A DNA stretch of 64,000 bases, taken from NCBI GenBank assembly GCA_964585155.1, contig CAZPCQ010000001.1, positions 8,070 through 72,069 of the forward strand. Direction: 5' to 3'. Within the stretch, counting starts at the first letter, position 1, and the number at the start of each line of letters is the position of its first letter. The position numbers and the translations under genes are program-made. The notes under the pieces were generated by a model that was not told the origin of the DNA, did no database searches, and worked only from the letters and a program-made list of their open reading frames with translations. This DNA comes from an uncultured Candidatus Saccharibacteria bacterium. GTDB taxonomy: Bacteria; Patescibacteriota; Saccharimonadia; Saccharimonadales; Saccharimonadaceae. Below, in pieces: positions 1 to 64,000 of the stretch.

Positions 1-593
1 AATCCATCAACTTCGACCTTATGTCCGAGACCGAGCGTGAAGGTGTTGAGTATAGTTACCAGAATTTCCTCAACTCTCTCAACTTTACTATTCAGATTCT
101 TGTTCGCTCTCAACGTGTCGATATCGGCCCTTATATTGAGCGCCTTTCCAACATCCGCCGTAACAACGACAATATGCTTCTCGGCGTCTTGATGGATGAT
201 TACATTAACTTCATCGACATTCTTTCCCAAGAAGCCAACATTATGGACAAATCCTTCTTTATTGTCATTCCATATTACAGTTCCGCCGATGCCGAAGCCC
301 TTGTCCAGCAGACCAAAAACCTGTTCAAAACTTTTGGCAAAAAAGCCCCCAACGTCACTCGTATCAATCGTGACACTTATAATAAAGCCGTCGACGAGCT
401 CAACAACCGCGTCGAAACCGTCATTTCTGGTCTATTTAATATCGGTATTCATTCCGTCCGCCTCAAAACTCGCGAACTCGCCGAACTCTATTACAACTTC
501 AATAATCCCGACACTGCCGTTCGCGAGCCTTTAGTTGACTTTACTAAGTTAGCCACCACCTATGTACGCAAAGGAGAAAAAACCAATGAGTAA
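1..593 (+). CDS. 5'-truncated T4SS-associated protein (TraC/TrsD-like VirB4 partner)
   Basis: Frame is open from the window edge (..SINFDLMSETERE..LNSLNFTIQILVRSQ..). It overlaps the start of the VirB4-like gene. Confidence 0.6.
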   Translation, partial: SINFDLMSETEREGVEYSYQNFLNSLNFTIQILVRSQRVDIGPYIERLSNIRRNNDNMLLGVLMDDYINFIDILSQEANIMDKSFFIVIPYYSSADAEALVQQTKNLFKTFGKKAPNVTRINRDTYNKAVDELNNRVETVISGLFNIGIHSVRLKTRELAELYYNFNNPDTAVREPLVDFTKLATTYVRKGEKTNE

Positions 594-2415
594 AAAAGAC
601 AAGCAAAACCAACTCTCTGCCGCCGAAATCGCTATGCAGTCCCAAGCCGCCGAAGAAGCGGAAATCCAGCAAGCCTTCGAGCAGGGGATTACCACTCTCC
701 GCGACCTCATTTCTCCTAGTTCTATTGAAATCCACTCCGGCTATTTCCGCCTCGGCACTAAATATGGCCGCACTATTTACATTTACGGTTATCCTCGCAG
801 CCTCTACACCGGTTGGCTTTCTCCTCTTATTAATATTGACGAAGTTCTTGATGTCTCTATGTATATTTATCCTGTCGAAACCGCCGTCGTCATGAAAAAC
901 CTCCGCAAAAAAGTCACCCAGCTCGAGGCTAGTTACAATGTTAATGCTGAGCGTGGCAAAGTTCGTGACCCAGAGATTGAAGCCGCCATCACCGACGCCG
1001 AAGAACTTCGTGACAAACTCCAAGTCGGCGCCGAAAAGTTTTTCCGTTTTGGTCTTTACATCACTTTGTGGGCTGATTCACTCGATGAATTGAGTTTTGT
1101 TCAACACAAGATCGAAACCATGCTCGGCCAACAAATGGTCTTCAGTAAAGTCGCCAGCTCTCAACAAGAGCAGGGAATGAACAGTACTATGCCTCAATGT
1201 ACCGACCAGCTCCAAATCCGCCGCAATATGAACACCGGTGCTATTTCCACCAGTTTTCCTTTCACCTCCGCCGACCTCACCCAAGAAAAAGGCATTCTCT
1301 ACGGTGTCAATATGCATAATAACGGTCTCGTTATCTTCGACCGCTTCAGCCTAGAAAACGCCAACCTCGTCGTCTTCGCCAAATCTGGTGCTGGTAAATC
1401 TTTCGCTGTCAAACTCGAAGCCTTGCGTTCCATGATGATCGGCGCCGAGATTCTCATTATCGACCCAGAAAACGAATATCAAAGATTATGCGATGCCGTC
1501 GGTGGTAGTTACATCCGCCTATCACTCAACTCCGACGTCCGTATCAACCCATTCGACTTACCAAAAGTAATTGATAGTGAAGATGCTAATGACGCATTAC
1601 GTGCCAACTTAGTCACTCTGCACGGTCTTTTCCGTCTTATGCTCGGCGGCAACCAAATCGGCCCTAATGGTCAAATTGTCCCCGCCTTAAGCGCCAACGA
1701 AGAAGCCGATCTCGACCAAGCCCTCATTGATACCTACGCCCGTGCTGGCATTACTAGCGACCCCGCCACTCACCAAAACGTTCCGCCAACTATTATCAAT
1801 TTATACGATACTCTACTTCATATGGGTGGCTCCGGCCCTCAGCTCGCTCAGCGCCTACGCAAATACACCACCGGTACTTTTGCTGGCATTTTCTCTCAAC
1901 AGTCTAATATTGATATCAATAACCAAATGGTCGTTTTCAATATTCGCGATCTCGAAGATGAACTCCGCCCCGTGGCCATTTATATCGTCCTTTCCCACAT
2001 TTGGAACATCGTCCGCGCCGACCAGCGCCGCCGTCTCCTCATCGTTGATGAGGCTTGGCAACTTATGCAACACGACGATTCCGCCAACTTCCTCTTCAGC
2101 CTCGCCAAGCGCGCTCGTAAGTATTATCTCGGTCTCACTACTGTCACTCAAGATGTCGAAGACTTTATGAGCACCAAAATGGGCCGTGCCATTGTCGCCA
2201 ACTCTTCTATGCAGTTATTACTCAAACAATCCGCCTCTGCCGTCGATGTTTTATCTGATGTTTTCAAACTTACCAACGAGGAAAAGAAGCGTCTCGCCAA
2301 CTTCCCAGTCGGTCACGGTCTCTTCTTTGCCGGCGCCAACCACGTCCATATTCAGATTATCGCTTCCGAGACCGAAGAATCCCTCATCACTACTCGACCA
2401 GGAGATAAGCGTTAA
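586..2415 (+). CDS. virB4: VirB4/TraE-like T4SS ATPase
   Basis: Walker A AKSGAGKS, IIDPENEY, Walker B LLIVDEAW, RARKY..TQDVEDF. RBS AAGGAG at 571-576 favours the ATG at 586. Confidence 0.85.
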   Translation: MSKKDKQNQLSAAEIAMQSQAAEEAEIQQAFEQGITTLRDLISPSSIEIHSGYFRLGTKYGRTIYIYGYPRSLYTGWLSPLINIDEVLDVSMYIYPVETAVVMKNLRKKVTQLEASYNVNAERGKVRDPEIEAAITDAEELRDKLQVGAEKFFRFGLYITLWADSLDELSFVQHKIETMLGQQMVFSKVASSQQEQGMNSTMPQCTDQLQIRRNMNTGAISTSFPFTSADLTQEKGILYGVNMHNNGLVIFDRFSLENANLVVFAKSGAGKSFAVKLEALRSMMIGAEILIIDPENEYQRLCDAVGGSYIRLSLNSDVRINPFDLPKVIDSEDANDALRANLVTLHGLFRLMLGGNQIGPNGQIVPALSANEEADLDQALIDTYARAGITSDPATHQNVPPTIINLYDTLLHMGGSGPQLAQRLRKYTTGTFAGIFSQQSNIDINNQMVVFNIRDLEDELRPVAIYIVLSHIWNIVRADQRRRLLIVDEAWQLMQHDDSANFLFSLAKRARKYYLGLTTVTQDVEDFMSTKMGRAIVANSSMQLLLKQSASAVDVLSDVFKLTNEEKKRLANFPVGHGLFFAGANHVHIQIIASETEESLITTRPGDKR

Positions 2416-2417
2416 CT

Positions 2418-5400
2418 ATGGCTACCGATACCAGAAAATCCACCAATGAGCTACAAGGCGGCGATCAACCGCTTTATCAGCCATGGAATGATTTTTCCGG
2501 TAGACCTCAAACCAGTCAAAGCCAAGACGATGTTCAAGATAACGGTCCTACCACCAGTAAAGAGAATTACGACAACGACCCTGGTTTTTATCGCAACTCC
2601 CGCGCCAACTCCGCCGTCAACACCCTTCGTAATGCCGAGAATGGCGCCTTATCCAATCGGGAAGCCGAATCTTCCTTATACACCGGTCAAGGTCGCAACA
2701 CCAATGCCAAATCCAAAGCCAAAGGCGGCAAGAAAAAAATCGGCGCTCTTATCACCATTCTTTGTATTCTCGGCGGTGGCGCTGCCTTCCTTGGCTCCTC
2801 CAACACACTCCTGCTCGACGCCGTCAATACTCTATTTACTAATGCCACTGATTATCAATACAGCCAATTTTCTCAACGTATTCTCAAACTTGTCGGTTTT
2901 AATATGGATAGCGATGATATCGTTATTACCGAAAAAAGTTGGACTGGCGCCCTTAAGTACAAACATATGTCCTCCGAATTCGAACAAAACCTCGCCAACG
3001 CCGGCTTCACTTTCGAAGGTTCCGGCGGCAAAAAAACCATGACCTGGACTTATGACACTGGCGACGGCACCACCATAACCCGCTCCGGCATCACCGCCAG
3101 CGAATTCATCGACTTATATAACAACAATGTTGACTTTCGCGGCAAATACAGTCTTGCCGCCGACAACCGTGCTATGACCGCTTTCGACGCCAGCGCCAAT
3201 GGCTCCTATCGCCACATCGGCAACACTCGTAATACTTTTAATGATTTTGAAGATACTGGCAATAACGAAACCAATCTCAAGAACTATCAAGATACCGTTC
3301 GCCCCAAGTTTGATGGCGATAGTACTACTCTCCAAACCTCAGGCAAACAAGAAGTCACCGAATACGTTGATAAATTAGATGCCAATGGCAATCCAGTTAT
3401 CGAAAATGGTCAAGTTGTCAAAGAACCAGTTACCAAAGAAGTACGACAATCCGCCTCCGATTCCGCTACCACTTCTTCCTCCGTTGATGTTGATGGAGCC
3501 AGAAGTATGATTAATAAAGTCTCTGGTGCCGTCAGTGATACTGGCAACTTCTACTGTGCCGCCATGAAATTCGGCAATATGATTTCTATGGCCATTGCTG
3601 GTAACGAAATCTATCAATCCATCCAATTCTTTATGACCCTCACTGAACCCCTCAGTAAGACCAAAGCCGGCTTCGGCGACCAGGCGCCCGTTCATCAGGT
3701 CCTCAACTGGTTTAGTACCAAAGCCGACACCGAAGTTAGTAATTTCGGCACCTTCAAGATCTCTGGCCAAGGCAAGCAGACTATCGAAGCACTTAGTCAA
3801 TCTGGCTCACCACTCGAATCTAACGGTATGCGCAATATCCTCGCTAATGCCGCACCCAATACCAAAGAAGTTAGCTCTTTCTCCCTCGAACGCGTCGACA
3901 ACTCCATCACCGGCCAGCTATCCAGTCTCGCCACTAGTAGTGATACCGCTGGTAATTGCGCCCGCTTCAGTATTACCGATAGCATAGTCTCTATCGGTCT
4001 CACTATTGCAAGTGGCGGTCTCACCAAGATTTTTGCCAACGTCATCGGCAAAGCCCTCATCGGCACCGCCATATCTGTCGCCATCAGCACCTTCTTTTCC
4101 TTCTTAACACCCACTATTCAAAACGCTTTCTTCACCAACGCTTTTGACAATGCTAAAGGTCAACCTGGCGGGGAATTATTTGCTCGCGGCAGCGGCGCCA
4201 TCGGCTCTCAAAATGCCCGTCGCAACAGCGGTTACGGTACCGCTTCCAAAACTAAAGTTATGCAATACAATAAGACTACCAACGCCGTACTCGCCCTCGA
4301 CGCCGAAGTTGACCGCCAGCGTCGCAGTCCTTTCGACATTAGTAGTCCCAATACCTTCTTTGGCAGTATCGCTTATAGTCTATTACCCACTCTCACCTCC
4401 ACCAACCTCACCGGTATTTCTTCTATCCTTACCTCCACCATGTCTTCGCTTTCTACCCTTATTGGCGGCGTTCACGCTGATGGCGAAAACTCCTCCTATA
4501 TGACCACTTTCGGCGAATGCCCTGCCCTCGAATCTATCGGCGCTACCGGTGATATGTATTGCAACCCTATACCTGTTCCCGACACTTCTACCGCCGACAT
4601 CACCCCTGACGACCAAAAATATCAAGAAGTCCTTAAAGAAGCCCAAGAGTGCGACAGTGAGGGTAACTGCACTATCAAACCCGAATCCGATCTCGCCAAA
4701 TACATTACATATTACGACGGTCGCGACTCACCTCTCGGCGTCGTCGATCAAAACATCCTCGCCGCTACGCAGCCCAGCAGCGATACTGGCATTATAGGTA
4801 CCGTCCTCAACCAAATCCCTATCGTTGGTGATATTATCAACATAGTTGACTCCGGTGCCGATATTGTAAATCTCCCCTGGGCCACTGGCGCCATCGGCTC
4901 CCAAAACGGCGGCGATAGTATCGCCAACCTCCTCGCCGCTACCGACGAAGTCGACTATAAAAACTGGTGGAACGAAAAAGGTAAATATTACCAACGCTAC
5001 GTCGAAGATTCTCGTATTCTCAATATGATGGGCGCCTACGAAGCCACCAATTCCAAAGATCCCGTCCTCGCCTACAAAGAAGAATACGAGCAAAAGTATC
5101 TCGAAGAACACCCCGAAGCCAACACCTACATCGGCTACCTCTCCCGTGTTTCCGGCCTCACTATCGAAAATACCGAAACCACTCTCGCCTTCATTGGCTA
5201 TCTCAATTATATCGATCAATACGACCCCACCCTCCGCATCGCTATGGACGGCGACACTACCGAGATCAAAACCGCCACCCAAATCGCCGCCATAGCCGCC
5301 GAGGATTATCACGCCATTTATTTCGAAAATGATAATCTAGAAACTACTTTCACTGAGCCCATTATCGCCAACCACCACATCATTTACGCCGACGTTCGTA

Positions 5401-5423
5401 ACCGGAGTTATGCCATATGTTAA
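2418..5423 (+). CDS. Large (1001 aa) membrane-anchored T4SS-cluster protein, function unknown
   Basis: Long ORF 2 nt after virB4 with hydrophobic segments (LITILCILGGGAAFL; SIGLTIASGGL..ISTFFSFL). Confidence 0.65.
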   Translation: MATDTRKSTNELQGGDQPLYQPWNDFSGRPQTSQSQDDVQDNGPTTSKENYDNDPGFYRNSRANSAVNTLRNAENGALSNREAESSLYTGQGRNTNAKSKAKGGKKKIGALITILCILGGGAAFLGSSNTLLLDAVNTLFTNATDYQYSQFSQRILKLVGFNMDSDDIVITEKSWTGALKYKHMSSEFEQNLANAGFTFEGSGGKKTMTWTYDTGDGTTITRSGITASEFIDLYNNNVDFRGKYSLAADNRAMTAFDASANGSYRHIGNTRNTFNDFEDTGNNETNLKNYQDTVRPKFDGDSTTLQTSGKQEVTEYVDKLDANGNPVIENGQVVKEPVTKEVRQSASDSATTSSSVDVDGARSMINKVSGAVSDTGNFYCAAMKFGNMISMAIAGNEIYQSIQFFMTLTEPLSKTKAGFGDQAPVHQVLNWFSTKADTEVSNFGTFKISGQGKQTIEALSQSGSPLESNGMRNILANAAPNTKEVSSFSLERVDNSITGQLSSLATSSDTAGNCARFSITDSIVSIGLTIASGGLTKIFANVIGKALIGTAISVAISTFFSFLTPTIQNAFFTNAFDNAKGQPGGELFARGSGAIGSQNARRNSGYGTASKTKVMQYNKTTNAVLALDAEVDRQRRSPFDISSPNTFFGSIAYSLLPTLTSTNLTGISSILTSTMSSLSTLIGGVHADGENSSYMTTFGECPALESIGATGDMYCNPIPVPDTSTADITPDDQKYQEVLKEAQECDSEGNCTIKPESDLAKYITYYDGRDSPLGVVDQNILAATQPSSDTGIIGTVLNQIPIVGDIINIVDSGADIVNLPWATGAIGSQNGGDSIANLLAATDEVDYKNWWNEKGKYYQRYVEDSRILNMMGAYEATNSKDPVLAYKEEYEQKYLEEHPEANTYIGYLSRVSGLTIENTETTLAFIGYLNYIDQYDPTLRIAMDGDTTEIKTATQIAAIAAEDYHAIYFENDNLETTFTEPIIANHHIIYADVRNRSYAIC

Positions 5424-7210
5424 AACACAAACTACAACTTTTTTTCAAAACTTTCCTCTGTCTCCTCCTCGCTCTCCTCATCGCCTCCCCCGCCTCCGCC
5501 GCCGACAGTTCCTACATTCAGTCTGCCGCCCTCAACGGTAGTTACTGGTACGATCCCTCCGCTCTTAATAGTAGCTGTTTTAGTAGTGATATTTCTATCT
5601 CTGGTAGTACCGCCGCTCAAAAAATCTGGTCCGGCCTCATTACTTTTATGACTCCCGAGCAAGCCGCTGGCGTCATCGGTAATATGGCCAGCGAAGGCGG
5701 TTTCAATCCCGTTCGTCACGAGATCTCCAAAAAGAATGCTCTTTGGCCCGGTTTCGATATTATGAACGACGTCTCCGATTCATATGGTATTGGCCTCATT
5801 CAATGGTCATGGGGGCGTCGCACCAAACTTCTTCATTATATCCAAAGCAACGACTCTAGTCTCATCCAATATTTTATGAATCCCGACACCTACAGTACTT
5901 ACGGTTCTGGCGACAAAACTTCCGGTGATGTTTTCCTTGAAAAAGTAGGTGATGCCGTTTTTGACCGCCTCATCCAGCTTGAGCTCGAAGTTCTCAAAAA
6001 CGAATTAAATATCAGTTACTCCGATTTCTTCAATCAAACCACCGTTTATGATGCCGCCAAATATTTCCTTGAGCGCGTCGAAAGACCCGCCAACCCTACC
6101 ATCGAAGCCCACCCCGAACGCGCCACCGCCGCCCAAACTTTTTATGACCAACTAAACGGCGCTTCTCTCACCCCATCCGGCAGTAACGGTACTAATATTT
6201 CCGGCTCCAGCATCACTATTATTGGCGATTCCATCACCGCCCGTTCCAGCAGCAGTCTCAGTAATAAACTCCCCGGCGTCGAGATTAACGCTGAAGTCGG
6301 TCGCAGTTTCGCTACCGGTATCGACATTGCTAGATCCATGGAACTCCGTAACGTCGTCGTCTTCGCCCTTGGCACCAATAGTCGCAATGTTAGCAGTGAC
6401 CAAATCCAAGAAGTCATCGATCTCGTCGGTCCTTCTCGCTCACTCTACTTCCTCACCAACTACGGCGTCGGCTACGACTTTACCAATAACAACCGTCTCT
6501 TCAATGAAGCCGCCGCCAGAAATTCCAACGTTAATGTTATCGACTGGGCCAGCTCCGTCTCTAGTAGCCCCGATAAATACATCGCCGTCAACGAATCCAC
6601 CCCGGTCCACCCCACTGCCGACGGCATCACCCTCTTTACTGATTTAATCTCTAACGCTGTTACCTCCAAAAACCTCACCAGCGACGGCTGTACTGTCAGC
6701 GGCGATTTCCAATCCACTGTTCTCGCCTACGCCTGGCCTACTCCATCCGACCCCGTCTCCACCGTCAACCAGGCTACTCCTAAACCCGAATACGCCGCCG
6801 CCGTTGCTCGTCGCCGCGCTGCCAACAAATATATCGGTACCAACGGCATTGACTGTGGCTGTTTCGTTGCCGCCGTCTTGACTGATAGTGGTTTCGCTCC
6901 TGGCTACCGTGATAATGGTATGGGTGGGGAAGAGTGGGTTATCGCCAATGGCTGGACTCTCCTCAATCCCGACGAAAACACCCCCATTTCCGACACTAGT
7001 ATTCTTCAGCCTGGCGATGTCGCCTTCTCCAACGGCGCCCCGGGCAACGCCGGCCACACCTTCCTATATGTCGGTGATATTCCTGGCTTCGGATCAAAAA
7101 TCGCTTCCGCTTCCACTGGACCCACCTGGCGCGCGCCTATGGCAGGCACAGAAAGCCTTACCCAAAGTAATTTTGGCGGCTATCCAGTTCGCTGGTATCG
7201 TAAAGGTTAA
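5417..7210 (+). CDS. Secreted cell-wall hydrolase: phage-tail-lysozyme-like + SGNH + NlpC/P60-like domains
   Basis: Signal peptide; QAAGVIGNMASEGGFNP..GIGLIQWS; IIGDS..ALGTN..VHP; DCGCFV..LQPGDV..GHTFLYVG. Confidence 0.75.
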   Translation: MLKHKLQLFFKTFLCLLLALLIASPASAADSSYIQSAALNGSYWYDPSALNSSCFSSDISISGSTAAQKIWSGLITFMTPEQAAGVIGNMASEGGFNPVRHEISKKNALWPGFDIMNDVSDSYGIGLIQWSWGRRTKLLHYIQSNDSSLIQYFMNPDTYSTYGSGDKTSGDVFLEKVGDAVFDRLIQLELEVLKNELNISYSDFFNQTTVYDAAKYFLERVERPANPTIEAHPERATAAQTFYDQLNGASLTPSGSNGTNISGSSITIIGDSITARSSSSLSNKLPGVEINAEVGRSFATGIDIARSMELRNVVVFALGTNSRNVSSDQIQEVIDLVGPSRSLYFLTNYGVGYDFTNNNRLFNEAAARNSNVNVIDWASSVSSSPDKYIAVNESTPVHPTADGITLFTDLISNAVTSKNLTSDGCTVSGDFQSTVLAYAWPTPSDPVSTVNQATPKPEYAAAVARRRAANKYIGTNGIDCGCFVAAVLTDSGFAPGYRDNGMGGEEWVIANGWTLLNPDENTPISDTSILQPGDVAFSNGAPGNAGHTFLYVGDIPGFGSKIASASTGPTWRAPMAGTESLTQSNFGGYPVRWYRKG

Positions 7211-8158
7211 ATGAGTAAAACATTTATGCAACCATCCAATCAATTTAACAAACGCAACACTATTATCCTAATCGTTATATGTACAATTATTATACTCGGA
7301 CTGATTATCTTTGGTATCGTTCGTGCCATTATTCGCTCTCACCAAGTTGAAATCGGTATCTACTATGCCCCTTTCACCGCTCAAGTTAAATTAAACGACG
7401 AGACCATCAAAAATAACTCCACCATCTGGATCGACCCCGGAGAATATCATATTACCGTTTCACTTGACCATTTCACCACGCTTAATACCACTTCTACCGT
7501 CGATCAATCCACTACCAACCTCTATGGCTCTCTTTCTCCTAGCGACGAAGAAGGTCAGCGCATCATGGAGACTTATCGCGCTGATTATGATATTATTCAA
7601 TCCCTTAATAGCGCCGCCGCCATTGCCCTAGGCGAAGCTCAACGCGCTAAATGGCCCCTTATTTCCGCCCTCCCTATTAGCAACCCTCTCTTTTCCATCG
7701 GCTACAATATTTCCACTAATGACCGCCTCACCATCAATATCAACGCCGCCACTACTTATCTCGATGACGCCATCCACACTCTCAAATCCCATCTTACCAC
7801 CAATGATTCGCTCGCCAATTACAACATCGCTTTTAATGATTGGACCAATCCACTTACTGATCAATTCCGCAGCAACACTAGCCAAGACCCCATCGAATAT
7901 CTTATTCAAGGTTATCGTCACCTCAACCCGGATCTCAATCTAGTTATTCAGTCAGGGAACTATGCTAACAACGGCCAGTATTACTATACCACTATCACTA
8001 CCGGATTCGACGAACGTTACAGTATCGTCACTTACCGCGCCATCCTCAAAAAAGACGGTACTTCTTGGCAACCCACCTCTACTCCTCAGCCTATTGTCAC
8101 TACTTATAATACTCCGGAAGTCTCCACTGACATCCTCAATGCAGCCAACAACCTATAA
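7211..8158 (+). CDS. Membrane-anchored hypothetical protein (possible PEGA-like domain)
   Basis: N-terminal TM helix; abuts the previous stop codon; followed by a terminator. Confidence 0.65.
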   Translation: MSKTFMQPSNQFNKRNTIILIVICTIIILGLIIFGIVRAIIRSHQVEIGIYYAPFTAQVKLNDETIKNNSTIWIDPGEYHITVSLDHFTTLNTTSTVDQSTTNLYGSLSPSDEEGQRIMETYRADYDIIQSLNSAAAIALGEAQRAKWPLISALPISNPLFSIGYNISTNDRLTININAATTYLDDAIHTLKSHLTTNDSLANYNIAFNDWTNPLTDQFRSNTSQDPIEYLIQGYRHLNPDLNLVIQSGNYANNGQYYYTTITTGFDERYSIVTYRAILKKDGTSWQPTSTPQPIVTTYNTPEVSTDILNAANNL

Positions 8159-8179
8159 ACACTACTCGCTCCACTCCCC

Positions 8180-8205
8180 AAAATACCCTCTCAGAGGGTA
8201 TTTTT
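8180..8205 (+). terminator. Intrinsic terminator
   Basis: AAAATACCCTC-TCA-GAGGGTATTTTT. Confidence 0.8.
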
Positions 8206-8541
8206 AAGCCCTACAAGGCCCTTCTTTTTCCAACAAGGCATCCATCCTTTTCTTTTTTCATTAAAATTTATTTTCACATTTCAAAATTATTTTCAACAAA
8301 ACTCGCCCAACGCATTCATACCCACCTTTCACCAAACACCCACCTTCCTGGCCAAATTTAGCGCCTTTCCCACCATTTTATCCACCCATCACCACCCACA
8401 TTCTTCCACTCATTTTTCACTTATTTTCCGTTCGGTTTTCCTCTACCTCTGTTTTTCTTACCAAAACCGAACAACCCGAACACTTACCTCCAAACCCGAA
8501 CACATTTTATATCACTTTCTTCTAAATTATACAACCATCAC

Positions 8542-8757
8542 TTTTCCACATTACGTGGATAACTTTTCCGCTTTTTCACCATACCAAACCCGAACACAAA
8601 AAGTCCACTTTATTACTAACATAATTAGTTTCACCTCAGTTTTCCACTTATCCACTTTTATCTGTGGAAAACTCCCACTCCACCCACCGCTCCGACGGGG
8701 ATTTTTCTTATAAAAATCGGTGGTAAGTTTTCCACTTTTCCACCTACTTTTCCACAT
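8542..8757. promoter_or_regulatory. DnaA-box cluster downstream of recF
   Basis: TTTTCCACA (8542, 8749), CGTGGATAA (8554), TTATCCACT (8648), TGTGGAAAA (8663), TTTTCCACY (8640, 8729, 8737). Confidence 0.7.
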
Positions 8758-8776
8758 TATTCAAAAACTAATGACG

Positions 8777-9781
8777 TTATTCTACACTTAGTCCACCACT
8801 CCCCACACTTGTCAGCACAATCTGATTATCCCTAAAATTCTTCACTAGACACTTCTGCCTCATCTCATCCAGTTCCGAGAATACATCATCCAGTAATACT
8901 AGCGGTCTCTTCTCTAGTACCTCCAGTATCAACTCCGCCTCAATAAATTTTAACGCCAGAATGCTCGACCTCACCTCACCTCTACTCGCCGAGCCATCCG
9001 CTTTTCGTCCATTAAACACGAACTCATAGTTATCATGATGTACTCCAAAACTCGTATGTCCGAGCAGGGAATCACGCCCAAAATCCCGCTCCAGTCTCAA
9101 CAAGAAATCACTCTCTTCTTCCACTTCACTCAAATATTCCAATTTCACCTCATCCTCATTTTCCGCAATCGACCGATACACCTCCGTAAATCTCCGGTTT
9201 ATCTTCTCCATTATTTTTCTTCGCTCTTGATTTAGCGCCACTCCATGTTTTACCAGTAAAATATTCCAAGAAAACAAATCCCCTGGCATTATCATTTCAT
9301 CTTTCAATAATTCATTCCGCTGCTTCAGCGCCTTATTGTATCGCGTCAAATTCACCGCGTAGTTTTCCGATAACTGCCCAAACATCCGATCAAAATACCC
9401 CCGTTTACTCGTCGGACTCGACCCCACTAAGTGCAAATCATCCGGCTCAAACAATACAATCGGATATTGCAACTTTTTCGGCAGCCTCCCCGCTTTTTTA
9501 TCTTCCACCAAAAATTCTTTCTTCACCCCGTCATACACCGCCACTACTTTTCTGCCATCCTTATATTCCAACTCCACCCGATAAAATTCCGCCCCCCTTC
9601 GCAAAATCTCTTTATCCGCCGCCCGGAAACTTTTCCCCCGCAATACCTCATAGATCGCCTCTAGGATCGAAGTTTTCCCACATCCATTTTGCCCCATAAT
9701 AGTCGTCGTCTGCCCGGCACAATCCAGCACAAAACTCTCATGACTCCGAAAATTCACCAACTTCACTCGTCTAATTACCAT
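8777..9781 (-). CDS. recF: DNA replication/repair protein RecF
   Basis: GQNGCGKTSILEA, SASRGEVR, LLDDVFSELD; lies downstream of dnaN. Confidence 0.93.
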   Translation of the reverse strand: MVIRRVKLVNFRSHESFVLDCAGQTTTIMGQNGCGKTSILEAIYEVLRGKSFRAADKEILRRGAEFYRVELEYKDGRKVVAVYDGVKKEFLVEDKKAGRLPKKLQYPIVLFEPDDLHLVGSSPTSKRGYFDRMFGQLSENYAVNLTRYNKALKQRNELLKDEMIMPGDLFSWNILLVKHGVALNQERRKIMEKINRRFTEVYRSIAENEDEVKLEYLSEVEEESDFLLRLERDFGRDSLLGHTSFGVHHDNYEFVFNGRKADGSASRGEVRSSILALKFIEAELILEVLEKRPLVLLDDVFSELDEMRQKCLVKNFRDNQIVLTSVGSGGLSVE

Positions 9782-9914
9782 CTTTTACCTCTAATCTTTC
9801 CCTGAAGAGAATGAATTTTGAGTTAATACGCGGAAAAAGTGAAGCACGCAAGCGAACCGTATTTGACATACGGAGAGCGCGTACTGGAACTTTTGACAAA
9901 GTAGTAACCAAAAT

Positions 9915-11021
9915 TCAACTCTTCAACGGCATTACTATATGAATGTAATTATTACACCCCACCCCCTGCACCACCACCGGATCCAACCTATTCGCAAACC
10001 GGAAAATCACTTCATCCTCTACCGTCGCATTCAGTGCATCTAGCAAAAACCTCGAGTTTAGTGTTACTTTTCCATCCACTTCTACTTTCGTCGCAATCTC
10101 TGAGCTATTCTCTCCTAATTCATTCGCCACTGCCGCAATCGCAAAAGTCCCATTTTCTACACTCGTGCTGCACACTACCGACCCACCTACTTCTCGCGCA
10201 AACAATGCCGCTAATTTTGTCACTCTGATCAACTCGCTTTTACCTAATTCCACTTTCACTTCCGATTCTTTCGGGATTAACTGTCGATAATCAGGGAACG
10301 AACCATCCACCAATTTTGAAGTTACCTCAATTCCATCTAAGCGGAACTTCACTTGCGTCTCGTCAAACAATATTTCCACTTCTTCCATTTCATCACTGAG
10401 CGACCGCATCACTTCCTGTAGCGACCCCGCCGGCACAATTGCCGACACTTCCGCCTCTACTTTATCCACCAGTTTACGCTCTGCCAGCCTATATCCATCC
10501 GTCGCCGCCACATACAGTCCACCTTCAAAAGTATTAAAATACACCCCAGTTAGCGCCGGTCGCGTCATATCACTACTCGCCGCCATCATCACTTGTCCCA
10601 GCCCCGCCTTAAATTCTTCCGCCGGCACCCGGAAACTCACCATTTTCTCTTCCTCTAATTCTGGCAATTCCGGAAAATCATCCGCCAACGCTCCATTAAT
10701 CATCGACCGACAAGCCCCCGCTTTCACTTCCACTTTCGTCCCATCCGCCGTAATTTCCACCATCTCACCCCTCGGTAGATTACTCACAAACTCCGCTATC
10801 AGTTTCGCCGGTACTGTCACTACTCCATTTTGACTATCCGTTACCGGTAACACACTCATTACTGCCATATCCAAATTTGTAGTGGTTAGACTTACTTTCT
10901 TATCTTCCACTCTTACTAATACATTGCTTAAAATCGGCAAAGTTGCCCGAGATCCCGCTGCTACTCGGCTCACATTACTTAAAGCCTTCGCCAACTTTTC
11001 CTGCAAAATCTTAATTTCCAT
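9915..11021 (-). CDS. dnaN: DNA polymerase III beta clamp
   Basis: LPILSNVL, RPALTG, AATDGYRLAE, GSFPDYRQLIP, IVMPL. Confidence 0.97.
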   Translation of the reverse strand: MEIKILQEKLAKALSNVSRVAAGSRATLPILSNVLVRVEDKKVSLTTTNLDMAVMSVLPVTDSQNGVVTVPAKLIAEFVSNLPRGEMVEITADGTKVEVKAGACRSMINGALADDFPELPELEEEKMVSFRVPAEEFKAGLGQVMMAASSDMTRPALTGVYFNTFEGGLYVAATDGYRLAERKLVDKVEAEVSAIVPAGSLQEVMRSLSDEMEEVEILFDETQVKFRLDGIEVTSKLVDGSFPDYRQLIPKESEVKVELGKSELIRVTKLAALFAREVGGSVVCSTSVENGTFAIAAVANELGENSSEIATKVEVDGKVTLNSRFLLDALNATVEDEVIFRFANRLDPVVVQGVGCNNYIHIVMPLKS

Positions 11022-11040
11022 ACTTCCTTTATCAGCCCTT

Positions 11041-11288
11041 CATTATAATTTATTTAATAATAGTAATAGTAAGTACTGTGGAAATTGTGGAAAACGCTCC
11101 CCCATATCTGTTTTCCTATGTGCAAATCGACCTGCAAAACTTTCCCACAGCCACGTGCAAAACTCCGACTTTTACCCACCAAAACCCCACTTTCCGACTT
11201 TTTCACAGCCCCCTTCCAACTTTCCCACAGTCTTTCCCACAAACTTTCCCACAAACTTATCCACATTTTTTCCACAGCCACCGCATTT
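11041..11288. promoter_or_regulatory. oriC: oriC: AT-rich DUE, DnaA-trios and DnaA boxes between dnaA and dnaN
   Basis: TAA TAA TAG TAA TAG TAA (11055-11072), then GTAC and TGTGGAAAT/TGTGGAAAA (11077, 11086). This matches the B. subtilis basal unwinding layout. Further boxes at 11221, 11233, 11245, 11257 (TTATCCACA) and 11268. Confidence 0.9.
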
Positions 11289-12662
11289 TTACCCATAAAT
11301 CTGCTCCCTCAGCTCGTTTACCTGATCCCTCAGACTGAAGTTCAATTTCAGGTCCTTTTCAATTTTCTTTACTCCGTGCATCACCGTTGTATGATCCTTC
11401 ACCCCTACCTCTAGCGCAATTTTCGGCGTACTCATCCCTAAATCTTTCGACAAAATATACATCGCCACCTGCCGTGCATTCTTAATATGCGCCACCCGAC
11501 TCTTTCCGCACATTTCTTTCGGTGTTAATTGATAAAACTTCGCCACTTTTTCTACCACCATCTTCGGTGACACCGTCTTCGCTCGTGTTGCATTAACCGA
11601 GTTCGCATACCCTTCCGTAATTACCTGATAAGGCGTCATATTCTTAAAATCTGCCACCGCCAAAATATGTGTCAACTCTCCTTCCAGTGCCCGAATATTT
11701 GTCTTCACATTATCCGCAATATATTCAATCGCTTCATCTTCAATTTCCGCTCCCCGGAACTCCGCCATCGATTTTAAAATCGCGCACCGGTCCTCAAACT
11801 GCGGCATCTGCAAATCATACTCACCCGCCTGTGATAGCCGCGACGCCAATCTCACATCTACCGACTTAATCTCATTCGGCAACCGATCCGATGTTACAAT
11901 AATCTGTTTGTCGTGTTGTGTTAGCTCGTTAAAAATATCAAAAAACTCCGCCTGTGACGCATCCTTATTCATGATCATCTGGAAATCATCAACAATCAAC
12001 ACATCTAATTTTTGGAATCTCTGCCGGAATTCCTCAATTTTTTTTGTCTGCAGCGCCTTAATGAAATCTGAATAAAAACTCGATATCGGCGTATAAAATA
12101 CTTTTAGTGACGGATCTCGCTTCAAGATCTCATTTCCGATCGCCTGCACTAGATGCGTCTTACCTAGTCCCGGTCCGCCATACAGGAAAAACGGGTTGTA
12201 TCTCGTCCCCGGCGCGTCAATTACATTTTGCGCCACGTTCACCGCTAGATCGTTATTTGTACCAATCACAAAATTATCTAGCGTATATCTTGGATTTAGC
12301 CCCGTTTGTACCGACCCGTTCACTAGTGGGGAAGAACGGTAATTTGAAGTCGCCACATTTGCTAATGACTGAATCGCATCCACTGGCGGTCTCGATATAT
12401 GATTTTTCGGTTTCGGCTTCTCTCGCGTCAAAATATCATATTTTATCTCTGTGACCGCTATGTCATTATGCGTCAGCGCCATCTTGATTACATCCGAGTA
12501 TTTCGACTGCAACTGTTTCCGCTTAAACACATTCGGCACCCCAATCACAATCAAATCATCTTCTATCGAAAGTAACTCTGCTCCAGTAAACCAAGTCGCA
12601 AACTGTTCCTTCGGAATCGTCTGTTCAATCTCAGCCATCACCTTCTTCCACACATCAAGCAT
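11289..12662 (-). CDS. dnaA: Chromosomal replication initiator DnaA
   Basis: YNPFFLYGGPGLGKTHL, DDFQ, RLASR, ARQVAMY, KDHTTVMHG. Confidence 0.98.
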   Translation of the reverse strand: MLDVWKKVMAEIEQTIPKEQFATWFTGAELLSIEDDLIVIGVPNVFKRKQLQSKYSDVIKMALTHNDIAVTEIKYDILTREKPKPKNHISRPPVDAIQSLANVATSNYRSSPLVNGSVQTGLNPRYTLDNFVIGTNNDLAVNVAQNVIDAPGTRYNPFFLYGGPGLGKTHLVQAIGNEILKRDPSLKVFYTPISSFYSDFIKALQTKKIEEFRQRFQKLDVLIVDDFQMIMNKDASQAEFFDIFNELTQHDKQIIVTSDRLPNEIKSVDVRLASRLSQAGEYDLQMPQFEDRCAILKSMAEFRGAEIEDEAIEYIADNVKTNIRALEGELTHILAVADFKNMTPYQVITEGYANSVNATRAKTVSPKMVVEKVAKFYQLTPKEMCGKSRVAHIKNARQVAMYILSKDLGMSTPKIALEVGVKDHTTVMHGVKKIEKDLKLNFSLRDQVNELREQIYG

Positions 12663-12679
12663 AGACCCCCGTCACCTCC

Positions 12680-12870
12680 TTCCTTAATAACTTCATTATA
12701 CCAAACCTTCTCCCATTTTTCCACAGTTTTTTCTCCAAAAACCCACATTTTCCAACTATGTTATAATATGTCCACTCCGTAACAGAGATAACTTTTCCAC
12801 AGCCAGCTCCAAATCTCTAGTTTAATATGTGGAAAACTTCTTGAAAAAAGTGGAAAACTGGTGTATACTA
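12680..12870. promoter_or_regulatory. Divergent dnaA/rpmH promoters with DnaA boxes
   Basis: Boxes at 12717, 12793, 12828, 12849. rpmH promoter TTGAAA(12841)-17-TATACT(12864). Minus-strand TGGTATAAT near 12686. Confidence 0.7.
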
Positions 12871-12925
12871 GAACAAGTAATTGCTATACATTAAAGCACA
12901 AGAGTAATAAATTGGAGAAAATACT

Positions 12926-13063
12926 ATGCCAAAGAGGACTTATCAGCCACACAAACGCCAACGCAAAGTCGAGCACGGCTTTATGAAGCGCAATAGCACC
13001 AAAAATGGTCAAAAAGTTCTGAAGCGCCGCCGTATTAAAGGTCGCGCCCGCTTAACCGCCTAA
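12926..13063 (+). CDS. rpmH: 50S ribosomal protein L34 (not in the ORF track)
   Basis: Translated by hand: [52 protein letters not shown]. Confidence 0.97.
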
Positions 13064-13069
13064 CTTACT

Positions 13070-13101
13070 AAAATAACCCTCAATGACGGGGGTTATTTTT
13101 T
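13070..13101 (+). terminator. Terminator after rpmH
   Basis: AAAATAACCCT-CAATGAC-GGGGGTTATTTTTT. Confidence 0.75.
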
Positions 13102-13145
13102 GAAGAAAAGAATACGAAGGGGTGGGAGTGCAAGCCCTTCAAAAA
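13097..13145 (+). repeat. Structured repeat family A, 3' remnant
   Basis: GAAGGGGTGGGAGTGCAAGCC is also present in the 14.1 and 62.2 kb copies. Confidence 0.7.
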
Positions 13146-13185
13146 CATATTTGCATTTTCATTTCAAATCTAGTATAATAAAAGT

Positions 13186-13545
13186 ATGTTATCCCAGCGT
13201 TATCGTTTTCATTCTCGGGGCGGCGTTAATTACACTTATCAAAAGGGTAAAACTATTCGCACGCCTCTGATTTCGCTAGTCTATAATCATAACTCTCGCG
13301 GCCGCCAACGCTTCGCTGTCGTCGTTTCCAAAAAAGTTCTTAAATCCGCCGTCGGTCGCAATACTATCCGCCGCCGCGTTTATGAGGCCATCCGCCTCGA
13401 ACTTCCGGGCTACCGCGAGCCGATGGATAATATTTTTGTCGTCTATAATCAATCCGTCCTCACGATGCCTTTTCTCGAACTTCGTCGCCTCATCAGGGGA
13501 CTAATGGACCGCAGCCTCACCGCTTATCATCCTCATCATAAATAA
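13186..13545 (+). CDS. rnpA: RNase P protein component
   Basis: RFAVVVSKKV.KSAVGRNTIRRR; synteny. Confidence 0.93.
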   Translation: MLSQRYRFHSRGGVNYTYQKGKTIRTPLISLVYNHNSRGRQRFAVVVSKKVLKSAVGRNTIRRRVYEAIRLELPGYREPMDNIFVVYNQSVLTMPFLELRRLIRGLMDRSLTAYHPHHK

Positions 13546-13571
13546 AAGCAGCCCCACCGAGGGCTACTTTT
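13544..13571 (+). terminator. Terminator after rnpA
   Basis: AAAAGCAGCCC-CACCGA-GGGCTACTTTT. Confidence 0.7.
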
Positions 13572-14117
13572 ATAGGCGAAGGATCTTGACATACGTTTAA
13601 TAGTGCGTTAAAATGGTCTCATACAGCTATTGAAAATTACTTTCGTTTACCGAAGGTAATTTTTATAGTCACCTTAAGGCGACTAATCTTGAATGATATA
13701 GTCATATAAGTCTCATTCCACATTGTTAAATTGTACTAATTCATCGACCAACCAATAAAGGTTGAATAGCATCGGCCAATTAGTCCTTCCTGTCAGTCTC
13801 CGCCATATCTCCATATTAGCATAAACTTTACTTAATATAAACACTAAATCATTATAAACATAAATATAAACACAAAAATAACTATATCACAACCCAAGAC
13901 TATACTTCCATAAACCAAATTTTATTATATAATAAGCAACACTAATATATCACCAAATGAATATTTAAGATATAATATTGATAATATGACACCAGATAAA
14001 AAATAAAGCCTCCTGAAGCAAAGGCCTACCGCCTCACGCCTCCCTCTAGCGAATAGTCATTATTTCATCTAAATCCAACTTTTTGTTTCTTAGTCTAGTT
14101 AAACTACGTCGTATTAT

Positions 14118-14212
14118 TCCGAGGCGACGAACCGCCCCTGAAGCGGGGCCTAAGACTTGGCCGAGCGGCCCGGAGCGGCCCCGCGGAAGGGGTGGGAGTG
14201 CAAGCCATCGGA
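14118..14212 (+). repeat. Structured repeat family A, short copy inside a larger nested inverted repeat
   Basis: GGCGACGAACCGCCCCT..CTAAGACTTGGCCGAGCGG..GCGGCCCCGCGGAAGGGGTGGGAGTGCAAGCC, flanked by a perfect 19-bp IR (14068-14086/14248-14266). Confidence 0.85.
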
Positions 14213-14406
14213 TGATTAGAAGAAAGATTTGTCTAGCATATTATCTTACAAAAAGTTGGATTTAGATTATGTACATTATTCGCTTAGAAAAAATTAAAAT
14301 ACCTTTTCCATTTTTTATTTTCAAAATATGTTAAAATTCTTTAAAATAAATATGAATTTCCACATCCCTTCTAGTCATCTCTATAAAAGTATGCTATAAT
14401 GGAACT

Positions 14407-15522
14407 ATGTTTTCATTTATTGATATGATTATCGTCCGCCCCATCACGAACATCCTCTTTTTGATCTACGGTTTCGTGGGTGATTTCGGCCTGGCGATTA
14501 TCCTTTTTACAGTTTTAGTTAAAATTTGTCTCTGGCCTATCGCCAAGAAACAGCTTCATCAGACTCGCCTGATGCGCAAGATTCAGCCTGAGCTCGCTGA
14601 GATCAAGAAGAATTGCAATGGTAACCGCCAGCTCGAATCTCTTCAGATGATGGATCTCTACAAGCGCAACAATATCAAACCTTTCCGCTCTATGCTTACG
14701 CTTATTATCCAGCTGCCGATTTTTATCGCCCTCTATACTGCGGTTCGCGTGATGGTTTTACCAGTTCCCGATGACAATCTTGAGCTTCGCGCCTACGCCC
14801 CCGTCCGCCAGATCGAGCGCGTCGAAGAAGTCGTCCAGCTTCAGCAGCCTTATCTCGAGTATCAGCGCGAAGTTGCCGCCATCCGCAGTGATAGTAATTT
14901 GAGTGACGAAGAAAAAACCGCCAAAATCGACGAACTTCCCAAAGTCACCTATGATTTTCACCCTAAACTTTTCGGTCTTGTCGATCTCGATGTTAAGGCT
15001 GGTTTTGGCTCCACTAGTGCTCTCGTGATTATGGTTTTTGCTCTCGCTTCCGCCTTCACTCAGTTTTGGATTTCTCGCCAACAACTTCCATCTAAAAAAG
15101 GTGACCGTAAAACCTTCCGCCAAATCATGGCCGAAGCCGCCGACGGTAAAGAGCCTGACCAAGCCGATATGAATCAAGTTATGTCTAGTCAGATGGCCTA
15201 TACGATGCCGATTATGATGCTCCTCATTATGATTAATCTCCCTGGCGCTCTTGTCTTTTACTATCTTATCACGAATCTTATGACCGGTCTCCAGCAAAAG
15301 TATATCCTCGGCAAAAAAGAAGAACAAATGGAAATCTCTGCCGACAAAAAACTCATCCGCGACCTCAAGAAAATGGAAGAAGGCCAGATTGTCGAAGATA
15401 CTACATCTAATCGGTGGGTCAAGAGTAAGAATGCGACCAAAAGTGAAGACAAAGCCGGTGTGAAAGTTACGCACATTTCCGCCAAAAGTAGTCGCAGGGG
15501 TCATAAGAAGAAAAGGAGTTAA
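14407..15522 (+). CDS. yidC: Membrane protein insertase YidC
   Basis: DFGLAIILFTVLVK..IQPEL..LIIQLPIFIALY; GALVFYY; synteny. Confidence 0.95.
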   Translation: MFSFIDMIIVRPITNILFLIYGFVGDFGLAIILFTVLVKICLWPIAKKQLHQTRLMRKIQPELAEIKKNCNGNRQLESLQMMDLYKRNNIKPFRSMLTLIIQLPIFIALYTAVRVMVLPVPDDNLELRAYAPVRQIERVEEVVQLQQPYLEYQREVAAIRSDSNLSDEEKTAKIDELPKVTYDFHPKLFGLVDLDVKAGFGSTSALVIMVFALASAFTQFWISRQQLPSKKGDRKTFRQIMAEAADGKEPDQADMNQVMSSQMAYTMPIMMLLIMINLPGALVFYYLITNLMTGLQQKYILGKKEEQMEISADKKLIRDLKKMEEGQIVEDTTSNRWVKSKNATKSEDKAGVKVTHISAKSSRRGHKKKRS

Positions 15523-15525
15523 TCT

Positions 15526-15987
15526 ATGAACAAAGATGAATCAATTCGGTTTGCCACCAAATACCTCGAGGACTTACTTTCGTTTTTCGGTATCAACGTC
15601 GCTGTCGATTCTACCATTGATGACGAAGTTATCCAGCTTTCCATTCCCAGCACCTCGATGAACTCCCTCCTTATCGGCCGCGAAGCGCAGAACCTCCGTG
15701 CCCTCCAGCACATCGTCTCCGCTGCCCTCACTTGTCGCGACGCCGAAGTTACCCGCGTCAATGTCGATGTCGCCGATTACAAACGTCAACGTGCCGACCG
15801 CATCGCCGAGCAAGCTGAGAGATGGATCCGCGAAGTCCGCGTCACTGGTAATCCTAAGCGTCTCAATCTCAATGCCGCCGACCGCCGTGTCGTCCACAAA
15901 GTCGCCCAAGATTACTCCGACATCCGCACTCATTCCGAAGGCGAAGGCCGCGAACGTCAGCTCATTATGGAAAAACTCCCCAACTAA
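15526..15987 (+). CDS. jag: Jag/KhpB RNA-binding protein (KH+R3H only)
   Basis: LLIGREAQNLRALQ, RRVVH..HSEGEGRER; follows yidC. Confidence 0.88.
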   Translation: MNKDESIRFATKYLEDLLSFFGINVAVDSTIDDEVIQLSIPSTSMNSLLIGREAQNLRALQHIVSAALTCRDAEVTRVNVDVADYKRQRADRIAEQAERWIREVRVTGNPKRLNLNAADRRVVHKVAQDYSDIRTHSEGEGRERQLIMEKLPN

Positions 15988-16009
15988 TCTTTTTAGGCTC
16001 CGCAACAGG

Positions 16010-16450
16010 GAATTAAACTCGATTTATGAAAAGTTTAATTCATTATTACGCGGTTTAACTTCACGCAAAAGAAAGTTTAATTTCTTGTCGTGTAATTTAA
16101 GTCTACACACAGAAAAGCATACTCCCATCGCGAACAATTTAAGTCCGCATTCAACAAAGTTTACTCTCGCTATAAACAATTTAAGTCGGAGCCTAAAGAA
16201 ACGTACCCGCCAGTACGTTTCTTTAGCCACCCCTGTTATTTTAGCAATTTTCCGCCCTTAGAAAATCTTAGTTCCGCGTCTGCAAAACTTAATCGGAAGT
16301 TCCGAAAGTTAAGTCAGAAGTTTGTAAAACATAGTCAAGAGATTAGGAAATTAAGATACAACTTAATGAAGTTAAGTGACATATTTTGTAATTTAAGTCA
16401 GATATTTCTTAAACTAAATCCTAATTTAATTGAGCTAAGTTTCAAACTCC
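16010..16450. repeat. Degenerate 21-bp tandem repeat array
   Basis: AAA(C/T)TTAA(G)T-like core recurs every 21 bp (nine consecutive units 16262-16449; AATTTAAGTC about 42 bp apart in 16095-16190). Confidence 0.7.
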
Positions 16451-16456
16451 CCCAAC

Positions 16457-18229
16457 TCACCGCGCCACGCATCTCACTGAAAGACCGTCATAACGGTTAC
16501 CATAACCACCGTTCTGTGCTGTGGGGTTTACTGAACTGCTGAAGGAGAGAACATATGATATAATATCGCTAACAGCACTATCGGATGACCAGTAATCGCC
16601 GCGAGAGCCAGCTTCTGTCATAGTCCCATGATACATATACCCACTGTATACGAAGAAAAGCGGCGCCAATCTGATATCGTATTGACCACTAGATAAGGTG
16701 CTCTGAAGGTTATATTGCGAGAGAAGGAAACCGAAAGATTTGCTGGATGTCTTATTATTGCCTATTGGTAGACGCCATCCCCTTGGACATATACTTCGTG
16801 AAGCAGATGCTTTGTCTGAAATATTCTGCGCCTCATTGGCTGTTGTTGCTCCCCAAGAGTAGTAATTACCTGATAAATAATGCGCGTCATACTCTTTATT
16901 AGTAACTACCTGGTTCCCCATATCTTTATAGAAATTAGGATTATCTGATGGAGTTAACGATTGTACGTTTTTCCATACATCTGCACATCCAGATAACGCA
17001 CTACCAGCGGTCAAATCACACTTTTTTATGGAAGTAGGATTTGAAAGTGCATATACGCCAGGGTTATAGTATTTCACCAAATTGGCGGTGTTTTGACTAC
17101 CGGACCAGAACCCACTCGCCCCCGTCGTCGACTTCCAGCTCCCCACTGTTTCCGGAATATCCGAATCCGCACTCGTCAGCGTCCTCCCGTTCAGATCAAG
17201 CGCCAAATTCTGCGTCATCCAACAGTTGCCATCCGCTAACTTCGCAATCCAGTAATACTTGCTATCTCTCGCATCCTTCACTCTTGCTGTATCACCTATC
17301 AGCGCCGCATCGCACACTCGCCACGTCATATCTTGCATTGTCGGCAGGGAAGATAGATTGACTACTTCTTTCGCATCTGTCGCTACACTCAGTGTGATAT
17401 TTGATTTATAGTGATCCGCTTTCGCCCCTTCCATATTTGCCGCGAACGCCAAAGTATATGGTTGTGTCACGTTGGTCAGTTGACTTCCATCACTTTTCTT
17501 CACTGTATCCGCCGCTATCCCTACTGTTGATTGGATTGCTTGATAAGTCAAACTCGCCGGGTCCGCATTATGACTTTTTGCCACCGCATAACCCCACTGC
17601 ATCGCGCCAATTCCATTCGCTGCTGTCGCTGTTGCGATACTACTAATTACATCCGGATTATTTGGTGTCGCACCGGTCAGCAAAGTACTGTCCGCCTGCA
17701 CGAACACTTGATATTGATCTACGTTGTTTGCTCCCACTGTGAAGTTTATGCTAATATATTGCGCTCCACCACTACTAGATACAGGCTGCGTGATAGTATT
17801 GTTATCCATTGCCGTGTCAATACTTAGTGCTACTCCTTTTTCCGGCACCGTTAGCGCTTGCGTATCGATCAAATTTTCTGTGTCACCCTCAGTTGCTGAT
17901 ACTTCACTTATTTGAGTAGGGAATATCATCATTCCGATTAACCCAACCAGAGCCAATGACGCCATCGCCGGCAAGCCTAGAGGAATTATCTTGCCCACAA
18001 TACGACTTTTCTTATGATTTAGACAAAATTCTTGGCGAGGGTCGCTCCCGAACTTTTCCACCACTCGTCCAGCCGCTTGTGTTTTCCTAAAGAAACTCTT
18101 ATTCAACTTATTTTTGTAGAAACAAGTACGTTTATCACTACGAAGAAGATGTGATTTTTGCTTAAGTTTTTCTGCACAAGAAACATTACTTTCTCGCACA
18201 GAATAAGTTTTCTTTATTCTATGCCTCAT
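16457..18229 (-). CDS. FISUMP (Fib_succ_major) domain surface protein 1
   Basis: LADGNCWMTQNL, GNYYSWGA, ICPRGWRLP, GDYWSS, GLSVRCVAR; TM helix; RBS AAGGAGG before MRHRIKK. Confidence 0.8.
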   Translation of the reverse strand: MRHRIKKTYSVRESNVSCAEKLKQKSHLLRSDKRTCFYKNKLNKSFFRKTQAAGRVVEKFGSDPRQEFCLNHKKSRIVGKIIPLGLPAMASLALVGLIGMMIFPTQISEVSATEGDTENLIDTQALTVPEKGVALSIDTAMDNNTITQPVSSSGGAQYISINFTVGANNVDQYQVFVQADSTLLTGATPNNPDVISSIATATAANGIGAMQWGYAVAKSHNADPASLTYQAIQSTVGIAADTVKKSDGSQLTNVTQPYTLAFAANMEGAKADHYKSNITLSVATDAKEVVNLSSLPTMQDMTWRVCDAALIGDTARVKDARDSKYYWIAKLADGNCWMTQNLALDLNGRTLTSADSDIPETVGSWKSTTGASGFWSGSQNTANLVKYYNPGVYALSNPTSIKKCDLTAGSALSGCADVWKNVQSLTPSDNPNFYKDMGNQVVTNKEYDAHYLSGNYYSWGATTANEAQNISDKASASRSICPRGWRLPIGNNKTSSKSFGFLLSQYNLQSTLSSGQYDIRLAPLFFVYSGYMYHGTMTEAGSRGDYWSSDSAVSDIISYVLSFSSSVNPTAQNGGYGNRYDGLSVRCVAR

Positions 18230-18566
18230 TGGCCCTCCTTGTTGGTTATTATTTTGGGCCAACACAAAATACTTGAATATAAATATAATTGGCCCTTCTT
18301 CGCTCGAGCGCCAACTTTCAGTCTACAACTAAAAACGACACCCTAGGTCCGAGTATCTCACTACGCGGAGGTGTCTACGTACAACTAATCTTTCGAATAC
18401 TTGTGAGCAAACGACTTTTTACCTAAGGTGCCGTTCAAATCTCATAAGTATTACCAAACTAGTTTCTTCAAACTTTAACAAATTGTACATAGATTATTAT
18501 AAAAATAATCCGCATAGTGAGATAACCCCATTATACCACATTTCTCACCAAATCAACCCAAAAAAC

Positions 18567-18622
18567 TTATCCACCACCCGCACACCACTTGTGCAAAACT
18601 CTGTGGAAAACTCTGTGCAAAA
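18567..18622. promoter_or_regulatory. DnaA-box-like cluster upstream of the FISUMP-1 promoter
   Basis: TTATCCACC 18567; TGTGCAAAA 18590; TGTGGAAAA 18602; TGTGCAAAA 18614. Confidence 0.55.
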
Positions 18623-18683
18623 CTTTCCGCGCACCTAATAATATAATATAACCCCGCGGAAAACCATTCCCCTACTCCCCCCT

Positions 18684-20519
18684 TCAAACCTCTCCCCCAC
18701 TTACTCCCAGAATGATCACAAAATCCACATCCCCCGGCTCAATCCCTTCCGGCAGATCATTTATGCCTTTCACGGGTACTTTATACCGCTCTTCCAGTTT
18801 CGCTTTGGTCGCCGGGAAATCTTGTCCTACCGCATAGACACAATATTGCGCCTCACACACTCCTAATTCCGCATCACCTACCGCAATATTCTCAAATCCC
18901 ACCTCAACTAACCTATCTCTTTCCGCTCCGGCCACGCCATACTGACCGCTTGCATTATAAACTATCATCCGTGAATGCTCTCGTGTCATCGGGTCGCTGC
19001 TAAACATCTCTGCTACATATTCACGAATCTGACTATAATTACCTTCGCCCGCCGAGGGAACTACATACGATATATTATTAATCGTCGCCGTCGTCATATA
19101 GAATGTTTGTGTATCGTAATTCACCAGCGGTACTTGTCGGATATTTGCGATATTAAAGTCGCTCAGGATCTTTACCCCTGCCTTGATATTATCTGTCGAG
19201 AAATTTGACCTTAAATTATCTCCCAAGATATTCACCAAGTTAAACGCTTCCGTCACCCCTACCCCGTTTTGCACAATTTTATCCACGATTGCCTGGACGA
19301 TTTTTTGCTGTGTATTCCCGCGGGTGAAGTCTCCCCCTTGCGTCCCGTGTCGCGCCCGCGCCAAGCCCAGCGCCTGCTCACCGTTCACTGTCACTGGTAC
19401 GCCTGCCTGTGCCACCGCACCTGTCCAGCCATAATCATTAATATCTTCATCTAGCGTCACCGTAATCCCGCCCAGCGTATCAATAATATCAATCAGCGAC
19501 GCCCAGTTAATATGTGCATAATATTGGAACTTAATCCCCAAAATCGTCCCGATTTGGTCCATCAATGCCTGCGCCCCGGCTTCCTCATTTGTCCCATCTT
19601 GGTTATGACACCAAAAGACTTCGTTAATTTTTCCCGCCGAGCACGCCATCGAGACTTTTAGATCCCGCGGCAGACTCAGTAGTGCTACATCCTTCGTATT
19701 CTGGTCTACACTCACCACCATAATCGAATCCGTCAGCTGTGACCCACCGTGCTCGCCGTAAGCCGTGTCGCCACTCATATTATAGCCTTCCGTCCCGAAG
19801 ACCAAAACATTCGTCCTCCCGTTTTTATCCGTCTCAAACGGCACCGCATCCGATACCATCGAATGAATCGCATCCCACAAGCCCGAGCGTCCACCGGTTA
19901 GTCGTGCGATCAACTCATCCCCCCACTTATACACAATTCCACCGCCAATTACTAATATTCCTAGTATCACCGCCGTCACAATTCGCCCAATATGGCGTTT
20001 CTTCTTCGGCGCCCGTACTCGACGCTTCGGTTTTGTTGGCTCTTCTGGCTCATCTTCCTCTTCTGTTTCGTCATCCAGTACACTCTGCGCCAAAAACTCC
20101 CGCGTATCACCCTCTCCGCCCCATTCGCTCAGAAAATCACTCTCCGCCGTCTCATTTTTACTATAATTATTATACTGCGGCGCATTATTCTCCTGGCTTG
20201 CCAATAGTTCCGACCAATCCGCTTCCGCCCCCGCGTTAAAATCATCATTCGGCTCATTCATCTCTTCCGCATCAAAATCAAATGTCTGCACTGGATCCAA
20301 GAATGAGTTTACGGCCGGATTCTTCTTTTTTATCTTATCAATCGAGTTCAAGGCCGCTCGTCGCTCTGTTCGCGAGCGTTCTACCTGTGCGTGAGCCGCT
20401 TGCGTGCGGGTCGTCAAATCGACGGTATGCGCCGATGCCGAACGCCGCGCCGTATTCACAGCACGATTTGGTTGCGCATCATCCCGCACTTTTAACCCGT
20501 CAATTGTCGTCCTTGCCAT
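18684..20519 (-). CDS. LCP (LytR-CpsA-Psr) family glycopolymer transferase with LytR_C domain
   Basis: TNVLVFGT, TDSIMVV, LSLPRDL, ARARHG..GDFTR..QQ, VYNASG; RBS GAGGAG before the ATG at 20519. Confidence 0.9.
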   Translation of the reverse strand: MARTTIDGLKVRDDAQPNRAVNTARRSASAHTVDLTTRTQAAHAQVERSRTERRAALNSIDKIKKKNPAVNSFLDPVQTFDFDAEEMNEPNDDFNAGAEADWSELLASQENNAPQYNNYSKNETAESDFLSEWGGEGDTREFLAQSVLDDETEEEDEPEEPTKPKRRVRAPKKKRHIGRIVTAVILGILVIGGGIVYKWGDELIARLTGGRSGLWDAIHSMVSDAVPFETDKNGRTNVLVFGTEGYNMSGDTAYGEHGGSQLTDSIMVVSVDQNTKDVALLSLPRDLKVSMACSAGKINEVFWCHNQDGTNEEAGAQALMDQIGTILGIKFQYYAHINWASLIDIIDTLGGITVTLDEDINDYGWTGAVAQAGVPVTVNGEQALGLARARHGTQGGDFTRGNTQQKIVQAIVDKIVQNGVGVTEAFNLVNILGDNLRSNFSTDNIKAGVKILSDFNIANIRQVPLVNYDTQTFYMTTATINNISYVVPSAGEGNYSQIREYVAEMFSSDPMTREHSRMIVYNASGQYGVAGAERDRLVEVGFENIAVGDAELGVCEAQYCVYAVGQDFPATKAKLEERYKVPVKGINDLPEGIEPGDVDFVIILGVSGGEV

Positions 20520-20591
20520 CAAACTCCTCATTATTAGTCCAAAATCTGGACTTACCCAATTAATATTTGTGTGATATACTTATTATAACAT

Positions 20592-20936
20592 ATGAAAGTC
20601 AAACTTACGAAAAAACAAGCGCTTATTATAGATTTTATTAAGGAATATCTGGCTCGCACTGGGGAATCACCTTCATATCGCGAAATTATGTCCGCCCTCG
20701 GCCTCTCTTCGGTTTCCGCTGTCGCTGAACATATTGATAATTTAGTTGCTAAAGGCGCTCTTAAAAAGATTCCCGGCGCCGCCCGCTCGCTCGAAGTTGT
20801 CGATCTTAGTTATCCCGAGACTACTGAACTTTTCTACCGCGTCCTCACCACTTCTTCCTCCACCGAACGTAAGATTCTACTACAAGCCGCCGACCTCCTC
20901 GGCCTCGACCTCAAACTACCCGATCCCGACGACTAA
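20592..20936 (+). CDS. LexA-like winged-helix DNA-binding protein lacking the S24 peptidase domain
   Basis: LTKKQ..I.DFI..Y....GESPSYREIM..LGLSSVSAV..HI..L..KGAL is the LexA N-terminal signature; only 114 aa. Confidence 0.8.
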   Translation: MKVKLTKKQALIIDFIKEYLARTGESPSYREIMSALGLSSVSAVAEHIDNLVAKGALKKIPGAARSLEVVDLSYPETTELFYRVLTTSSSTERKILLQAADLLGLDLKLPDPDD

Positions 20937-21094
20937 TCCAACTTGTAATTTCTATACAAGTTCAACCTGCCTCCACCTCTGTAAAATTCCAAACCCTACA
21001 CATCTTAAGCCAACCAAGTTTACATATATTTATTCGGGGTAAATTCATTGACCAAACTCGTTTTTCTGCTATACTAGTATTAGGAGAAAGGTCA

Positions 21095-21667
21095 ATGTCC
21101 AAATCAGAATCATCTCGCCACCGTGTTCCACCCTACAAGCGTCCACTAGTCGTGGGAGGATTTTTAGCGATTCTGGCGGTTGTGATTTTATCTACGGTTC
21201 TGATTTGCAAGAACTTTCTAGGATCTAGCGACGATTCGCAGGTTAAAAACCCAGATGATAATTCCAATACTCACCAGCCCGAGGAGCAGCCGCCCGATAC
21301 TAAGCCTGCCGAGCCCGACGAGCTGGAGAATAAAACTCCTCAGTTCGAAGGTGAAGATCCCAACGAGCTAAGCGAACTTACTGGCCACATCATTTACAAA
21401 GATATTGATACTGTAAACCAAGCCCTCCACTCCGCCGTAATGATTAATCAATATCTCCAGGCCGACGGTCAGTGTGTCTTCAATCTCAAACGTGACGACG
21501 CCGTCCTTCGTACCGCTTCTGCTGTTGCTACAGCCGATGTGACTACGTCCGTCTGTGGTCCGTTCGATATCTCCATTGCTGACCTGCCGCCAGGGAATTA
21601 TCAATTAGAAATTATCATTACCGGTGACGGCAAACGCGGAGTCATCACCGACGATTTAGAGATTTAG
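21095..21667 (+). CDS. Membrane-anchored hypothetical protein
   Basis: TM helix, P/Q/E-rich linker, beta-rich C-terminus; RBS AGGAG; promoter TTGACC..TATACT. Confidence 0.7.
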   Translation: MSKSESSRHRVPPYKRPLVVGGFLAILAVVILSTVLICKNFLGSSDDSQVKNPDDNSNTHQPEEQPPDTKPAEPDELENKTPQFEGEDPNELSELTGHIIYKDIDTVNQALHSAVMINQYLQADGQCVFNLKRDDAVLRTASAVATADVTTSVCGPFDISIADLPPGNYQLEIIITGDGKRGVITDDLEI

Positions 21668-21725
21668 TTGCATCTCAACCTACCAACACCAAACCAAAAG
21701 TCAAACATAAACAGGAGTTACCAAA

Positions 21726-23894
21726 ATGTCAAAGTTCACCCAAGAACTACAATCCGAGTTTTCCGCTCGTCGTAATCTACTCTTTGTGGTTTTTGCTTTT
21801 TGTATGGTCGCCACGCTCTCATTTTTTGCGACTAGCCGTATGCACGAATCTTCCGCTGCCAATCTTAGTAACTTTACTCCTGGTAATATTATCAGTGATG
21901 CCGTGATGTCTAATTATAGTTCTATGAGCGAACAAGATATTCAAAACTTCCTCAATAGTAAGAATAAGTGTGATAATCGCGATTACAATCTTTACCTGCA
22001 GTACACTAGTTCCAAGCCCACCATTTCTTGGCATTGGGAAGGCGAGCCTTACAATGGTCATTTTGTTTGTCTAGCCGAAGAAAAGTTTGGCGAAACTGCT
22101 TCCGAGATTGGTACCGGCAAAACTGCCGCTCGGATTATTTACGAAGCCGCTCAGGCTAATCATATCAATCCTCAGGCTCTCCTCGTCCTTTTGCAAAAAG
22201 AATCTAGCCTCATTACTGACAAAGTTCCCAATTCTTACGACTATGGCCAAGCCACCGGTTACGGCTGTCCTGATACCGCCGCTTGTGATAAAAAGTATTC
22301 TGGCTTTAGCAATCAAGTTCACCGCGCCGCCGAACTTTTCCGCTATGTCCTCGACCACAACTCTGTTTATTATCCCGCTGGCCGTACTGTCTACGTTGGC
22401 TATCATCCTAATTCCAGCTGTGGCGGCACTCAAGTCCTCATCGAAAATCGCGCCACTGCCGCCCTCTATCAATACACGCCTTATCAGCCCAACGCCTCTT
22501 CTCTCGCCGCTGGTTATGGCCAAGGCGACACCTGCTCCGCCTACGGCAACCGCAATTTTTATCTTTATTTCACTGATTGGTTTGGCAGCACTCAGGCCGC
22601 CGTTGAAGGGGAACTAGTGGATATTCCGGACGGTTCCTATACTTTAGTTTCCGGACTTTCCGAGCAGCGCATTCTCGGCGCCTCTTCTCGTAATGTCCAG
22701 CTGAGTAATATTACCGCCGCTGATACCTGGACTATCAAGCGCGATACTAATGGCTTGTATGAACTTACCAATGCCGCCACCAACCTCCCGCTCTCCGTTG
22801 ATCAGTCTCAACCCGAATCCGGCACCAACGTTTCTGTCCGTGCCACTTCCACTGAATGCGCCAAAAAATGGAAAATTTACCAAACCAAAGATGGCTACCT
22901 CACTTTAGAATCTTCCTGTACCAGTGGTTTCGTTCTCGATGTTAATGGTGGCTCTTCTGCTGTTGGTACCAATATCCAGACTTATATCACCAACGCCAGC
23001 CTTTCCCAAAAATGGCACCTCCGCGCCAGCCAAACCCTCGACGACGGTGTCTATACTATCTCTTCTGCACTCGACCGCAGTGCTATGATTGACGTTGCCG
23101 GCGGTGGTACTCACAATGGTGCTAATATTCAGATCTATGAGAACAACCAAACCCTCTCTCAGAAGTGGCTCATTCAATACGATTCTAGTACTGGTCATTA
23201 TACTATTACAAACCCACTTTCCAATAAATCCATCGACATTTCTTATGGCAATATCAAAGATGGTACCAATATCTGGCTTTATGAGCATAATAGTACTTGT
23301 TCTCAGCAATGGAATATTATTGAATCCGCTGGTCGTTATGTTATTTCTTCTGCTTGTTCACCTCTTAAAGTTCTTGAACTCAAAAACAAATCTACTACTA
23401 ATAGCACTAACATCCAGCTCCAAACTTATGACCGTGATCACCTTGGCGAATCTTGGGTTATTACCAAATCTCCTGAGCCTTCCGATGGTACTTATGCGAT
23501 TCACGCTCGTCTTGATAACGATCAATTACTCGACGCCTCGAACGGCAATGTTCAACTTTATCAATCCCAGTCCGACCGTAACCAAAAATGGACCATCAAA
23601 AAATCTGTCACCTCGGGATATTACACTATCGTTGATCAATCTTCCGGCCAAGCCATAGATATTAAATATGGTGACATTCGCAACAGTACCAATATTTGGC
23701 TCTACGACCAGAACAACACTTGTTCTCAACAATGGTATATTATCGAAAGTCGGTCTGACCATTATACGATTTTCTCTTCTTGTGTCTTAAATTATACTCT
23801 TGATGTTACTTACGGTGATGCTCGTAATGGCACTAATATCCAACTTTATCAGTCCAACGGTACGATTTCCCAAGAGTGGTATTTTGCTCGTTAA
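21726..23894 (+). CDS. Surface protein: lysozyme-like N-terminal domain plus ricin-B lectin repeats
   Basis: INPQALLVLLQKES..ATGYGCPD; repeated QxW ricin motifs (GANIQIY..SQKW, GTNIWLY..CSQQW). Confidence 0.75.
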   Translation: MSKFTQELQSEFSARRNLLFVVFAFCMVATLSFFATSRMHESSAANLSNFTPGNIISDAVMSNYSSMSEQDIQNFLNSKNKCDNRDYNLYLQYTSSKPTISWHWEGEPYNGHFVCLAEEKFGETASEIGTGKTAARIIYEAAQANHINPQALLVLLQKESSLITDKVPNSYDYGQATGYGCPDTAACDKKYSGFSNQVHRAAELFRYVLDHNSVYYPAGRTVYVGYHPNSSCGGTQVLIENRATAALYQYTPYQPNASSLAAGYGQGDTCSAYGNRNFYLYFTDWFGSTQAAVEGELVDIPDGSYTLVSGLSEQRILGASSRNVQLSNITAADTWTIKRDTNGLYELTNAATNLPLSVDQSQPESGTNVSVRATSTECAKKWKIYQTKDGYLTLESSCTSGFVLDVNGGSSAVGTNIQTYITNASLSQKWHLRASQTLDDGVYTISSALDRSAMIDVAGGGTHNGANIQIYENNQTLSQKWLIQYDSSTGHYTITNPLSNKSIDISYGNIKDGTNIWLYEHNSTCSQQWNIIESAGRYVISSACSPLKVLELKNKSTTNSTNIQLQTYDRDHLGESWVITKSPEPSDGTYAIHARLDNDQLLDASNGNVQLYQSQSDRNQKWTIKKSVTSGYYTIVDQSSGQAIDIKYGDIRNSTNIWLYDQNNTCSQQWYIIESRSDHYTIFSSCVLNYTLDVTYGDARNGTNIQLYQSNGTISQEWYFAR

Positions 23895-23949
23895 AGCCCT
23901 AAACTTAACTTCTTCTCAATAATCCTCGAGAGTATGCTATAATTACTTT

Positions 23950-25722
23950 ATGCGAGTATTTGTGAGGAAAATCTATAACTTTTTTGCACAACATTGGCAT
24001 TATCTTTTAGTTATTATTTTTGCACTTATTCTTAGTGTTGGTGTCTGGGGAAGCATCCATACTTATATTGCTGGCGACGATTATGCTTTCCATATCGCGC
24101 GTATCAAAAGTATCTCCGCTGCACTCAAGGATGGTCAACCTCTCGCTCAGATTTCTCCTCACGATATGTTTGGCTTTGGCTATGGGTACAACCTTTTCTA
24201 TGGACCACTTTTGCCTTGGCTTGGTACTTTTTTGCGTGTATTTTTCTCATCCTGGCCTCTCGCTATTAATATTCTGTGTATTTTGTTAATGTGTGCGTCT
24301 GGTTTGCTTACTTGTTATGCTGTCAGTCGTATTAGTCATCAAAAATCTCTCGCCGCTCTTGCCGGTATCTTTTACCTTGCTGCCCCATATCATCTTATTA
24401 ATTTATATGACCGCTTTGCTCTCGCTGAATTTGCCGGTATGGCTATTCTACCGCTTTTGATTTTAGGACTATATCAACTTACCAATCACGAGAAATTCGC
24501 CGTCCGCAAAATCATCATTGCTGCAACTTTGCTTATCCTCACGCATAGCCTTAGTACTATTTTCGCAATTATTATTTCCGCCGTTTACCTATTATTGAAT
24601 CTCAAGCAGATTTGGAATCTTGCCACCTTCAAGAAAATCCTCATCATTATCGGTTTCGTTTTGGGTAGCACCGCCTTTTTTACTCTTCCACTTCTCGAAG
24701 CCAAACTTACCGGCACTTATGGTGTTTTTGATAAAAGATATAGTTCACTTCGCTTAGAAACCAATCCTGAAAAAATCTCCGTTCAGCACTTGTCACTATC
24801 TGCTCTGCTCTATTCCGATTATGACAATGCCGAACTCGCTCGTGATAAAATGGCTATCGGCATTATTGCTATCATCGGGCTTACAGGGTATTGGTTTATT
24901 CGCAAAAACCTCCCAGCCGAGCAACGTCATTTCACTGACATTATGTATGTCCTTAGCCTTATTTCACTTTTTATGACTACTTCATTTGCGAATTGGAATC
25001 TTGTCCCTAGTGTATTCTACTCTATCCAATTTCCGTGGCGTTTTCTCAGTATTTTCGCTTTCACTTCCAGTATTATTTCCGCGTATGTTATTTATGAAAT
25101 CATCAAGACCTTCTCTACCTCCCAGCAACCACTTCTCGCCATCGTAATTGGTTTGCTTACCATTAGTACTGTTAGTGAACTTTATACTTTACCGCATGTC
25201 GCCCACACTGCTCCTGGTGATGAAGTACAGTTTAGTCTCGAGGAAGGTAGTCCGGGTTGGTCTGGCGAATATGCTCCAGTTGGCTTGCTTTGTGAAGATT
25301 ATGCCGATGACAAATGTGGTCTCGGTGAACTTTCTAGTAATCTCACTCTCCGCGGTCAAGACGTAAAAGTTCTTAGCGGTAACGTTGATATTCAAAACTA
25401 CCAAAAAACCGGCACTAAGATTACTTGTGATCTTGTTAATATTTCTAGCGATGCTACTATTGAGCTTCCTCTGATTTGGTATCCCGGATATGTTGCTACC
25501 TTGAACGGACAAAAACTTCCCGTCCGCGCCAGCGCTCAGTTTGGTCTTGTTGAGATTGATTTATCCGGTTTTACCAGCGGGGAACTAAAAATCCACTACC
25601 CCCTTTCTGTGGCGTCAGTTATTGGTCTAATTATTACTATTTTTACTATTATTTTAGCAACTATTCTTTTCATTTATCAAACTAAAAAATCTAAATTTTC
25701 TCTCAAGGAGTCCAACCAATGA
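23950..25722 (+). CDS. Multi-TM GT-C-like membrane protein (YfhO/PTPS-related)
   Basis: GDDYAFH, GYGYNLFYGPL, APYHLINLYDRFALAE, IQFPWRFL. Confidence 0.7.
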   Translation: MRVFVRKIYNFFAQHWHYLLVIIFALILSVGVWGSIHTYIAGDDYAFHIARIKSISAALKDGQPLAQISPHDMFGFGYGYNLFYGPLLPWLGTFLRVFFSSWPLAINILCILLMCASGLLTCYAVSRISHQKSLAALAGIFYLAAPYHLINLYDRFALAEFAGMAILPLLILGLYQLTNHEKFAVRKIIIAATLLILTHSLSTIFAIIISAVYLLLNLKQIWNLATFKKILIIIGFVLGSTAFFTLPLLEAKLTGTYGVFDKRYSSLRLETNPEKISVQHLSLSALLYSDYDNAELARDKMAIGIIAIIGLTGYWFIRKNLPAEQRHFTDIMYVLSLISLFMTTSFANWNLVPSVFYSIQFPWRFLSIFAFTSSIISAYVIYEIIKTFSTSQQPLLAIVIGLLTISTVSELYTLPHVAHTAPGDEVQFSLEEGSPGWSGEYAPVGLLCEDYADDKCGLGELSSNLTLRGQDVKVLSGNVDIQNYQKTGTKITCDLVNISSDATIELPLIWYPGYVATLNGQKLPVRASAQFGLVEIDLSGFTSGELKIHYPLSVASVIGLIITIFTIILATILFIYQTKKSKFSLKESNQ

Positions 25723-26897
25723 AAGTCCCCGCTATTTCTATTGTTATGCCAATCTATAACGCCGAGCCTTTTCTCAAGCAGACTCTAACTTGTCTTTTAC
25801 AACAAACTTTTACCGACTTTGAGTTAATCTGCGTTGACGATGGTTCTACTGATTGTACTCCCGAGCTGCTGCGTAAGTTTTCCTCTAAATTCTCCCATCG
25901 TATGCACATTATTACTCAGACCAACGCCGGCCCTGGCGCCGCTCGTAACGCCGGCATTGCTAAAGTTCGCGGTAAATATCTCGCCCTCCTTGATGCCGAT
26001 GATATTTATGAGCCCAATTTTCTCGAGCGTACCTATCAAAAAATCACTGCCGACCAGAGTGATCTTGTTGTTGTCCGCTCTGACGAATATCATCCGGACA
26101 CTGATCAATATATCTCCACTCCATGGACTATTAACTCGCATCTTTTACCATCTCATATACCTTTTGCCGGCACAGATATTCCTCAAAATGCCTTTGAGCT
26201 TTTCGTTGGCTGGCCTTGGGATAAACTTTTTCGCACCGATTTTATCCGCGAGCAACATTTACGTTTTCAAAACTTACGCTCGTCCGAGGATGCTTCATTT
26301 TGTTTTATGTCCATCATCTTAGCCCAAAAGATTTCCATTGTTGATAATATTCTGGTCCACCATCGTAAAACTCCTGGTTCCGTTTCTAACACTAGGGAAC
26401 AAACTTGGTCTTGTTTTTATGATGCGCTTCTCGACCTTCGTCGCCAGCTCAAGCAGCATCACCTATATCGGCGTTTCGAGCGTGACTTTATTAACTACGC
26501 CCTCAATTTTTCCTTATGGCACCTCACTACCCTCACTGGTTCCGCCTACTTTGAACTTTATGATCAGCTCAAAACGTCCTGGTGGCACGAGTTAAAAGTC
26601 GATCGTCATTCTGCCGACTACTTTTATAGTCCTTATCATTATAAACTCTATCAACAAGTCCTCCAAAATTCGGCGACTGACTTTCTTTTTCATTTTCTCC
26701 AGCAAAAACTTCAAGAAATTGACCATCTCCATCAAGACCTTGAGCAACTTCGCACAGAATGCCAAACTCTCGAACAAACTCTCGCTCTCCGCAATCAAAC
26801 TATTCAAGACTTGCATAACTCAACCTCCTGGAAGGTTGGTTACGCTCTCACTGCGCCCGCCCGCTTTCTCAAGTCTAAATTTAAACCTTCGACTTAG
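25719..26897 (+). CDS. Glycosyltransferase family 2
   Basis: ISIVMPIYNAE, VDDGSTD, GAARNAG, LDADD; coiled-coil tail. Confidence 0.9.
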   Translation: MKVPAISIVMPIYNAEPFLKQTLTCLLQQTFTDFELICVDDGSTDCTPELLRKFSSKFSHRMHIITQTNAGPGAARNAGIAKVRGKYLALLDADDIYEPNFLERTYQKITADQSDLVVVRSDEYHPDTDQYISTPWTINSHLLPSHIPFAGTDIPQNAFELFVGWPWDKLFRTDFIREQHLRFQNLRSSEDASFCFMSIILAQKISIVDNILVHHRKTPGSVSNTREQTWSCFYDALLDLRRQLKQHHLYRRFERDFINYALNFSLWHLTTLTGSAYFELYDQLKTSWWHELKVDRHSADYFYSPYHYKLYQQVLQNSATDFLFHFLQQKLQEIDHLHQDLEQLRTECQTLEQTLALRNQTIQDLHNSTSWKVGYALTAPARFLKSKFKPST

Positions 26898-27924
26898 TTT
26901 TCAGCCTGTAACGAGTTCTTAATATACTAAGCTCCGTTTTTGCTATGATCCAATTCGGTGCCAAAATAATCCCCAACAAGATTCGATCCGTCTTCCGAAA
27001 ATAAGTATACTTAAAACTTTTGTCCTCACGGACTGGCGATAACAACTTCCTTAACTGTAGCCAATAACTCTTCTCGTATTGCGCATCAATATTGTACAAA
27101 AACCCCAAATTCGTCCACAAAATGTGAATGTATAAAGCCTCTTTCACCTGCGCGAACTTGCCTGAGTTTTGTACAATTTCAACACCAGTTTTGCAAGCCG
27201 CAATCATCTGCAGCGCTTTTTTATCAGTTACGCTAGTTGAATGCTTTTGTTTCGGGTCGTTCCGCCAATGTACAAACGGTTTTTTGACGACTACAATCTT
27301 TTCTGCCGCACATAATACTTTCATCGCGAATGGAAAGTCTTGATACGCTGCTCCCGCAGTTTCCGTCAAGAGTTTATCGTCCTCCATCAGACTCTCCAAA
27401 AACTCCCTCCGGTAAATCGCCGACCAAATTGAAGCATGGAATGCTAATAACGCTGGCCACTCTGTAATATTAAAAGGTTTATTTGGTGCCAGGCGCAAAT
27501 TTACCTCACCTGGATCCGTAAAAACTACATCCTGTTCTCCCTCTGGTTTTGTTGAATCTGTCTTCCAAAACATCCCTTTTACAATGTCTGCTCCCGTTGC
27601 TTTGGCTTTCTCATACAACGTTTGCATCATTTCTGACTCAATCCAATCATCTGATTCGATTATTCCCACATACTCACCCTGTGCCAGATTGATTCCGCGA
27701 TTTACTGCCGCTCCATACCCTGCATTATTTTGGTGTACCACTTTGACGCGGTCGTCTTTTTCTGCCAGTTCGTCTGCTATCTTTGCGCACCCATCCGTCG
27801 ATCCATCGTCGATTAAAATTATCTCAATCTCTCTTAAACTTTGCGCCAAAATACTTTCCACGCACTTTTCTAGATACGCTTCCACGTTGTAAATCGGCAC
27901 TACTACTGACACTTTTATCTTCAT
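26881..27924 (-). CDS. Glycosyltransferase family 2
   Basis: VSVVVPIYNVE, IDDGSTD, ESDDW. Confidence 0.9.
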   Translation of the reverse strand: MKIKVSVVVPIYNVEAYLEKCVESILAQSLREIEIILIDDGSTDGCAKIADELAEKDDRVKVVHQNNAGYGAAVNRGINLAQGEYVGIIESDDWIESEMMQTLYEKAKATGADIVKGMFWKTDSTKPEGEQDVVFTDPGEVNLRLAPNKPFNITEWPALLAFHASIWSAIYRREFLESLMEDDKLLTETAGAAYQDFPFAMKVLCAAEKIVVVKKPFVHWRNDPKQKHSTSVTDKKALQMIAACKTGVEIVQNSGKFAQVKEALYIHILWTNLGFLYNIDAQYEKSYWLQLRKLLSPVREDKSFKYTYFRKTDRILLGIILAPNWIIAKTELSILRTRYRLKTKSKV

Positions 27925-27979
27925 TCTATCTATTATATCACAAAATGTGTTATAATAGAGAAAACAGGGAAGGAGAATT

Positions 27980-37368: not shown

Positions 37369-38337
37369 TCAGGTGGGGTCAGAAGGGAACGGACCAGTAT
37401 AAGGACCATTTTCCGGCTCAATCTGCCCCGTTTTTACCAGATGTTGCGTCCAGATTTCCTCCAACGCCTCCCGGTATTGCTCTTGCGAGTTCACGATATC
37501 GCCGTGCGTTGCCGGCACCGATACCTGGATCGCGTCCGCGTACAAGCCTTTTAGGGAGCTAATCTGCAGATACTCATCCTGCTCGCTGGTCACCAAGCCG
37601 ATAACGCTTCTCGTTGACGGCCTAATTGCACCATTCGCCTCTTCCACCAGGTTATATTCCCGCATTGTCTGCAGGTTATCTGACCGGCCATTCGCGTCCG
37701 GGATCAGGCTAAACCATCCCTTGATATATACCCACACACGCCGCCATGGGACTCCCCTAGTAACCGTCTTTTGCAGCTCCGGCCGTATCACCAATGTACT
37801 CGGGCACGGGTCGATCAGGACTATCCCTGGGTCATTCAAACTTGACTTCGACATCGCTTCGTGTGCCGCTAGCGCTCCCGATCCGATCGCCCAGATCGTC
37901 ACCTTGCTATAGCCATTGCGCATCACGTCGCGACTCAGCTCATTTGCCACGCCGTATGCGGTGTACTGGAATTGCTGACATTTGACTGCTTTAATCGTAC
38001 CGTGCAAATTATCCGGCAGGATTGCAAGCATATCTTCCGGTCGCGTCTGCTCACCGGCGATTAAGTAATGCACCTCGTCCGACTGGTAGATCCCCACGCC
38101 GTTTAGCGTCTCCAGCTTCGGTGGGCCATCGTACATACCAAGCCCAAGCACTCCCCTTACCAACGCAAAGGTCCCCGAGTTCGTGAACTCCGCGATGATT
38201 AGTACTATGAGCACTACGCGAAGCACTTGTCGGGATCGCTTCTCCGGCTCCCTATCCCAGAGAAAGGCGAGCCCAACGCCCAGCATCACCCACAGTATGG
38301 CCACAATCAGTCCTACCAGGAAAAATGACAACAACAT
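37369..38337 (-). CDS. Hypothetical membrane protein with a possible alpha/beta-hydrolase-like domain
   Basis: Two N-terminal TMs; VTIWAIGSGALAA and VLIDP resemble nucleophile-elbow regions; atypical codon usage. Confidence 0.55.
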   Translation of the reverse strand: MLLSFFLVGLIVAILWVMLGVGLAFLWDREPEKRSRQVLRVVLIVLIIAEFTNSGTFALVRGVLGLGMYDGPPKLETLNGVGIYQSDEVHYLIAGEQTRPEDMLAILPDNLHGTIKAVKCQQFQYTAYGVANELSRDVMRNGYSKVTIWAIGSGALAAHEAMSKSSLNDPGIVLIDPCPSTLVIRPELQKTVTRGVPWRRVWVYIKGWFSLIPDANGRSDNLQTMREYNLVEEANGAIRPSTRSVIGLVTSEQDEYLQISSLKGLYADAIQVSVPATHGDIVNSQEQYREALEEIWTQHLVKTGQIEPENGPYTGPFPSDPT

Positions 38338-38660
38338 TATTACCCCTCCTAATTTTTTGTCTTCTGATCTGATTTCACTGGATAACCGCAGTAGAACTTG
38401 TATAACTACCTGGTTTATAAAGTCCCACTTCGGTCTTTGCTGGATTTTTGCTGGTTTCTGCTATGTCTGGCCCATCCGCCAGAGATTTTCCCACCTTTCT
38501 TCTAGTAAAATTGATTTCAAAGAACCTCGGGTCACACCCAACCTTCAAATTATAGCACACTTCACCAAACATTTCAAGTCTTGCCAAAACGCTTATGCTG
38601 TGCTACAATAAGCTCATCGCTCTGCTAATGAGCCAAAAGTTGATTTTTCTATAAAGATTT

Positions 38661-38870
38661 TGAGGGCGGCGAACCGCCTCTGGAGCGGGACCTAAGACTT
38701 GGCCGAGCGGATTCCGAACTGCCGAGAATAGCGAACAGAAAGAAAAGTCTTTGAGTAGTATTCTATATATCATACACTTTATTAGACTTTTCTTTCTTAA
38801 GCGACGCAGGCAGCATGTGGCGCCAGCCACTGCAGCGGTCCCGCGGAAGAGGTGGGAGCGAAAGCCCTCA
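38661..38870 (+). repeat. Structured repeat family A, full copy
   Basis: Aligns end to end with 62221-62430; ends 6 bp from the galE stop codon. Confidence 0.9.
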
Positions 38871-38876
38871 GGAAAA

Positions 38877-39896
38877 CTATCTCAATTTCAACCCTTGCTC
38901 TTTCAAATACTTCAAAGTATCCTCCATCGCCTCATCCACTGTCAGCTCTGTCGTCCAGTGGAGTTCTTTTTCTGCTAATGTCGGGTCGGCATAGAACTCC
39001 GGCAAATCCCCCGCTCTGCGTCCCACGATCTGGCAGGGAAGTTTACGCTCACTTACCCGGTCAAACGCCTCCACCATCTGGAACACCGATCGCCCCTCGC
39101 CCGAGCCCAGATTATAGATTTGCACCCCTGCATCCATATGATTCAGCGCCGCCAAGTGTCCCTTCGCCAGGTCTACCACGTGGATGTAGTCGCGAATGCA
39201 ACTTCCGTCCGGCGTCGGGTAATCATCCCCGTACACCGACAACTGCTTCATCTGCCCCGTCGCCACCTTCATAATAATTGGCATCAAATTATTCGGCTTA
39301 TCATTCGGATCCTCACCCAGCAATCCCGACGGATGCGCTCCAATCGGGTTAAAATACCTCAAAATCGTCACCTGGAACTCCGGATCTGCCACCGCCACAT
39401 CCTTCAAGATTTCCTCGATCATATATTTCGTCCGGCCGTATGGGCTCGGGATCTCTTGCCCGGTCCGCATCGTTTCCACCAATTTTGGCGAATCCTGCAC
39501 TCCATATACCGTCGCCGACGAAGAGAACACGATCGCCTTGCAGCCAAACTCCTGCATACATTCCAGCAAGTTGATCGTTCCACCCACGTTATTCTCATAA
39601 TACCTTAGCGGCTGTTCTACCGACTCCCCTACCGCCTTCAGTCCGGCAAAATGTATCACCGCATCATACTCCGTCTCCGCAAATACCTTCGCCAGCGCCT
39701 CCGCATCCCTGAGGTCCACATTGTAAAATTTCGGCTTCGCTCCCGCGATCTCCGCAATCTTGTCCAGTACCTCGATCTTACTATTGTAGAGGTTATCCAG
39801 TATCTCCACCTCATATCCTGCCTGGATTAACTCCACCGCCGTATGCGACCCAATATACCCCGTCCCCCCTGTGACTAAAATCTTCTTTTTCTCCAT
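38877..39896 (-). CDS. galE: UDP-glucose 4-epimerase
   Basis: LVTGGTGYIGSH, HFAGLKAVGES, FSSSATVYG, YGRTK, LRYFNPIGAH. Confidence 0.97.
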   Translation of the reverse strand: MEKKKILVTGGTGYIGSHTAVELIQAGYEVEILDNLYNSKIEVLDKIAEIAGAKPKFYNVDLRDAEALAKVFAETEYDAVIHFAGLKAVGESVEQPLRYYENNVGGTINLLECMQEFGCKAIVFSSSATVYGVQDSPKLVETMRTGQEIPSPYGRTKYMIEEILKDVAVADPEFQVTILRYFNPIGAHPSGLLGEDPNDKPNNLMPIIMKVATGQMKQLSVYGDDYPTPDGSCIRDYIHVVDLAKGHLAALNHMDAGVQIYNLGSGEGRSVFQMVEAFDRVSERKLPCQIVGRRAGDLPEFYADPTLAEKELHWTTELTVDEAMEDTLKYLKEQGLKLR

Positions 39897-40139
39897 CTTA
39901 TTCCTATCTTACCATACTTTTCTCTATTTTGCCTAAAATCCTCCCCAGTCTCTCGCCTTGCAAATTCAACCACCTATGGCATTGCTCACCACATTCTCTA
40001 AAAAACACAAGCAAAATTCAATAATACCTATCTCGCCCCTTGCCAAATCCCGTTATTCTATCCTCCCTGACCATATTCTCCACAAAACACAAGTTATTCA
40101 GCCCAATCCCTGTTGCAATTTTTTGAAGACTGTGTTATG

Positions 40140-40325
40140 ATGGAGCAATAGCGACAAAGCGCCGTTTTTGTCGCCAAAAAGAGGGCTATCTGTACTAATA
40201 GGGCCAAATATTAGTTTTTTACATAAAGATTTTAGAAATAAGTACTTTTATCACTATGAAGAAGATGGTTATATAAAATAATACAAATTTCTTAAACTTT
40301 TCCGCAGGTAGCCCTCTTTTTGTAT
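40140..40325 (+). ncRNA. Candidate small RNA antisense to FISUMP mRNAs (or remnant of a FISUMP 5' end)
   Basis: Promoter-like TTGCAA..TGT-TATGAT; 13-bp IR (40166-40178/40309-40321) followed by Ts; 28 nt identical to 42084-42111. Confidence 0.4.
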
Positions 40326-40519
40326 TCCGCGGTCCGCGCAGGGAATTATGAAAATAAACCTTACCGAGATCTCAAACTTATGCCAATATAGAATCAGCGA
40401 GGCGTCCTAGTGTGTATTTCTTTAGGCTTAGCCCTCCGATTTTTTTGTTTAGGTTTCAGGAAAATGAGTGCCGGCAGGAGTGTCAGCACTCAACAAAACG
40501 CTACTTAAAAATAATGCGC

Positions 40520-42178
40520 CTAGCTGCCAGTAGTAAGGCAGCGAATTGACTGTGCGAAAGTCTGTGACGTGCCAGAGGATGTTCCCGCATAGTTAGCAGT
40601 AAATGTAAAGGCGTTAGCATCATTTCCATTAGGTATGGAGGTCCAATATCCCCCTTGCTTGCCTACATCATCATAGTCAGCCCCATTGCTGTATCGTCCG
40701 GCAGGCACTAAGTATTGTGGTGAATGCCGCAAAGTTCCATAATCACTACCCGTCACTGAGACTACGAAACTAGTAGGTAATTTCCATCCTTTAGGGCATA
40801 TATCACCATTCCCGCTAGCAGCACCAACGTTGCTACCACGAGTATTACTTGCATTTGCTGTATTATATGGGTAGTAATCGCCAACAAGATAATGAGTGTC
40901 TGTATTATTGGGGATACTTCCATTAAAGACCTCGAAATATGCTGTACAGGTAATAACTGTCCCTATATGGCAACCGGTCGATGGCATAGCTGCTGTGGCG
41001 CTAGATGGTTTATATATGTATGTGCCAGGATTATAGTAATTACCTAAGTCTGAAAACGTAAACACAGAAGGTACATTAGTGTCTTCCGGTTTCAATGTAG
41101 TCCCTACAGACAACGGCAAATCAAGATTTTGTGTCATCCAACAATTTCCGTCTTTCAGCTTGCCAACCCAATAAATAGTTTTGCCTAATCCACTCGTAGT
41201 GCGATCATCTACAAGTTGGATTTGGTCTCCGACTGCCATATTTGAGCAGACGGTCGGATATTTTGCGAACTCTTGCATTGTTGTTTCGCCACTTATTACA
41301 TCCAAAACGTCCCACTCATTCGGTAATACGGATAAAAGTACATTTGAAGTATAATGGCCAGCAACTTTATCTTTGCCGAATTTTGCTGCAAAGGAGATCT
41401 TAAGGGCTGCGCCAGCTCCCCCGGTACTTTTGTCAGTAGTATAACTTTCGGTCTTAGTTGGTTCTACTTCCGGCATAGTGCTATATTGTAAACTGGAATC
41501 AGCTTTGCTGGATTCTGCTATTGCGTATCCCCAAGTATTGTCTGCAAAATTATTGGGGGACACATTTTCTCCTACTCCAAATAACACATCGGGCGCTTCT
41601 TGGTTTTGCAATTTGTTAGAGTTTGCCTGTACATATACTTTGTAGCCTTGTGTTCGGCACGCTGTCACTGTAAAATCTTTTGAGAGATAGCTGACTGCAT
41701 TATTGGCAATATCGTCGTCTACACTCTTACTTAAATTTACATCTCCGGTCATATCAAGCGCTAAAACTGGTTTTCCGGCGGCACACTCTTCTGCTGGAGT
41801 TTCCGCATATACTCTTTCTCCGCCAACTCCCACTGGAAATATCATTAAACCTAATACCAAAAGAAGAGCAAATGAGGCTAGTACTAGAGGAATAGTACTA
41901 GGTCTAAGCGACCCAACTCTTCCTTTCCTAAGAAACCGTCCGCAGCGCCACGAGCGAGGAAGAGGTGGCTCGCACCCGTAACGACGGGCTGCGAGAACAC
42001 CGCGTTTCGTGGAAAGTGAAGAGTTGAGGTCGCTTGCGTCAGAGAACTTATCATTACTTGGCTTATCTTTGTAGAAATAAGTATAAGTACTTTTATCACT
42101 ATGAAGAAGATTTTGTCCATCACTAACGCAATGTAACAACGTACTTAAGTTTGGTATTTTCTTTATTCTATGGCGCAT
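40520..42178 (-). CDS. FISUMP domain surface protein 2
   Basis: LKDGNCWMTQNL, GDYYPYNTA, ICPKGWKLP, GGYWTS, QSIRCL; starts MRHRIKK like protein 1. Confidence 0.8.
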   Translation of the reverse strand: MRHRIKKIPNLSTLLHCVSDGQNLLHSDKSTYTYFYKDKPSNDKFSDASDLNSSLSTKRGVLAARRYGCEPPLPRSWRCGRFLRKGRVGSLRPSTIPLVLASFALLLVLGLMIFPVGVGGERVYAETPAEECAAGKPVLALDMTGDVNLSKSVDDDIANNAVSYLSKDFTVTACRTQGYKVYVQANSNKLQNQEAPDVLFGVGENVSPNNFADNTWGYAIAESSKADSSLQYSTMPEVEPTKTESYTTDKSTGGAGAALKISFAAKFGKDKVAGHYTSNVLLSVLPNEWDVLDVISGETTMQEFAKYPTVCSNMAVGDQIQLVDDRTTSGLGKTIYWVGKLKDGNCWMTQNLDLPLSVGTTLKPEDTNVPSVFTFSDLGNYYNPGTYIYKPSSATAAMPSTGCHIGTVITCTAYFEVFNGSIPNNTDTHYLVGDYYPYNTANASNTRGSNVGAASGNGDICPKGWKLPTSFVVSVTGSDYGTLRHSPQYLVPAGRYSNGADYDDVGKQGGYWTSIPNGNDANAFTFTANYAGTSSGTSQTFAQSIRCLTTGS

Positions 42179-42590
42179 CTGCCCTCCTTGTGGGTATTAA
42201 TTATCGCCCCGCAGCCGCCATCTTTGAGGAGGGCCAACTCCATACAAAAATGGCGCCGCGAGGCGAAACCACAATCTAGAAGCAATCTGCTCAAGAACGT
42301 TAGCTTTCTCGTGACGCCATTTTCACGTTCTCAAACAAATACACTCAAATAAGCAATTGTCATAATTCCAAATTGTGATTTCGCACTTCCAATTATATAT
42401 CAAACTGTCTGCGTTTTCAAGCATTTTTCTCGCCTCCCCAGCGAGCTGACGTACGTATCATAAGTTTCATAACCCACTCTTTAGCAGTTAGGATTAAAAA
42501 CCTTCAGAGCTGTCAACAACACGGCCTCCTAAGGCAGATACCTCCTCCTCTCCATCTCTCCTCTAGCGAATTAATCTTGATATTATGCTC

Positions 42591-42746
42591 GGCGCGACCC
42601 GGTGAACCTTTTCATTCGAGGTTATTTCGTTCCTGGCTGGCTCGGGTCCGATTCAGGCGGGTTGGTTCTGAGTGAGAATGGGCTAAATCCTGATGAGGAG
42701 AGAGCCACCAAACCTCGGAGGGAAAGGTGAGCGCAAGGGGAGCGCC
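42591..42746 (+). repeat. Structured repeat family B, copy 1
   Basis: GGCGCGACCCGGTGAACCTTTTCATTC..GGAAAGGTGAGCGCAAGGG shared with 51742-51898. Confidence 0.85.
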
Positions 42747-42915
42747 TTCGCATATATTATTTTAATTCGCCTAAAAAATAAAAATCCTTTTCCATTTTTT
42801 ATTTTCGATATTAATTATAAAAACTATTTCCAAAAACTTTTTATTAATTTTTTGGTTTCAAAAATCTAAGAATATCCTCCTTTCCCAAACCCCCAATCTA
42901 TGCTATACTTATCTT

Positions 42916-44343
42916 ATGAAACGGGACACGGGTTTGATTTTCCACGCTTTCCTGATTTTGGGTGACGCGTGCGCGATTTTACTGTCCTTTTTGGCGGCTT
43001 ATTTTATGCGCACTCATTTGGACCAACGCCCATTTTATTTTGAGGCTGACCCTTGGCGCTTCGTTTTGTCAATGCTGGTTATGGTCCCCGTTTATCTTCT
43101 AATTATGGCTGCCCTCGGGCTGTACAAGAAATCCGTTTTTCTCAGCAATAGTCGCTGGCACGAAATCGGCCGCATTTTCCTCGCCTCTGTCATTGGGATG
43201 ATGGCGATTATCACCTGTGACTTCTTCTTTTCCACCGACCTTTTCCCGGTCAAAGTTATGGCATTATATGCTGTTTTCACCTGTTTTGTCTTGCTTAGTC
43301 TTTTCCGCGGTGGCGTCCGCCTCGTCCGCAGTTTTGCTCTCAAGCACAGCCACAAAGCCGCTCTTCGTGCCATCATTGTCGGCAATAGTCAAAATACCGA
43401 GTACCTCGCTGACTACATCTCCGCTTATCCCGAGTCTGGCTTCCGTCTTGCCGGTATAGTCGCCTCGCAGAAATATATCCCCAAAGATCTCCGCCGCAAA
43501 CAATATTCCTCTCTCAAAGAGGCCTTGCGCAAGGCCCGCCCCGACGTTATTTTCCAAACCGATGAGCGCCGTACTGATTACGTCTATCGTCAGGCTGTCA
43601 ATCGTCATCTCTATTATTATTTCGTGCCTTCTAGTGCTGCTCTTACCGCCCAGACCGGAGAAATGGAGCTCGTCGGCAGTACCCCGGCTATCTTAGTCAA
43701 AGTCACCCCTCTTGCCGGCGGTGCCCGCTTTGCCAAGCGCTGTTTCGATCTGTTTTTCGGGTCGATTATTTTACTGCTTGCCCTCATTCCGATGGTTCTC
43801 ATCTGGCTAATCGAGAAGATCTCCGATCCACACGCCCCTGCCGTCTATAGTGATATCCGCCTCTCCCGCTATAACAAGAAGTTCAAGATTTACAAATTCC
43901 GCTCCATCAAGTCAGAATACAACGGCCTCACCCCAGAGGAGGCCTTCGAGAAAATGGGCAAACCTCAGCTGATCAAAAAATACCGTGCCGGCGGCGATAT
44001 GATCCCTAACGACCCTCGTATCACCAAACTCGGCCACTTCCTCCGCGCCACTTCGCTGGACGAATTGCCGCAATTGTTTAACGTTGTCAAAGGCGACATC
44101 TCTCTCGTCGGTCCCCGTGCCCTCGTCCCCGGAGAACTCCGCCATTACGGCGATCGCTCCCTCCTCCTCTCGGTCAAATCTGGGCTTACTGGCCTCGCCC
44201 AAGTCTCCGGCCGCCGCGACATCGGTTTCGACGAACGTCGCGCCCTCGACCTCTATTACATCCAAAACTGGTCTATCTGGCTTGATCTCCGCATCCTCCT
44301 CCGCACGGTTGGCGCTGTTCTACTCTGTAAAGGGGCGAAATGA
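42916..44343 (+). CDS. Polyprenyl-phosphate sugar-1-phosphate transferase (WcaJ/WbaP family)
   Basis: KRCFDL, FKIYKFRS, DPRITKLGHFLRATSLDELPQLFNV, SLVGPR, DLYYIQNWS. Confidence 0.93.
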   Translation: MKRDTGLIFHAFLILGDACAILLSFLAAYFMRTHLDQRPFYFEADPWRFVLSMLVMVPVYLLIMAALGLYKKSVFLSNSRWHEIGRIFLASVIGMMAIITCDFFFSTDLFPVKVMALYAVFTCFVLLSLFRGGVRLVRSFALKHSHKAALRAIIVGNSQNTEYLADYISAYPESGFRLAGIVASQKYIPKDLRRKQYSSLKEALRKARPDVIFQTDERRTDYVYRQAVNRHLYYYFVPSSAALTAQTGEMELVGSTPAILVKVTPLAGGARFAKRCFDLFFGSIILLLALIPMVLIWLIEKISDPHAPAVYSDIRLSRYNKKFKIYKFRSIKSEYNGLTPEEAFEKMGKPQLIKKYRAGGDMIPNDPRITKLGHFLRATSLDELPQLFNVVKGDISLVGPRALVPGELRHYGDRSLLLSVKSGLTGLAQVSGRRDIGFDERRALDLYYIQNWSIWLDLRILLRTVGAVLLCKGAK

Positions 44344-46337
44344 CCTCTAGGAACTCTCCAAAGGTGGGCTCACGAGCGCAAAACCCCTCAAAATCACCCA
44401 AAAATGACCAACGGTCAGTTTTTCCTGTCAAAAACGCCCAAAAATCTCAAAAACCGAAAAAAGATAATTCTTCGTCGGAAACCGCGCTTTTTGACAAAGA
44501 ATCAAACTGGTCTTTGGAGGTTAGACACCTTTCTCCCAGAAAGGGGTCTAAATATGGCGTCGCCCTCGTCTGTGACTGGCTCACCACCCCTGGTGGCGCC
44601 GAAAAAGTTCTCCTCGAGCTCCACCGTATGTATCCCGACGCCCCCATCTACACCTCTCAATATAGTAAAAAGGGAATCGACTGGTTTGCTGACGCCGATG
44701 TTCGCACCGGCTGGCTCCAAATCTTCCCGAGAGCCTTCCGCAAATTCATCGGTCCCTTACGTCAGCTCTATTTTAGCCACCTCGACCTTTCCAGCTACGA
44801 TCTTGTTATCTCTGTTACTGGTGCTGAAGCCAAATCCGTCCGTACGAAACCTAGGCAACAATCTTCATCAAAAAGCTCCAAAACCGACCTCACCGTGCCC
44901 AAAAAACACCCATCATCAAAAAATGCACCTTCCATCGAACCGCAAACCGGCGCCACCCACCTCTGTTACTGTCACGTCCCTACCCAATACTATTGGCAAA
45001 TGTATGACAAATATGTCGCAAACCCTGGTTTTGGCCTGCTCAACCCTCTTGTTCGCCTCGCTTTTAGAGTTCTAGTCAAGCCTCTCCGCCAGGCCGATTA
45101 TCGCGCCGCTCAGCAGCCCGACCAGTTTATCACCATCTCAAATTACGCCAAAGATCAGATTCAGAAATACTATCAGCGTGACGCTGTTGTCATCGCTCCG
45201 CCGGTCGAAGTTGCCAAATTTACCCGCTCTTCTGTGTGCTCTCTGCCGGAAAACTCTAAAAATCATCGACGGAATTCTACTTTTCCACCGGAAGTAGCCC
45301 AGAAATCCACTGCTAGTGGGGAATTATCCACCAAATCTCCCAAGATTTCCACAAATTCTCCACAAGAAATCCACTGCACGCCTCATACTTTTCCATCAAG
45401 ATCATCTACTTCTCCACAGATTATCCACAGCCAAAACGTAGTTTATCCACAGGGGATTACAACTTCTCCACAACATTTCCACCAGAAATCCACCGAAAAC
45501 CGTAACTTTTCCACAACTTCTCCACAGAATATAGCAGATCTTTCCACCGTTAGCACTAAAATTTCCACAACTTTTCCACAAGTTTTCCACAATCAAAGTC
45601 AAAGTTATCCACAGGACGGATATTTTATCATTTCTTGTCGCCAGGTGAACTGGAAACGCGTTGACCTTGCCATCACCGCCTGCAAATCTCTTCATCTCCC
45701 CCTCAAAGTCATCGGTAGCGGCCCCGAGCATTCACGCCTTGTCAAACTTGCCGATAACTGTCCTAATATTGAATTTATCCCTTGGCTCGACACTGGAGAA
45801 TTAGCCCATTTTCTGCAAAATGCCACCGCCTATCTTTTTCCTAGCCTTGAGCCTTTTGGCATCGCTGCTGTCGAGGCTCTTGCTGCCGGTTGTCCCGTCA
45901 TCGCCTATCGCGAGGGCGGCAGCCAAGACTTTATCGAAGAAGGGAAGAATGGGCTCTTCTTCGATCAGCAGACTCCGGATTCTCTTATCAAGGCTCTCCA
46001 TACTTTCTATGATTACGACTTCGACCCCAATATTGTCGCTCAGACCGCCCAGCGTTTTAGTCCTGACCACTTCCGCCAGCAGATTCAGTCTCTCATCAAT
46101 CAATCTTTTCACGGTATCGTGAAATCAGATCTCGACCCCAGTCAAAGCCACCCCAGTTCATCGACCTCATCTCACTCCAAGCCTATCACGCAAGCCAAAC
46201 AAGGTCACTCAAATCCCAAAGCATCAAACTCCTCATCCCGCCCCAAATCCATCACGAAATCCAAACCTCAGCCCAAAGATCTCATATCAGACCATCGTGC
46301 CAATAAAAAATCAACCAAGAAAGGAACAAATTTATGA
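44340..46337 (+). CDS. GT4 glycosyltransferase with several low-complexity insertions
   Basis: VALVCDWLT..GGAEKV, WKRVDLAI, EPFGIAAVEALAAGCPVIAY. Confidence 0.88.
   Translation: MTSRNSPKVGSRAQNPSKSPKNDQRSVFPVKNAQKSQKPKKDNSSSETALFDKESNWSLEVRHLSPRKGSKYGVALVCDWLTTPGGAEKVLLELHRMYPDAPIYTSQYSKKGIDWFADADVRTGWLQIFPRAFRKFIGPLRQLYFSHLDLSSYDLVISVTGAEAKSVRTKPRQQSSSKSSKTDLTVPKKHPSSKNAPSIEPQTGATHLCYCHVPTQYYWQMYDKYVANPGFGLLNPLVRLAFRVLVKPLRQADYRAAQQPDQFITISNYAKDQIQKYYQRDAVVIAPPVEVAKFTRSSVCSLPENSKNHRRNSTFPPEVAQKSTASGELSTKSPKISTNSPQEIHCTPHTFPSRSSTSPQIIHSQNVVYPQGITTSPQHFHQKSTENRNFSTTSPQNIADLSTVSTKISTTFPQVFHNQSQSYPQDGYFIISCRQVNWKRVDLAITACKSLHLPLKVIGSGPEHSRLVKLADNCPNIEFIPWLDTGELAHFLQNATAYLFPSLEPFGIAAVEALAAGCPVIAYREGGSQDFIEEGKNGLFFDQQTPDSLIKALHTFYDYDFDPNIVAQTAQRFSPDHFRQQIQSLINQSFHGIVKSDLDPSQSHPSSSTSSHSKPITQAKQGHSNPKASNSSSRPKSITKSKPQPKDLISDHRANKKSTKKGTNL
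45281..45613 (+). repeat. Phased DnaA-box array inside the GT4 coding sequence
   Basis: 20 (T/A)T(A/T/C)TCCAC-type 9-mers, every gap 11, 21 or 22 bp; perfect TTATCCACA at 45421, 45443 and 45605. Confidence 0.9.
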
Positions 46338-48328
46338 AGATCCTCCGCAACCTTCTCTGGCCCCTAGTCTACGCCCTCCCTGCCGTCCTCTTTTTCTCCT
46401 ATCACCCCGTCATCGGCCTCGGCGCCAACTCCTCCATGAACTTCGAACTCTCCCTTCCGCTCCTCTGGCTGATTATTTTTGATTTCTTTAGTTTCATTAC
46501 AATGGTCGTCCTCTTCGTTCAAAAACGTCAATCAGCGCAGCACAAATCCACTTCAAAATCAATAGGCCAAGCATCCGCCCGCTCTAAGCATCACTCTGGC
46601 CCCTGGGGACCTCACCTCCCTGGCCTCACCGACCGCCGCTTCTTCCTCTTAGCCATTTTCCCGCTCTACCTCACCATCTCGGTTTTCTGGTCGGCCAATC
46701 CCCTCCGCGGTCTCTTCACCGCCGGCGTGATGTGGGCTGTCTTTTTCGCCGTTTTCTCTCTGTTATTTATTGTCCCCCAGACTGGCGCTCCTCGCCGCCT
46801 CCGCACTCACGTCCTCTTGACAATGTTCATCTCCGCTGTTATCGTTTGCAAATTTTGCTATGCTCAGAGTATTATGGATACTTGCTTTGGCCTTTCCCGC
46901 GATGCTACTCTCCTCTGCCCCGGCTGCACTTACCGCTCCTTCGGCTTTCCTCATCCTTCCGGCTTCGCCATCGAGCCCCAGTTTATGGGCAATCTCCTTC
47001 TCGCCCCCACCCTCACCGCGCTCTATCTCGTCGCCTTCCGCTCGCGCAAATTCGCCAATACCGTTATCCATGAAGCCTCTCATCTTGAGAATGAGGCCGA
47101 ACATAATCTCCTTCACGACCAAGTTCACCTCCCCGAGGTCAACTGGAAACTCTGGCAACGCATCGGTATGATCATCCTCGCCGGCTTCCTTTCGATGACG
47201 CTGTTTTTCACCTTCTCCCGCGGCGCCATTTACGCTTACGTCGTCGCCATCTTGAGTATGCTAATTTTTGCCCTCAAGCGTCACCAATTCCGCTGGAGCC
47301 TCATCGCTATCCCCGTTGTCAGTTTCATCCTCTCGCTCAGCCTCCAGGGAACATTCGCCGCCGTCGGCCCCACCGCTGAGACTTTCTTCTCCGGCGTCGC
47401 CAAATCCGTCCACCAGCTCTCCCTCGGCCTCATCGACTTCCGTTCGCTCGCTTATGAGCCCTCCGAGGACGCCATCGAGCAATATAGTTATGAGCATGCC
47501 GTCCCCACCTCTGTCGCTCGGGAGATTCTCAAACGTCAATATCAATCCCAGCTCTCTTCTCAATCTGTGAAAAACTCCTCATCAAACGGTGGAAAACCTG
47601 TGGATAAAACCAGCCTAGATGTGGAAAAGAATGACCAAAATGTAGATAAAATCGATCAAGATGTAGAAAAAACCGCCGAAATCATCGACCACGAAATCAC
47701 CAAAGAGGAAACCAAGTTAGAAAACGAGGTTGATACTACGCTTGAAGATATCATTTTCGAGGGCTACGTTCCCGAATCCACCAATATCCGCCTGCACCTC
47801 AATCGCGCCGCCATCGACACCTGGCTTTCCGCCCCCGGCCATCCCGAGTCCGGCCTCAGTATTGGTCTCAAATGTTCCCACTCCGACCCCTGCCTTGCCT
47901 CTGGTAAACTCACTCCCACCAGCATCCTCTTCGGCGTTGGCCTTGGTGGTGCCGGCACCGCCCTCTATCTCAATTCTCCCGTTACTGACATTAACTCGCC
48001 CAAAGAAATCGTCCAAAACGAACCCTTCTCCCTCCTCTTAGAAACCGGACTCGTCGGCATCGCTCTGGCTATTTTCGGACTCCTCATCATCTTCGCGCCC
48101 CAGATTTTCACGCGCAAATTCCTCGACGGCAAATCCGCTCCAGCTACCAAATCCACCCCCAGCCCCTTCTGGCGCCATCCCGCTCTCCCGCTTCTCCTCT
48201 CCCTCATCGTCGCCTACGTCATCACCCTCAATTTCTTCTCCGGCCTCCCCAACGCCCTCCAGATTTACCTCATGCCGCCCCTCCTCTACCTCATCTTTTC
48301 TGACCACTACCGCGTCACCACTGTTTAG
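46334..48328 (+). CDS. O-antigen ligase/polymerase-like (Wzy_C) membrane protein
   Basis: Many TMs; GFAIEPQ, TFSRGA, FGVGLGG, NEPFSLLLETGLVG. Confidence 0.75.
   Translation: MKILRNLLWPLVYALPAVLFFSYHPVIGLGANSSMNFELSLPLLWLIIFDFFSFITMVVLFVQKRQSAQHKSTSKSIGQASARSKHHSGPWGPHLPGLTDRRFFLLAIFPLYLTISVFWSANPLRGLFTAGVMWAVFFAVFSLLFIVPQTGAPRRLRTHVLLTMFISAVIVCKFCYAQSIMDTCFGLSRDATLLCPGCTYRSFGFPHPSGFAIEPQFMGNLLLAPTLTALYLVAFRSRKFANTVIHEASHLENEAEHNLLHDQVHLPEVNWKLWQRIGMIILAGFLSMTLFFTFSRGAIYAYVVAILSMLIFALKRHQFRWSLIAIPVVSFILSLSLQGTFAAVGPTAETFFSGVAKSVHQLSLGLIDFRSLAYEPSEDAIEQYSYEHAVPTSVAREILKRQYQSQLSSQSVKNSSSNGGKPVDKTSLDVEKNDQNVDKIDQDVEKTAEIIDHEITKEETKLENEVDTTLEDIIFEGYVPESTNIRLHLNRAAIDTWLSAPGHPESGLSIGLKCSHSDPCLASGKLTPTSILFGVGLGGAGTALYLNSPVTDINSPKEIVQNEPFSLLLETGLVGIALAIFGLLIIFAPQIFTRKFLDGKSAPATKSTPSPFWRHPALPLLLSLIVAYVITLNFFSGLPNALQIYLMPPLLYLIFSDHYRVTTV
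47566..47670 (+). repeat. Small phased DnaA-box array inside the ligase-like gene
   Basis: Boxes at 47566, 47588, 47599 (perfect TGTGGATAA), 47620, 47641, 47662. Confidence 0.75.
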
Positions 48329-48468
48329 CTCTTGTTTTCTAATCCGGTCCATCATTACAAAATCTCCTCACCTCAAAAATCGCCTTTCCACCCCTGCATA
48401 AGTCCCTAGCCTCAAGAATACCGCCCCGCCCCTGTAGAGTCCATTTCCAATAGCGTCAGCCCTCGCGC

Positions 48469-48499
48469 AAAAAGCCCCGGATTTTCATCCGAGGCTTTT
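48469..48499. terminator. Bidirectional terminator
   Basis: AAAAAGCCCCGG-ATTTTCAT-CCGAGGCTTTT. Confidence 0.7.
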
Positions 48500-48513
48500 G
48501 GGGTAATAGATAG

Positions 48514-48924
48514 TTAACGCCGTTTTCTAGGATCGTAATGATCGCTCATCTCATAGAACGCAACACAGAGCCCTATATGTAGCAGTATCGCCCAGTCCAC
48601 CGCGTATTCCACGCTTTTCTCAGTTCCGAAAATGCCGTAAGTCAGGCTGAGATATAGCAGCACCAATATCAGCTGCCCCAGGTAGGTCAATCCTATCTGT
48701 ACTTTCTCCTTCACTCCGTTATATCCGAACCAATCATCCCTCAGTATGTCACGCACCATAAACAGCAAAAACGTCAATACGGCCAAGACAGCCGCCGGCA
48801 CGATAACAGTTAGGATTGTGAAGAAGATCGCCGGCAACCCCAGTCCGCCTATTGCTTCTCCGAGTATTTTCCAGAATTCCCAGAATCTCTCCCAAAACAG
48901 CCCCCAACTCAACATCAGATTCAC
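48514..48924 (-). CDS. Hypothetical membrane protein (3-4 TM)
   Basis: Hydrophobic ORF with its own promoter and terminator. Confidence 0.6.
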   Translation of the reverse strand: MNLMLSWGLFWERFWEFWKILGEAIGGLGLPAIFFTILTVIVPAAVLAVLTFLLFMVRDILRDDWFGYNGVKEKVQIGLTYLGQLILVLLYLSLTYGIFGTEKSVEYAVDWAILLHIGLCVAFYEMSDHYDPRKRR

Positions 48925-49189
48925 CCCATATTAAAAATTTCCAACAAAAACCCTGCTGGATGCTAGGATTTCTCATCCCATATTTCCATTATAGCACGCA
49001 TCTGCCAAAAAGTCAAGACCATACCGCGTGAATCCCTAAGCCTTGCGTCGCCAACCCGAGGCGCCGCTCTAGGGGGGGTAAAAATTCCTAGAGACACAAA
49101 GTAGTTTAGGGATTCGGGTCATACCCACACATACGACTATCAATCTTAAAAACCTCCCCCGCTTGCGCAGGGGAGTTGGGTGGTTAGTT

Positions 49190-49753
49190 TTAGTCTTTGT
49201 CGGCGCCATCTTTTGCCTGCTGCAGTCTCTCTCGGATTACCTCCGACCGCAGCGCCGCCTTGAACACGCCCGCAATTAAATTCAGTTTAGCTAACGGGCA
49301 GACAATGCTATCTACGCTTTTACACCGTCCCAGGTAAAGTCCCCAAGTTGGCACGTTGGGGGCTACATCTACTCCTCCCCTGACGATATTCGCTATCATA
49401 CCAAGCTCAAGCGCCGACTTGCCGACTATCACCGCGGTTCTCAGATCCCTGGCGCCAAGTCCCCGCTCATCCAGCACCATACATCCACCGGCACTGTCCG
49501 AATCAGGCGCTTTTATGCCAAAACCGCCAACGCACACCCCGATAAACTGCAACAGCGTATACACTAAATCCAGCTCTTCATCTCTGACATTTGTTGTCTC
49601 ACTCAGACAGAGAGCGATGTGCTCGGTTGGCTCGTCATCGTCGCGACCAAAATCCACCGCCCCAGCGCTCGTCTTGATGCCTAATCTGGCCGCCAGCTGA
49701 CTGAGCTCGATCATCTTCGCCGCCGTCTCACTATCAAAAGCCCGTTCTGCCAT
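49190..49753 (-). CDS. Hypothetical protein
   Basis: RBS AAAGGAGG before MAERAFD; terminator at 49152-49177. Confidence 0.65.
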   Translation of the reverse strand: MAERAFDSETAAKMIELSQLAARLGIKTSAGAVDFGRDDDEPTEHIALCLSETTNVRDEELDLVYTLLQFIGVCVGGFGIKAPDSDSAGGCMVLDERGLGARDLRTAVIVGKSALELGMIANIVRGGVDVAPNVPTWGLYLGRCKSVDSIVCPLAKLNLIAGVFKAALRSEVIRERLQQAKDGADKD

Positions 49754-50252
49754 TAAAATTCCTCCTTTGAGTAGTCTAAAGCCACTCCATCCAGTGGCCT
49801 TATTTCTACCCAAACAGGGAATTAACTAACCAAAATGTACCTAAGCCACTACAGATAATAGACTGTAGCCAGCCCATATCTCCACTATAGCACACATCTG
49901 CCAAAAAGTCAAGGTTGCTTTTCCGCCCAATCATATGATTTTATACTATCGACTAAAATAAAATCAATACCGCCTACACTTCTCTCCTGCAAAGTCAAAC
50001 TAACTCGCGAAATCTCACTATTTTCCACTCAAAACCTAAATTCTGTGCTATAATAGAACTGCTGAAAGACAATTTGATTAAGTAACCTATGGTTTTATAT
50101 GTAGCCTACATTTTTCATAATGCATTAAAATGGCGTCACGAACGGCTAAAAAAGTGCATTGTGATCGTAAGGTTACTCTGTTGTCTTTCAGCACCGTCTC
50201 GCGGCGCCATTTTTGTATTAAGCCTCGGGCGGTGAACTAATAAAGGAGGCAG

Positions 50253-51737
50253 ATGCTAAAACTCAACACTAAATTAAAATACCCACTCTTCACAATAACT
50301 TTTGCGTTGGGTGGATTTTTCTTATTTCAATACCTAACTTTTATTCCCGAATACTCCAACGCCACAACTATAGAAACTCCCGTCTACGACGATTCCAAAG
50401 TCGACACGCGCACTCTTTCTGACATTACTTATATGCAAGAAATGACATCTGGAATATGTAAACGTTCTGTAAAAAATGAAAGTAAACAACTTATCGATGG
50501 CCGTGATGGAAAACACTATTGGGTAACAAAGCTCGTTGGTCCAGGCGGTGAAGAAAAAAATGGATGTTGGATGACGCAAAATTTGGATTTCGATTTGTGG
50601 AATGAGGAGACTAATGAACCAATAGTATTAAAAGTGGATAATTTAAATTTTATGGGCACAGATATAGAAAAGAATTGGGAGTCTACTTCTGGGAGATCTG
50701 TGCTATGGGCGGATTCGGGGAGCGAGACAGTTAAGTACTATGACCCGGGGTACTATTTGTATAAAGGCTTTTCTTTACGTCAGCCGGCGTCTCGCGATTT
50801 GGCATATGGCAAGGCATCGGAAAATTTGACCTTGACGGATGCTCATTACCTTCAAGGGAATTACTATTCATTCAACGCTGCTACGGCTGGCAAAGGGGCA
50901 AATTTTGGCCTTGTGGGTAAGGATGAAGATGTACGGAGTAGTATTTGTCCGAAAGGCTGGAGGCTACCTACGGCTCTTAGTGATGATGGGGTGTCATTCA
51001 ATTTTTTAAATACAGTAAGCACAACTAAGATATTTTCATCACCGTATTTCTTTATAAATAGCGGTTTTGTGAATGGAGGCTTGCTAGATGATGCCTTCGC
51101 TGGTAGATACTGGTCTTCTACGGCTTATGCTTATAGGGACGATGCTTATGATTGGGGTTTTGCTGATGGTGACGAGTGGCCAGCGCTTGGTATAATTTAC
51201 AGATATGAGGGAAAGACTATAAGATGCGTAGCGAGGGACGATACTGAAGATGTGGAGACTCCGGGCATTGATAATCCAAACACCTCCGTCACCGTCCCAA
51301 ACATAATAACACTAGACGTAAGTAATAATGTAAATATAGAAACAAATACTAATACAGTAAACGAAGGTAGTTTCACCGCTTCCGTCAGTTCTAATGCTCC
51401 ATATAGCATTAGTCTTAGTACCACGGATGGTGGCCACACCGACTTACGTAATGATAATACCAACTCCTCCATTCCCGCATTAAACCCTACTTCTAATATC
51501 ACAGAGAGTAGTAGTAAATGGTGGGGAATCAAATGTACTAACTCAGGCACTTCCACGGGTTGTACTAAAACAACCTATACTGGTCTTACTAATCACTTAA
51601 CTCCCACTCTTTTCTATACATCAACTCAAAGTACCTCTAACCAACTCACCCACTTCACCATCGGCATCCAAACCTCTCCCGACCTCCCAAGTGGCACTTA
51701 TTCCACCAGTATATTAGTTACTGCATCTCAGAATTAG
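50253..51737 (+). CDS. FISUMP domain surface protein 3 (FISUMP first, beta-sandwich domain last)
   Basis: NGCWMTQNL, GNYYSFNAA, ICPKGWRLP, GRYWSST, TIRCVAR; RBS AAGGAGG. Confidence 0.8.
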   Translation: MLKLNTKLKYPLFTITFALGGFFLFQYLTFIPEYSNATTIETPVYDDSKVDTRTLSDITYMQEMTSGICKRSVKNESKQLIDGRDGKHYWVTKLVGPGGEEKNGCWMTQNLDFDLWNEETNEPIVLKVDNLNFMGTDIEKNWESTSGRSVLWADSGSETVKYYDPGYYLYKGFSLRQPASRDLAYGKASENLTLTDAHYLQGNYYSFNAATAGKGANFGLVGKDEDVRSSICPKGWRLPTALSDDGVSFNFLNTVSTTKIFSSPYFFINSGFVNGGLLDDAFAGRYWSSTAYAYRDDAYDWGFADGDEWPALGIIYRYEGKTIRCVARDDTEDVETPGIDNPNTSVTVPNIITLDVSNNVNIETNTNTVNEGSFTASVSSNAPYSISLSTTDGGHTDLRNDNTNSSIPALNPTSNITESSSKWWGIKCTNSGTSTGCTKTTYTGLTNHLTPTLFYTSTQSTSNQLTHFTIGIQTSPDLPSGTYSTSILVTASQN

Positions 51738-51741
51738 TCTC

Positions 51742-51898
51742 GGCGCGACCCGGTGAACCTTTTCATTCAAGGTTATTTCTTTACTGGCTGAGCCGGGTCC
51801 GATTTGCGAGAGGAGAATAGTAGAACAGAATAACTATGCTCCGCAATGAGGAGAGGCTCACCGAACCTTGAATGGAAAGGTGAGCGCAAGGGTTGCGC
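51742..51898 (+). repeat. Structured repeat family B, copy 2
   Basis: Homologous to 42591-42746; starts 4 bp after the FISUMP-3 stop codon. Confidence 0.85.
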
Positions 51899-52554
51899 GT
51901 ATTGGCCTTTTGAACAAGGTAGCCGTGCCTTGGAAAAAATCAAACAAAAAAGAGCGCAGAAACCCTTGTATTTTTCAGATAAGTGTGTTAGAATGGGAGC
52001 ATAAAGAGAGTTGATTACCTTCGATTGATGTCGAGGGTAATCTTTAGTTTACGCACTAGTGGGCTTTTAGCCTTGTCTAGCTCGATTTCTAAAGAGGCTC
52101 TCTTCATACTCACCTCCTCACGCAAGGCCATTTTTATAAAAAATGGCGGTAGAGCGTATCTTCGGAAATAAAAATACAAGTATTTTTGTTTCACTCAGAT
52201 ACTACTACCTAAAATTGTTTATATTATCGAAAATTGTAGGAGACGAACCAATAAAAGTAACACTACTTATAGAAAGTAGTGCCTTAGCGGGAATTAAGTT
52301 ATTTTTATTGTGAGGCGACGCCCAATTTTCTGGCGCGTCAGCGACAGACCTGAAAAAGTTAATAATCTAAACTATACAAAACGTTTTCTACGCTCTCTAC
52401 ATCTATCCTATCAGAGAAATAGGCTTTTGCATAGGGTAAAATTCGGTCGAAGCCCGATTTCCCCAGAGGCAACCACAAAAAAGTCCCATTTTTGTGAAAA
52501 AAGTCTTAAAAAAGTCTTGATTTTCTAAAAATCTGCGGTATAATGTACATATGT

Positions 52555-52631
52555 CGCGGGATAGAGCAGCCTGGTAGCTCGTTTGGCTCATAACCAAAAG
52601 GTCGTTGGTTCAAATCCAACTCCCGCCACCA
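52555..52631 (+). tRNA. tRNA-Met(CAT), initiator type
   Basis: Cloverleaf CGCGGGA..TTTGG-CTCATAA-CCAAA..GTTGG-TTCAAAT-CCAAC-TCCCGCC-A-CCA; C1:C72 mismatch; encoded CCA; promoter TTGATT-17-TATAAT upstream. Confidence 0.95.
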
Positions 52632-52632
52632 T

Positions 52633-52674
52633 AATCAGCGCTAGTATCGCCCCCCCGATCTAGCGCTGATTTTG
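52633..52674 (+). terminator. Terminator after the tRNA
   Basis: AATCAGCGCTAG..CTAGCGCTGATTTT. Confidence 0.75.
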
Positions 52675-52978
52675 GTTTTGGGCTAAACCTGAGTCACGCA
52701 TTAAACCAACTCTCGTATATCTTATGAAACCCCCGTCTACCTTACCAAATTCAAAGCCTTAAACATCATCTTGAAATTAATATTAAATAAAAAATAATCC
52801 CGTCAAACCCTAGAACCTTATTCATCTCTTGCTTTTTCCGCCAATCTATGCAATAATATAAGTATTGAGCCTTCGCCCATATTTTTCTTACACCAGCGAA
52901 TCGCTGGAAGGGAAATACACGGCGCTAGAGACCCACGTCCTTTCCCAGTTCGGAAAACTATCAAAGGAGGAATTCCCA

Positions 52979-53461
52979 ATGTCAACCCCTACCCCTCGCC
53001 CTGCCACTTCTCGTCGCGCCCGTCTTGTTCATGGCCTGCTCGACTTTTTTGTCCCATTTTGGGGCGCTTACGGCCTAATCGCCGCTCTGCAGTCGCTTTG
53101 CGATTTCCCGCAATCTTTTTCACTCACCCAGCTCCCGCTCGGCCTAATTTATCTCCTCGCCCTCAGCCAGAATTCCCACACCTTACCCTACCTCTCCGTC
53201 GTTCTCAATCTCGAGCTCCCTGTCCTCACCAGCCGTCGTCTCTACCAACTCGCCGGTTTCCGCACTCTCGCCATTGCCCTACCCCTGGTCAACTTTATCG
53301 CCGCTCTCACCGGCACTCCCGACCCGCTCTACGTCGCCATCCTGCAGTTGCTCGGTAGCATCGCTAGCCTAGTCGTCTATCTGCTCGTCCTTTTCTATAT
53401 TATTTATATTCCCATCGGCCTCTACGGCTATTTCGTCTACCAGAACCGTCAAAAAGATTGA
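52979..53461 (+). CDS. Hypothetical membrane protein
   Basis: RBS AAAGGAGG before MSTPTPRP; multiple TMs. Confidence 0.65.
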   Translation: MSTPTPRPATSRRARLVHGLLDFFVPFWGAYGLIAALQSLCDFPQSFSLTQLPLGLIYLLALSQNSHTLPYLSVVLNLELPVLTSRRLYQLAGFRTLAIALPLVNFIAALTGTPDPLYVAILQLLGSIASLVVYLLVLFYIIYIPIGLYGYFVYQNRQKD

Positions 53462-53474
53462 GAGGTATAATACA

Positions 53475-54074
53475 ATGTTATTCCGTAGTCAAATCTATTG
53501 CAGTGGCACCGACGTTGCCCGTCAGCCCTTCAACGCTTCTGTTCCCGCCGAGTATGCTATTCAGGACAATCGCCTCTATCTCTATTCCGCGCAAGGGAAT
53601 TGCAAAATTCGCGTCAGACCTGGTAAAGTCTACACTGTCGATTTTACCAAATCTCCCCCAGGCATCTACCGCGCTCATCCTCCCGCCGGAGTTCCCGAGA
53701 CTTTGATGTGGCTCCTCGGCCTCAGTGATCGCAAACGCGCCCGTACGCTCGATCATTATCGAAATACCCTTGAATTTTTCCGCTCCACCCAGCGCACTGC
53801 TGATTATGAAGAGCATCATATCAGCGGCGAAGGCTACGAATTTGTCGTTTTCACATACTCCGACTCCACCGAGATCTGCCCCGTCGTTGGCTATATCAGT
53901 AATAAAACTGAAGTCACCCCTGATTTCGTCAAAACTTTCCTCTGTCTCTGGCCCTACCAGTTGCCTTTTCCGGCTTCGTATGTCAAAAATATTCTGCATC
54001 AGCGTCTCCACCTCTCCCGCTCGGATTGGCGAGCCCTCACTGCTTCCAATCCCCGCCTTTTCCCAGAAATCTAA
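53475..54074 (+). CDS. Hypothetical protein
   Basis: 199-aa ORF with host-like codon usage. Confidence 0.6.
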   Translation: MLFRSQIYCSGTDVARQPFNASVPAEYAIQDNRLYLYSAQGNCKIRVRPGKVYTVDFTKSPPGIYRAHPPAGVPETLMWLLGLSDRKRARTLDHYRNTLEFFRSTQRTADYEEHHISGEGYEFVVFTYSDSTEICPVVGYISNKTEVTPDFVKTFLCLWPYQLPFPASYVKNILHQRLHLSRSDWRALTASNPRLFPEI

Positions 54075-54431
54075 CCCTGCGGCTTTGTTTCATAATTAAT
54101 GTACCACCTCCGCAAAAGAATATCGTTCCTAAGTTATGAAAACAAGTCTAACCCTACTCCAACAATCTGCCTTTCTCGCAAAAATATCCTTAGTTAAGCC
54201 ACTTTTCTAGTTTTCCGCCACCCCGGCTCACTCGAGTCGGGGCGTTTTCTTGCAGTTCCACAAGCCTCTCTCTAGAACATCCAATCTCCGCATAAATTCC
54301 GTCAAAATTATCAAATACTTTTGCCTTTTTCTCAAAAATAAGCATAAAACTATTGACTTTTTCACAAATGTGTGATACAATAGAAATATAGGATAATACC
54401 TATATAATATCTCACTGGGGGGAGTAAGATA

Positions 54432-54971
54432 ATGAACCTTATTAAAACTAAGAAATCTCGGAAGAATTACCTAACCGAAATAGTCGACCTGATGTTGCTC
54501 GACGTGTCGTTCGCGTTGGTGCTCCTCGTCATCTCAGGAGCCCTATTCCTGTTGTGTTATGCCCACCAGCAGGTTTTCGTCCGCCAGCATCTCTGGATGG
54601 AAAGATACTGTCTCCCAGTCATATGTATTCAGATCGTATGCGTGGACTTCGTTAGGAAACTCCTTCATGTCCGTCCTTATCGACTCATTGAAAGTCCGAT
54701 ATTTGATCGGCCTGACTTCATTAGCATACTTAGTGTCGTCATCGGAGCAATACTTATCATTGCCGTCTGCCTGCCGATCTCTGAAATCCCTATGTATCTG
54801 AACGAGGAAGGGCTGCTCTACAAAATCATCCAAAGCCGCGGCTGGAGAATCCCTGACTTTATGGTCTGCGCCGGTGCCTTTGCGGCCCCGATAGCTGTCT
54901 ATCTGTTAGGCTTCTTCACGACTCCGGACAATACTGCCGACGACGCCGTGACTAACTCCGACAATTCTTAG
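54432..54971 (+). CDS. Hypothetical membrane protein (4 TM)
   Basis: Promoter TTGACT(54353)-17-TACAAT; RBS GGAG; terminator 54982-55012. Confidence 0.65.
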   Translation: MNLIKTKKSRKNYLTEIVDLMLLDVSFALVLLVISGALFLLCYAHQQVFVRQHLWMERYCLPVICIQIVCVDFVRKLLHVRPYRLIESPIFDRPDFISILSVVIGAILIIAVCLPISEIPMYLNEEGLLYKIIQSRGWRIPDFMVCAGAFAAPIAVYLLGFFTTPDNTADDAVTNSDNS

Positions 54972-55042
54972 CTCTTCGACTAAAAGGGGACGCCTTCACT
55001 GGCGTCCCCGTTCTGCTTGTTAAGGCTCGTCGCAACGGGGAA

Positions 55043-56572
55043 CTACTCCACCTCGCTCGAGCTCTCTTCCTCACTATCGACGTCGACAACCTTATTCAAA
55101 TCTTCGTCAATATCTTCCTCGGGCTTCTTATAATCATCTTTAACTACTTTCGGCTCGTCTTTCACTACCGAGTCAGCCTCGTCTTCAGTCTCTACCGTGG
55201 CGTTATCTTTGCTTACTTCGGCTTCTTCTTTTTGCTCGGCTTCGTCGGCCTCTTCGTTGAGCTCTAGCATATCTACCACTGCATCTTCCGCTACATCCGC
55301 CTCTTTCTCTAATTCTGCACTCTCCTCAGCGTCACCTTTTTCCGCCTCGCCATCCTTAGCCTTTTTCGTTTTCTTGCCAGATTTCTTTGCGTCTTCAGGC
55401 TTCTCTGTACCGTCACTATCAGTCGCCTTCTCTGCACTCTCATTCGTATCGGCATTCTCATCTTCGTCCGACTCACTCAGCGCATTCAATAATGCATCTT
55501 CCGCATTCTTACGTTTCTTCTTTTCCGGCGCCTTTGCCAGCTCGATGTCTAGATCGTATCCGGTCAATTTCGACGCCAAGCGCACATTTTGCCCCTGTTT
55601 ACCAATCGCGATCGACTGCTGGTCTTCATTTACATAGACTTTCGCCTTCTTCCCATCGATTTCCACCTTCACCACCTCTGCCGGGCTCAGCGCCTCCCGG
55701 ATATACTCCGACGGATTATCGCTCCAGGTAATAATATCAATTTTCTCCCGGTCGCCGATCTCGTTCATAATCGCCTGTACGCGCATCCCGCGTCCCCCGA
55801 CGAACGTTCCTACTGGATCCACTCCCGCACTATTCGCCGTCACCGCAATCTTTGTCCGCCGGCCCGCCTCACGCGCGATTCCTTTAATTGACACTGCGCC
55901 ACTATCCAGCTCTGGCACCTCTTGCCGGAACAGATTCTCAATAAACGCCGTATTTCCCCGCGAGAGAATTAGTTGCGCCTTTGAATCGTCGTGCTCCACT
56001 CCCTTGATGTAAACTTTCAAACGCTCACCTACAGTATAATATTCACCATCAATCTGCTCGCTCCGCGGCATAATCCCGCTTGCGCGCCCCATATCGATAT
56101 GCACCACCCGCGGATCCACTCTCGAGACCACTCCCACCGCGATCGTCCCGATTTTATCCTCAAACTCCGCCAACACCGCATCGCGCTCTGCCTCGCGTAG
56201 CCGTTGCACCACCACCTGCTTCGCCGTCATCGCCGCCACCCGGCCAAATTCTTCCACGTCATACGCTTCCTCCACGATGTCACCAATCTCCGCATCGGCC
56301 TTCAGTTTCTTCGCCTCTTCCTGCGGAATCTCTGTCGCCGGGTTATAGGCCAACCCATCTTCGATCACCTCGCGGCTCACATAAGCCTTCGCCGTGCCAT
56401 TATTCGTATCCAAAAGCGCCCGCACATTCATCTCACGCTCACCGTGATCTCGCCGCCACGCTGCCGCGATCGCCATCTGCACCGCATCCAGCACCGCCTC
56501 TTTCGAGAGGCCTTTTTCCTCCGCGATTACATCCACCATCGCCGTCATTTGTTTCAGATCTAGATTTTCCAT
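55043..56572 (-). CDS. nusA: Transcription factor NusA with a long acidic C-terminal tail
   Basis: FGRVAAMTAKQV, AREAGRRTKIAV, DPVGTFVG, AIGKQGQNVRLASKLTG. Confidence 0.96.
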   Translation of the reverse strand: MENLDLKQMTAMVDVIAEEKGLSKEAVLDAVQMAIAAAWRRDHGEREMNVRALLDTNNGTAKAYVSREVIEDGLAYNPATEIPQEEAKKLKADAEIGDIVEEAYDVEEFGRVAAMTAKQVVVQRLREAERDAVLAEFEDKIGTIAVGVVSRVDPRVVHIDMGRASGIMPRSEQIDGEYYTVGERLKVYIKGVEHDDSKAQLILSRGNTAFIENLFRQEVPELDSGAVSIKGIAREAGRRTKIAVTANSAGVDPVGTFVGGRGMRVQAIMNEIGDREKIDIITWSDNPSEYIREALSPAEVVKVEIDGKKAKVYVNEDQQSIAIGKQGQNVRLASKLTGYDLDIELAKAPEKKKRKNAEDALLNALSESDEDENADTNESAEKATDSDGTEKPEDAKKSGKKTKKAKDGEAEKGDAEESAELEKEADVAEDAVVDMLELNEEADEAEQKEEAEVSKDNATVETEDEADSVVKDEPKVVKDDYKKPEEDIDEDLNKVVDVDSEEESSSEVE

Positions 56573-56941
56573 TTCACTCCTTTGTAAGATAATAATAAAC
56601 CCTCCTGATAAAAGTCTTTCCTCCTCGGTCCGGCGCCCGCAGCCTTCCGCGTCCGCAGTACCGCCACTTCTAGTGCTACTGTTTCCGTTAAACCACTCAG
56701 ACCCCTCCCGACGAAAAATCCGCCCTTCTTCAGGTCGGTCAATATCAGTATAATTCCATTATAACGCAAAACCCCGCCCCGTCAACCCCTTTTCCGTAAA
56801 ATTTGGCTTCGCTGCCCAATTTCCATTTCACTCCTGTCGACTTATCATTAGTCTCCGCAAATTCTGTCTAACAGTTGCCTTAGTAAAAATTCCCAGCAAA
56901 AACGGGCCAGACTCAGTCCGGCCCGTTGTGCGCATAGGTGA

Positions 56942-57643
56942 TTACTTGTCAGAAAGGCGTCCGCCGCTCGTCTCCCGGGTTTCTTCCGGAATCACCTCCA
57001 GCGCGGTCGATTTTGCCGGATCGCTCTCTCTTACGAAAGATCTGCCGATAAACCAGCCAAGCTGACAGAATGCGTTCGCTGCGTAGAGCAGAAAAATCGC
57101 TACGATCGCGAACAGGAGCGCGATGCCAGAAATGGCCATCAGGGTGGCGGTGGCATTCTCGAGCCTGCCGCTCAGAGGGCTATACGTCACCAGCCAGTCC
57201 AAACTTGGCAAAGCGACAGATACTCCCAAGAAGGTGTGCCACAGAGTTTTCATAAAACGTTTGTAGCCGTCATCGTCCGGAATAACCTGTGTTGGCAGAA
57301 CCAGCGGCAGCATTATATACAGCGCCGTCAGCATGGCCATCAGGCCAGTTTTCGCCAAAAGGTTTAAGCCGTCGTCGTTCTGCATAAAGCGGGTTCCAAT
57401 CATCCGTAACAACGGCTGTGCCAGCAGTGTCAGGCTAATGATCGCCGCTTTGAACAGCATCAACTGCAACTGTTTGATCGCTCGCACCGGTGTAATGTCG
57501 CCATCAGAGACGGCAAAATCACTGGTCTTAGCGTCCTGGCGCATTTTAGCGTAGGAGTGCTGCATTTTTATGCAGCACTTCCGTCCCAAGCCGCCAAAAG
57601 CCTTTACGATCAGCGTCTTCAGCATATCAACGATCTTCTCCAT
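56942..57643 (-). CDS. Hypothetical membrane protein
   Basis: 4 TM; promoter TTGACA-17-TACAAT (57758-57730); terminator 56898-56927. Confidence 0.6.
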   Translation of the reverse strand: MEKIVDMLKTLIVKAFGGLGRKCCIKMQHSYAKMRQDAKTSDFAVSDGDITPVRAIKQLQLMLFKAAIISLTLLAQPLLRMIGTRFMQNDDGLNLLAKTGLMAMLTALYIMLPLVLPTQVIPDDDGYKRFMKTLWHTFLGVSVALPSLDWLVTYSPLSGRLENATATLMAISGIALLFAIVAIFLLYAANAFCQLGWFIGRSFVRESDPAKSTALEVIPEETRETSGGRLSDK

Positions 57644-57987
57644 AGTTGATACCCCTCTCTTTCGTCTTTTGTATAGTATTAACCTATGCTAGGGTACGAT
57701 GGGGTTAGGTTAATCACCCCATTACTACCATTGTAGCACACATAAGCATTTTTGTCAATACTTTTATGCTTATTTTTCACCAAAACACAACCCTCTCACC
57801 CAATTCTCCTACATCTGTCAAATCCCCGCCCCGCGCTTCCCAGAACTAGAACACAAAAAACACCAACCTTCTGAACGAAGTAGTCGTACCAAAAACACAA
57901 TTACAAAAAACCGACCCCCATTCGGCGCCGGCGCAGCAATTACATGCTCCTAACTTCGCTTCCGTAACATTTCGCCATATCTACCTC

Positions 57988-58461
57988 CTAAAAGAACTTA
58001 ACTATTAACAATATTATAACCCCTACGATAAATAAAAACAAGGCCAAATTTGCCGCCCGTGCGTATTTCCCAGTAATTCTACAGGCCTCGTCATAGGCTG
58101 CATTATAATCATTGACGGCCACTTCCAGAATTTCTTTCTCATATTCTAGATTATTGATTTTTTCGAGTTCAACGGGGCCAATCGGCATTGGCCAGTTATG
58201 TATTGCTCGATAGTGCGCCAAAAGTATTCCAATAGATATCAAGATTGCAATGACTCCTACCGCAAAGAAAATTATCCCATACAACTCTTTAGGCAAACAT
58301 TCACGAATATCTGAAAAGAAATAAGTTAAAATTGCTATCCCGAGAGTCAAGAATAATAACATACGATTTTTGATATCTTTACAGGTTTGGTCGACCCTTG
58401 CGTATTTCCTCCGGCCTTCCTCCAACAGGAAATAATATTTAGCAGATTCGTCATTGCTCAT
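57988..58461 (-). CDS. Hypothetical 3-TM protein, AT-rich
   Basis: Two N-proximal TMs, a helical linker and a C-terminal TM. Confidence 0.65.
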   Translation of the reverse strand: MSNDESAKYYFLLEEGRRKYARVDQTCKDIKNRMLLFLTLGIAILTYFFSDIRECLPKELYGIIFFAVGVIAILISIGILLAHYRAIHNWPMPIGPVELEKINNLEYEKEILEVAVNDYNAAYDEACRITGKYARAANLALFLFIVGVIILLIVKFF

Positions 58462-58520
58462 ATCCCCAGTTTAGCATACCTCAGTGGCTAAGTAAAATCC
58501 TAGTGTCAATAAAAATAGCT

Positions 58521-59297
58521 CTATCTCCCCACTTTCACCGTCTTACTATAAATTTCCTTCATCCGCTCATCCGGAAACTTCTGGTCCAGCACCTTCTCTA
58601 GCCGTGTTTTCGCCGGGTCACCTTCGTCCCGCTCATTCTGCCGCCACACTGCCGCTGCCGACAGGGTAATATCAAACAATAGAAACAATGCAATCGCCAG
58701 GCACAGCCGATTCGCCTGCCTTGCCTCAATCTGCCGATAAATTTTCTCAATAAACGGGCACACCCCCTTCGCCGTCACGAACACCAGTATTCCCCACACC
58801 AGCGCATACGGCACCGTCGTCCGCCCGTCAATATTCAGCCACAGTTGTGAATAATCCCACGACCGCGTCTGGAAAATTATCTCCTGCAGCCAACTGAGCA
58901 AGAACTCCAGTGCTCCGCCAAAAAACGCTCCTCCCACCAAGCATACCCACCCCCGGAACTTCGGTAGGTAAAATATCAAATAAATCAGCACCGCCCCAAT
59001 CCCATACACCGGACTAAACGGCCCATACACCAGCCCTCGCCGCGACTCCCAGTCAAACACCCCCGTCGTCCACAGCGTCGATACCAGATGCAGTACCTCT
59101 TCCCAATACGTCCCAAATACGCATCCTACTGTAAAAATCAGCACTACCATATTAAAAATCCCCCGTTTTGTCAACTTCAGCTGCCCGTCATCCTCCGCAA
59201 ACAGCCATTCTCGCCAATTCCACCCCTGTTTCCGTGGCGTCTTCATCACTTTAGCCTTTACCGATTTCTTTTTCGCGGAATTCGTTGTCTGCTTCAT
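58521..59297 (-). CDS. Putative ABC transporter permease (DUF1113/CmpB-like)
   Basis: GLVYGPFSPVYGIGA, LEF..SWLQE..F..RSWDYS..LNIDGR; start at 59297, 6 nt after TATAAT. Confidence 0.75.
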   Translation of the reverse strand: MKQTTNSAKKKSVKAKVMKTPRKQGWNWREWLFAEDDGQLKLTKRGIFNMVVLIFTVGCVFGTYWEEVLHLVSTLWTTGVFDWESRRGLVYGPFSPVYGIGAVLIYLIFYLPKFRGWVCLVGGAFFGGALEFLLSWLQEIIFQTRSWDYSQLWLNIDGRTTVPYALVWGILVFVTAKGVCPFIEKIYRQIEARQANRLCLAIALFLLFDITLSAAAVWRQNERDEGDPAKTRLEKVLDQKFPDERMKEIYSKTVKVGR

Positions 59298-59495
59298 AAT
59301 CTCATTATACCGAACTTTCCCCAAAAATCCAACCGCATATCTCCAGCCTCGCCACTCTTCATTACAATCTTGCCAAAAGTCAAAACCCCCTTAAACTTCA
59401 TCACGATCCCGCAAAATGTCCAGTCAACCTCTAACGCATCCAACCCATAAAAAGCACCCCGTCCGTAGACAGGGTGCATAGGAGCGTGTGGCGAG

Positions 59496-59927
59496 TTACA
59501 AGGCGGCAACCTGAGCGTCAGCGCTGTCCTCCGGCCGCCTCAGAGCAATCACGTTGCCAAAGGATCTCTCGTCGCCGGCTTCCGCGGCCTCCCTGCTCGC
59601 CTCGAGCTCGGCCTGCCGCCGCTCCCGCTCCTCCGGGCTCGTTTCCAGCCCATCAAAGCAGAACCCAGCGCAGACCCGCCGCTTCTCCAGGAATACCAGC
59701 GCCTCGCGGACTTTGTTGACAGTAAAAGGGAACTCGTGCAGCTGCGTGTTCTCGGTTTCCTCCATCGGCTGGCAGAAAATCTCCACCTTGCCGTCCGCCA
59801 GATTCACCAGTGTCCGCCGCGGCGGTACCCGGAAGAACTCCAGCAGCATCTTGTACGCATCGGGATTCTTGTCAGCGAAAGTCTCCCTGCTCATCACGGT
59901 AGAAGTCTGTTTGTCCATAGGGGTCAC
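59496..59927 (-). CDS. Hypothetical protein
   Basis: ORF with an upstream minus-strand TGTGCTATAAT promoter near 59975. Confidence 0.55.
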   Translation of the reverse strand: MTPMDKQTSTVMSRETFADKNPDAYKMLLEFFRVPPRRTLVNLADGKVEIFCQPMEETENTQLHEFPFTVNKVREALVFLEKRRVCAGFCFDGLETSPEERERRQAELEASREAAEAGDERSFGNVIALRRPEDSADAQVAAL

Positions 59928-60230
59928 TCTTCTTTCCTATAAAATAACGAACAAGCCATAATTGACCCACCTCTATTATAGCACACAATTTTCCCAAAAT
60001 CAACTATCATTGTGGAAAACTTCCCATTTTGTCCATTATTTTAATAAAAATCCTAAATTACCGCAACAGGGAACTACCCCTATTACCACAACTCTCATCA
60101 CCACTCAAAACCTATAGATTAACCATAAAAACTATTGACAAAAACAAAAAAGTGTGCTACAATGGATGTATAAGGTGGCTAAATAATAGCTCGTACCTAA
60201 CACAATTTGTATGAAAAGGAGAATACCGTT

Positions 60231-60908
60231 ATGTCTAATACTCTGAGAGTCCTGATGAGAACCCACTTCGGGCGCAACGACGCTAAGGATTATGCCATCG
60301 ACGATTTCACTGAGTATCATCAGAAAATTGTCGACACAGCAAAGAAGCTGTTTCAGGCGGTCCCGGTGATACCCAACGACAAGGCTAAGTTCGAAGAAAT
60401 CTCCGCCAAGGCGACCCAGTCGTACTATGACACCGCAGAACTCCGCTCGACGCTCACTGGCGCGATTGATGAGTTCGGTAAAATGCTGCGGAGTGTCTGG
60501 GGTGACAGCGAGTTGCCCGTCTTCATCGAAGAGGCTGAGTCTAGCAACCCTTTGAGCACCGGCTGGATTTTTGAGATTTCAGACGAGTCTCTGAGTGAGA
60601 TAGAGTCTTGCCAGCGAGAGCTGAACGACAGCGATCGAGACCTCGATGACGCTCTCTGGTGTCTTCAGAATGGTCTTGGGCTCAGGTGGCTAGTGGAAGT
60701 AGGATTTTTCTGCTTCCCGTTCGGCGATGATGAGGATACTCCGGACAATTCCGAGCTGCGCAATTCTGAGCTGAAGGAATTTCTGGAGATCTGCGACAAG
60801 CAATACGCTCTGATCAAGAAAATATTCAACCTGGCCAGTCAGGCCCGGGATCACGAGCTGGCTGAGATCGTCGCCACCAAAGCCGCACGCGCTGTCGCCA
60901 TGGCCTAG
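60231..60908 (+). CDS. Hypothetical acidic protein
   Basis: Promoter TTGACA(60135)-17-TACAAT; RBS AAGGAG; terminator 60964-60986. Confidence 0.65.
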   Translation: MSNTLRVLMRTHFGRNDAKDYAIDDFTEYHQKIVDTAKKLFQAVPVIPNDKAKFEEISAKATQSYYDTAELRSTLTGAIDEFGKMLRSVWGDSELPVFIEEAESSNPLSTGWIFEISDESLSEIESCQRELNDSDRDLDDALWCLQNGLGLRWLVEVGFFCFPFGDDEDTPDNSELRNSELKEFLEICDKQYALIKKIFNLASQARDHELAEIVATKAARAVAMA

Positions 60909-61361
60909 CTATCACTCATACCAACTTGCCGGATTCGACCCATACGCCTTTTCAGCAAAACTCGCCCCCTACCACCCGTAGGGGGCACTTGCTATCCCGA
61001 ACCAAAGTTCAAAAATTAGTCATATTAATCGCGCAAGAGCAACTACTACTTTAGTAATTACCAATTTTGTCCATTATTTTAATAAAAATTCTAATATCTC
61101 GCAATTAAAACTACCCCTGTAAACATACCTTTATCCCCTAATCAAATCAGTAAAATAGACATAAAAAGTATTGACAAAAATAGCAATGTGTGCTACAATG
61201 GAAGTATGAGATACATTAAGTATCATCAAGCAGTTTAATAGTTCTTGAAATATAGGTAAAAATAAAATCATTTCCTCAGTTTACCACGTAATTTTTCGGA
61301 GTAACGACCTCGATTTCGTGGAAATGATTTTAGATTATCTATATTTCAGGAGGGAAAGAAA

Positions 61362-61880
61362 ATGTTTAAAACTGTTAAAACCGTCCACGATGACATTTTT
61401 TACCAATTCAGTAATGACGCACTCGTCAAGGAGTTGAAGCTCCTGGAAGGCCAGGCCGAGGAGCTTGGTTGGAACTTGCTGCTGGACACCGACATCGGCC
61501 AGTTTGGGCTTTTAAGCCCAGAGGGCGTTATCTGCCAGTATTCCTACCAGAAGCCGGGCAGCTATCAAGCCGACACGGCCTCCGTTGCCCTGACTCGCAA
61601 CCTTGTCACCCTGTTCGTCGAAAAGTTCCAGACCATATCAGATGAACTGGAGCAGCTCCGGCGCAAAAATGAGGATCTGAGCGCCGACCTCCGCGAGGCC
61701 AAGAAGAACAATGAGCGCCTTAGTGGGCAGCTCAACAATGCTGAGTGCAAACTCAGTTATGAGAGGCGTGAGCGGAAGGAGGCTCAGGAACAGCTGCGCG
61801 TCGCCCAAACGGAGCTGGCCAAGCTAAAAGAGGCTTCCGGCGGCATCGCTGCCACCACTGATGCGGGTATGTCCGCCTAA
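61362..61880 (+). CDS. Hypothetical protein with a C-terminal coiled coil
   Basis: Promoter TTGACA(61171)-17-TACAAT; RBS AGGAGG; terminator 61933-61960. Confidence 0.65.
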   Translation: MFKTVKTVHDDIFYQFSNDALVKELKLLEGQAEELGWNLLLDTDIGQFGLLSPEGVICQYSYQKPGSYQADTASVALTRNLVTLFVEKFQTISDELEQLRRKNEDLSADLREAKKNNERLSGQLNNAECKLSYERRERKEAQEQLRVAQTELAKLKEASGGIAATTDAGMSA

Positions 61881-62056
61881 CTCCACTTCTGGCATTAGCC
61901 CCACCTCTATTACTCCTCCAAGAACTACCATTAATCCCCCGGCTTCGGCTGGGGGATTTCTGTTTTTATCATAAAGTCGCTGACCTATTCTTGAGATATT
62001 TTCCATTCAAGGCCCATAAAATCATCAAAAATCCTCAAAATCTTCAAAAAAGTCCA

Positions 62057-62166
62057 TTAGCACTCTTGCATTGTGAGTGCTAATGTGCTACAATAGAGGT
62101 AAGTTGGCAATCGCAATGCCCGACTGCCAACTAAATTAAATAGCACTATTGACATTCGAGTGCTAG
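62057..62166 (+). promoter_or_regulatory. Three CIRCE/CIRCE-like HrcA operators
   Basis: TTAGCACTC-N9-GAGTGCTAA (62057, perfect); TTGGCAATC-N9-GACTGCCAA (62104); ATAGCACTA-N9-GAGTGCTAG (62140). Confidence 0.88.
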
Positions 62167-62217
62167 TGAATTAGAATAATAAAAGATGAAGTTTAATAAT
62201 TTGACGTAGAAAATGAT

Positions 62218-62433
62218 TTTGAAGGCGACGAACCGCCCCTGGAGCGGGGCCTAAGACTTGGCCGAGCGGATTCCGAACTGCCGAGGATAGCGACTAGAAA
62301 GAAAAAGTCAGTACGTATCAATATATAACCAATGTAATACAAATGACTTTTTCTTTCTGGAGCGACGCAGGCAGCACGTGGCGTCAGCCACTGCAGCGGC
62401 CCCGCGGAAGGGGTGGGAGTGCAAGCCTTCAAA
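62218..62433 (+). repeat. Structured repeat family A, full copy in the dnaK leader
   Basis: TTTGAAGGC..GCCTTCAAA termini; homologous to 38661-38870. Confidence 0.9.
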
Positions 62434-62479
62434 GCCAATATGATTCATACGTTAGATTTTATTACAAAGGAGGACAAAT

Positions 62480-64000
62480 ATGTCAAAAATCATCGGTATC
62501 GACCTCGGCACGACCAACTCCGCTTTTGCGTATATGGTCGCCGGTAAGCCCGAAGTTATTACCAATAGCGAAGGCGACCGCACCACGCCGTCCGTCGTCG
62601 CTGTTACTAAGAAAGGCGACCGTCTCGTCGGCAAAGTCGCCCAGCGTCAACGCGTCACCAATCCGCGCAACACTATTTATGGTATCAAACGTTTGATTGG
62701 TCGCAAATTTGACGATAAAGAAGTCCAGCGCGACCTCGACATTATGCCTTACAAGATTGTTAAGAAAGGCAATGGTGTCGCCGTCGAGATGGATGGCAAG
62801 GAATATACTCCGGAGGAAATTTCCGCAATGATTCTCAGCAAAATCAAGGCTGACGCGGAAGCCTTCCTCGGTGAGAAAGTTACCGAAGCCATCATTACTG
62901 TCCCGGCTTACTTCAACGATTCTCAGCGCCAGGCTACCAAAGACGCCGGCAAGATCGCTGGCCTCGAAGTTCGCCGTATTATTAATGAGCCGACTGCTGC
63001 TGCCTTGGCTTATGGCCTCGAGAGCAAGAAGGACGAAAAAATCGCCGTCTTCGACCTCGGTGGTGGTACGTTCGATGTGAGTATCCTTGACATCGGCGAT
63101 GGCGTCTTTGAGGTGAAATCCACCAACGGCGATACTCACCTCGGTGGTGAAGATTTCGATAACGTCATTGTTAACTTCTTGCTTGACGAGTTCAAGAAAG
63201 AATCCGGTATCGACATTCGTGACGATGCTGCCGCTATGCAGCGTGTCAAGGATGAGGCCGAGAAAGCCAAGAAGGAACTTTCCTCGACCACTTCTGTTGA
63301 GATCAACTTACCTTTCTTGACTGCTGACGCCGATGGTCCAAAGCATTTCGAGTATACTTTGACTCGTGCCAAGATGGAAGAATTAGTTAAGCCACTTCTG
63401 AACCGCCTCGCCGATCCAGTCGAGAAGGCCCTGAAAGACGCCAAACTCACCGCCAAAGACATTGACGAGGTCGTAATGGTCGGTGGTATGACCCGTATGC
63501 CTGCTGTCGTCGAAGAAGTCAAGAAGATCTTCGGCAAAGACCCCATGCAGGGTGTCAACCCTGACGAAGTCGTCGCCGTCGGTGCGGCTATCGAAGGTGG
63601 TGTCTTGCAAGGTGATGTGAAAGATGTTCTCTTGCTTGACGTTACTCCGCTTTCCTTGGGTATCGAGACGATGGGTGGCGTTTCCACTAAGTTAATCGAG
63701 CGCAATACTACCATCCCTACCAGCAAATCCGAAGTCTTCTCCACCGCCGCTGACAATCAGCCGCAGGTCGAGATCCACGTTTTGCAGGGTGAGCGCGAAA
63801 TGGCCGCCGACAACAAATCTCTTGGTCGTTTCATCCTCGATGGTATCGCTCCCGCTCCTCGCGGCATCCCTCAGATCGAAGTTACTTTCAACATCGACGC
63901 CAACGGTATCTTGAACGTTACCGCCAAAGACAAGGGTACCGGCAAAGAGCAGAGTATCACCATTCAGAACTCTGGTAATATGAGCAAGGAAGATATCGAG
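62480..64000 (+). CDS. dnaK: Chaperone DnaK (3'-truncated by the window; not in the ORF track)
   Basis: [41 protein letters not shown]..; RBS AGGAGG. Confidence 0.98.

Follow-up and report, generated by a model that had tools for sequence, protein, structure and literature searches.

The replication origin locus

The window (the whole stretch of DNA analysed, 64,000 nucleotides from an uncultured Candidatus Saccharibacteria bacterium) contains a locus with the gene context of a textbook oriC, recF-dnaN-dnaA followed by rpmH-rnpA-yidC-jag, along with clusters of DnaA-boxes. The features at this locus are:

562-8158, plus strand: T4SS-type block encoding a VirB4-like ATPase, a 1001-aa protein, a lysozyme and a PEGA protein (Pfam P-loop_TraG, Phage_lysozyme2)
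8378-8756: third cluster of DnaA-boxes, lying between recF and the T4SS block, with 7 boxes of at most 1 mismatch
8777-9781, minus strand: recF-like gene, an SMC_N/AAA ATPase in the recF position (Pfam SMC_N 1.3e-14)
9915-11021, minus strand: dnaN, with all three DNA_pol3_beta domains
11022-11288: dnaA-dnaN spacer, with an AT-rich stretch (about 11040-11078) and after it a series of TTTCCCACA/TTATCCACA boxes
11289-12662, minus strand: dnaA (Pfam Bac_DnaA 4.8e-56, plus Bac_DnaA_C and DnaA_N)
12663-12925: dnaA-rpmH spacer, the position of the skew jump, with DnaA-boxes at 12717, 12793 and 12828
12926-15987, plus strand, divergent from dnaA: rpmH (12926-13063) and rnpA (13186-13545), from their ORF translations, and yidC (14407-15522) and jag/KhpB (15526-15987), from Pfam 60KD_IMP, R3H and KH

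The dnaA gene is 84% identical to that of the best GTDB Saccharibacteria representative, and the place of the recF-like gene after dnaN is kept in relatives. DnaA-boxes with at most one mismatch number 53, against 13.8 expected, and they cluster at 8378-8756, 11086-11276 and 12717-12836. The spacers flanking dnaA hold both DnaA-box clusters and the AT-rich candidate unwinding stretch (11040-11078), and the dnaA-dnaN spacer is, judged from its sequence, the putative second half of a bipartite oriC. Arrays resembling DnaA-boxes also occur within genes at about 33.8, 45.5 and 47.6 kb. Scans of the window for tRNAs and Rfam families returned tRNA-Met as the sole match.

Strand bias across the window

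The plus strand of the window carries 18,257 C and 11,699 G (28.5% versus 18.3%), a GC skew of -0.219 that lies about 38 standard deviations off parity; the AT skew is -0.029. When third codon positions are read on the plus strand, their GC skew (GC3 skew) is -0.48 over the whole window. Every 2-kb window has a negative GC skew except 50,001-52,000 (+0.03), and only two 1-kb windows are positive. These figures bear out the earlier note on this DNA, which had reported C in excess of G on the plus strand to both sides of oriC from hand counts of 60-nt lines; the counts themselves were reproduced exactly, save that line 56161 holds 28 C rather than 29. The extent of the bias and the genes that escape it are as follows:

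1-64000: strand-wide bias, plus strand C-rich and at silent sites also T-rich; GC skew -0.219, GC3 skew -0.48
40520-42178, minus strand: low-GC3 gene escaping the bias, GC3 skew +0.18, with a weak Fib_succ_major match under the Pfam cut-off
50253-51737, plus strand: low-GC3 paralogue escaping the bias, where the window has its only kilobases of positive skew

GC3 skew on the plus strand is negative in nearly all genes of either orientation (LCP -0.48, galE -0.53, nusA -0.47, dnaA -0.71, dnaN -0.79). Plus-strand genes accordingly use C-ending codons and minus-strand genes use G-ending ones, as had been noticed by eye for LCP, galE and nusA. The impression that dnaK is roughly balanced did not survive counting: only its all-site skew is near 0, and its third positions hold 97 G and 206 C (skew -0.36). 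This gene is in frame from 62,480, and the bias runs on to the end of the window. The most extreme bias belongs to the T4SS block (GC3 skew -0.61 to -0.78), which is head-on to a leftward fork.

The large difference between G and C on one strand is unexplained by the distribution of genes between the strands, having the same sign in plus-strand genes, in minus-strand genes and in intergenic DNA. Transcription and translational selection were considered as causes and ruled out: codon endings are opposite in genes of opposite strands, and the bias extends to intergenic DNA.

A skew jump between dnaA and rpmH

It had been claimed that the skew does not switch at oriC. As regards sign this stands: the sign is unchanged, and the raw cumulative GC skew falls monotonically from a maximum at 100 to a minimum at 63,900, with no extremum at oriC. 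The magnitude, however, jumps sharply. Analysis of 8,986 third-position G/C sites placed the best single change point at 12,928, inside the dnaA-rpmH spacer with its DnaA-boxes (log-likelihood gain 125-135, versus at most 9.2 over 200 shuffles, with a support interval of 11,889-12,937), and once the mean trend is removed the cumulative skew of the window has its minimum at 12,817. The best split at a gene boundary is likewise dnaA-rpmH, reached by none of 1,000 gene-order permutations. The jump is present in intergenic DNA, where the skew is -0.52 to the left and -0.20 to the right of oriC, and in genes of either orientation. It separates two plateaus:

1-12662: left plateau of extreme bias, downstream of dnaA; GC3 skew -0.74, intergenic skew -0.52
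12926-64000: right plateau of weaker bias of the same sign, upstream of dnaA; GC3 skew -0.40

Four-fold sites in plus-strand genes of the left plateau comprise 718 C, 418 T, 72 A and 24 G. Across 27-34 related metagenome loci, a left plateau of about -0.3 to -0.6 (bin medians) reaches about 20 kb past dnaA. The right plateau stays level for 51 kb, ln(G3/C3) changing with distance by 0.0038 per kb (p=0.48), and in one relative (L162) the bias persists 10 kb beyond dnaK.

The polarity of the jump is classical, in that the strand leading away from the origin gains G. At 2.1 ln units the window's own jump is above the usual size, and it carries a T/A component of -0.66; therefore the process that produces the offset, the bias common to both flanks, itself seems to change at oriC here, which hints at a link to replication.

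Conserved jump and variable offset in relatives

An upward jump at dnaA was found in 54 of 55 loci (the window and 54 related Saccharibacteria; mean +0.33 in GC3 skew), although, being linked by ancestry and synteny, these do not amount to 54 independent trials. The comparison covers the 64 kb of the window and stretches of up to about 31 kb in the relatives. Among the 42 loci with full flanks, 41 step upward, and 38 have their maximum-likelihood change point within -1.0 to +4.5 kb of the dnaA start. The exact position varies: it is the dnaA-dnaN spacer in relatives with a textbook sign flip, and about the recF/T4SS box cluster (8378-8756) in the negative-offset clade.

Four-fold sites at 48 loci separate the jump from the offset. 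The ln(G/C) jump is 1.16 ± 0.32 (range 0.6-2.1 ln units), and the offset ranges from -2.1 to +2.3 ln units, being negative, about zero or positive by lineage. Jump size is independent of the offset (r=0.18) and of its absolute value (r=-0.02). Three close relatives (L005, L007 and L010) combine an offset near 0 with an ordinary sign flip and an equal jump, and the sign fails to reverse at oriC in about 50 species. The base signatures are also distinct, as the jump involves G versus C only, with no T/A component (mean -0.01), and the offset is one of purine versus pyrimidine, G being coupled with A (ln(T/A) versus ln(G/C), r=-0.89, slope -0.37). A polarised substitution spectrum (16 loci, 80-94% identical, parsimony, four-fold sites) was saturated at about 1.8 changes per site, with balanced forward and reverse counts; the resulting "rates" therefore merely restate composition.

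A recent rearrangement had been put forward for the missing reversal. It is refuted by synteny, which is the same in all offset classes, and by the non-reversal in about 50 species. The order ricin-orf190-LCP-jag-yidC-rnpA-rpmH, dnaA-dnaN-recF is kept in positive-, zero- and negative-offset relatives (about 20 species checked), and the comparison with relatives revealed no changed order or orientation at any breakpoint. It is accordingly barely credible that an inversion, rearrangement or misassembly set wrongly skewed DNA beside oriC. Contigs from public runs do break repeatedly between 9.4 and 15.9 kb, but they meet end to end or share about one word length, and they agree with the window. 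Assemblies made independently in many studies show the pattern again.

Gene direction and coverage

Of the 36 genes on the right of oriC, 25 point rightwards (plus strand), among them rpmH, rnpA, yidC, tRNA-Met and dnaK, as do 69% of the coding bases there. For a single leftward fork these coding bases would be head-on, i.e. the genes would not be mostly co-oriented with replication. Contig depth across oriC in four metagenome runs gave right/left ratios of 1.11, 1.00, 1.10 and 0.99, within contig-to-contig noise (in run X2, 95.4 left versus 95.5 right). Assembler word depth was flat within about 10% over the 64-kb window in the four runs; such depths, drawn from a strain mixture of unrecorded growth state, would miss a small peak-to-trough ratio and do not discriminate between the models of replication.

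These observations bear on the proposal that the whole window is replicated from right to left. Its premise is sound: the asymmetry is abnormal, and a genuine oriC is crossed with no change of sign. The proposal itself is disfavoured by the jump: a uniform bias lacking a jump of classical polarity would be expected of a unidirectional replicon, and the jump is present, its size independent of the offset and equal in normally flipping sister species. The rightward majority of coding bases argues in the same direction, and so, weakly, does the lack of a depth step beyond noise across oriC in the four metagenomes.

Discussion

We suggest, with a probability of roughly 0.55, that a working bidirectional, DnaA-dependent oriC coexists here with a second and larger strand-wide mutational bias. 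DnaA would initiate replication at oriC through the DnaA-box clusters on either side of dnaA, and forks most likely leave in both directions; we infer that such bidirectional forks are what the sharp, classically polarised G-versus-C jump at silent sites reflects. The second bias would be tied to the physical strand rather than to fork or gene direction, and would render the plus strand pyrimidine-rich (C far above G, T above A) on both flanks of the origin. Because this larger bias would be superimposed on the jump, the sign would not reverse at oriC.

Unequal use of the two forks is a doubtful alternative. Replication would start at this oriC and proceed round the circle mostly by the leftward (dnaA-to-dnaN) fork, with the rightward fork used in roughly 25-30% of rounds. 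The left skew would be -S and the right skew S(2p-1), negative at p<0.5, and the opposite fork would be dominant in the Nanosyncoccus-like clade. This model directly predicts two same-sign plateaus with a jump at oriC, a reversal of polarity without rearrangement and a continuum of offsets, and the window's own jump and offset are similar in their G/C:T/A ratio. There are also precedents, as unidirectional replication has been proposed for the strand disparity of Microgenomates (PMC7143001) and SkewDB catalogues chromosomes with very unequal replichore skew (PMC8941118). However, S would need to vary about 3-fold among close relatives (0.23 in the lineages that flip, 0.75 here) and to track p in exact inverse proportion, holding the jump, 2pS, near 0.45 (0.43-0.48 in the lineages for which it was calculated, dropping to about 0.23 where the offset is largest). 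Moreover, the base signatures of jump and offset differ across 48 loci, 69% of coding bases right of oriC would be head-on, and contig depth has no step beyond noise at oriC. Unidirectional strand-displacement or rolling-circle-like replication, with a gradient of single-strand exposure as in vertebrate mitochondrial DNA, is improbable. It would entail a bias of one sign everywhere that drifts gradually round the chromosome and breaks only at the origin (a sawtooth). In its favour, the two flanks share a sign, the break falls exactly at oriC, and both sides look like plateaus, as a ramp spread over about 1 Mb would within 64 kb; position-dependent and position-independent components of the bias could also differ in spectrum. 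Against this, sisters with near-zero offset would need a zero-centred sawtooth, which is mechanistically senseless; these sisters resemble ordinary bidirectional genomes and have an equal jump. Of the two strands, the C-rich one cannot be that exposed to cytosine deamination, and the G-rich one is poor in T; the arguments from gene direction and coverage apply here too.

It is highly improbable that replication now starts at another site, beyond the window or at an in-gene DnaA-box array, and that the dnaA locus is a fossil origin with decaying skew. The uniform sign across 64 kb and the DnaA-box-like arrays at about 33.7, 45.4 and 47.6 kb would fit, and the earlier note had raised initiation at such an array, but the data lend that idea no support. 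The sole large upward jump is at dnaA-rpmH (z=+9.3), compared with z=-2.0, -3.4 and +1.1 at the arrays near 33.8, 45.5 and 47.6 kb, and no change point between 12.9 and 56.9 kb exceeded the log-likelihood gain threshold of 10. A decaying fossil further predicts jumps of all sizes down to zero, whereas 48 of 48 loci have jumps of 0.6-2.1 ln units, and the plateau magnitude here (0.74) is greater than in normally flipping relatives (about 0.23).

If a bidirectional oriC with a superimposed strand-wide bias is the correct reading, the source of that bias must be considered. We infer that the offset spans the whole chromosome, with a second jump predicted at the terminus, and that it arises from an additional, one-directional process acting on one of the two strands. 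A possible source, at rather less than even odds, is that DNA is also synthesised in a second mode running round the circle, or that single strands are exposed, in a direction that depends on the clade. Only tentatively do we propose that one physical strand is exposed, time and again and along its whole length, to a one-directional process beside bidirectional replication; candidates would be round-the-circle unidirectional or rolling-circle synthesis, or a handling of single strands linked to the T4SS beside oriC. With it comes the equally tentative corollary that this process has many times changed in direction and intensity from one sister species to another (+2.3 through 0 to -2.1 ln units), with no local rearrangement. 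We know of no mechanism that biases one entire strand of a bidirectionally replicating bacterial chromosome.

GC-skew reversal is a standard for origin placement, assembly checks and metagenome growth estimates. Skew-based tools would fail or mislead in this clade despite an origin in the usual place. With silent-site ratios of up to 30:1, the strand dictates codon usage more strongly than in any textbook case, and a chromosome-wide offset would mean that base parity within a strand is broken in these bacterial chromosomes. Should one-directional strand exposure prove true, they would offer a natural experiment on the cause of strand bias and a chromosome-scale violation of Chargaff's second rule. 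Since relatives with identical local gene order have a bias of either polarity or none, comparing them could identify the cause; informative comparisons would be of repair, replication, termination and T4SS gene content, and of replication profiles. Such work bears on the old question of how strand asymmetry originates and tests whether replication is unconventional in some bacteria of the candidate phyla radiation, as proposed for Microgenomates.

Comparison with known systems

Strand-specific codon usage is familiar from Borrelia burgdorferi, in which the origin marks a reversal of the bias. The asymmetry of vertebrate mitochondrial DNA is tied to strand-displacement replication, and it is one of G/T versus A/C rather than purine versus pyrimidine. 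The window resembles both in that a gene's strand sets its codon choice, very strongly at four-fold sites.

The list of genomes with "rolling circle" skew in Chen et al. (2020, Table S7) includes no bacteria of the candidate phyla radiation. Closer in form are the roughly 250 chromosomes with "asymmetric skew" in SkewDB, in which |GC skew| differs at least 3-fold between replichores, a pattern the author found hard to explain (Hubert 2022, PMC8941118). They share with the window a very unequal |GC skew| on either side of the origin and a formally identical shape of offset plus step; here, however, the offset is larger than the step, which gives one side the "wrong" sign, and silent-site C:G reaches 30:1. 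The soil Saccharibacterium T. rhizospherense is reported to have a bidirectional oriC with a skew reversal, which was called typical of Saccharibacteria (Starr et al. 2018, PMC6031116). The dnaA-dnaN/rpmH context, the DnaA-box clusters and the skew discontinuity of classical polarity at the origin are alike, but the window lacks the reversal of sign. The statement that this pattern is typical does not hold for this gut clade, although L005, L007 and L010 do flip.

The strand disparity of Microgenomates is the nearest precedent. Closed genomes of the order UBA1400 (Ch65, one Collierbacteria genome and one Beckwithbacteria genome) have a monotonic cumulative GC skew (Kadnikov et al. 2020, PMC7143001); that study traced the disparity over entire closed chromosomes and put it down to possible unidirectional replication. 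Both cases come from the candidate phyla radiation, with a small genome, C about 1.5-2 times as frequent as G on one strand (29.8% versus 15.0% in Ch65, 28.5% versus 18.3% in the window), little overall A/T disparity, genes on both strands and a cumulative skew without an extremum. They differ in that no jump at oriC was reported for Microgenomates, whereas a clear one is present in the 64 kb seen here, from the class Saccharibacteria, together with a purine/pyrimidine signature at silent sites and sister lineages of opposite polarity or none.

Results

The closest relatives of the DnaA encoded in the window (up to 84% identity) came solely from uncultured Saccharibacteria (TM7) genomes of animal gut metagenomes, including mouse-gut catalogue bins, ruminant bins and the Nanosyncoccus group. 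Four public metagenome runs contained 98% of the sampled oriC-region words, and at 9.4-15.9 kb and 62-64 kb of the window many 95-99% identical contigs were found in them beside exact ones, indicating that several strains of the organism co-exist in the same samples. The surroundings of dnaA form a textbook gene set:

8777-9781, minus strand, recF-like, on the dnaA side
9915-11021, minus strand, dnaN, on the dnaA side
11289-12662, minus strand, dnaA
12926-13063, plus strand, rpmH, divergent from dnaA
13186-13545, plus strand, rnpA, divergent from dnaA
14407-15522, plus strand, yidC, divergent from dnaA
15526-15987, plus strand, jag/KhpB, divergent from dnaA

DnaA-boxes (TTATCCACA, at most one mismatch) number 53 in the window against 13.8 expected, with clusters following recF and in each of the two spacers beside dnaA, and the dnaA-dnaN spacer holds an AT-rich stretch of 39 nt. 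Directly past recF lies a type IV secretion (T4SS) block, as reported for many Patescibacteria (PMC12102498). This T4SS-type block (562-8158, plus strand) adjoins oriC, is transcribed head-on to a leftward fork and shows the most extreme silent-site bias of the window; in the relatives of opposite polarity that were checked (loci L108, L113, L124, L132 and L133), the VirB4-like gene was not beside dnaA.

An earlier note had claimed from spot counts that no skew switch occurs at this textbook oriC. The counts were reproduced, and the absence of a sign reversal was borne out far beyond chance: the plus strand contains 18,257 C and 11,699 G (skew -0.219), only a single 2-kb window is not negative, and the cumulative skew declines monotonically. 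Third-position skew, expressed on the plus strand, was strongly negative for genes of either orientation, showing that the bias tracks the strand, whichever way a gene is transcribed. At four-fold sites of plus-strand genes in the left part of the window, the counts were C 718, T 418, A 72 and G 24.

The observation was real but incomplete, as it missed an abrupt change of magnitude at the origin. A scan of 8,986 third-position G/C sites placed the best single change point at 12,928 (support interval 11,889-12,937), in the dnaA|rpmH spacer, with a G/C skew at third codon positions (GC3 skew) of -0.74 to its left and -0.40 to its right; the gain in log likelihood was 125-135, compared with at most 9.2 among 200 shuffles. 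The best gene-level split was likewise dnaA|rpmH (|t|=8.0; Mann-Whitney p=4e-7), a value that none of 1,000 gene-order permutations attained. Genes of both orientations show the jump, as does intergenic DNA (-0.52 versus -0.20), and after removal of the mean the all-site cumulative skew had its minimum at 12,817, within the box cluster. To the right the level is flat over 51 kb (slope p=0.48), and the left-side level is maintained for ~20 kb past dnaA in 27-34 related metagenome loci. The skew profile is a step between two plateaus, and its polarity is classical, with G gained on the strand that leads outward from the origin.

Three dense arrays of DnaA-box-like 9-mers (at most one mismatch per box) lie away from dnaA:

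33687-33890, minus strand, 7 boxes, in the low-complexity 'V-E/D/Q-N' N-terminal extension of an ABC ATPase
45324-45613, plus strand, 12 boxes, in the S/T/P/Q-rich linker of a GT4/GT1 glycosyltransferase
47599-47649, minus strand, 3 boxes, in a Wzy-like protein

All three are within open reading frames, each with a single box orientation and with spacings (~11, 21-22 and 43 nt) that are not multiples of 3. The arrays may serve to titrate DnaA from within coding linkers. Initiation at such an array, as the earlier note had proposed, was not upheld: there was no upward jump at the 33.7, 45.4 and 47.6 kb arrays (z=-2.0, -3.4 and +1.1, versus +9.3 at dnaA|rpmH) and no change point was found between 12.9 and 56.9 kb.

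We then compared the window with dnaA ±10 kb in ~60 Saccharibacteria species representatives and with 80 metagenome loci round a VirB4-like gene. An upward jump at dnaA was present at 54 of 55 loci (window and relatives), in both gene orientations and with a mean of +0.33 GC3 skew. Where full flanks were available (42 loci), the best change point fell -1.0 to +4.5 kb from the dnaA start in 38 and was upward in 41. The offset, the level beneath the jump, varied. In most lineages, including the window, the dnaA-sense strand is G-rich either side of the origin; in Nanosyncoccus-like lineages (L043-L053, L058) it is C-rich either side; and three close relatives (L005, L007 and L010; DnaA 73-78% identical to that of the window) have a normal sign flip. 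Offsets at four-fold sites form a continuum whose ends lie at -2.1 and +2.3 ln(G/C) units, the window being at an extreme, and in one relative the right-hand level extends 10 kb past dnaK. Local gene order is identical in all three offset classes, which rules out rearrangement as the cause.

Over the window and loci L001-L061, the position of the jump varies by clade: dnaA|rpmH in the window, dnaA|dnaN in normal-flip lineages and, in the negative-offset clade, past recF at ~2.6-3.5 kb downstream of the dnaA start. These positions coincide with the three DnaA-box clusters (window positions 8378-8756, 11022-11288 and 12663-12925), so the unwinding site may have shifted from one cluster to another. 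At four-fold sites of loci L001-L061, larger absolute offsets go with higher G+C (Spearman 0.58, p=1.5e-5), so whatever process creates the offset may raise GC content as well.

The window also holds GC-rich intergenic repeats of two families (14122-14209, 38653-38870 and 62212-62431; 42582-42745 and 51733-51898), whose copies are 83-98% identical to one another. Word depth at these repeats is ~5x the flanking level in the public runs, whose contigs end at them; they had no Rfam match, and a dispersed element or small structured RNA would be candidate identities. Many genes are preceded by a conserved promoter-like sequence with an extended -10, TTGACA-N17-TGTGcTAcAAT:

51959, 52822, 54346, 60128 and 61164, plus strand, promoter-like sequence
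30399, 33628, 38535, 48974, 49870 and 57723, reverse strand, promoter-like sequence

One copy (33671 to 33628, minus strand) points antisense into an ABC-2 permease gene beside a DnaA-box array. Three paralogues share 5' sequence, low GC3 (0.34-0.41) and a weak or reversed strand bias:

16457-18265, minus strand, weak, sub-threshold Fib_succ_major match
40520-42178, minus strand, weak, sub-threshold Fib_succ_major match
50253-51737, plus strand, weak, sub-threshold Fib_succ_major match

These may represent surface proteins of recent acquisition or fast turnover, in which the strand bias has yet to become established.

Discussion

The earlier note had explained its observation by right-to-left replication of the whole window (unidirectional or very asymmetric), by initiation elsewhere or by rearrangement, an interpretation that is supported in part. 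Of the coding bases right of oriC, 69% point rightwards, and contig depth has no step across oriC in the four runs, although assembler word depths are weak evidence; gene direction and, weakly, contig depth favour a rightward fork there.

Jump and offset could arise from a single process, in which the two fork directions are used unequally. Unequal fork use predicts one shared signature for both. At four-fold sites the ln(G/C) jump was 1.16 ± 0.32 (48 loci), uncorrelated with the offset (r=0.18) or its absolute value (r=-0.02), and had no mean T/A component (-0.01); the offset ties G to A (r=-0.89, slope -0.37) and so amounts to a purine-rich versus a pyrimidine-rich strand. Unequal fork use further needs two quantities, the intrinsic skew S and p, the fraction of rounds in which the weak fork works, to vary together in such a way that 2pS remains approximately constant; 2pS was 0.43-0.48 in the lineages worked through and ~0.23 at the largest offsets. 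An additive second process accounts for jump and offset more simply. Replication-linked explanations are kept alive by the window's own jump, which at 2.1 ln units is above the usual size and includes a T/A component of -0.66, suggesting that the offset process itself may change at oriC. We know of no mechanism for a fork-independent whole-strand bias; candidate sources of the offset would be an additional mode of synthesis that runs in one direction, or exposure of one of the strands in single-stranded form. The mutational spectrum could not be read from related loci because silent sites are saturated.

Looking to known systems, closed Microgenomates genomes have a monotonic cumulative skew and a ~2-fold G/C strand disparity, tentatively credited to unidirectional replication (PMC7143001). 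Chen et al. include no Saccharibacteria or other candidate-phyla-radiation genome in their 'rolling circle' list, and a typical symmetric skew pattern has been reported for a soil Saccharibacterium (PMC6031116). SkewDB records ~250 chromosomes with very unequal skew either side of the origin, unexplained (PMC8941118). The present case is a further instance, in a new lineage, of a known but unexplained phenomenon. What is new is that the origin jump persists beneath the offset, that the offset carries its own base signature, and that its polarity and size differ between sister species with unchanged synteny; the value of the clade lies mainly in the comparative handle it gives on the cause of strand bias.

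Follow-up and report, generated by a model that had tools for sequence, protein, structure and literature searches.

Peptidoglycan O-acetylation is a major mechanism of lysozyme resistance, and the locus described here raises the question of whether a T4SS-linked wall hydrolase of an uncultured Saccharibacterium carries its own means of removing this modification. The window, i.e. the whole stretch of 64,000 nucleotides that was analysed, contains a wall hydrolase gene on the forward strand (5417-7210, 597 amino acids, P0001) that places an SGNH domain between a lysozyme and a cysteine peptidase-like domain. A sequence-only reading had described the product as a secreted three-module protein linked to a T4SS, and both points are borne out: the protein features a signal peptide, a PF18013 domain, an SGNH fold, and NlpC/P60-like motifs, and virB4 is located in the same abutting operon. 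The features of the locus and of the hydrolase are as follows.

21-593, forward strand: ORF upstream of virB4, VirB4 N-terminal region, with weak NCBIfam matches to the N-terminal parts of VirB4/TraC profiles
562-2415, forward strand: virB4, VirB4-like T4SS ATPase of 617 amino acids (NCBIfam conju_CD1110, E = 1.9e-110; Pfam TraG P-loop, E = 7.9e-30)
2418-5423, forward strand: T4SS membrane protein of 1001 amino acids, positional equivalent of SEML1_0007 by synteny with ML1
5417-7210, forward strand: exported three-module wall hydrolase of 597 amino acids (ORF, Pfam, motifs, AF2 model, and Foldseek)
5417-5500, forward strand: Sec signal peptide, residues 1-28, cleaved between ASA and AD, as read from the sequence; helix at residues 2-22 in the model
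5594-6166, forward strand: gp13-type "phage tail lysozyme" domain, residues about 60-250 (PF18013; Glu93 at the catalytic position)
6200-6664, forward strand: OatA-C-like SGNH domain, residues about 262-416 (S272, V295-G296-R297, N321, E393, H398)
6590-6616, forward strand: variant Block V loop N-E-S-T-P-V-H-P-T, from DNA and protein comparison with L081/P0006
6689-7207, forward strand: divergent NlpC/P60-like cysteine peptidase, residues 425-597 (Cys480, His547; conserved GIDCG and GHTF)
7211-8158, forward strand: PEGA-like protein (membrane or exported) that ends the operon and resembles SEML1_0005 (Pfam PEGA E = 7.4e-4, under the family cut-off)
8777-12662, reverse strand: recF, dnaN, and dnaA, converging on the T4SS operon (Pfam)

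The genes for VirB4, the 1001-amino acid membrane protein, the hydrolase, and the PEGA-like protein form a tight operon in which gene ends abut or overlap; the membrane protein gene and the start of the hydrolase gene overlap by 7 nt. The ORF at 21-593 corresponds to SEML1_0009 of Candidatus Southlakia epibionticum ML1 and, with its frame unchanged, continues past the left edge of the window. A frameshift break in virB4 (21-593 and 562-2415) is rejected, since ML1 has an equal two-gene split, SEML1_0009 and SEML1_0008. The membrane protein has no match in Pfam or NCBIfam, and phmmer finds its homologues at the equivalent position in most related loci. The position of the PEGA-like gene is also kept in related loci and agrees with the ML1 annotation, and a hydrolase slot close to virB4 in the T4SS operon is common to most of 80 related loci. 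The order of recF, dnaN, and dnaA is that of SEML1_0001-0003 and of most related loci. Because these genes converge on the T4SS operon, the locus is the origin-proximal chromosomal T4SS of Saccharibacteria, and because both the operon order and the recF/dnaN/dnaA adjacency match ML1, the hydrolase is the positional orthologue of SEML1_0006. The source is a gut Saccharibacterium, one of the ultrasmall bacteria that live on other bacteria, and the window protein serves its chromosomal, origin-proximal T4SS as exported peptidoglycan hydrolase. A mobile-element or phage origin of the locus is unsupported, as it is chromosomal and adjoins the replication origin; phage records match the gp13 lysozyme part alone or the SGNH part separately, and plasmid records match the SGNH part only.

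SEML1_0006 is essential for epibiotic growth by Tn-seq (PMC10633639), the ML1 T4SS is essential too (PMC10633639; PMC12102498), and SEML1_0006 has been noted as a likely VirB1 substitute in Patescibacteria (PMC12102498). The two hydrolases share the operon of virB4, large membrane protein, hydrolase, and PEGA protein that converges on recF/dnaN/dnaA, and both are exported and feature a PF18013 lysozyme followed by a C-terminal domain with a cysteine-proteinase fold. SEML1_0006, however, has an N-terminal glucosaminidase-like PF01832 domain and no SGNH domain, whereas the window protein is the reverse, with an SGNH domain between lysozyme and peptidase.

The N-terminus of the hydrolase, MLKHKLQLFFKTFLCLLLALLIASPASA followed by AD, reads as a Sec signal peptide of typical form, AxA site included. 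The lysozyme assignment made from the sequence stands and is refined to the gp13 type: the module matches Pfam PF18013 (Phage_lysozyme2) with E = 1e-19 and 71.5 bits against a cut-off of 28.2 bits, and a profile of the lysozyme family finds the lysozyme domain of phi29 gp13 in the PDB (3csr/3csq, E = 2e-11). The window motif GNMxxE(93)S aligns with GNMQSE(45)S of gp13, so that Glu93 corresponds to Glu45, and Glu93 is invariant across 28 relatives. The C-terminal module belongs to the NlpC/P60 superfamily, as had been proposed, but is a divergent member, with no Pfam match at E ≤ 0.1, PF00877 NlpC/P60 included. PF00877 is matched by 17 of 28 full-length relatives (best E = 1.7e-6), and the motifs GIDC(480)G and GH(547)TF are conserved in the relatives, with Cys480 invariant and His547 nearly so. 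The peptidase profile weakly aligns GIDCGxFV with GIDCSGFV of Spr/MepS in the PDB (E = 0.026), and weak but consistent profile and fold matches in the PDB include MepS, SagA, LytE, PlyPy, and Tse1. The list from the whole-model fold search was filled by SGNH matches, and therefore the C-terminal domain was modelled alone (pLDDT 88.5). Its PDB fold matches at ranks 1-13 are weak (E 0.011-0.19, TM 0.24-0.49) and are NlpC/P60 or CHAP wall peptidases or amidases, except for rank 6, a phi812 baseplate chain whose fold is unstated.

The core of the protein therefore consists of a gp13-type domain predicted to cleave glycan strands and an NlpC/P60-like domain predicted to cleave stem peptides, and by analogy its logic would equal that of the enzymes that open the wall in Gram-positive conjugation systems and in the phi29 tail. 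Phi29 gp13 (3CSQ/3CSR) features a homologous lysozyme domain with an aligned catalytic Glu and a glycosidase and peptidase pair for crossing the Gram-positive wall, like the pair predicted here; however, its partner is an M23 metallopeptidase, it has no SGNH domain, and it is a virion protein rather than a T4SS component. CwlT of ICEBs1, PrgK of pCF10, and TraG of pIP501 also combine a glycan-cleaving domain with NlpC/P60 or CHAP and are encoded in a T4SS operon near VirB4, and hydrolases of this type are required for T4SS function (PMC12102498). These proteins use other glycosidase families and none is reported with an SGNH module; their systems move DNA, whereas the Saccharibacterial T4SS is without a recognisable coupling protein or relaxase (PMC10633639). 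Membership in the CwlT family is unsupported by sequence or fold searches, and no CwlT, PrgK, or TraG chain is found in PDB sequence searches with the window protein or its profiles.

The SGNH module retains the GDS (270-272) and GTN (319-321) motifs on which the sequence-only reading relied, together with VGR at 295-297 and TPVH at 395-398. The nucleophilic Ser of Block I (G270-D271-S272) is invariant in 53 of 53 family domains. The match to Pfam GDSL_2 is weak (E = 0.092), and phmmer against the PDB finds S. aureus OatA-C (6wn9/6vjp, E = 1e-11; 5ufy, E = 5.6e-5). HMMER and structure prediction had been named as checks; the first yielded the PF18013 lysozyme and the second an AF2 model (pLDDT 81.7) for which Foldseek ranks OatA-C best (TM 0.85), with many SGNH esterases after it. 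The match to 6vjp has a TM of 0.85-0.86, an rmsd of 2.0-2.6 Å, and 28-29% identity. Two lineages had been named for the module, OatA-C and Ape, and it is the former that holds: no Ape1 chain occurs within the top 50 PDB fold matches or among phmmer matches at E ≤ 1. Membership in the Ape family is unsupported by sequence and fold searches, and the SGNH domain is just ~155 amino acids without an insert, in contrast to Neisseria Ape1, which is GDSL-2/CE3-like with an inserted CBM35-like domain. The OatA-C motif set is GDSV, (V/I)(G/S)(R/V), G(T/V)N, and Dx(I/V)H (PMC5697884), for which the window domain has GDSI, VGR, GTN, and, in place of the last, TPVH. The domain is like S. aureus OatA-C in its compact SGNH fold of ~155 amino acids, its GDS, VGR, and GTN motifs, and the equal places of Ser, His, and Asn. 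It is unlike OatA-C, a transferase, in that it lacks the AT3 (PF01757) membrane domain, is fused to wall hydrolases, falls in a separate, hydrolase-fused block of the tree, has its Block V Asp replaced with a Glu at His-5, and has an Arg at the S+4 position, where the Asp of SaOatA orders a water molecule.

The substitution of TPVH for DxxH, as first read, is real, although it is not an isolated degeneration. Compared with the closest relative (L081/P0006, 66% identity), the Block V loop features a 9-nt in-frame insertion and changes of Asp to Thr and Gly to Pro. DxxH is replaced here, with His398 kept, Thr395 at His-3, and Glu393 at His-5. A frameshift or assembly artefact is rejected because the insertion is in frame and accompanied by substitutions, and SDGVH is encoded in no alternative frame. 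An acid that is missing at His-3 but present at His-5 occurs in 25 of 145 hydrolase-fused domains (~17%), and the His-5 acid typifies whole subfamilies, e.g. the ~815-amino acid SGNH-LYS-x-NLPC class. Read in this alignment, TPVH is a recurrent loop variant with an acid at His-5 and no one-off degeneration, and the recurrence of this acid suggests that Glu393 may be the substitute. It is quite improbable that the window domain is catalytically crippled by the lost Asp and longer loop and acts as a glycan-binding or spacer module between active hydrolases. The Asp to Thr change and three-residue insertion relative to so close a protein would fit such a role, as would the complete loss of the catalytic His in a few relatives (P0025, L049), and loss of the His-3 Asp (D to N or D to A) leaves 10-13% of the esterase activity in both OatA-C enzymes (PMC5697884). 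However, Ser272, Gly296, Asn321, and His398 are intact, and SGNH esterases of family CE2 are functioning Ser-His dyads (PMC9487903). Decay of the module is also rejected, because its identity to the closest eight relatives (P0006-P0012), 59-67%, is on par with that of the two flanking domains (56-71% and 59-83%). The recurrence of the His-5 acid, which extends to whole subfamilies, favours a working alternative loop.

A search with the SGNH domain alone against 1.84 billion proteins recovered a large clade of 367 clusters at E ≤ 1e-10. The 149 closest cluster representatives include 80 with a PF18013 gp13-type lysozyme, on either side of the SGNH domain, and other partners are CHAP, C39_2, M23, M15, amidase, and glucosaminidase; about 50 are without a wall-hydrolase domain, of which local HMMs class 48 as "SGNH only", some of them short or fragmentary. 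Pfam detects no AT3 domain among the first 74 representatives; P0127, one of them, is a fragmentary AT3 protein. In the SGNH tree one block of 147 domains takes in 98 of the 99 lysozyme-fused domains and none of the 11 AT3-linked ones, with moderate support (SH-aLRT 86, quick search). The fused clade branches beside the AT3-linked C-terminal domains of OatA and has no AT3 partner; it is a large, undescribed sister clade of the SGNH-AT3 lineage, mostly fused to recognisable wall hydrolases, and it is present in the essential Saccharibacteria T4SS as well as in T4SS gene clusters of Corynebacterium plasmids. The lysozyme-fused domains keep Ser in 98, Asn in 94, and His in 94 of 99 cases. Because most of the nearest relatives are joined to wall hydrolases, a functional link to the breakdown of walls is favoured, and since some SGNH domains are fused to peptidases without a recognisable lysozyme, this link may be with wall degradation generally rather than with a muramidase.

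These fusions also bear on an alternative substrate. The SGNH module could deacylate another envelope polymer and so clear the way to the wall, candidates being an O-acetylated wall polysaccharide, teichoic or teichuronic acid, capsule or EPS, and ester-linked actinobacterial envelope lipids; this would resemble the presumed role of phage esterase tailspikes and tail-tip SGNH domains and is rather unlikely. The pairing with peptidases where no lysozyme is recognisable would suit it, as would the equivalent module in the Corynebacterium plasmid T4SS hydrolase. The Corynebacterium envelope contains ester-linked mycolates. Many phage tail and tail-tip proteins contain SGNH domains (BFVD matches), including the wall-penetrating device of 80alpha, where the SGNH domain at the C-terminus of Tal is likewise of unestablished activity (PMC7048315). 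However, MurNAc C6 of peptidoglycan is the substrate of the closest characterised relatives, the identifiable fusion partners are all peptidoglycan enzymes with no domain associated with polysaccharide depolymerases or lipases, and a gp13-type lysozyme is found in more than half of the nearest relatives.

The best reading, to which a probability of roughly one half is given, is that the SGNH module de-O-acetylates peptidoglycan and helps wall cutting. The hydrolase, after Sec export, would work where the T4SS crosses the thick wall. Ser272 and His398, with an oxyanion hole of Asn321 and Gly296 and probably Glu393 as the acid, would hydrolyse the O-acetyl esters at MurNAc C6, which would otherwise block lysozyme-type cleavage. 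Cleavage could then follow, of the exposed glycan strand by the lysozyme domain and of the cross-links by the cysteine peptidase. The wall attacked might be that of the host, that of the cell itself, or both, and carriage of the module across species would be expected to track O-acetylation of the wall to be opened. The proposed logic is that of Ape1, in which removal of the MurNAc O-acetyl group lets glycan-cleaving enzymes act (PMC6174289).

Hydrolysis is favoured by the soluble, apparently secreted nature of the protein and by the relaxation of transfer-favouring OatA positions in the fused clade. Only 57 of 99 fused domains retain the Block II Val, and their S+3 residue is frequently E, N, or D, whereas it is hydrophobic in 11 of 11 AT3-linked domains. 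There are counter-points. In the nearest lineage, every member that has been characterised (OatA, OafA/B) is a transferase and none an esterase, and the SGNH-AT3 lineage is known solely as transferases (PMC9487903). The esterase activity of OatA-C is poor, 45-252 times below Ape (PMC5697884). Additionally, the canonical Block V Asp is absent in the window protein, and many sister species do without the SGNH module, as does the essential ML1 orthologue. The direction of the reaction is not decidable from sequence; PatB was originally named an esterase (Ape2) and later proved to be a transferase (PMC6174289). Even so, it is very unlikely that the domain has preserved the ancestral activity of OatA-C and adds O-acetyl groups to glycan strands, which might mark or protect the rim of the T4SS hole or shield the epibiont's wall from its own lysozyme. 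The nearest solved structures and characterised lineage are O-acetyltransferases, the OatA-type VGR of Block II is retained with a Val that favours transfer, and PatB shows that SGNH "esterases" may prove to be transferases. Against this, no AT3 or MBOAT donor partner is fused to the domain or found in the T4SS operon or the 35 scanned window ORFs, and no acetyl donor is apparent for a soluble secreted protein. In the SpOatA D568N variant, for which transfer was measured, losing the His-3 Asp abolished it (PMC5697884); transfer by the SaOatA variant was not measured. The two degradative fusion partners also speak against a protective modification.

In Gram-positive bacteria no O-acetyl-peptidoglycan esterase coupled to OatA is known (PMC6174289). 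A literature search found no paper on Saccharibacteria together with peptidoglycan O-acetylation and no described SGNH-lysozyme fusion acting on O-acetylated peptidoglycan. De-O-acetylation by this module would explain the passage of epibionts and conjugative elements through O-acetylated walls, would let the wall chemistry of the unknown hosts of uncultured Saccharibacteria be read from a simple sequence marker, and would be a source of enzymes that sensitise O-acetylated walls to lysozyme. A wider and for now doubtful proposal is that the fused SGNH clade is derived from OatA and has switched from adding to removing MurNAc O-acetyl groups, as a "Gram-positive-wall Ape" on secretion systems and mobile elements whose presence, absence, and position in Saccharibacteria are matched to O-acetylation of the host wall. 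The module would then be a swappable part of a host-range cassette and a counter-measure to classic lysozyme resistance. If there is no esterase activity, the module is still a strongly conserved component, as yet without explanation, of an essential machine.

There is, independent of the chemistry, the question of which wall is opened. Cultured relatives suggest a Gram-positive host. The enzyme might instead open the epibiont's own wall for T4SS assembly, like VirB1, CwlT, and PrgK, a possibility that is real but unlikely. The conjugation machines of monoderms, to which the Saccharibacterial T4SS is homologous, use donor-wall hydrolases (PMC12102498), and an analogous SGNH-containing hydrolase occurs in a conjugation-type T4SS cluster on a Corynebacterium plasmid, which has a MobF relaxase and is typed as mobilizable in PLSDB. 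However, the lysozyme belongs to the phage-tail (outside-in) type, the hydrolase appears to be freely secreted without a membrane anchor, and no OatA-type AT3-SGNH gene was found in the annotation table of the ML1 genome, a result that concerns ML1 alone. Module content also varies widely among related species at this fixed locus. The SGNH module is a discrete cassette of ~180 amino acids in the linker between lysozyme and peptidase that is cleanly present or absent; sister species encode the orthologous protein without the cassette or with the cassette at the N-terminus, and both domain orders are found at the same locus across related species. Such variation would suit adaptation to varied host walls better than adaptation to the cell's own wall.

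The T4SS-region genes of the window abut or overlap, and the hydrolase gene lies in this run together with the virB4 ATPase, in agreement with the T4SS linkage proposed in the sequence-only reading. The genes of this run are:

21-593, N-terminal piece of virB4, an ORF of its own, overlapped by 32 nt by the ATPase ORF
562-2415, virB4 ATPase, 617 aa (NCBIfam conju_CD1110, E=1.9e-110)
2418-5423, membrane protein of 1001 aa, lying between virB4 and the hydrolase
5417-7210, + strand, three-module wall hydrolase, open ORF of 597 residues
7211-8158, PEGA-like protein, directly after the hydrolase

The PEGA-like gene is followed by recF, dnaN and dnaA on the opposite strand and then by rnpA and yidC. 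Candidatus Southlakia epibionticum (ML1) has exactly this layout at its essential T4SS, namely dnaA, dnaN, recF, SEML1_0004, 0005 (PEGA), 0006, 0007, 0008 (VirB4), 0009 and 0010 (PrgI) (PMC10633639). Tn-seq shows SEML1_0006, a 643-aa protein annotated with a glucosaminidase, a PF18013 lysozyme and a cysteine-proteinase fold, to be essential (PMC10633639). Because the layouts are identical and SEML1_0006 is an essential wall hydrolase, the window gene is the positional orthologue of this known protein; the Saccharibacterial T4SS wall-hydrolase slot and its essentiality are already published. Neither Pfam nor NCBIfam gave a match for the 1001-aa membrane protein. Its ML1 counterpart has 1113 aa and a DD-peptidase-fold domain at its end, whereas that domain was undetected in the window protein. 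The division of virB4 into two ORFs is also found in ML1 (SEML1_0009 and SEML1_0008); a frameshift is ruled out by this identical split, which therefore looks native to the Saccharibacterial T4SS. The closest relatives, MAGs recovered from the guts of ruminants and other animals, are Saccharibacteria and "Candidatus Nanosyncoccus". No species representative exceeds 54% identity, and one Logan contig reaches 66%. Downstream of the origin region there is a long cell-surface glycan block (16457-48328), and no AT3 (PF01757, the membrane domain of OatA) or MBOAT acyltransferase was found among its genes, which include:

18684-20531, LCP ligase
21726-23894, ricin-lectin protein with five repeats
32794-34761, Wzm/Wzt ABC exporter genes
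34752-36152, UDP-galactopyranose mutase
42916-44343, WcaJ-like initiating transferase
46334-48328, Wzy-like protein
within 16457-48328, several GT2, GT4 and GT8 glycosyltransferases

The three modules in one secreted protein that had been proposed were all recovered by Pfam, profiles, AlphaFold2 models and comparison with relatives, and gp13-type lysozymes, NlpC/P60 peptidases and SGNH domains are each of a known kind. The N-terminus, MLKHKLQLFFKTFLCLLLALLIASPASA|AD, reads as a typical Sec signal peptide without a lipobox, so the predicted product should be soluble and exported. The N-terminal module is a PF18013 "phage tail lysozyme" (E=1e-19, 71.5 bits against a cut-off of 28.2 bits). A profile built from ten relatives matched the phi29 gp13 lysozyme domain (3CSR/3CSQ) at E=2e-11 and aligned the window GNMxxE(93)S with gp13 GNMQSE(45)S; Glu93 is invariant across 28 full-length relatives. 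The C-terminal module had no match in the Pfam scan of the window protein, and PF00877 (NlpC/P60) was matched in 17 of the 28 relatives. Cys480 of its GIDCG motif is invariant and His547 of GHTF nearly so among relatives, and the family profile aligned the Cys motif to Spr/MepS with a weak E of 0.026. When this domain was modelled separately (pLDDT 88.5), PDB ranks 1-13 were filled by wall-acting peptidases and amidases of NlpC/P60 or CHAP type (MepS, SagA, PlyPy and LytE among them), with the single exception of a phi812 baseplate chain, its fold not stated, at rank 6. The scores of these ranks are weak (E 0.011-0.19, TM 0.24-0.49), and MagC and Tse1 came after them. The domain is treated as a putative divergent member of the NlpC/P60 superfamily. 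The window hydrolase and its relatives contain only 3-5 cysteines per protein, and two linker cysteines, C54 just ahead of the lysozyme domain and C425 just ahead of the peptidase domain, are kept in relatives of all architectures; a C54-C425 disulfide may staple the modules together.

The SGNH module features the motifs GDS (270-272), VGR (295-297), GTN (319-321) and TPVH (395-398), which bears out the earlier observation that GDS and GTN are present and that TPVH, lacking the canonical Asp, stands in place of DxxH. Pfam gives it only a weak GDSL_2 match (E=0.092). In the AlphaFold2 model (mean pLDDT 81.7) the module superposes on SaOatA-C, the SGNH domain at the C-terminal end of an OatA O-acetyltransferase (6VJP), with a TM of 0.85-0.86, an rmsd of 2.0-2.6 A and 28-29% identity. 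Next in rank come generic SGNH esterases (TM ~0.55-0.6), and Ape1 is absent from the top 50 fold matches. The Block V loop reads KYISSDGVHPT in the closest relative versus KYIAVNESTPVHPT in the window, which at the DNA level is an in-frame 9-nt insertion plus substitutions. The window module has Glu393 five residues before the putative catalytic His398 (His-5). An acid at His-5 without one at His-3 is a recurrent state, found in 25 of 145 hydrolase-fused domains and exemplified by a whole class of ~815-aa proteins with a D-S-M-T-V-H loop, and the His-3 acid is kept by all 11 AT3-linked domains.

Domain HMMs made from the family were used to scan 80 related genome loci, and the hydrolase at the fixed virB4...recF position was found to vary in architecture. 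LYS-NLPC (~430-460 aa) is the commonest form; the others are the window type LYS-SGNH-NLPC (~590-640 aa), SGNH-LYS-x-NLPC (~815 aa), LYS-SGNH and SGNH-LYS. The 446-aa protein of one related locus (L010) aligns to window residues 13-248 (53% identity) and 430-596 (48%). Because it matches both flanks and has a linker of 16 residues instead of ~180, the SGNH module is a discrete insertion/deletion in the interdomain linker. In some related genomes (L002:9806-11611, L003:9806-11623, L005:5764-8982 and L009:889-4356) a further paralogue of 601-1155 aa lies next to the LYS-SGNH-NLPC gene or close by; SGNH comes first in it and is followed by a weak lysozyme match and/or NlpC/P60, hence two SGNH modules per T4SS locus. 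The top SGNH-only match, P0089 (811 aa), has a lysozyme and then two tandem SGNH-like stretches in Pfam (GDSL_2 284-423, GDSL 438-599).

Since the 80-locus search took the lysozyme domain as its starting point and cannot show an association of SGNH with lysozyme, the SGNH module alone was searched against 1.84 billion cluster representatives. This gave 1935 matches at E<=1e-3 and 367 at E<=1e-10, and the best 149 were scanned with Pfam.

Pfam domains among the best 149 SGNH-only matches (ranks 1-74; ranks 75-149)
PF18013 lysozyme: 51; 29
C39_2-like peptidase: 17; 6
CHAP: 13; 11
M23: 4; 4
M15_4: 2; not listed
AT3 (PF01757): 0; 12
Glucosaminidase: 1; 3
Amidase_2 / Amidase_3: not listed; 2 / 1
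LysM: not listed; 1

About 50 of the 149 have no recognisable wall-hydrolase domain; in the local HMM scan 48 sequences came out as "SGNH only", some of them short or fragmentary. One of the top 74, P0127, is only part of an OafA/YrhL-type acyltransferase from Atopobiaceae. A quick maximum-likelihood search on 171 SGNH domains placed the AT3-linked domains, SaOatA-C included (11 of 11), in two basal groups. One block of 147 holds 98 of the 99 lysozyme-fused and 41 other fused domains and zero AT3-linked ones, with only moderate support (SH-aLRT 86). The window SGNH thus belongs to a sizeable separate clade next to OatA-C, most members of which carry recognisable wall-hydrolase domains. The searchable literature yielded no T4SS wall hydrolase with an SGNH module, no hydrolase-fused sister clade of OatA-C and no recurrent variant Block V loop of that clade; the assignment of the module in this swappable slot to a putative OatA-C-sister lineage is what is added here.

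Among lysozyme-fused domains the nucleophile Ser is present in 98 of 99, the Block III Asn in 94 of 99 and the His likewise in 94 of 99. The similarity of the window SGNH to its relatives matches that of the domains on either side. This near-invariance and equal conservation argue for a working enzyme, and a module that is non-catalytic in the window protein specifically, with its Asp-less loop, is improbable. Replacing the Asp of OatA-C left 10-13% of esterase activity in both enzymes, and in SpOatA, the only one with transfer measured, it abolished transfer (PMC5697884); CE2 SGNH esterases are Ser-His dyads (PMC9487903). In a few relatives Arg replaces the SGNH catalytic His (P0025 and L049:7998-10115) or GTD is found, not GTN (P0018 and P0025); some lineages have probably lost the activity of the module.

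The reaction direction cannot be read from sequence, since PatB was initially mis-named an esterase (PMC6174289). The characterised SGNH-AT3 enzymes are all transferases whose acetyl group is supplied by the AT3 domain (PMC9487903), and a Block II Val to Gly change raises hydrolysis and lowers transfer (PMC5697884). No AT3 or MBOAT partner was found in the hydrolase, the operon or 35 scanned window ORFs, and the recognisable fusion partners are all enzymes that degrade the wall. Only 57 of 99 lysozyme-fused domains keep the Block II Val, and the residue three after the nucleophile Ser, hydrophobic in 11 of 11 AT3-linked domains, is frequently E, N or D in the fused domains, which indicates relaxed constraint at transfer-favouring positions in the fused clade. 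Hydrolysis would be favoured by the lack of an AT3 or MBOAT partner in these scans, by the predicted solubility and secretion of the protein, by the degradative fusion partners and by the relaxed positions. Against this, OatA-C is intrinsically a poor esterase and the window protein itself retains VGR; retained transferase activity nevertheless seems a slim prospect. The best explanation, held at a probability of roughly 0.5, is that the SGNH module would act as an O-acetyl esterase, removing O-acetyl groups and unblocking glycan strands, on which the adjacent gp13-type lysozyme would then act while the cysteine peptidase would cut cross-links. Deacylation of another envelope polymer is unlikely, less so than transfer or inactivity; it has been proposed as a putative activity for phage tail-tip SGNH domains, e.g. 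80alpha Tal (PMC7048315), and SGNH domains occur in many phage tail proteins (BFVD).

A 713-aa protein with M23, an OatA-C-like SGNH (GDS, GTN, DGVH) and NlpC/P60 was found on Corynebacterium plasmids. In the Corynebacterium kefirresidentii plasmid NZ_CP067011 (L082:8335-10476), typed as mobilizable in PLSDB, its gene is flanked by a VirB4-like ATPase and a coupling protein in a T4SS gene cluster of conjugation type that includes a MobF relaxase. Similar matches are on C. striatum and further Corynebacterium plasmids, so Actinobacteria, the host phylum of cultured Saccharibacteria, also have SGNH-bearing T4SS wall hydrolases. As for the target, which is a separate matter from the reaction, the plasmid example and the homology of the machine to conjugation systems speak for the cell's own wall. 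The host wall is favoured by the lysozyme's descent from phage tails, by free secretion and by the fast exchange of modules at one fixed locus. Action on the cell's own wall only is a doubtful though serious alternative. Among AT3-linked proteins, one of the closest to the window SGNH is the Atopobiaceae acyltransferase (P0127 / P0233). Atopobiaceae are Actinobacteria of gut and mouth, which hints that the likely host phylum has members in this habitat that carry OatA-like enzymes.

Follow-up and report, generated by a model that had tools for sequence, protein, structure and literature searches.

Three genes in a surface-glycan locus of Saccharibacteria carry arrays of DnaA-box-like sites within their translated sequences. 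The arrays are conserved across species, translated and helically phased, and to judge from sequence comparisons the constraint on them is at the DNA level rather than the protein level. They are best read as clusters of the kind represented by the DnaA box clusters (DBCs) of B. subtilis and by datA of E. coli, but are unusual in that they are long, phased and situated inside open reading frames. The sequence analyzed, termed the window, is a 64,000 nt stretch of one contig.

Box motif and clusters in the window

The sequence TTWTCCACA occurs 25 times in the window where 1.3 copies are expected (none of 100 shuffles reaches 25), and 24 of the 25 copies are in seven clusters. TTTTCCACA is the top-ranking 9-mer by frequency across the window, and together with TTATCCACA it is 19-fold over-represented. 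When up to one mismatch to TTATCCACA is allowed, 53 sites are found versus 13.8 expected. The features are listed in Table 1; box contents of clusters were counted with the pattern NT[ACT]TCCACN. Every cluster reported in the initial annotation is present where it had been placed. The single box at 60011 exists as well, however it is at chance level.

Table 1. Clusters of DnaA-box-like sites, their host genes and associated loci in the window
Feature	Position	Strand	Content
Non-coding cluster, downstream of recF-like gene	8378..8757	.	8–9 boxes, both orientations
dnaA-dnaN spacer, candidate oriC unwinding module	11022..11288	.	box array, box pair, DnaA-trio-like run
dnaA	11289..12662	-	all four domains (Pfam)
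rpmH-dnaA spacer cluster	12717..12857	.	4 boxes, ++--; dnaA promoter region
Small intergenic cluster	18567..18624	.	2 strict boxes and two TGTGCAAAA variants in 12-bp repeat
ABC-2 permease gene	32794-33615		Pfam ABC2_membrane 6.2e-17; translationally coupled to ABC ATPase
Host gene 1, polysaccharide-type ABC transporter ATPase	33616..34761	+	Pfam ABC_tran 5.7e-23
ABC-ATPase array	33687..33979	-	7 strict boxes (33687-33890), about 15 relaxed sites
Bac_transf priming transferase gene	42916-44343		upstream of GT4 gene
Host gene 2, GT4-family glycosyltransferase	44340..46337	+	Pfam Glycos_transf_1 6.4e-26; structure model
GT4 array	45281..45613	+	16 strict boxes, 20 DnaA-box-like sites
Host gene 3, polytopic membrane protein	46334..48328	+	weak O-antigen ligase/polymerase (Wzy_C) match
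Wzy_C-like gene array	47566..47670	-	3 strict and 3 weaker boxes
Single TTTTCCACA	60011..60019	-	promoter region; about 1.3 such sites expected by chance in the window

The coding arrays

The ABC-ATPase array encodes an N-terminal extension at residues about 24–121. TGTGGAWAA is always on the coding strand and the spacings are 11, 21, 22 or 42 bp. The gene starts with a GGAGG followed by an ATG immediately 3′ of the permease stop codon, an arrangement that is kept in nine genomes, and the reading frame is uninterrupted through the array in every orthologue. Thus the array is translated. Orthologues without the array are 254–281 aa in length. When the same peptides are re-encoded using the codon usage of the host gene (synonymous resampling), 0.2 boxes are expected versus the seven present.

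The GT4 array encodes residues 314–425, which form the linker joining two Rossmann-like domains. AlphaFold pLDDT values are below 50 at residues 309–423 and 85–98 in the flanking domains, so that disorder is predicted for the insert, which is missing in more distant orthologues. TTWTCCACA is always on the coding strand, neighbor distances are restricted to 11, 21 or 22 bp, and all three reading frames are used by the boxes of this one array. Synonymous resampling gives 1.3 boxes compared with the 16 observed. Words encoded by boxes are present in 49 of 120 GT4 homologues; the array is missing in L003 and L006.

The third array encodes a soluble loop (residues about 411–446) of the Wzy_C-like protein, with spacings in order of 22, 11, 21, 21 and 21 bp. 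Relatives display 5–10 boxes at the same position, and the array is missing in L008, L012, L013, L015 and L204. In more distant lineages the same site has 2–5 perfect 12-nt TGTGGAAAACTC repeats, which encode VENS. The arrays had been assigned initially to genes of glycan export, synthesis and ligation. This holds for the ABC transporter and the GT4 gene, however ligation is the weakest label because the Wzy_C match is below threshold (E-value = 9.3e-5, 22.7 bits versus a gathering cut-off of 31.7).

Phasing, conservation and constraint

In each coding array all boxes have one orientation. Pooled spacings between neighbors are most often 21 bp (n = 70), 11 bp (n = 42) and 22 bp (n = 30), followed by 32/33, 42–44 and 53–55 bp. 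Pairwise box distances have a period of 10.7–10.8 bp (resultant 0.81, 842 pairs). About 20 species-level genomes, which are a group of gut Saccharibacteria, have arrays of 5–19 boxes at these three sites, with orientation preserved, in a sample that is biased toward glycan loci as the comparative loci were retrieved via a glycan gene. More distant orthologues have neither insert nor boxes.

Array boxes fall in all three frames, where they read FST, FPQ or FH. Over 33 arrays, 235 boxes are observed versus 29 expected from synonymous resampling, an 8-fold excess, and in 32 of the 33 none of 500 resamples matches the observed count. Conserved enzymes of the species behind these arrays are 70%–87% identical. 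Between the window and its closest relative, L204, box positions of the GT4 array are 77% identical and the spacers 36%, a contrast that is inflated by the tendency of the alignment to pair repeats. The proposal that genuine DnaA-box clusters are present outside of the unwinding site is borne out, as are their conservation across species and the constraint at the DNA level.

The dnaA region

Domain IV of the encoded DnaA retains the DNA-reading signature RQ..P..DHTTV.H (aligned to 1J1V, 3PVP and 8BTG). Identification of the motif with DnaA is supported because this box-reading signature is kept and because the same motif builds conserved clusters around dnaA. The dnaA-dnaN spacer has a box array of 12-bp period at 11218-11276, a box pair at 11077-11094, a GTAC spacer, the DnaA-trio-like sequence TAATAGTAATAGTAAG at 11056-11072, and a 30-mer of 93% A+T. 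Alignment shows that this module is kept in L201–L203. The ++-- box order of the rpmH-dnaA spacer is found at the same place in these three genomes. Downstream of the recF-like gene, boxes are at 8542-8757 and three copies of CCAAACCCGAACACA are present in the cluster; relatives have 6–9 boxes at the corresponding place. The two clusters at 8542-8757 and 12717-12857, which had been regarded as dispersed, are instead fixed components of a conserved dnaA neighborhood. The small cluster at 18567-18624 consists of TTATCCACC and a 12-bp repeat (TGTGCAAAACTC/TGTGGAAAACTC/TGTGCAAAACTT). It is upstream of a surface-protein gene (16457-18265, minus strand) that is missing from L202 and L203.

The initial annotation took the position of oriC for granted, however no GC-skew switch marks the candidate site. 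A change of skew sign was found neither across the whole window nor between the two sides of dnaA in three relatives, and the position of the replication origin is uncertain because the skew is one-signed in both cases. The coding arrays are 21–35 kb from the candidate unwinding site. In the window and in L001/L203, a distance of 17–35 kb separates dnaA from the glycan locus on one contig, and in L009 and L013 the two are likewise found on a single contig. In L011 the arrays are present and dnaA is absent from the 21 kb examined of its 100-kb contig.

Proposed function and alternatives

The explanation favored here, which is given about an even chance, is that the coding arrays are DnaA binding platforms under DNA-level selection in linker and extension open reading frames, and that they provide accessory titration of DnaA near the origin. 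Judging from the box sequences, the arrays are presumably occupied by DnaA, and titration would be their most likely job. Titration had been suggested initially and is a reasonable function, given the cross-species conservation of the clusters and the constraint on their DNA; it also matches what B. subtilis DBCs near oriC are known to do (PMC3245932).

The arrays are written into stretches for disordered, dispensable linkers or extensions. Within an array the boxes, at most about 20 and of consensus or near-consensus sequence, share one orientation and one face of the helix, a geometry that allows adjacent DnaA molecules to bind cooperatively. The arrays would soak up DnaA in the dnaA/oriC-proximal chromosome, and perhaps aid its switching off, and such sequestration would restrain re-initiation. 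The coding location is probably due to a small genome that is short of spare intergenic DNA, and the fast-evolving surface-glycan proteins may tolerate low-complexity inserts. An array could arise when a unit of 12, 21 or 33 nt that contains a box is duplicated in tandem and in frame, a route of origin illustrated by the young perfect 12-nt (VENS)n repeats in other lineages.

Some observations stand against a pure sink. The arrays are fixed in the same three genes, whereas a sink should move freely between genes; this retention could reflect a gene-specific role or merely the difficulty of relocating in-frame arrays. Individual arrays are dispensable, as shown by the relatives that are without the GT4 or the Wzy array, and the position of the origin is itself uncertain.

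A gene-specific role would be cis-regulation, where DnaA oligomers act as a roadblock or operator in the glycan operon, and export, glycosyltransfer and polymerization follow the DnaA-ATP level, i.e. cell-cycle stage or growth state. This reading is unlikely, though it has points in its favor. Array orientation follows the gene and not strand skew, even in the skew-inverted loci of L005, L008 and L011, and in distant lineages small box repeats reappear at this position of the Wzy gene. Of four sites that bear arrays, two are at 5′ ends: one at the beginning of the ABC ATPase gene, the other in L021, where the array spans the Glf-GT2 spacer and extends into the GT2 N-terminus. [quoted passage not shown] However, orientations are mixed, with the boxes on the coding strand in the GT4 gene but on the template strand in the ABC and Wzy genes, and arrays are lost singly while the host gene is retained. 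One strong antisense promoter-like site adjoins the ABC array (33670-33642), but it is not conserved in orthologues, and no conserved promoter or antisense promoter was found at the arrays among the orthologues compared; the coupling by roadblock or antisense transcription proposed earlier is not supported.

The association with glycan genes was seen at just one locus, in a sample that is biased. The envelope/glycan locus, at about 16–51 kb, is more than half of the window and holds all three coding arrays. They are not three independent hits because this locus is contiguous, and the chance that all three fall within it is roughly 0.55^3. A tie between arrays and glycan function is unproven, and the network said to link the initiator to glycan genes reduces to this one locus.

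Non-adaptive expansion is rather improbable. Here slippage or unequal recombination multiplies box units in tolerant linkers, DnaA binding is incidental, and the arrays persist as neutral or mildly selfish minisatellites. The perfect 12-nt tandem repeats found in L075, L044, L048, L064 and L071, short near-perfect 11-nt and 21-nt repeats inside arrays, and the patchy presence and copy number of 5 to 19 are consistent with such a process. Neutral repeats are however expected to decay evenly, whereas boxes are kept and spacers randomized. The excess over the synonymous expectation also argues against it, as does helical phasing that survives frame-shifting spacings of 11 and 22 nt, and no length polymorphism of arrays was seen in four samples.

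It is improbable that the arrays play another role at the DNA level, whether as sites for some other protein, as statically curved DNA with A-tracts in phase (GGAAAA every 10.7 bp), or as elements that anchor and organize the origin-proximal chromosome region. Every box has a T4/A4 tract in phase with the helix that would bend DNA, and the DBCs of B. subtilis interact genetically with Soj/Spo0J (PMC3245932). However the whole 9-mer is conserved, including TCCACA, which is unneeded for curvature. In addition, the exact E. coli consensus TTATCCACA is present seven times in the window compared with 0.43 expected, and the clusters flanking dnaA and the unwinding module are built from this motif too.

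Selection of the peptides themselves (V-E/D-N/K heptads and S/T/P/Q-rich linkers), with boxes as a by-product of codon usage, is largely refuted and very improbable. The majority of boxes in the ABC and Wzy arrays do share one frame, reading xVEN/xVDK, and avoidance of the tryptophan-encoding frame suggests some filtering at the peptide level. Against this are the three frames within the single GT4 array, the resampling result, the disruption of any peptide period by 11- and 22-nt spacings, and a peptide search that returned no homologues; the remaining low-complexity segments of window proteins have no boxes, except for two with one each. A function of the arrays as secondary or dormant origins of replication is likewise highly unlikely. 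Their many co-oriented, closely spaced boxes do resemble DnaA-oligomerization regions of origins, but the arrays are translated, a stretch of over 80% A+T is absent within 150 bp of every one, a box pair followed by a DnaA-trio run was not found at them, and the skew does not change at any of them.

Comparison with known systems

Embedding of such arrays in translated sequence is real; the literature searched has no paper that combines "DnaA box" with "Saccharibacteria", and no earlier account of arrays within translated sequence was found. The closest functional analogue is the set of B. subtilis DBCs, which are multiple box clusters away from the unwinding site. There are six outside of oriC, mostly near it and intergenic (Okumura et al. 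2012, PMC3245932). They bind DnaA stably and restrain initiation, some regulate adjacent genes, and potential DBC sites adjoin different genes in different Bacillus species (PMC3245932). Unlike these, the window arrays are inside translated open reading frames, strictly co-oriented and helically phased; they pack as many as about 20 sites into 330 bp and are in the same three genes across species. The E. coli datA locus has five DnaA boxes (PMC3245932). As a chromosomal cluster of high-affinity boxes near oriC that lowers initiation potential, datA resembles what is proposed for the arrays, however they differ in coding context and array size. datA has an essential IHF site and works via DnaA-ATP hydrolysis.

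In E. coli oriC, arrays of low-affinity DnaA sites are spaced 2 bp apart. The window arrays share with such oligomerization arrays the co-oriented 9-mers and an 11-bp center-to-center period, which favors cooperative filling. The oriC arrays belong to an origin and terminate at the unwinding element, whereas the window arrays are without an AT-rich element. In the basal unwinding system pattern, a box pair and a short spacer are combined with five or more NAN trios (TAA/TAG type) and with AT-rich DNA (PMC8287927). The dnaA-dnaN spacer of the window fits this pattern, and the coding arrays are outside of this likeness. The spacer is not accompanied by a GC-skew switch.

The phage lambda ori lies inside gene O, where initiator-binding repeats encode a flexible interdomain linker. 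As in the window arrays, one stretch of DNA codes for protein and for binding sites at once. In lambda, however, the host gene is that of the initiator and the site is an origin, whereas the window arrays are hosted by genes for glycan enzymes and transporters and are not origins.

DnaA boxes in the window

The window contains seven exact copies of the DnaA box TTATCCACA, where 0.43 are expected by chance, and 53 sites when one mismatch is allowed (13.8 expected). The degenerate form TTWTCCACA is found 25 times against an expected 1.3, and 24 of the 25 are within seven clusters. The most frequent 9-mer of the window is TTTTCCACA. As 9-mers of the TTATCCACA type, the sites thus match the DnaA-box consensus far beyond chance. 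In total about 70 boxes are found within 40 kb; they form a conserved set, and about 40 of them are in protein-coding sequence. The cluster coordinates of the initial annotation are all correct. The single box that it reported at 60011 exists, however it is no more than chance would leave with 1.3 TTWTCCACA sites expected. The boxes are not a DNA uptake sequence, as just one exact site is dispersed and the others are clustered.

Three arrays of boxes are located inside open reading frames, those of a GT4 glycosyltransferase, an ABC ATPase and a Wzy_C-like protein (see table). Neighboring boxes of the GT4 array are separated by 11, 21 or 22 bp only, with 30 helical turns per 324 bp, and the ABC and Wzy arrays display the same spacing classes. 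A pooled set of 231 boxes from the window and 21 relatives gives the logo TT(T/A)TCCACA(G/A). The neighbor spacings in this set are most often 21 bp (70 times), 11 bp (42 times) and 22 bp (30 times), followed by 32/33, 42–44 and 53–55 bp. Pairwise distances up to 200 bp have a period of 10.7–10.8 bp with a resultant of 0.81.

Features of the window and of comparison loci (L numbers)
Feature	Position	Strand	Remarks
Type-IV-secretion-like block	562-8158	+	Pfam
recF-like gene, dnaN, dnaA	8777-12662	-	Pfam
rpmH, rnpA, yidC, jag-like gene	12927-15987	+	Pfam
Single large envelope and glycan locus	about 16-51 kb		Pfam
ABC array	33687-33979	opposite to GT4 boxes	about 15 sites
GT4 array	45281-45613	coding strand	20 box-like sites
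Wzy array	47566-47670	opposite to GT4 boxes	6 sites
Box-free low-complexity extensions	34752-35000, 44340-44500, 46089-46322, 55046-55558		e.g. Glf N-terminus, both GT4 ends, NusA C-terminus
tRNA-Met, nusA, dnaK	3' of glycan locus		dnaK cut by window end
Perfect or near-perfect TGTGGAAAACTC repeats at Wzy loop	L075 13732-13788; L044, L048, L064, L069, L071		lineages without long arrays
Box triplets inside open reading frames	L126 100-251; L135 1955-1999; L099, L186, L199; L131 6362-6475; L092 3523-3555		unrelated metagenome contigs

Constraint at the nucleotide level

Boxes of the GT4 array in the window fall in reading frames 2,0,0,2,2,1,2,2,1,0,2,0,0,2,1,2. Because the frames are mixed, homologous inserts are built of FST/LST, FPQ/YPQ/SPQ and FH/IH words. 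The array peptides were re-encoded with the codon usage of the remainder of each host gene, with 500 resamples per array. Across 33 arrays, 235 boxes are observed versus 29 from re-encoding, and in 32 of the 33 none of the 500 resamples attains the observed number. Judged from these sequences, the constraint on the arrays is exerted at the DNA. A repeat kept solely for its protein sequence is ruled out by the distribution, spacing and frame usage of the boxes, and a CRISPR is ruled out by the same properties. A protein search with the peptide of the ABC array for further array-bearing proteins gave 0 matches.

Locus L204 is the closest relative at hand, with 87% identity in the Bac_transf protein and 93% in the ABC permease. 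Between the GT4 arrays of the window and L204, identity is 77% in the boxes and 36% in the spacers, figures to be read with the tendency of aligners to match repeat to repeat. For short-term array evolution L204 is the best comparison, there being no very close relative, and all GT4 homologues are at 64% identity or less.

The inserts encoded by the arrays

All three arrays coincide with protein segments that are missing from more distant orthologues. The GT4 protein has 665 aa, whereas its distant orthologues have about 370–390 aa and lack both window residues 295–428 and the boxes. The ABC ATPase has 381 aa versus about 254–281 aa in distant orthologues, where insert and boxes are both missing, and distant Wzy-like orthologues are without residues 380–471 and likewise without boxes. 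An AlphaFold model of the GT4 protein, made from 40 homologues, has pLDDT values of 85–98 in both Rossmann-like domains; at residues 309–423 the values are below 50 and no secondary structure is displayed.

The start codon of the ABC ATPase is directly 3' of the permease stop codon with GGAGG ahead of it, a junction that is kept in nine genomes. The reading frame is open throughout the ABC array in every orthologue. Many proteins of this genome bear long low-complexity extensions which are also missing from more distant orthologues and are free of boxes. Low-complexity stretches of the window's proteins other than the arrays, for example at the N-termini of Glf and LytR, at the C-terminus of NusA and at the two ends of GT4, have no boxes.

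The arrays are a clean natural case of dual coding, where a helically phased, putative protein-binding array is combined with a reading frame that is kept open. Disordered linkers can thus host regulatory DNA in compact genomes. There is also a warning here for annotation: constraint on the DNA, and not on the protein, can shape low-complexity protein inserts.

Conservation and turnover

Relatives were sought with the Bac_transf protein (42916–44343) as query, and the comparative loci were thus fetched via the envelope and glycan locus itself. The search gave 80 loci with 57–81% identity, all titled Candidatus Saccharibacteria, Nanosyncoccus, Nanosynbacter or TM7; the source of the window is a Saccharibacterium. 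The three array sites and the array orientation are shared by L001–L005, L007–L013, L015, L017, L021, L204 and L205, with 5–19 boxes per array. The GT4 array is missing from L003 and L006, and the Wzy array from L008, L012, L013, L015 and L204. L021 has a fourth array at positions 4188–4667, with 15 co-oriented boxes that begin in the spacer between Glf and GT2 and continue into an N-terminal extension of the GT2 open reading frame. In L005, L008 and L011 the locus is inverted relative to the strand skew, yet the orientation of the arrays relative to their genes is unchanged.

More distant lineages show two to five perfect 12-nt repeats, TGTGGAAAACTC (translated VENS), at the Wzy site. These are candidate "young" arrays, and they illustrate how an array can be born, namely by in-frame tandem duplication.

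Two other roles for the repeats were considered. The window is present in four DNA sequencing runs, whereas all RNA runs listed have no more than the host-species label in common with it. Contigs from four metagenomic samples (consensus contigs of one study) are identical over all three arrays and therefore give no sign of phase variation; as the repeat units are also imperfect, with 69–95% matches, a phase-variable contingency repeat is ruled out. Long-range RNA pairing of (UUAUCCACA)n in the GT4 array with (UGUGGAUAA)n in the Wzy array of one transcript is dismissed because in several genomes only one of the two arrays is present.

The dnaA neighborhood

The dnaA-dnaN spacer (11022–11288) carries a box array with a 12-bp period, AACTTTCCCACA x4, and a box pair at 11077–11094, together with a 4-nt spacer GTAC, the sequence TAATAGTAATAGTAAG with five TAA/TAG trios, and a 30-mer of 93% A+T. 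The layout is kept in three relatives with DnaA proteins 80–90% identical, and agrees with the published pattern of the basal unwinding system, BUS (PMC8287927).

A ++-- quartet of boxes upstream of dnaA and 6–9 boxes downstream of the recF-like gene also keep their positions in relatives. The corresponding clusters at 12.7 and 8.5 kb had been counted among the dispersed sites; as they are in the same place in relatives, they are instead fixed parts of the origin region. A C-rich 15-mer, CCAAACCCGAACACA, is present in three copies (one 80% identical) at 8461–8598, interleaved with DnaA boxes in the 618-bp non-coding region 3' of the recF-like gene.

The cognate dnaA is encoded at 11289–12662, and domain IV of its product aligns with 1J1V, 3PVP and 8BTG. 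It retains RQ..P..DHTTV.H, the signature of the DNA-bound structures, which includes base-contacting residues.

The GC skew at four-fold sites on the + strand is strongly negative, -0.2 to -0.9, from end to end of the window, irrespective of gene orientation and on either side of dnaA. The skew around dnaA in three relatives (L201, L202 and L203) is likewise single-signed, and no switch of skew was found in the window or around dnaA in these relatives. The origin-like module of the dnaA region thus does not coincide with a change in the sign of the skew. Either the switch is outside of the window or replication from the dnaA site is not symmetric and bidirectional.

Possible function of the coding arrays

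The coding arrays do not display the composition of a BUS-type replication origin, i.e. a box or box pair, a spacer of 16 bp or less, at least three NAN trios and an AT-rich flank. At these arrays there is no 30-mer of more than 80% A+T, and no run of TAA/TAG-type trios beside a box pair was seen when the sequences were read by eye. They resemble accessory clusters in the grouping of their boxes, with 7–20 sites per 100–330 bp at 21–35 kb from the dnaA-dnaN spacer. In the window and in L001/L203 the arrays and dnaA share a contig at a distance of 17–35 kb, and they are also on one contig in L009 and L013.

On sequence grounds, the arrays most plausibly belong with accessory DnaA-box clusters such as the DBC of B. 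subtilis and datA of E. coli, and they would bind and titrate DnaA. Like the DBC/datA clusters, the coding arrays group several boxes in a few hundred bp of DNA outside of the unwinding site. However the DBC of B. subtilis are intergenic, as are the clusters at 8.5, 12.7 and 18.6 kb in the window, whereas the coding arrays are translated. Early or excess initiation after deletion is a further mark of accessory clusters, and datA of E. coli in particular has an IHF-binding site between its boxes and acts through IHF-dependent hydrolysis of DnaA-ATP. The novelty of the arrays is that they are long, phased, co-oriented and written into open reading frames. In a cell this small, the set of about 70 boxes would make a large sink for the initiator, and it offers a concrete, testable handle on replication timing in these cells. 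To our knowledge there has been almost no work on replication control in Saccharibacteria or in Patescibacteria at large, and we know of no report there of several regulators of model bacteria. No paper of the library searched mentions both "DnaA box" and "Saccharibacteria".

The initial annotation proposed that the boxes tie DnaA to surface-glycan genes. This link is not established, since the arrays share one locus that makes up more than half of the window and was also the route by which the comparative sample was drawn. It can be entertained because the arrays remain with the same genes through rearrangements. A coupling through antisense transcription, which was also proposed, finds no conserved promoter or antisense promoter accompanying the arrays; an antisense promoter as a conserved feature is dismissed, being absent from orthologues. 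A more far-reaching proposal is that DnaA filaments assembled on the intragenic arrays work as gates whose state follows the cell cycle or growth. Export, glycosyltransfer and polymerization of the surface glycan would then be coupled to the DnaA-ATP level in an epibiont that must keep its envelope in step with replication and with attachment to its host. On a wider scale, box arrays in linker-coding DNA may form a level of control that has gone unnoticed in many bacteria and phages. We regard this proposal as improbable.

Occurrence in other bacteria

A metagenome scan for three phased boxes gave 120 loci from unrelated taxa with a G+C content of 26–67%. About 15 of them adjoin dnaA, and no close relative of the window is included. 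Phased, co-oriented box triplets are thus widespread in the scan, and some are within open reading frames. Triplets of the latter kind are located in the helical domain of MnmE, in the segment that links the membrane domain of an ABC transporter to its ATPase domain, and in (TVEK)4 linkers of SLFN/HATPase_c_4/HTH regulators. Two further host reading frames have no Pfam match and resemble replication proteins of phages or plasmids. Dual coding may therefore be more general.

Gene content and minor observations

The envelope and glycan locus encodes LytR_cpsA_psr, Fib_succ_major surface proteins, a ricin lectin, several GT2 proteins, GT8, GtrA, an ABC-2 permease and its ATPase, Glf, an epimerase, Bac_transf, GT4 and the Wzy_C-like protein. 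In L017 (11410–14700) a single 1097-aa open reading frame spans GT4 and the Wzy-like protein, through either a fusion or a lost stop codon.

Between rnpA and yidC there is a gap of 861 bp (13546–14406) without a long open reading frame, where L203 has a 568-aa gene. Two open reading frames on the - strand at 62483–63756 are antisense to dnaK (62480–64000, +). One has a Pfam NAD-GH match (1e-60), and both are most likely artefacts rather than genes. Shortly before dnaK, an upstream module is duplicated at 60018–60174 and 61056–61210; the identity between the copies is 79–84% over segments of 49 and 67 nt. The module includes TTTTGTCCATTATTTTAATAAAAAT together with a strong TTGACA-17-TGnTACAAT promoter, and its copies precede the genes at 60207 and 61362. 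The module may be a shared control region, possibly for heat shock.

The sequencing runs X1–X4, from the four samples in which the window is found, also contain many contigs that are 90–99% similar to parts of the glycan locus (33000–48500), with junctions that leave out segments; the samples therefore contain several related strains or variants of the locus side by side.

Follow-up and report, generated by a model that had tools for sequence, protein, structure and literature searches.

Saccharibacteria have tiny genomes, which are considered poor in mobile elements. A stretch of 64,000 nucleotides from an uncultured member of this group (hereafter the window) holds four copies of one structured repeat, called here family A. 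A reading made from the sequence alone took these copies for either a MITE/REP-like mobile element or a novel ncRNA. The question raised by the locus is therefore whether family A moves, whether it acts as an RNA, and what keeps its hairpin intact next to and inside housekeeping genes. The family is previously undescribed, and in our judgement it is probably a non-autonomous, structure-dependent mobile palindrome of gut Saccharibacteria, similar in character to the Rickettsia palindromic elements (RPE).

Copies in the window and their neighbours

All four copies were found where the sequence-only reading had placed them, and all four lie on the + strand (Table 1). The neighbours that it had named (rpmH/rnpA, yidC, galE and dnaK) were likewise confirmed. 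The first long-form copy lies 7 nt past the stop codon of galE and is antisense to this gene. The short-form copy is embedded in a lineage-specific insertion of 860 nt, and the remnant has the rpmH terminator on one side and a promoter-like site of rnpA on the other. Apart from the apical hairpin, the full copies (38661 and 62218) are about 90% identical. The 20-mer CCTAAGACTTGGCCGAGCGG occurs three times in the window against 0 expected occurrences, and the 3′ motif occurs seven times (four of these in element copies) against 1.35. The promoter and CIRCE-like arrangement of dnaK is also present in relatives, where it stands without the element.

Table 1. Positions of family A copies and associated features in the window.
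Feature	Position	Strand	Description
Long-form copy 1	38661..38870	+	P1-P3 basal helices, four-way junction, P4 and P6 hairpins, long hairpin P5
Long-form copy 2	62218..62433	+	In dnaK 5′ leader, between promoter/CIRCE-like operator and ribosome-binding site
Short-form copy	14118..14212	+	Upstream of yidC; canonical 36-nt apex GGGCCTAAGACTTGGCCGAGCGGCCCGGAGCGGCCC
Truncated remnant	13115..13140	+	3′ arm only: P2 3′ strand, loop, P1 3′ strand
P5 AT-rich variable tip, copy 1	38747..38787	+	CTGCG at this place in other copies from the same metagenomes
P5 AT-rich variable tip, copy 2	62304..62350	+	GCAACTTGTTAC at this place in other copies from the same metagenomes
Promoter-like site aimed into copy 1	38581..38609	+	TTGCCA-17-TGcTACAAT; no gene downstream on this strand
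dnaK promoter-like site	62140..62177	+	TTGACA-17-TAGAAT; overlaps CIRCE-like inverted repeat ATAGCACTA-N9-GAGTGCTAG
Outer stem left arm of 14118 copy, copy-specific	14067..14086	+	ATCTAAATCCAACTTTTTG; pairs with 14250-14269
Outer stem right arm of 14118 copy, copy-specific	14250..14269	+	CAAAAAGTTGGATTTAGAT
Copy 2 left flank, copy-specific	62190..62217	+	TAATAATTTGACGTA...; partly complementary to 62434-62466, read directly from the sequence
Copy 2 right flank, copy-specific	62434..62466	+	...TACGTTAGATTTTATTA

About 40 ORFs of the window were checked against Pfam, and 13 of them had no family. As the sequence-only reading had stated for transposases, no transposase, integrase or reverse transcriptase was found among them, nor was any HUH/Y1 gene. 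Neither the 64-kb window nor the short loci yielded a transposase or any other candidate for a mobilising enzyme, and searches of plasmids, phages and IMG/VR gave no match to the element. The element itself produces spurious ORFs, such as P0004 and P0005.

An Rfam search had been proposed for the copies, and no family matched. The scan of the whole window with Rfam 15 at gathering threshold returned the tRNA-Met at 52555 only, and permissive scans of three copies, long and short, gave only sub-threshold noise of miRNA-like hairpins. The apex contains UGGCCGAGCGG, which we take to resemble the D-arm of a class-II tRNA. A tRNA-like origin of the apex was rejected, as ARAGORN calls nothing and the 20-mer matches no tRNA genes in 185,579 genomes.

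Fold and modular anatomy

The two long copies have folding energies of -99.3 and -106 kcal/mol (z-scores of -8.7 and -9.5), equalled by none of 200 shuffles; over the copies tested, z ranged from -4.6 to -9.5. The long form was earlier described as rod-like. Its fold is not a plain rod but a basal rod, composed of three 8-bp helices with loops between them, topped by a four-way junction. The arms of the junction are two conserved hairpins (P4 and P6) and one long hairpin (P5) with a variable tip. This tip is the AT-rich apical hairpin that had been called variable, and it does differ among copies of the same metagenomes. P5 looks like a nested insertion, with AGCGA(A)C direct repeats on both sides. 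The GGA/GGA internal loops, which had been described as conserved, are so in the full copies, while the 14118 copy has GAA/GGA instead.

Outside the window the common form is the short one. Its core is exactly 87 nt, which equals 29 codons, and with flanks it reaches about 95-110 nt, compared with 210-216 nt for the long form. The core rod consists of P1, an asymmetric loop, the sequence-variable P2, a small GAA/GA or GGA/GGA loop and P3, and is capped by an invariant 36-nt apex, UAAGACUUGGCCGAGCGGCCCGGAGC. In the long form, the CCCGG of this apex is replaced by a 123-nt module which comprises the extended P4, P5 and P6. The 14118 copy, previously regarded as internally deleted, is thus the standard short form of the family rather than a local deletion product. 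An origin of the short form by simple deletion is ruled out, because it carries CCCGG at the place of the 123-nt module. The short forms of the ruminant "type 1" have the ends GGGT...ACCC, and their architecture is homologous to that of the window's type.

The anatomy of the long form bears on the suggestion of a novel ncRNA. According to this explanation, the long form would be a true structured ncRNA gene or leader element, and the short copies would be its degenerate or retro-dispersed derivatives. A sigma-70-like promoter with an extended -10 is aimed into the 38661 copy on a strand that carries no downstream gene, and the 62218 copy must be transcribed within the dnaK leader. The two long copies have a very stable four-way junction, with P4 and P6 conserved between them, and the four window copies share one orientation. 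On the other hand, the widespread form is the short one, the P5 tip varies freely, no Rfam family matched, and the locus is present in no RNA run. We consider this explanation unlikely for the family, also in view of the intragenic copies and the empty loci described below.

Copies inside genes

At least nine copies lie in frame, in either orientation, within QueA, TGT, CysRS, UvrD, IleRS, MiaA and an FtsJ-like methyltransferase; TGT, UvrD and the FtsJ-like protein have two each. In all of these proteins, Pfam domains are found on both sides of the insert. The intragenic copies with both junctions intact are all stop-free and keep the frame, and in essential genes copies occur only in stop-free frames. 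Four of the six reading frames of the core are open; of the two that are open in the sense direction, the sense-oriented copies (8/8) all use the same. Judged from these open frames, the 29-codon insert would add a Gly/Pro-rich peptide to the host protein, for example GGRNVSFEGPKTWPSGPERPEKETFGQDP. The peptides predicted from the inserts include GPKTWPSGPERPEK, EGPKTWPSGPERPEK and GPLRAARPSLRPFER. One uvrD site is shared by the loci L005 and L026, and both orientations are seen at it.

Such inserts could in principle stay untranslated, if they were removed from the mRNA or bypassed by the ribosome, as in the "hop" of T4 gene 60 or the mitochondrial "byp" elements. The hairpins are very stable, and the copy-specific outer stems bring the flanks of the host ORF together, which speaks for such a process. 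However, an insert that is removed or skipped is not expected to be under an open-frame constraint, and the intact intragenic copies, with their 29-codon core open in four of six frames, are without exception stop-free and in frame. We therefore regard removal or bypassing as very improbable.

Covariation and strand bias

The compensatory changes quoted in the sequence-only reading are exact for all three pairs: GAAGGC/GCCTTC against GAGGGC/GCCCTC, CCGCCCCT/AGGGGTGG against CCGCCTCT/AGAGGTGG, and GCGGGGCC/GGCCCCGC against GCGGGACC/GGTCCCGC. That reading had staked its case beforehand on covariation across more copies, and the covariation is strong. Both sides are changed in 16 of the 34 pairs of the consensus rod, a number reached by none of 500 shuffles, and 93% of the cells expected to pair in the rod alignment do so, compared with 28-56% in slid controls. 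An example of this behaviour is given by the UvrD copies of L005 and L026. They are identical at 79 of 87 positions, and all 8 differences lie within P2 and are compensatory; identity in the host flanks is 67% and 86%.

The pairing is also biased by strand. On the sense strand of the element, G:T outnumbers A:C by 17 to 4, whatever the direction of the host gene. This bias points to an ssDNA-hairpin mechanism of the REP/RAYT and IS200/IS605 kind. A sense-strand G:U bias would suit an RNA as well, but the two copies that are antisense in their host genes again show G:T and not A:C. In-frame and antisense intragenic copies fit an ncRNA poorly. The ncRNA half of the sequence-only reading is unneeded for explaining the data, and it may still hold for the long form at 38661, with its promoter-like site.

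Distribution and copy number

Outside the window, the family was found in Saccharibacteria only, where about 18 more copies were seen. When 185,579 species genomes were scanned with the 20-mer, 12 loci were obtained, all of them in Saccharibacteria. In the four metagenomes that contain the window, the k-mer depth of the element is about 25-45 times that of its flanks, and many element contigs continue into unlike sequence. By exact match, species-representative MAGs hold 1-3 copies each, a low number that may be an underestimate, since MAG assemblies tend to lose repeats. A protein-database search with the peptides encoded in all four open frames found six proteins, so few carriers are present there, and a metagenome scan gave one real locus and one chance match. 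In related loci, further copies stand just past the stop codons of pgk, polA and a pilC-like gene.

Filled and empty sites

The element is missing from the rpmH-rnpA-yidC and dnaK loci of relatives. At the efp-tlyA junction, L007 carries a copy (+93 nt) and L010 has none; conversely, at a site in the middle of tlyA, L010 carries a copy (+90 nt) and L007 has none. These comparisons are made between diverged relatives, the dnaK leaders being only about 70-75% identical, and the nusA leaders of the window and L004 have diverged too far for alignment. New copies land in leaders, gene ends and ORFs. The absence of the element from dnaK, yidC and rpmH in close relatives further argues against an ncRNA gene.

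Neither a direct target duplication nor a fixed target motif was found at the flanks of the copies. The flanks are inverted rather than direct, for example GTAAATGAC...GTCATTTAC, and where flanks are identical, which is the case only for GTTAAC in L004, they form a palindrome themselves. In seven of nine intact type-1 copies, the copy's own flanks pair far better than those of other copies. With the outer stem arms paired around it, the 14118 copy forms the middle of a palindrome about 205 nt long. The left flank of copy 2 is missing from the dnaK leader of the relative L034, which is free of the element. Junctions lie at the element in L013, L027 and L028, of which the latter two are k=31 contigs whose junctions may be assembly artefacts.

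The same loci allow an explanation without transposition to be weighed. Here, ancient insertions would be kept and homogenised by host selection and inter-copy gene conversion, with suggested roles as host-protein binding sites or as mRNA-stability or terminator hairpins. Sites are shared between species in uvrD (L005 and L026) and in tgt (L001 and L002), and the apex is 100% conserved while the host genes have diverged by 14-33%; host-level selection, instead of recent spread, could account for apexes that are identical across species. The copies just past stop codons (galE, pgk, polA and the pilC-like gene) could likewise stabilise or terminate transcripts. The L001 tgt copy, which occupies the site of the L002 copy, speaks against this explanation. 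This copy is old, its apex has decayed, and its arms are near-perfect with a quite different sequence; the loss of the canonical apex here means that host selection does not act on it uniformly. In addition, the large number of empty orthologous sites and the restriction to certain lineages imply that the element was gained repeatedly, and the intragenic sites in unrelated enzymes share no regulatory logic. Retention without transposition therefore seems improbable.

A model of mobility and maintenance

In the preferred reading, that of a mobile palindrome, mobility would be driven by the folded sense strand, most likely as ssDNA. Its invariant apex and loops would be recognised by a trans-acting enzyme whose gene lies elsewhere in the genome. 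P2 would need only to pair, and so would co-vary among the lineages of the element. After insertion, the hairpin would be kept and even grown outward into the copy-specific flanks, with template switching from arm to arm, or correction at the palindrome, as the probable mechanism. The window copies would then be passengers which add very stable structures to the leaders of dnaK and yidC and to the 3′ end of galE, and any regulatory effect would be secondary.

A bolder proposal, which we hold to be fairly unlikely, is that family A represents a new mode of DNA mobility or maintenance. Such a strand-specific ssDNA hairpin would insert without direct duplication, have its palindrome perfected and grown by template switching into inverted copies of the target flank, and flip in place. 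A copy could flip within an essential gene and leave the gene unbroken, as it is open both in the sense frame and in the codon-aligned antisense frame. If this is true, reduced-genome episymbionts would have a built-in source of alternative surface loops for their proteins.

The presence of a hairpin element in leaders and in the frames of tRNA-modification enzymes, aminoacyl-tRNA synthetases and a repair helicase indicates that these genomes tolerate selfish DNA, and they may be shaped by it. The practical effects are that short-read assemblies are broken, that gene calls in MAGs are inflated or split, and that rearrangement junctions are marked. The partitioned conservation, with invariant apex and loops, a co-varying stem and copy-specific flanks, offers a clean system for finding the mobilising enzyme and for testing how the palindrome is kept up.

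Comparison with known systems

The MITE/REP-like label of the sequence-only reading stands as regards mobility, as the copies are dispersed, present or absent at orthologous loci, truncated or rearranged in places, and found in ORFs in both orientations. It does not stand as a class, because family A, with no target-site duplication, a length of 87-216 nt and many copies in genes, is neither a classical MITE nor a REP. Like MITEs (Correia/CREE, Nezha, RUP, ERIC), it is small, non-coding and multicopy, with inverted ends and a single strand or transcript that folds, and it shares with them possible co-transcription with neighbours, altered leaders and occasional in-frame fusions. It differs in the flanks, which carry no direct duplication, and in being structured throughout as a rod with conserved loops, not at the termini alone. 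MITEs share their ends with an autonomous IS; here the arms are complementary, and there is neither a transposase among the roughly 40 window ORFs nor a plasmid or phage match.

REP/BIME with RAYT and the IS200/IS605-derived PATEs are likewise strand-specific imperfect hairpins, recognised as ssDNA and inserted without target duplication. REPs are 20-40 nt long and strictly extragenic, carry a conserved GTAG head and flank a RAYT gene, whereas family A is longer and often intragenic and conserves no GTAG at its ends. PATEs have two separate subterminal hairpins and insert 3′ of a fixed 4-5-nt target; family A is a single rod, and its left flanks end in AAC, GAC, GTC, GGC, TAA or CGG. Integron attC sites resemble it in needing a folded single strand and in conserving a few unpaired bases together with the pairing, but not the sequence, of the stem. 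In contrast to them, family A has no cassette arrays or intI, lies inside genes and has a long invariant apex. Three of nine copies have AAC...GTT ends, which do not follow the attC R-box consensus (RYYYAAC...GTTRRRY), and in two of these three the bases next to the AAC are purines and those next to the GTT pyrimidines, opposite to the attC box. Bypass elements and introns need be neither open nor in frame, and the intact intragenic copies are both.

The closest analogue by its features would be the RPE. These are dispersed repeats of about 100-150 bp that form a long hairpin, lie between genes and unusually often in frame in unrelated housekeeping ORFs, add a conserved peptide to the host protein, and have no known associated transposase (PMC10969869). 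Family A is also a dispersed long hairpin, found between genes and in frame in unrelated housekeeping ORFs. The RPE hosts are Alphaproteobacteria, whereas family A is hosted by Saccharibacteria/Patescibacteria, and membership of the RPE families proper is therefore not claimed. Family A further differs in its fixed 87-nt core with an invariant 36-nt apex and co-varying stem, in the complementary flanks that each copy has for itself, in the modular long form with nested hairpins, and in its occupation of the same site in both orientations. Family A would thus represent a second, independent case of the RPE phenomenon, outside Rickettsia.

Copies in the window and their predicted fold

Family A is a multicopy, lineage-restricted repeat whose presence is polymorphic among genomes. 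It shows in-frame copies within genes, strong covariation and a strand bias, and it matches no known family. The best-supported interpretation is a non-autonomous mobile palindrome of the kind of the Rickettsia palindromic elements (RPE). The four copy positions of the sequence-only reading were confirmed, all on the + strand, and the three compensatory differences it quoted between the full copies are exact on re-reading both sequences. The conserved 20-mer CCTAAGACTTGGCCGAGCGG occurs three times in the window, against zero expected.

Family A copies and other features, in window coordinates or in loci of related genomes (L numbers)
Feature	Position or locus	Orientation	Context
Long copy 1	38661-38870	+	Abuts galE stop codon
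Long copy 2	62218-62433	+	In dnaK leader
Short copy	14118-14212	+	Upstream of yidC, in apparent lineage-specific insertion
Truncated 3'-arm remnant	13115-13140	+	
Copy in QueA	L001	Sense	
Copy in TGT	L002	Sense	Same site in L001 holds diverged copy
Copy in CysRS	L003	Antisense	
Copy in UvrD	L005	Antisense	Same site as L026
Copy in UvrD	L026	Sense	Same site as L005
Copy in IleRS	L006	Sense	
Copy in MiaA	L008	Sense	About codon 3
Copy in FtsJ-like methyltransferase	L007	Sense	Codon 2
Copy in FtsJ-like methyltransferase	L010	Sense	Mid-gene
Junction copy	L013, 1187-1310		efp-element-murB order, tlyA missing
Junction copy	L027, 633-735		murB 5' part joined to nusA leader
Junction copy	L028, 701-798		iscS 5' part joined to unrelated gene end
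Repeat family B	42582-42745; 51733-51898		About 165 nt
rnpA-yidC spacer	13546-14390		Contains short copy
Promoter-like block	38575-38648		74 nt
DnaA-box clusters	33687-33890, 45421-45613, 47599-47628; 8542-8756, 11086-11276, 12717-12836		

The predicted fold of the full copies is not the simple rod described before. Three 8-bp basal helices (P1-P3), with an asymmetric loop and a 3x3 GGA/GGA loop between them, support a four-way junction, which bears the hairpins P4 (conserved), P5 (long) and P6 (conserved). The folding energies of long copies 1 and 2 are -99.3 and -106 kcal/mol (z -8.7 and -9.5 against dinucleotide shuffles; -4.6 for the short copy). P5 is a long purine/pyrimidine-tract hairpin with an AT-rich tip of 41-47 nt, which is wholly unlike between the two full copies, as the earlier reading of a variable apical hairpin had it. 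Across copies in the same metagenomes, this tip is CTGCG, GCAACTTGTTAC, or 41-47 nt long. AGCGA(A)C direct repeats bracket P5 (38730-38736 and 38800-38805; 62289-62294 and 62361-62366), and by its sequence the hairpin looks like a further nested insertion. The long form itself corresponds to the short-form rod with a 123-nt module in place of CCCGG. The short copy, previously taken as internally deleted, is the standard short form and not a deletion product; related genomes carry the same form.

The window copies are most simply passengers, of which long copy 2 gives the dnaK leader a predicted structure of about -100 kcal/mol. Between the two earlier proposals, a mobile element or an ncRNA, dispersal together with gain and loss favors the first. 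The second survives for the long form as an independent RNA of low probability, in keeping with a promoter-like site (38581-38609) directed into copy 1, with no gene beyond. The surrounding 74-nt block, which includes this site and a small hairpin downstream (GCTCATCGCTCTGCTAATGAGC), recurs with different flanks and ~85% identity on far more abundant contigs of the same metagenomes, which makes it a conserved or repeated unit by itself.

Searches for known families and enzymes

Rfam, the check proposed in the sequence-only reading, matched no family to the element: at gathering thresholds the window gave tRNA-Met at 52555 alone, and permissive scans of long and short copies gave sub-threshold hairpin noise only. 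ARAGORN made no call within the element, and the plasmid, phage and IMG/VR collections held no match. Pfam detected no transposase, integrase, reverse transcriptase or HUH protein among about 40 window ORFs, which upholds the earlier statement on transposases. The families present include a TraG-like ATPase, a lysozyme, many glycosyltransferases, galE, nusA and dnaK; 13 ORFs have no Pfam family.

Conserved core and covariation

The 20-mer was scanned against one genome per species (185,579 species). It matched 12 loci, exclusively in Candidatus Saccharibacteria and mostly in ruminant-gut MAGs, and the form present there is the short one. In type 1, the ruminant subtype, the core is exactly 87 nt in nine of ten copies, and both its GGGT...ACCC ends and its loops are invariant. 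The 36-nt apex of the core, GGGCCTAAGACTTGGCCGAGCGGCCCGGAGCGGCCC, is also invariant, and the internal stem P2 has a copy-specific sequence with pairing kept. Across 11 copies, 93% of the cells are paired and 16 of 34 pairs changed on both sides, a level of pairing and covariation reached by none of 500 shuffles; sliding the partner by 1-3 columns reduces pairing to 28-56%. The covariation noted between the full copies thus holds in a wider set.

The second subtype comprises the window copies, L015 and the DNA under P0004, a spurious database ORF created by the element. It shares its architecture and apex with type 1, and its arm sequences differ. A covariance model recovers every copy, plus the diverged copy L001:3194-3286. 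Another saccharibacterial segment (L009, 3024-3143; 17.9 bits, E 0.15) shares the 22-nt start of the apex, differs in interior and arms, and may be a third subtype.

Copies within genes

Judging by the reading frames, the majority of copies in related genomes lie within protein-coding genes and would be read through in frame; Pfam domain matches flank the inserts on either side. The core lacks stop codons in four of its six frames. If the left junction of the L027 murB copy is included, eight intragenic copies are in sense orientation; every one of them uses the Gly/Pro-rich frame (GGRNVSFEGPKTWPSGPERPEKETFGQDP) and none the Arg-rich open alternative. The universally open frame, together with the core length of 29 codons, speaks against the intragenic copies being removed or bypassed. 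The L006 IleRS ORF (stop to stop) also contains a 25-aa block, TTGDAAWGTPDGASATAGENAAAGP, twice in frame at about aa 340-470, perhaps another type of repeat inside genes of ruminant Saccharibacteria.

Flanks and strand bias

No direct target duplication was found flanking the copies. Instead, the immediate flanks of each copy are complementary to one another and copy-specific (in L007, GTAAATGAC...GTCATTTAC), and own flanks pair far better than those of other copies in seven of nine intact type-1 copies; this advantage is absent in the rearranged L013 and L027. The short window copy is enclosed by a further outer stem of 19-20 bp (14067-14086 with 14250-14269). Comparison of L007 and L010 indicates that the left ATG start codon is native and its right CAT complement is inserted DNA.

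Among non-Watson-Crick cells, G:T outnumbers A:C by 17 to 4, or 7 to 1 without two degenerate copies. G:T is likewise seen in place of A:C in the two copies that run antisense to their host genes. The bias argues for folding of the sense strand independent of host transcription, most simply as single-stranded DNA.

The uvrD copies of L005 and L026 are identical at 79 of 87 positions, and all eight differences are compensatory changes in P2; their host flanks are 67% and 86% identical. Both the sense and the codon-aligned antisense frames are open, and a 90-nt codon-aligned flip would preserve the ORF. Since the flanks are themselves palindromic, the sequence does not distinguish such a flip from a pair of separate insertions. 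In the L001 tgt copy, roughly a quarter of the canonical apex is gone, and the arms, completely different in sequence, pair near-perfectly (-48 kcal/mol); pairing therefore outlasts the apex constraint.

Gain, loss and rearrangement

The window gene run recF-dnaN-dnaA-rpmH-rnpA-yidC-jag is syntenic in 10 relatives, all without the element. Their rnpA-yidC spacer is mostly 50-70 nt (267 nt in L020), compared with 860 nt in the window. In the window this spacer is AT-rich; a hairpin and T-run come after a strong promoter-like site (13586-13614), and the whole has the look of either a decayed gene or an insertion specific to the lineage. Similarly, 11 dnaK loci of relatives (DnaK 95-97% identical) have no element; behind a shared CIRCE-like operator and promoter, the dnaK leader runs to about 300 nt in the window and to about 45 nt in L034. 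Long copy 2, with its private, partly complementary flanks, is missing from this empty leader. The efp-tlyA junction is filled in L007 (+93 nt) and empty in L010, and the mid-tlyA site is filled in L010 (+90 nt) and empty in L007. Maintenance at the host level without transposition is argued against by such empty sites, and also by the decayed tgt apex.

In the four metagenomes containing the window, the element k-mer depth is about 25-45x the flank depth, and dozens of contigs continue from the element into unrelated sequence. The truncated remnant at 13115 is a further sign of turnover. In L013, L027 and L028, element copies mark places where a gene is cut short or the gene order departs from that of relatives. 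These junctions point to rearrangement there, either by inter-copy recombination or as assembly chimeras via the invariant apex; L027 and L028 are k=31 contigs, whose junctions may be artefacts.

Other features of the window

Repeat family B consists of two conserved blocks (89% and 83% identical) flanking a variable middle, with no Rfam match. Its first copy and the family A short copy both have CCTCTAGCGAAT upstream and resemble each other downstream (14289-14336 and 42773-42820), which suggests, by sequence, a common cassette-like context. With 25 occurrences, the DnaA-box consensus TTWTCCACA exceeds an expectation of 1.3. Its clusters around dnaA are no surprise, unlike the dense ones, in roughly helical phase, that lie within the genes for an ABC transporter and a glycosyltransferase. 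Over nearly the whole window (1-64000) the GC skew has strongly negative values (-0.05 to -0.56); it turns slightly positive at 50-51 kb alone, is close to zero at the 3' end, and keeps its sign across the dnaA-rpmH region, the expected place of the origin. A TraG-like P-loop ATPase, a 1001-aa protein without family and a phage-tail-lysozyme-domain protein are grouped at 562-7210 and resemble a module for type IV secretion or a conjugation-like one.

Proposed mechanism and relation to known elements

Propagation of the mobile palindrome would need a folded sense strand, in which the invariant apex and loops could be what an enzyme encoded elsewhere recognizes, and P2 would need pairing only. 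The hairpin may later be kept and extended via arm-to-arm template switching or correction. This would explain, with no need for locus-by-locus selection, both the perfect arms in old copies and the complementary flanks private to each copy.

In-frame insertion within genes is a hallmark of the RPE (PMC10969869), and family A copies likewise lie in frame within protein-coding genes. No account of an element like this in Saccharibacteria turned up in full-text literature searches. Family A extends an already known kind of element with a new family, in a phylum new to it. It differs from the known elements of this kind in its fixed 87-nt core, in an invariant apex above a co-varying stem, in flank repeats that are inverted rather than direct, in modular, nested long forms, and in the filling of one site in both orientations.

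What the first reader, a model, noticed from the sequence alone, without database searches (positions are those of the whole stretch)
14008..14335. Same flanking shell around different structured cargos (family A at yidC, family B at the WcaJ-like gene)
Seen: left flank GCCTCCT(G/A)A(A/G)GCA..CCTC..CTCTAGCGAAT (14008-14054 vs 42524-42571) and right flank ATTCGC(TT/CT)A..AAAAT..CCTTTTCCATTTTTTATTTTC (14278-14322 vs 42765-42806) are homologous. TAGCGAAT/ATTCGC..A closes an outer stem. The interiors are unrelated families, and each unit precedes a leaderless-type promoter. Inference: a REPIN-like shell, or an insertion hotspot with exchangeable cargo.
Basis: partly seen in the sequence, partly recalled or inferred. 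Interest (0 to 1): 0.65.

Follow-up and report, generated by a model that had tools for sequence, protein, structure and literature searches.

The report
Modular hairpin repeats with swappable cores
Two intergenic spacers of a small, probably Saccharibacteria-type gut bacterium hold the same pair of short end sequences around two unrelated folded GC-rich cores. They belong to a strain-specific family of modular, hairpin-forming repeats that are gained and lost between close strains, which is unexpected in so small a genome but is a known kind of element.

Summary
The left flanks (14008-14054 / 42524-42571) and right flanks (14278-14326 / 42765-42812) are homologous well beyond chance. They close an outer stem, CTAGCGAAT/ATTCGC-Y-TAG, with a conserved bulged pyrimidine. 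The interiors are unrelated.

Contigs from sequencing runs that hold the same strain show the shell is not limited to these two sites:
- The left end has at least 6 copies, with at least 4-5 different interiors.
- The right-end A/T hairpin has about 11-20 copies.
- Family A has about 16 full copies, and its core up to about 80.
- Family B has about 10-28 copies.
- A second full shell+A copy, about 90% identical, ends at the same boundaries (14007/8 and 14326).

A closely related strain lacks 388 nt that include shell+A. Four relatives (85-90% YidC identity) also lack it.

My best reading is a mosaic, non-autonomous intergenic repeat, similar in kind to BIME, BOX and MITE elements. It has REP-like structured cores nested in the tip of a conserved outer hairpin.

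It is not a REPIN: the two ends are not inverted copies of each other. No empty shell, target-site duplication, transposase or transcript was found, so how it moves and what it does remain inferred. No Rfam, phage or plasmid match was found. Interest is moderate.

The parts
14008..14054 (+). Left end module L, unit 1. C/T-rich, 62% GC, ends in CTCTAGCGAAT.
   Evidence: Aligned to 42524-42571. About 4x single-copy depth in the same-strain run X1. A second copy begins its match at 14007.
14055..14114 (+). 5' arm of the AT-rich inner stems of unit 1. Includes the perfect 20-nt arm 14067-14086.
   Evidence: Inverted repeat I2, 100% complementary. Paired in the fold. Only about 2-3x depth in X1, so it is specific to the composite.
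14115..14212 (+). Family A core, short form (CCCGG apical loop), 70% GC.
   Evidence: Homologous to 38653-38870 and 62212-62431. Compensatory pairs and G.U pairs are seen on the + strand. About 16-80x depth in X1. No Rfam match.
14213..14277 (+). 3' arm of the AT-rich inner stems of unit 1. Includes 14248-14267.
14278..14326 (+). Right end module R, unit 1. ATTCGCTTAG followed by an A/T hairpin with a CCTTTTCC loop.
   Evidence: About 11x depth in X1. The second full copy ends its match at 14326.
42524..42571 (+). Left end module L, unit 2.
   Evidence: Two further contigs in X1 carry it with other interiors and other upstream DNA.
42572..42764 (+). Interior of unit 2: short AT stems around the family B core (about 42588-42745).
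   Evidence: Fold. Homologous to 51733-51900 and to L019 9822-9985, with compensatory pairs. The 5' and 3' domains are at about 9-28x and 13-15x depth; the middle is at about 2.5-5x.
42765..42812 (+). Right end module R, unit 2. ATTCGCCTA followed by the A/T hairpin. A weaker repeated extension runs to about 42870.
   Evidence: About 20x depth in X1, on 14 contigs; several are preceded by ATTCGCCTAG or ATTCACCTAG.
38653..38870 (+). Family A, long form, without a shell. Lies downstream of a TGCTACAAT promoter.
62212..62431 (+). Family A, long form, without a shell. Lies in the dnaK leader between the CIRCE operators and the SD.
   Evidence: Related organisms lack it there.
13104..13139 (+). 3' fragment of family A, upstream of rnpA.
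51733..51900 (+). Family B without a shell. Starts directly after the stop codon of 50253-51737.

Best explanation
The two loci are members of a lineage-specific family of mosaic, non-coding, hairpin-forming intergenic repeats in a small-genome gut bacterium. I infer from gene content that it is Saccharibacteria-like; this was not verified.

Each composite is built from modules that are each repeated in the genome on their own:
- an L end (about 47 nt, C/T-rich, ending in CTCTAGCGAAT);
- AT-rich stem arms;
- a GC-rich, REP-like structured core taken from one of several multi-copy families (A, B and others);
- an R end (ATTCGC-Y-TAG followed by a roughly 33-nt A/T hairpin).

L and R pair through a 9-14 bp stem with a conserved bulged pyrimidine, so the core sits at the tip of one long hairpin.

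Shown: the modular make-up, the copy numbers, the discrete boundaries, the structure with covariation on the + strand, and block-wise presence or absence between strains.

Inferred: the composites spread as non-autonomous DNA elements, mobilised in trans or copied by recombination. Interiors are exchanged at the hairpin tip, by nested insertion into the palindrome centre or by recombination between the shared ends. Family A shows the same behaviour: its short and long forms differ by a 125-nt block at the apical loop.

The likely effect on the host is that of REP, BIME, BOX and Correia elements. When transcribed, a very stable hairpin (-95 to -107 kcal/mol) would act as a transcript barrier or stabiliser between neighbouring transcription units. 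This effect is inferred, not shown.
For: Flank homology and the closing stem.

More shells in the same strain (run X1):
- Further left ends have other interiors and unrelated upstream DNA, with the boundary again at GCCTCCT.
- A left copy reading ...GCGAATTGATA and right copies reading TATCAATTCGCCTAG are mutually complementary. I infer they belong to one element, because no contig joins them. If so, the stem and the bulge are kept.

Depth profiles relative to a single-copy depth of about 95:
- L: about 3-4x in each of its two versions
- inner stems: about 2-3x
- whole A: about 16-40x, and its core about 80x
- B: about 9-28x
- R: about 11-21x
- outside the unit: 1x

A second full-length shell+A copy, about 90% identical, matches 14007-14140 and 14189-14326.

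Presence or absence between strains:
- An X7 contig joins 13970 to 14359, with 23 nt in place of 388 nt.
- L016, L017, L020 and L021 (85-90% YidC identity) lack the unit.
- The X7 strain keeps unit 2.

Tip-exchange precedent: short-form and long-form A joints, with CCCGG in place of 125 nt and CGAAG in place of 43 nt.

Structure of the cores: compensatory and G.U pairs on the + strand.

Other checks: no ORF of any substance in either unit, and no Rfam, phage or plasmid match.
Against: - No target-site duplication: the X7 empty allele differs from the filled one by a replacement (23 nt for 388 nt), not a clean insertion.
- L and R are not inverted repeats beyond 9-14 bp, and their copy numbers differ. 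Most R copies therefore cannot be paired with an L of the two known types.
- The 5' block of L also stands at the orthologous site of a relative (L047) that has no CTCTAGCGAAT, no B and no R core. Part of L may therefore be older local sequence.
- In X7, L is no better conserved than the unique spacer next to it (about 8% against 10% substitutions).
- No transposase or Y1/RAYT gene was found among the 30 window ORFs scanned against Pfam.
- No RNA data exist for this organism.
- Copy numbers rest on unitig word depth in a metagenome. They would be inflated if co-resident strains carry the same modules.
Confidence: 0.55

Rival explanations
1. Landing-pad model. L+R is a pre-existing palindromic repeat (CTAGCGAAT|ATTCGCcTAG with its flanks). 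Independent hairpin elements (A-type, B-type and others) insert into its centre, as IS1397/ISKpn1 and IS621 insert into REP sequences.
For: - A and B are far more numerous than L and occur without a shell, bounded by their own closing stems.
- At least 4-5 different interiors follow the same CTCTAGCGAAT.
- Family A itself accepts or loses blocks at its apical loop.
- IS targeting of REP sequences is cited in PMC3184786.
Against: - No empty shell (L directly abutting R) among about 8-10 left-end sequences read in X1, X7 and X8.
- The AT-rich stems between the shell and A are low-copy (about 2-3x) and travel with the composite, not with the many other A copies.
- The cores carry no coding capacity, so a trans-acting enzyme is still needed.
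Confidence: 0.2
2. ncRNA gene family. Each unit is a gene for a structured RNA. L and R are shared 5' leader and 3' processing or termination signals, for example a processing stem like those that flank rRNAs.
For: - The + strand folds markedly better than shuffles and better than the - strand.
- Covariation and G.U pairs in A and B support the + strand.
- A copies at 38653 and 62212 lie downstream of recognisable promoters.
- A TGATAATAT -10-like box lies about 20 nt upstream of L in unit 1, and TGAGATAAT lies before a third copy.
Against: - No promoter-like site upstream of L in unit 2, and no canonical terminator after R on the + strand.
- The promoter-like AT stretch of unit 1 is not part of the repeated unit.
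- Tens of copies and strain-level presence or absence fit repeats better than genes.
- The R hairpin is very weak (-1.2 and -3.5 kcal/mol).
- No RNA data are available.
Confidence: 0.15
3. Shared promoter-upstream regulatory region. R, and perhaps L, is an operator or UP-like site of a regulon. The similarity of the two loci would reflect common regulation of yidC and the sugar-transferase operon, and the cores would be incidental.
For: - Both units lie 85-110 nt upstream of leaderless-type promoters, in the same orientation.
- R has about 11-20 copies, a regulon-like number.
- One X5 copy is followed by a TGATATAAT box.
Against: - The distance to the -10 box differs (about 70 against 95 nt).
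- Close relatives keep the yidC promoter without any R.
- Leaderless promoters are common here, at 11 of 46 gene starts, and most have no shell.
- This does not explain L, the closing stem or the second shell+A copy.
Confidence: 0.07
4. Chance similarity in AT-rich, low-complexity spacers.
For: - The exact 21-mer also occurs by chance in unrelated genomes, metagenomes and viral contigs.
- The left-flank score alone is reached by 1 of 300 shuffles.
Against: - Within the window the right-flank score is about 16 sd above the shuffles.
- The two flanks are collinear and pair with each other.
- Further copies with the same boundaries exist in the same strain and in related strains.
Confidence: 0.02

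Closest known systems
BIMEs (bacterial interspersed mosaic elements) built from REP palindromes, in E. coli and relatives
   Same: Intergenic mosaics that combine GC-rich imperfect palindromes with other short conserved motifs in varied combinations. The modules have different copy numbers. The hairpins carry G.T/G.U pairs on one strand. Known roles are at the transcript level (stability, termination) and as protein-binding sites (PMC3184786; the rest is established knowledge).
   Different: The GC-rich cores here are 90-220 nt multi-helix domains, not roughly 35-nt REPs. Copy numbers are tens, not hundreds. The cores sit inside a conserved outer hairpin made by two unlike end modules. The sequences are unrelated. 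The host appears to be a reduced-genome CPR-type bacterium. No RAYT gene has been seen, though only the window was tested.
Pneumococcal BOX elements (boxA-boxB(n)-boxC)
   Same: Modular non-coding repeats with two different conserved end modules that can pair, and a variable middle. They fold into stable structures, are transcribed and are thought to be mobilised in trans (PMC3184786).
   Different: In BOX elements the middle is 0-8 tandem copies of a single boxB. Here the middle is one of several unrelated structured families plus element-specific AT-rich stems. There is no sequence similarity.
MITEs such as Correia (CREE), RUP, ERIC and Nezha
   Same: Small (about 100-400 nt), non-coding, multi-copy and intergenic. 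Their terminal sequences pair into a long hairpin, and insertion sites are polymorphic between close strains (PMC3184786).
   Different: The terminal inverted repeat here is only 9-14 bp with a bulge, and the conserved ends extend beyond it asymmetrically. No target-site duplication was found. No parent IS is known. The interiors are not variants of one sequence.
REPINs (REP doublets forming hairpins) with RAYT transposases
   Same: Hairpin-forming intergenic repeats, proposed to be mobile as a unit.
   Different: A REPIN is two inverted copies of the same REP sequence. L and R are not copies of each other, and the A copies in the window are single and all in one orientation.
IS elements that target palindromic repeats (IS1397/ISKpn1 and IS621 in REP sequences)
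   Same: They would explain different inserts at the centre of one repeated palindrome.
   Different: Those inserts are autonomous IS elements that encode a transposase. Here the inserts are non-coding.

Membership tests
MITE | Terminal inverted repeats | tested here: inconclusive
   Only CTAGCGAAT/ATTCGC-Y-TAG is conserved among copies: 9 bp, or up to 14 bp in one copy, with one bulged pyrimidine. The conserved ends outside it are not inverted repeats.
MITE | Target-site duplication flanking the element | tested here: not met
   The flanks of three left ends (..AATAAA|G..AAAAT|G..ACACG|G) and of the right ends share no direct repeat. The X7 empty allele has 23 unrelated nt in place of 388 nt.
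MITE | Small, non-coding and multi-copy | tested here: met
   The units are 319 nt and about 290-350 nt. Inside them the ORF lists show only short unsupported frames of 20-60 aa. There are at least 6 L and about 11-20 R copies.
MITE | Insertion polymorphism between close strains | tested here: met
   X7 joint 13970->14359. The unit is absent in L016, L017, L020 and L021.
MITE | A cognate autonomous IS with the same ends | not testable with these tools
   The rest of the genome is not available. No transposase was found among the 30 window ORFs scanned.
REPIN / REP-RAYT | Two inverted copies of one short REP palindrome | tested here: not met
   L (54-62% GC, C/T-rich) and R (18-21% GC, A/T hairpin) are unrelated. 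The A cores are single and all on the + strand.
REPIN / REP-RAYT | An associated RAYT (Y1 transposase) gene | tested here: inconclusive
   None was found among the 30 window ORFs scanned against Pfam. The other roughly 95% of the genome was not seen.
BOX-type modular repeat | Two distinct conserved end modules with a variable middle, forming a stable hairpin | tested here: met
BOX-type modular repeat | Middle made of tandem copies of one sub-repeat; sequence homology to boxA/B/C | tested here: not met
   The interiors are unrelated families. There is no match to any Rfam family. The comparison with the boxA/B/C sequences themselves was not run.
IS200/IS605-derived elements (PATE) | Similar subterminal hairpins at both ends and a conserved flanking tetra- or pentanucleotide | tested here: not met
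   The small GCCT...AGGC hairpin of L is not conserved: the X7 orthologue of unit 2 loses it. It is unlike the A/T hairpin of R. The nucleotides next to the left end differ between copies.
Known structured RNA family (Rfam 15) | Covariance-model match | tested here: not met
   Only tRNA-Met reaches the gathering threshold in the window. Nothing credible was found at E<=10 in either unit or in long-form A.
Independent ncRNA gene | Own promoter and terminator; discrete transcript | tested here: inconclusive
   There is no consistent promoter or terminator on the + strand. No RNA run holds this organism.

The most novel reading that the evidence does not exclude
The conserved outer hairpin with its extrahelical pyrimidine could be a docking site read, as folded single-stranded DNA or RNA, by a dedicated recombinase or nuclease. 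That enzyme would exchange structured-RNA 'cassettes' at the hairpin tip. This would be an integron-like or attC-like cassette system for non-coding RNAs in a reduced-genome episymbiont. Families A, B, C and others would then be functional RNA modules that are shuffled between promoters.
Probability: 0.06. Interest if true: 0.85.

Novelty: new variant of a known kind. Interest (0 to 1): 0.5.

Why it matters
Reduced genomes of CPR/Saccharibacteria-type episymbionts are usually described as compact and poor in repeats.

Here the intergenic spacers carry several families of structured, covarying GC-rich modules, each in tens of copies. These are assembled into nested hairpins that differ between strains only a few percent apart.

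If this holds genome-wide, three things follow:
- These repeats are a major source of strain-level variation next to essential genes (yidC, dnaK, cell-envelope operons).
- They break short-read assemblies. The Logan contigs used here end at these repeats, as their short lengths and ends inside the modules show.
- They offer a tractable case for asking how non-coding palindromic modules are exchanged at hairpin tips.

Families A and B are also candidates for new structured RNA or DNA motifs that are absent from Rfam.

Tried and rejected
1. Whole-collection scans with the exact right-flank 21-mer returned only chance hits in coding or unrelated DNA: genome contigs (the one Saccharibacteria hit read, L014, lies in dense coding-like sequence with no shell features), metagenome contigs and viral contigs.
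2. Viral scans with the family A core and with a left-flank pattern found nothing.
3. The exact YidC protein is not on record. Orthologous loci were reached through homologues instead.
4. Rfam at the gathering threshold and at E<=10 gave no credible family for A (short or long), B or the shell. The CUGAUGAG in B1 looked hammerhead-like, but it is not conserved in B2 or L019 and has no covariance-model support. The GCCACUG in long-form A recalled the B12 box, with no covariance-model support. The UGGCCGAGCGG in A recalled a tRNA-Ser D-arm (from memory), but there is no tRNA hit at E<=10.
5. I tested whether L pairs with its own cargo as an alternative structure. Duplex energies are no better than with shuffled L (118 and 77 of 300 shuffles are as good). 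Rejected.
6. The small hairpin in L as a minus-strand terminator is predicted only for unit 1 and is lost in the X7 orthologue of unit 2. It is not a general feature.
7. Small ORFs in or beside the units, including a 24-aa hydrophobic ORF at 13844-13918 (-), are not conserved in L016 or L021.
8. Phage and plasmid collections gave no match.
9. RNA evidence: no RNA run holds the organism. The RNA runs offered only share the sample's host-type species label.
10. Blast of all modules against about 110 kb from relatives at up to 90% protein identity found only a B-like element in L019 and family C in L016/L017.
11. Taxonomy could not be confirmed from cluster names.
12. Literature searches found no description of such repeats in Saccharibacteria or Patescibacteria.

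Full report
**Setting**

The window carries dnaA (11289-12662, -), rpmH, rnpA (13186-13545), yidC (14407-15522) and a jag-like gene. Further on are cell-envelope and polysaccharide genes, including a Bac_transf sugar transferase (42916-44343), and then nusA and dnaK. Gene content and layout look like a small-genome Saccharibacteria/CPR-type bacterium. That is my inference: cluster names gave no taxonomy. Sequencing runs X1-X4 hold about 98% of the sampled words of the region, so they carry the same strain. X5-X8 are labelled gut metagenomes or carry no organism label; they hold about 7-10% and so carry related strains.

Yes.
- The right flanks share an exact 21-mer that occurs only at these two places in the window, even with 3 mismatches allowed; 0.01 matches are expected.
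- The best local alignment between the two whole spacers is this right flank. It scores 63, against 23 +/- 2.5 in shuffles.
- The left flanks align over 47-48 nt, from GCCTCCT(G/A)A(A/G)GCA to CCTCTAGCGAAT. The score is 33 against 20 +/- 2.4, and 1 of 300 shuffles reaches it.
- In the minimum-free-energy folds, CTAGCGAAT pairs with ATTCGC-Y-TAG and leaves one pyrimidine bulged. The whole unit becomes one long hairpin of -106.6 kcal/mol (unit 1) and -95.4 kcal/mol (unit 2). The z-scores are -9.3 and -4.9 on the + strand, weaker on the - strand.
- The interiors show no similarity to each other.
- The leaderless-type promoters after both units are real. They are common in this genome, at 11 of 46 gene starts, so they are not a property of the shell.

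**What the cargos are**

Family A (14115-14212) has two longer copies at 38653-38870 and 62212-62431, and a 3' fragment at 13104-13139.
- It is a rod of three helices with conserved internal loops.
- The copies differ by compensatory changes, and the helices contain G.U pairs that only work on the + strand.

Family B (about 42588-42745) has a second copy at 51733-51900 and a diverged relative upstream of yidC in L019.
- Ten pairs change on both sides and stay paired.

Neither family matches any Rfam model, nor any phage or plasmid record. Neither has coding capacity.

**Genome-wide copies, from contigs of the same strain (X1)**

The collection-wide pattern scans found only chance hits. I therefore laid the contigs of X1 on the units. 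Single-copy depth is about 95.

Along unit 1 the depth profile is:

| Segment | Depth relative to single copy |
|---|---|
| Upstream of L | 1x |
| L | about 4x |
| AT-rich stems | about 2-3x |
| Whole family A | about 16-40x |
| 30-nt A core (CTAAGACTTGGCCGAGCGG...) | about 80x |
| R | about 11x |
| After 14326 | 1x |

Along unit 2 the profile is:

| Segment | Depth relative to single copy |
|---|---|
| L | 2-3x |
| B 5' domain | 9-28x |
| B middle | 2.5-5x |
| B 3' domain | 13-15x |
| R core | about 20x, on 14 contigs |
| Extension to about 42870 | tails off |

These figures rest on unitig word depth in a metagenome, so they are approximate. They agree within about two-fold with the density of A, B and R in the window.

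Further left ends in X1 keep the GCCTCCT boundary after unrelated upstream DNA. After CTCTAGCGAAT they continue into other interiors: TGATATAGAATCTAAT..., TATCTTGATTAAGTTGGCC... and so on. X7 and X8 add more. Right ends are preceded by ...TATCAATTCGCCTAG, which is complementary to the left copy ...CTAGCGAATTGATA. If these belong to one element, the stem and the bulge are conserved in a third interior type; no contig joins them. No left end was followed directly by a right end, so no empty shell was seen.

A second full-length shell+A composite, about 90% identical, matches from 14007 and up to 14326. This fixes the unit boundaries. It also shows that the composite, including its low-copy AT stems, has been copied as a whole.

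**Gain and loss between strains**

- An X7 contig that is otherwise about 96% identical joins 13970 to 14359. It has 23 nt in place of the 388 nt that include shell+A.
- The four closest yidC loci from other samples (85-90% YidC identity) also lack the unit. They align on both sides of it.
- More distant relatives have other things in the same spacer: an extra gene plus another GC-rich hairpin in L018, a B-like element in L019, and almost no spacer in L022.
- Unit 2 is present at the same site in the X7 strain.
- It is not present in a relative at 87% protein identity. That relative keeps only an L-like 5' block there.
- The A copy in the dnaK leader is missing in related organisms.
- The same call shows A's short form (CCCGG loop) and long form (125-nt block) as alternative states, plus a third state with a CGAAG loop. 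The tips of these hairpins are therefore where sequence is exchanged, at two nested levels.

**Interpretation**

The evidence fits a mosaic family of non-autonomous intergenic repeats. REP-like structured cores are nested at the tip of an outer hairpin made by two unlike end modules. The closest known kinds are BIMEs, pneumococcal BOX elements and MITEs (properties as reviewed in PMC3184786).

Where it fails strict membership:
- REPIN: L and R are not inverted copies of each other.
- Classical MITE: there is no target-site duplication, and only a short bulged terminal repeat.
- IS200/IS605 derivative: the end hairpins are unlike, and there is no conserved flanking tetranucleotide.

How it spreads, and what it does for or to the host, are inferred by analogy only. 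No transposase was found among the 30 window ORFs scanned, and no transcript data exist.

Rivals that remain open:
- The shell as a landing pad for hairpin elements.
- A family of ncRNA genes with shared end signals.
- A promoter-upstream regulatory site.

Observations that do not fit neatly:
- R is several-fold more abundant than L.
- Part of L may be old local sequence (L047).
- L is no better conserved than the neighbouring unique spacer in X7.

**Verdict**

The finding is real and extends genome-wide. This is a new variant of a known kind of element in an unexpected host. It is of moderate interest, and a closed genome plus RNA end-mapping would settle the mechanism.

Noticed in passing
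window 52215-52365; L016 690-782; L017 2-36: A third structured module, 'family C' (ATCGAAAAxTGTAGGAGAyGA...GACGCCCAxTTTTCTGGCGCGTyAGCGACAGACC), directly downstream of a -10-like box. In L016/L017 it lies in the rnpA-yidC spacer, where the window has none, so it is another module that changes place between strains.
   Followed up: partly
window 62212-62431 (also 38653-38870 and 14115-14212): Family A has a short form (CCCGG loop) and a long form (125-nt three-way insert). X7 and X8 contigs show the alternative states: joints 62269->62395 with CCCGG and 62305->62349 with CGAAG. The dnaK-leader copy lies between two CIRCE operators (62057-62083, 62140-62166) and the SD, and is absent in related organisms.
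   Followed up: partly
window 51733-51900: The shell-less family B copy starts right after the stop codon (TAG, 51735-51737) of the 494-aa Fib_succ_major-domain gene. The position recalls stop-codon-proximal REP elements.
   Followed up: no
window 42242-42265 and 50195-50218 (inverted); L018 about 9620-9645: A 24-nt element, ATACAAAAATGGCGCCGCGAGGCG, is shared by the 5' leaders of paralogous Fib_succ_major-domain genes and by a homologous extra gene in a relative. It is likely a leader or regulatory structure of that paralogue family.
   Followed up: no
window 12716-12860, 18585-18635, 33682-33990, 45327-45615: Clusters of DnaA-box-like TTTTCCACA/TGTGGAAAA motifs. The first lies between dnaA and rpmH and is a plausible oriC. 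The last (6-10 copies) lies inside the ORF 44340-46337, which is unexplained.
   Followed up: no
window 13586-13680; L016 530-620: A small conserved unit in the rnpA-yidC spacer: a TTGACA-17-TAAAAT promoter followed by a short hairpin with a T-run. It is conserved in a relative at 90% YidC identity and is a candidate small RNA or attenuator.
   Followed up: no
window, 46 gene starts: 11 of 46 gene starts have a -10 box ending 5-8 nt before the start codon and no SD (leaderless type). Many others have a strong GGAGG SD. Both modes coexist.
   Followed up: yes
X7 contigs laid on 42594-42655 (loose end behind 42653): A B-family copy in a related strain carries CTGAAGCAGAGGCCT in its variable middle. 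This is nearly the 5' block of the L module (CCTGAAGCAAAGGCCT), which hints that L-like sequence can also sit inside a core.
   Followed up: no
window 42531 and 42533 (also 14015 and 14017): The 5' block of L is dimorphic, TAAGGCA or TGAAGCA. The X7 orthologue of unit 2 carries the unit-1 version, which removes the small GCCT/AGGC hairpin.
   Followed up: partly
window 562-8158: A type-IV-secretion-like gene block (TraG/VirB4-type P-loop ATPase, a 1001-aa protein with no Pfam match, a phage-tail-lysozyme-domain protein, a PEGA-domain protein) next to the recF-dnaN-dnaA region. The same neighbourhood occurs in relatives L018 and L022.
   Followed up: no
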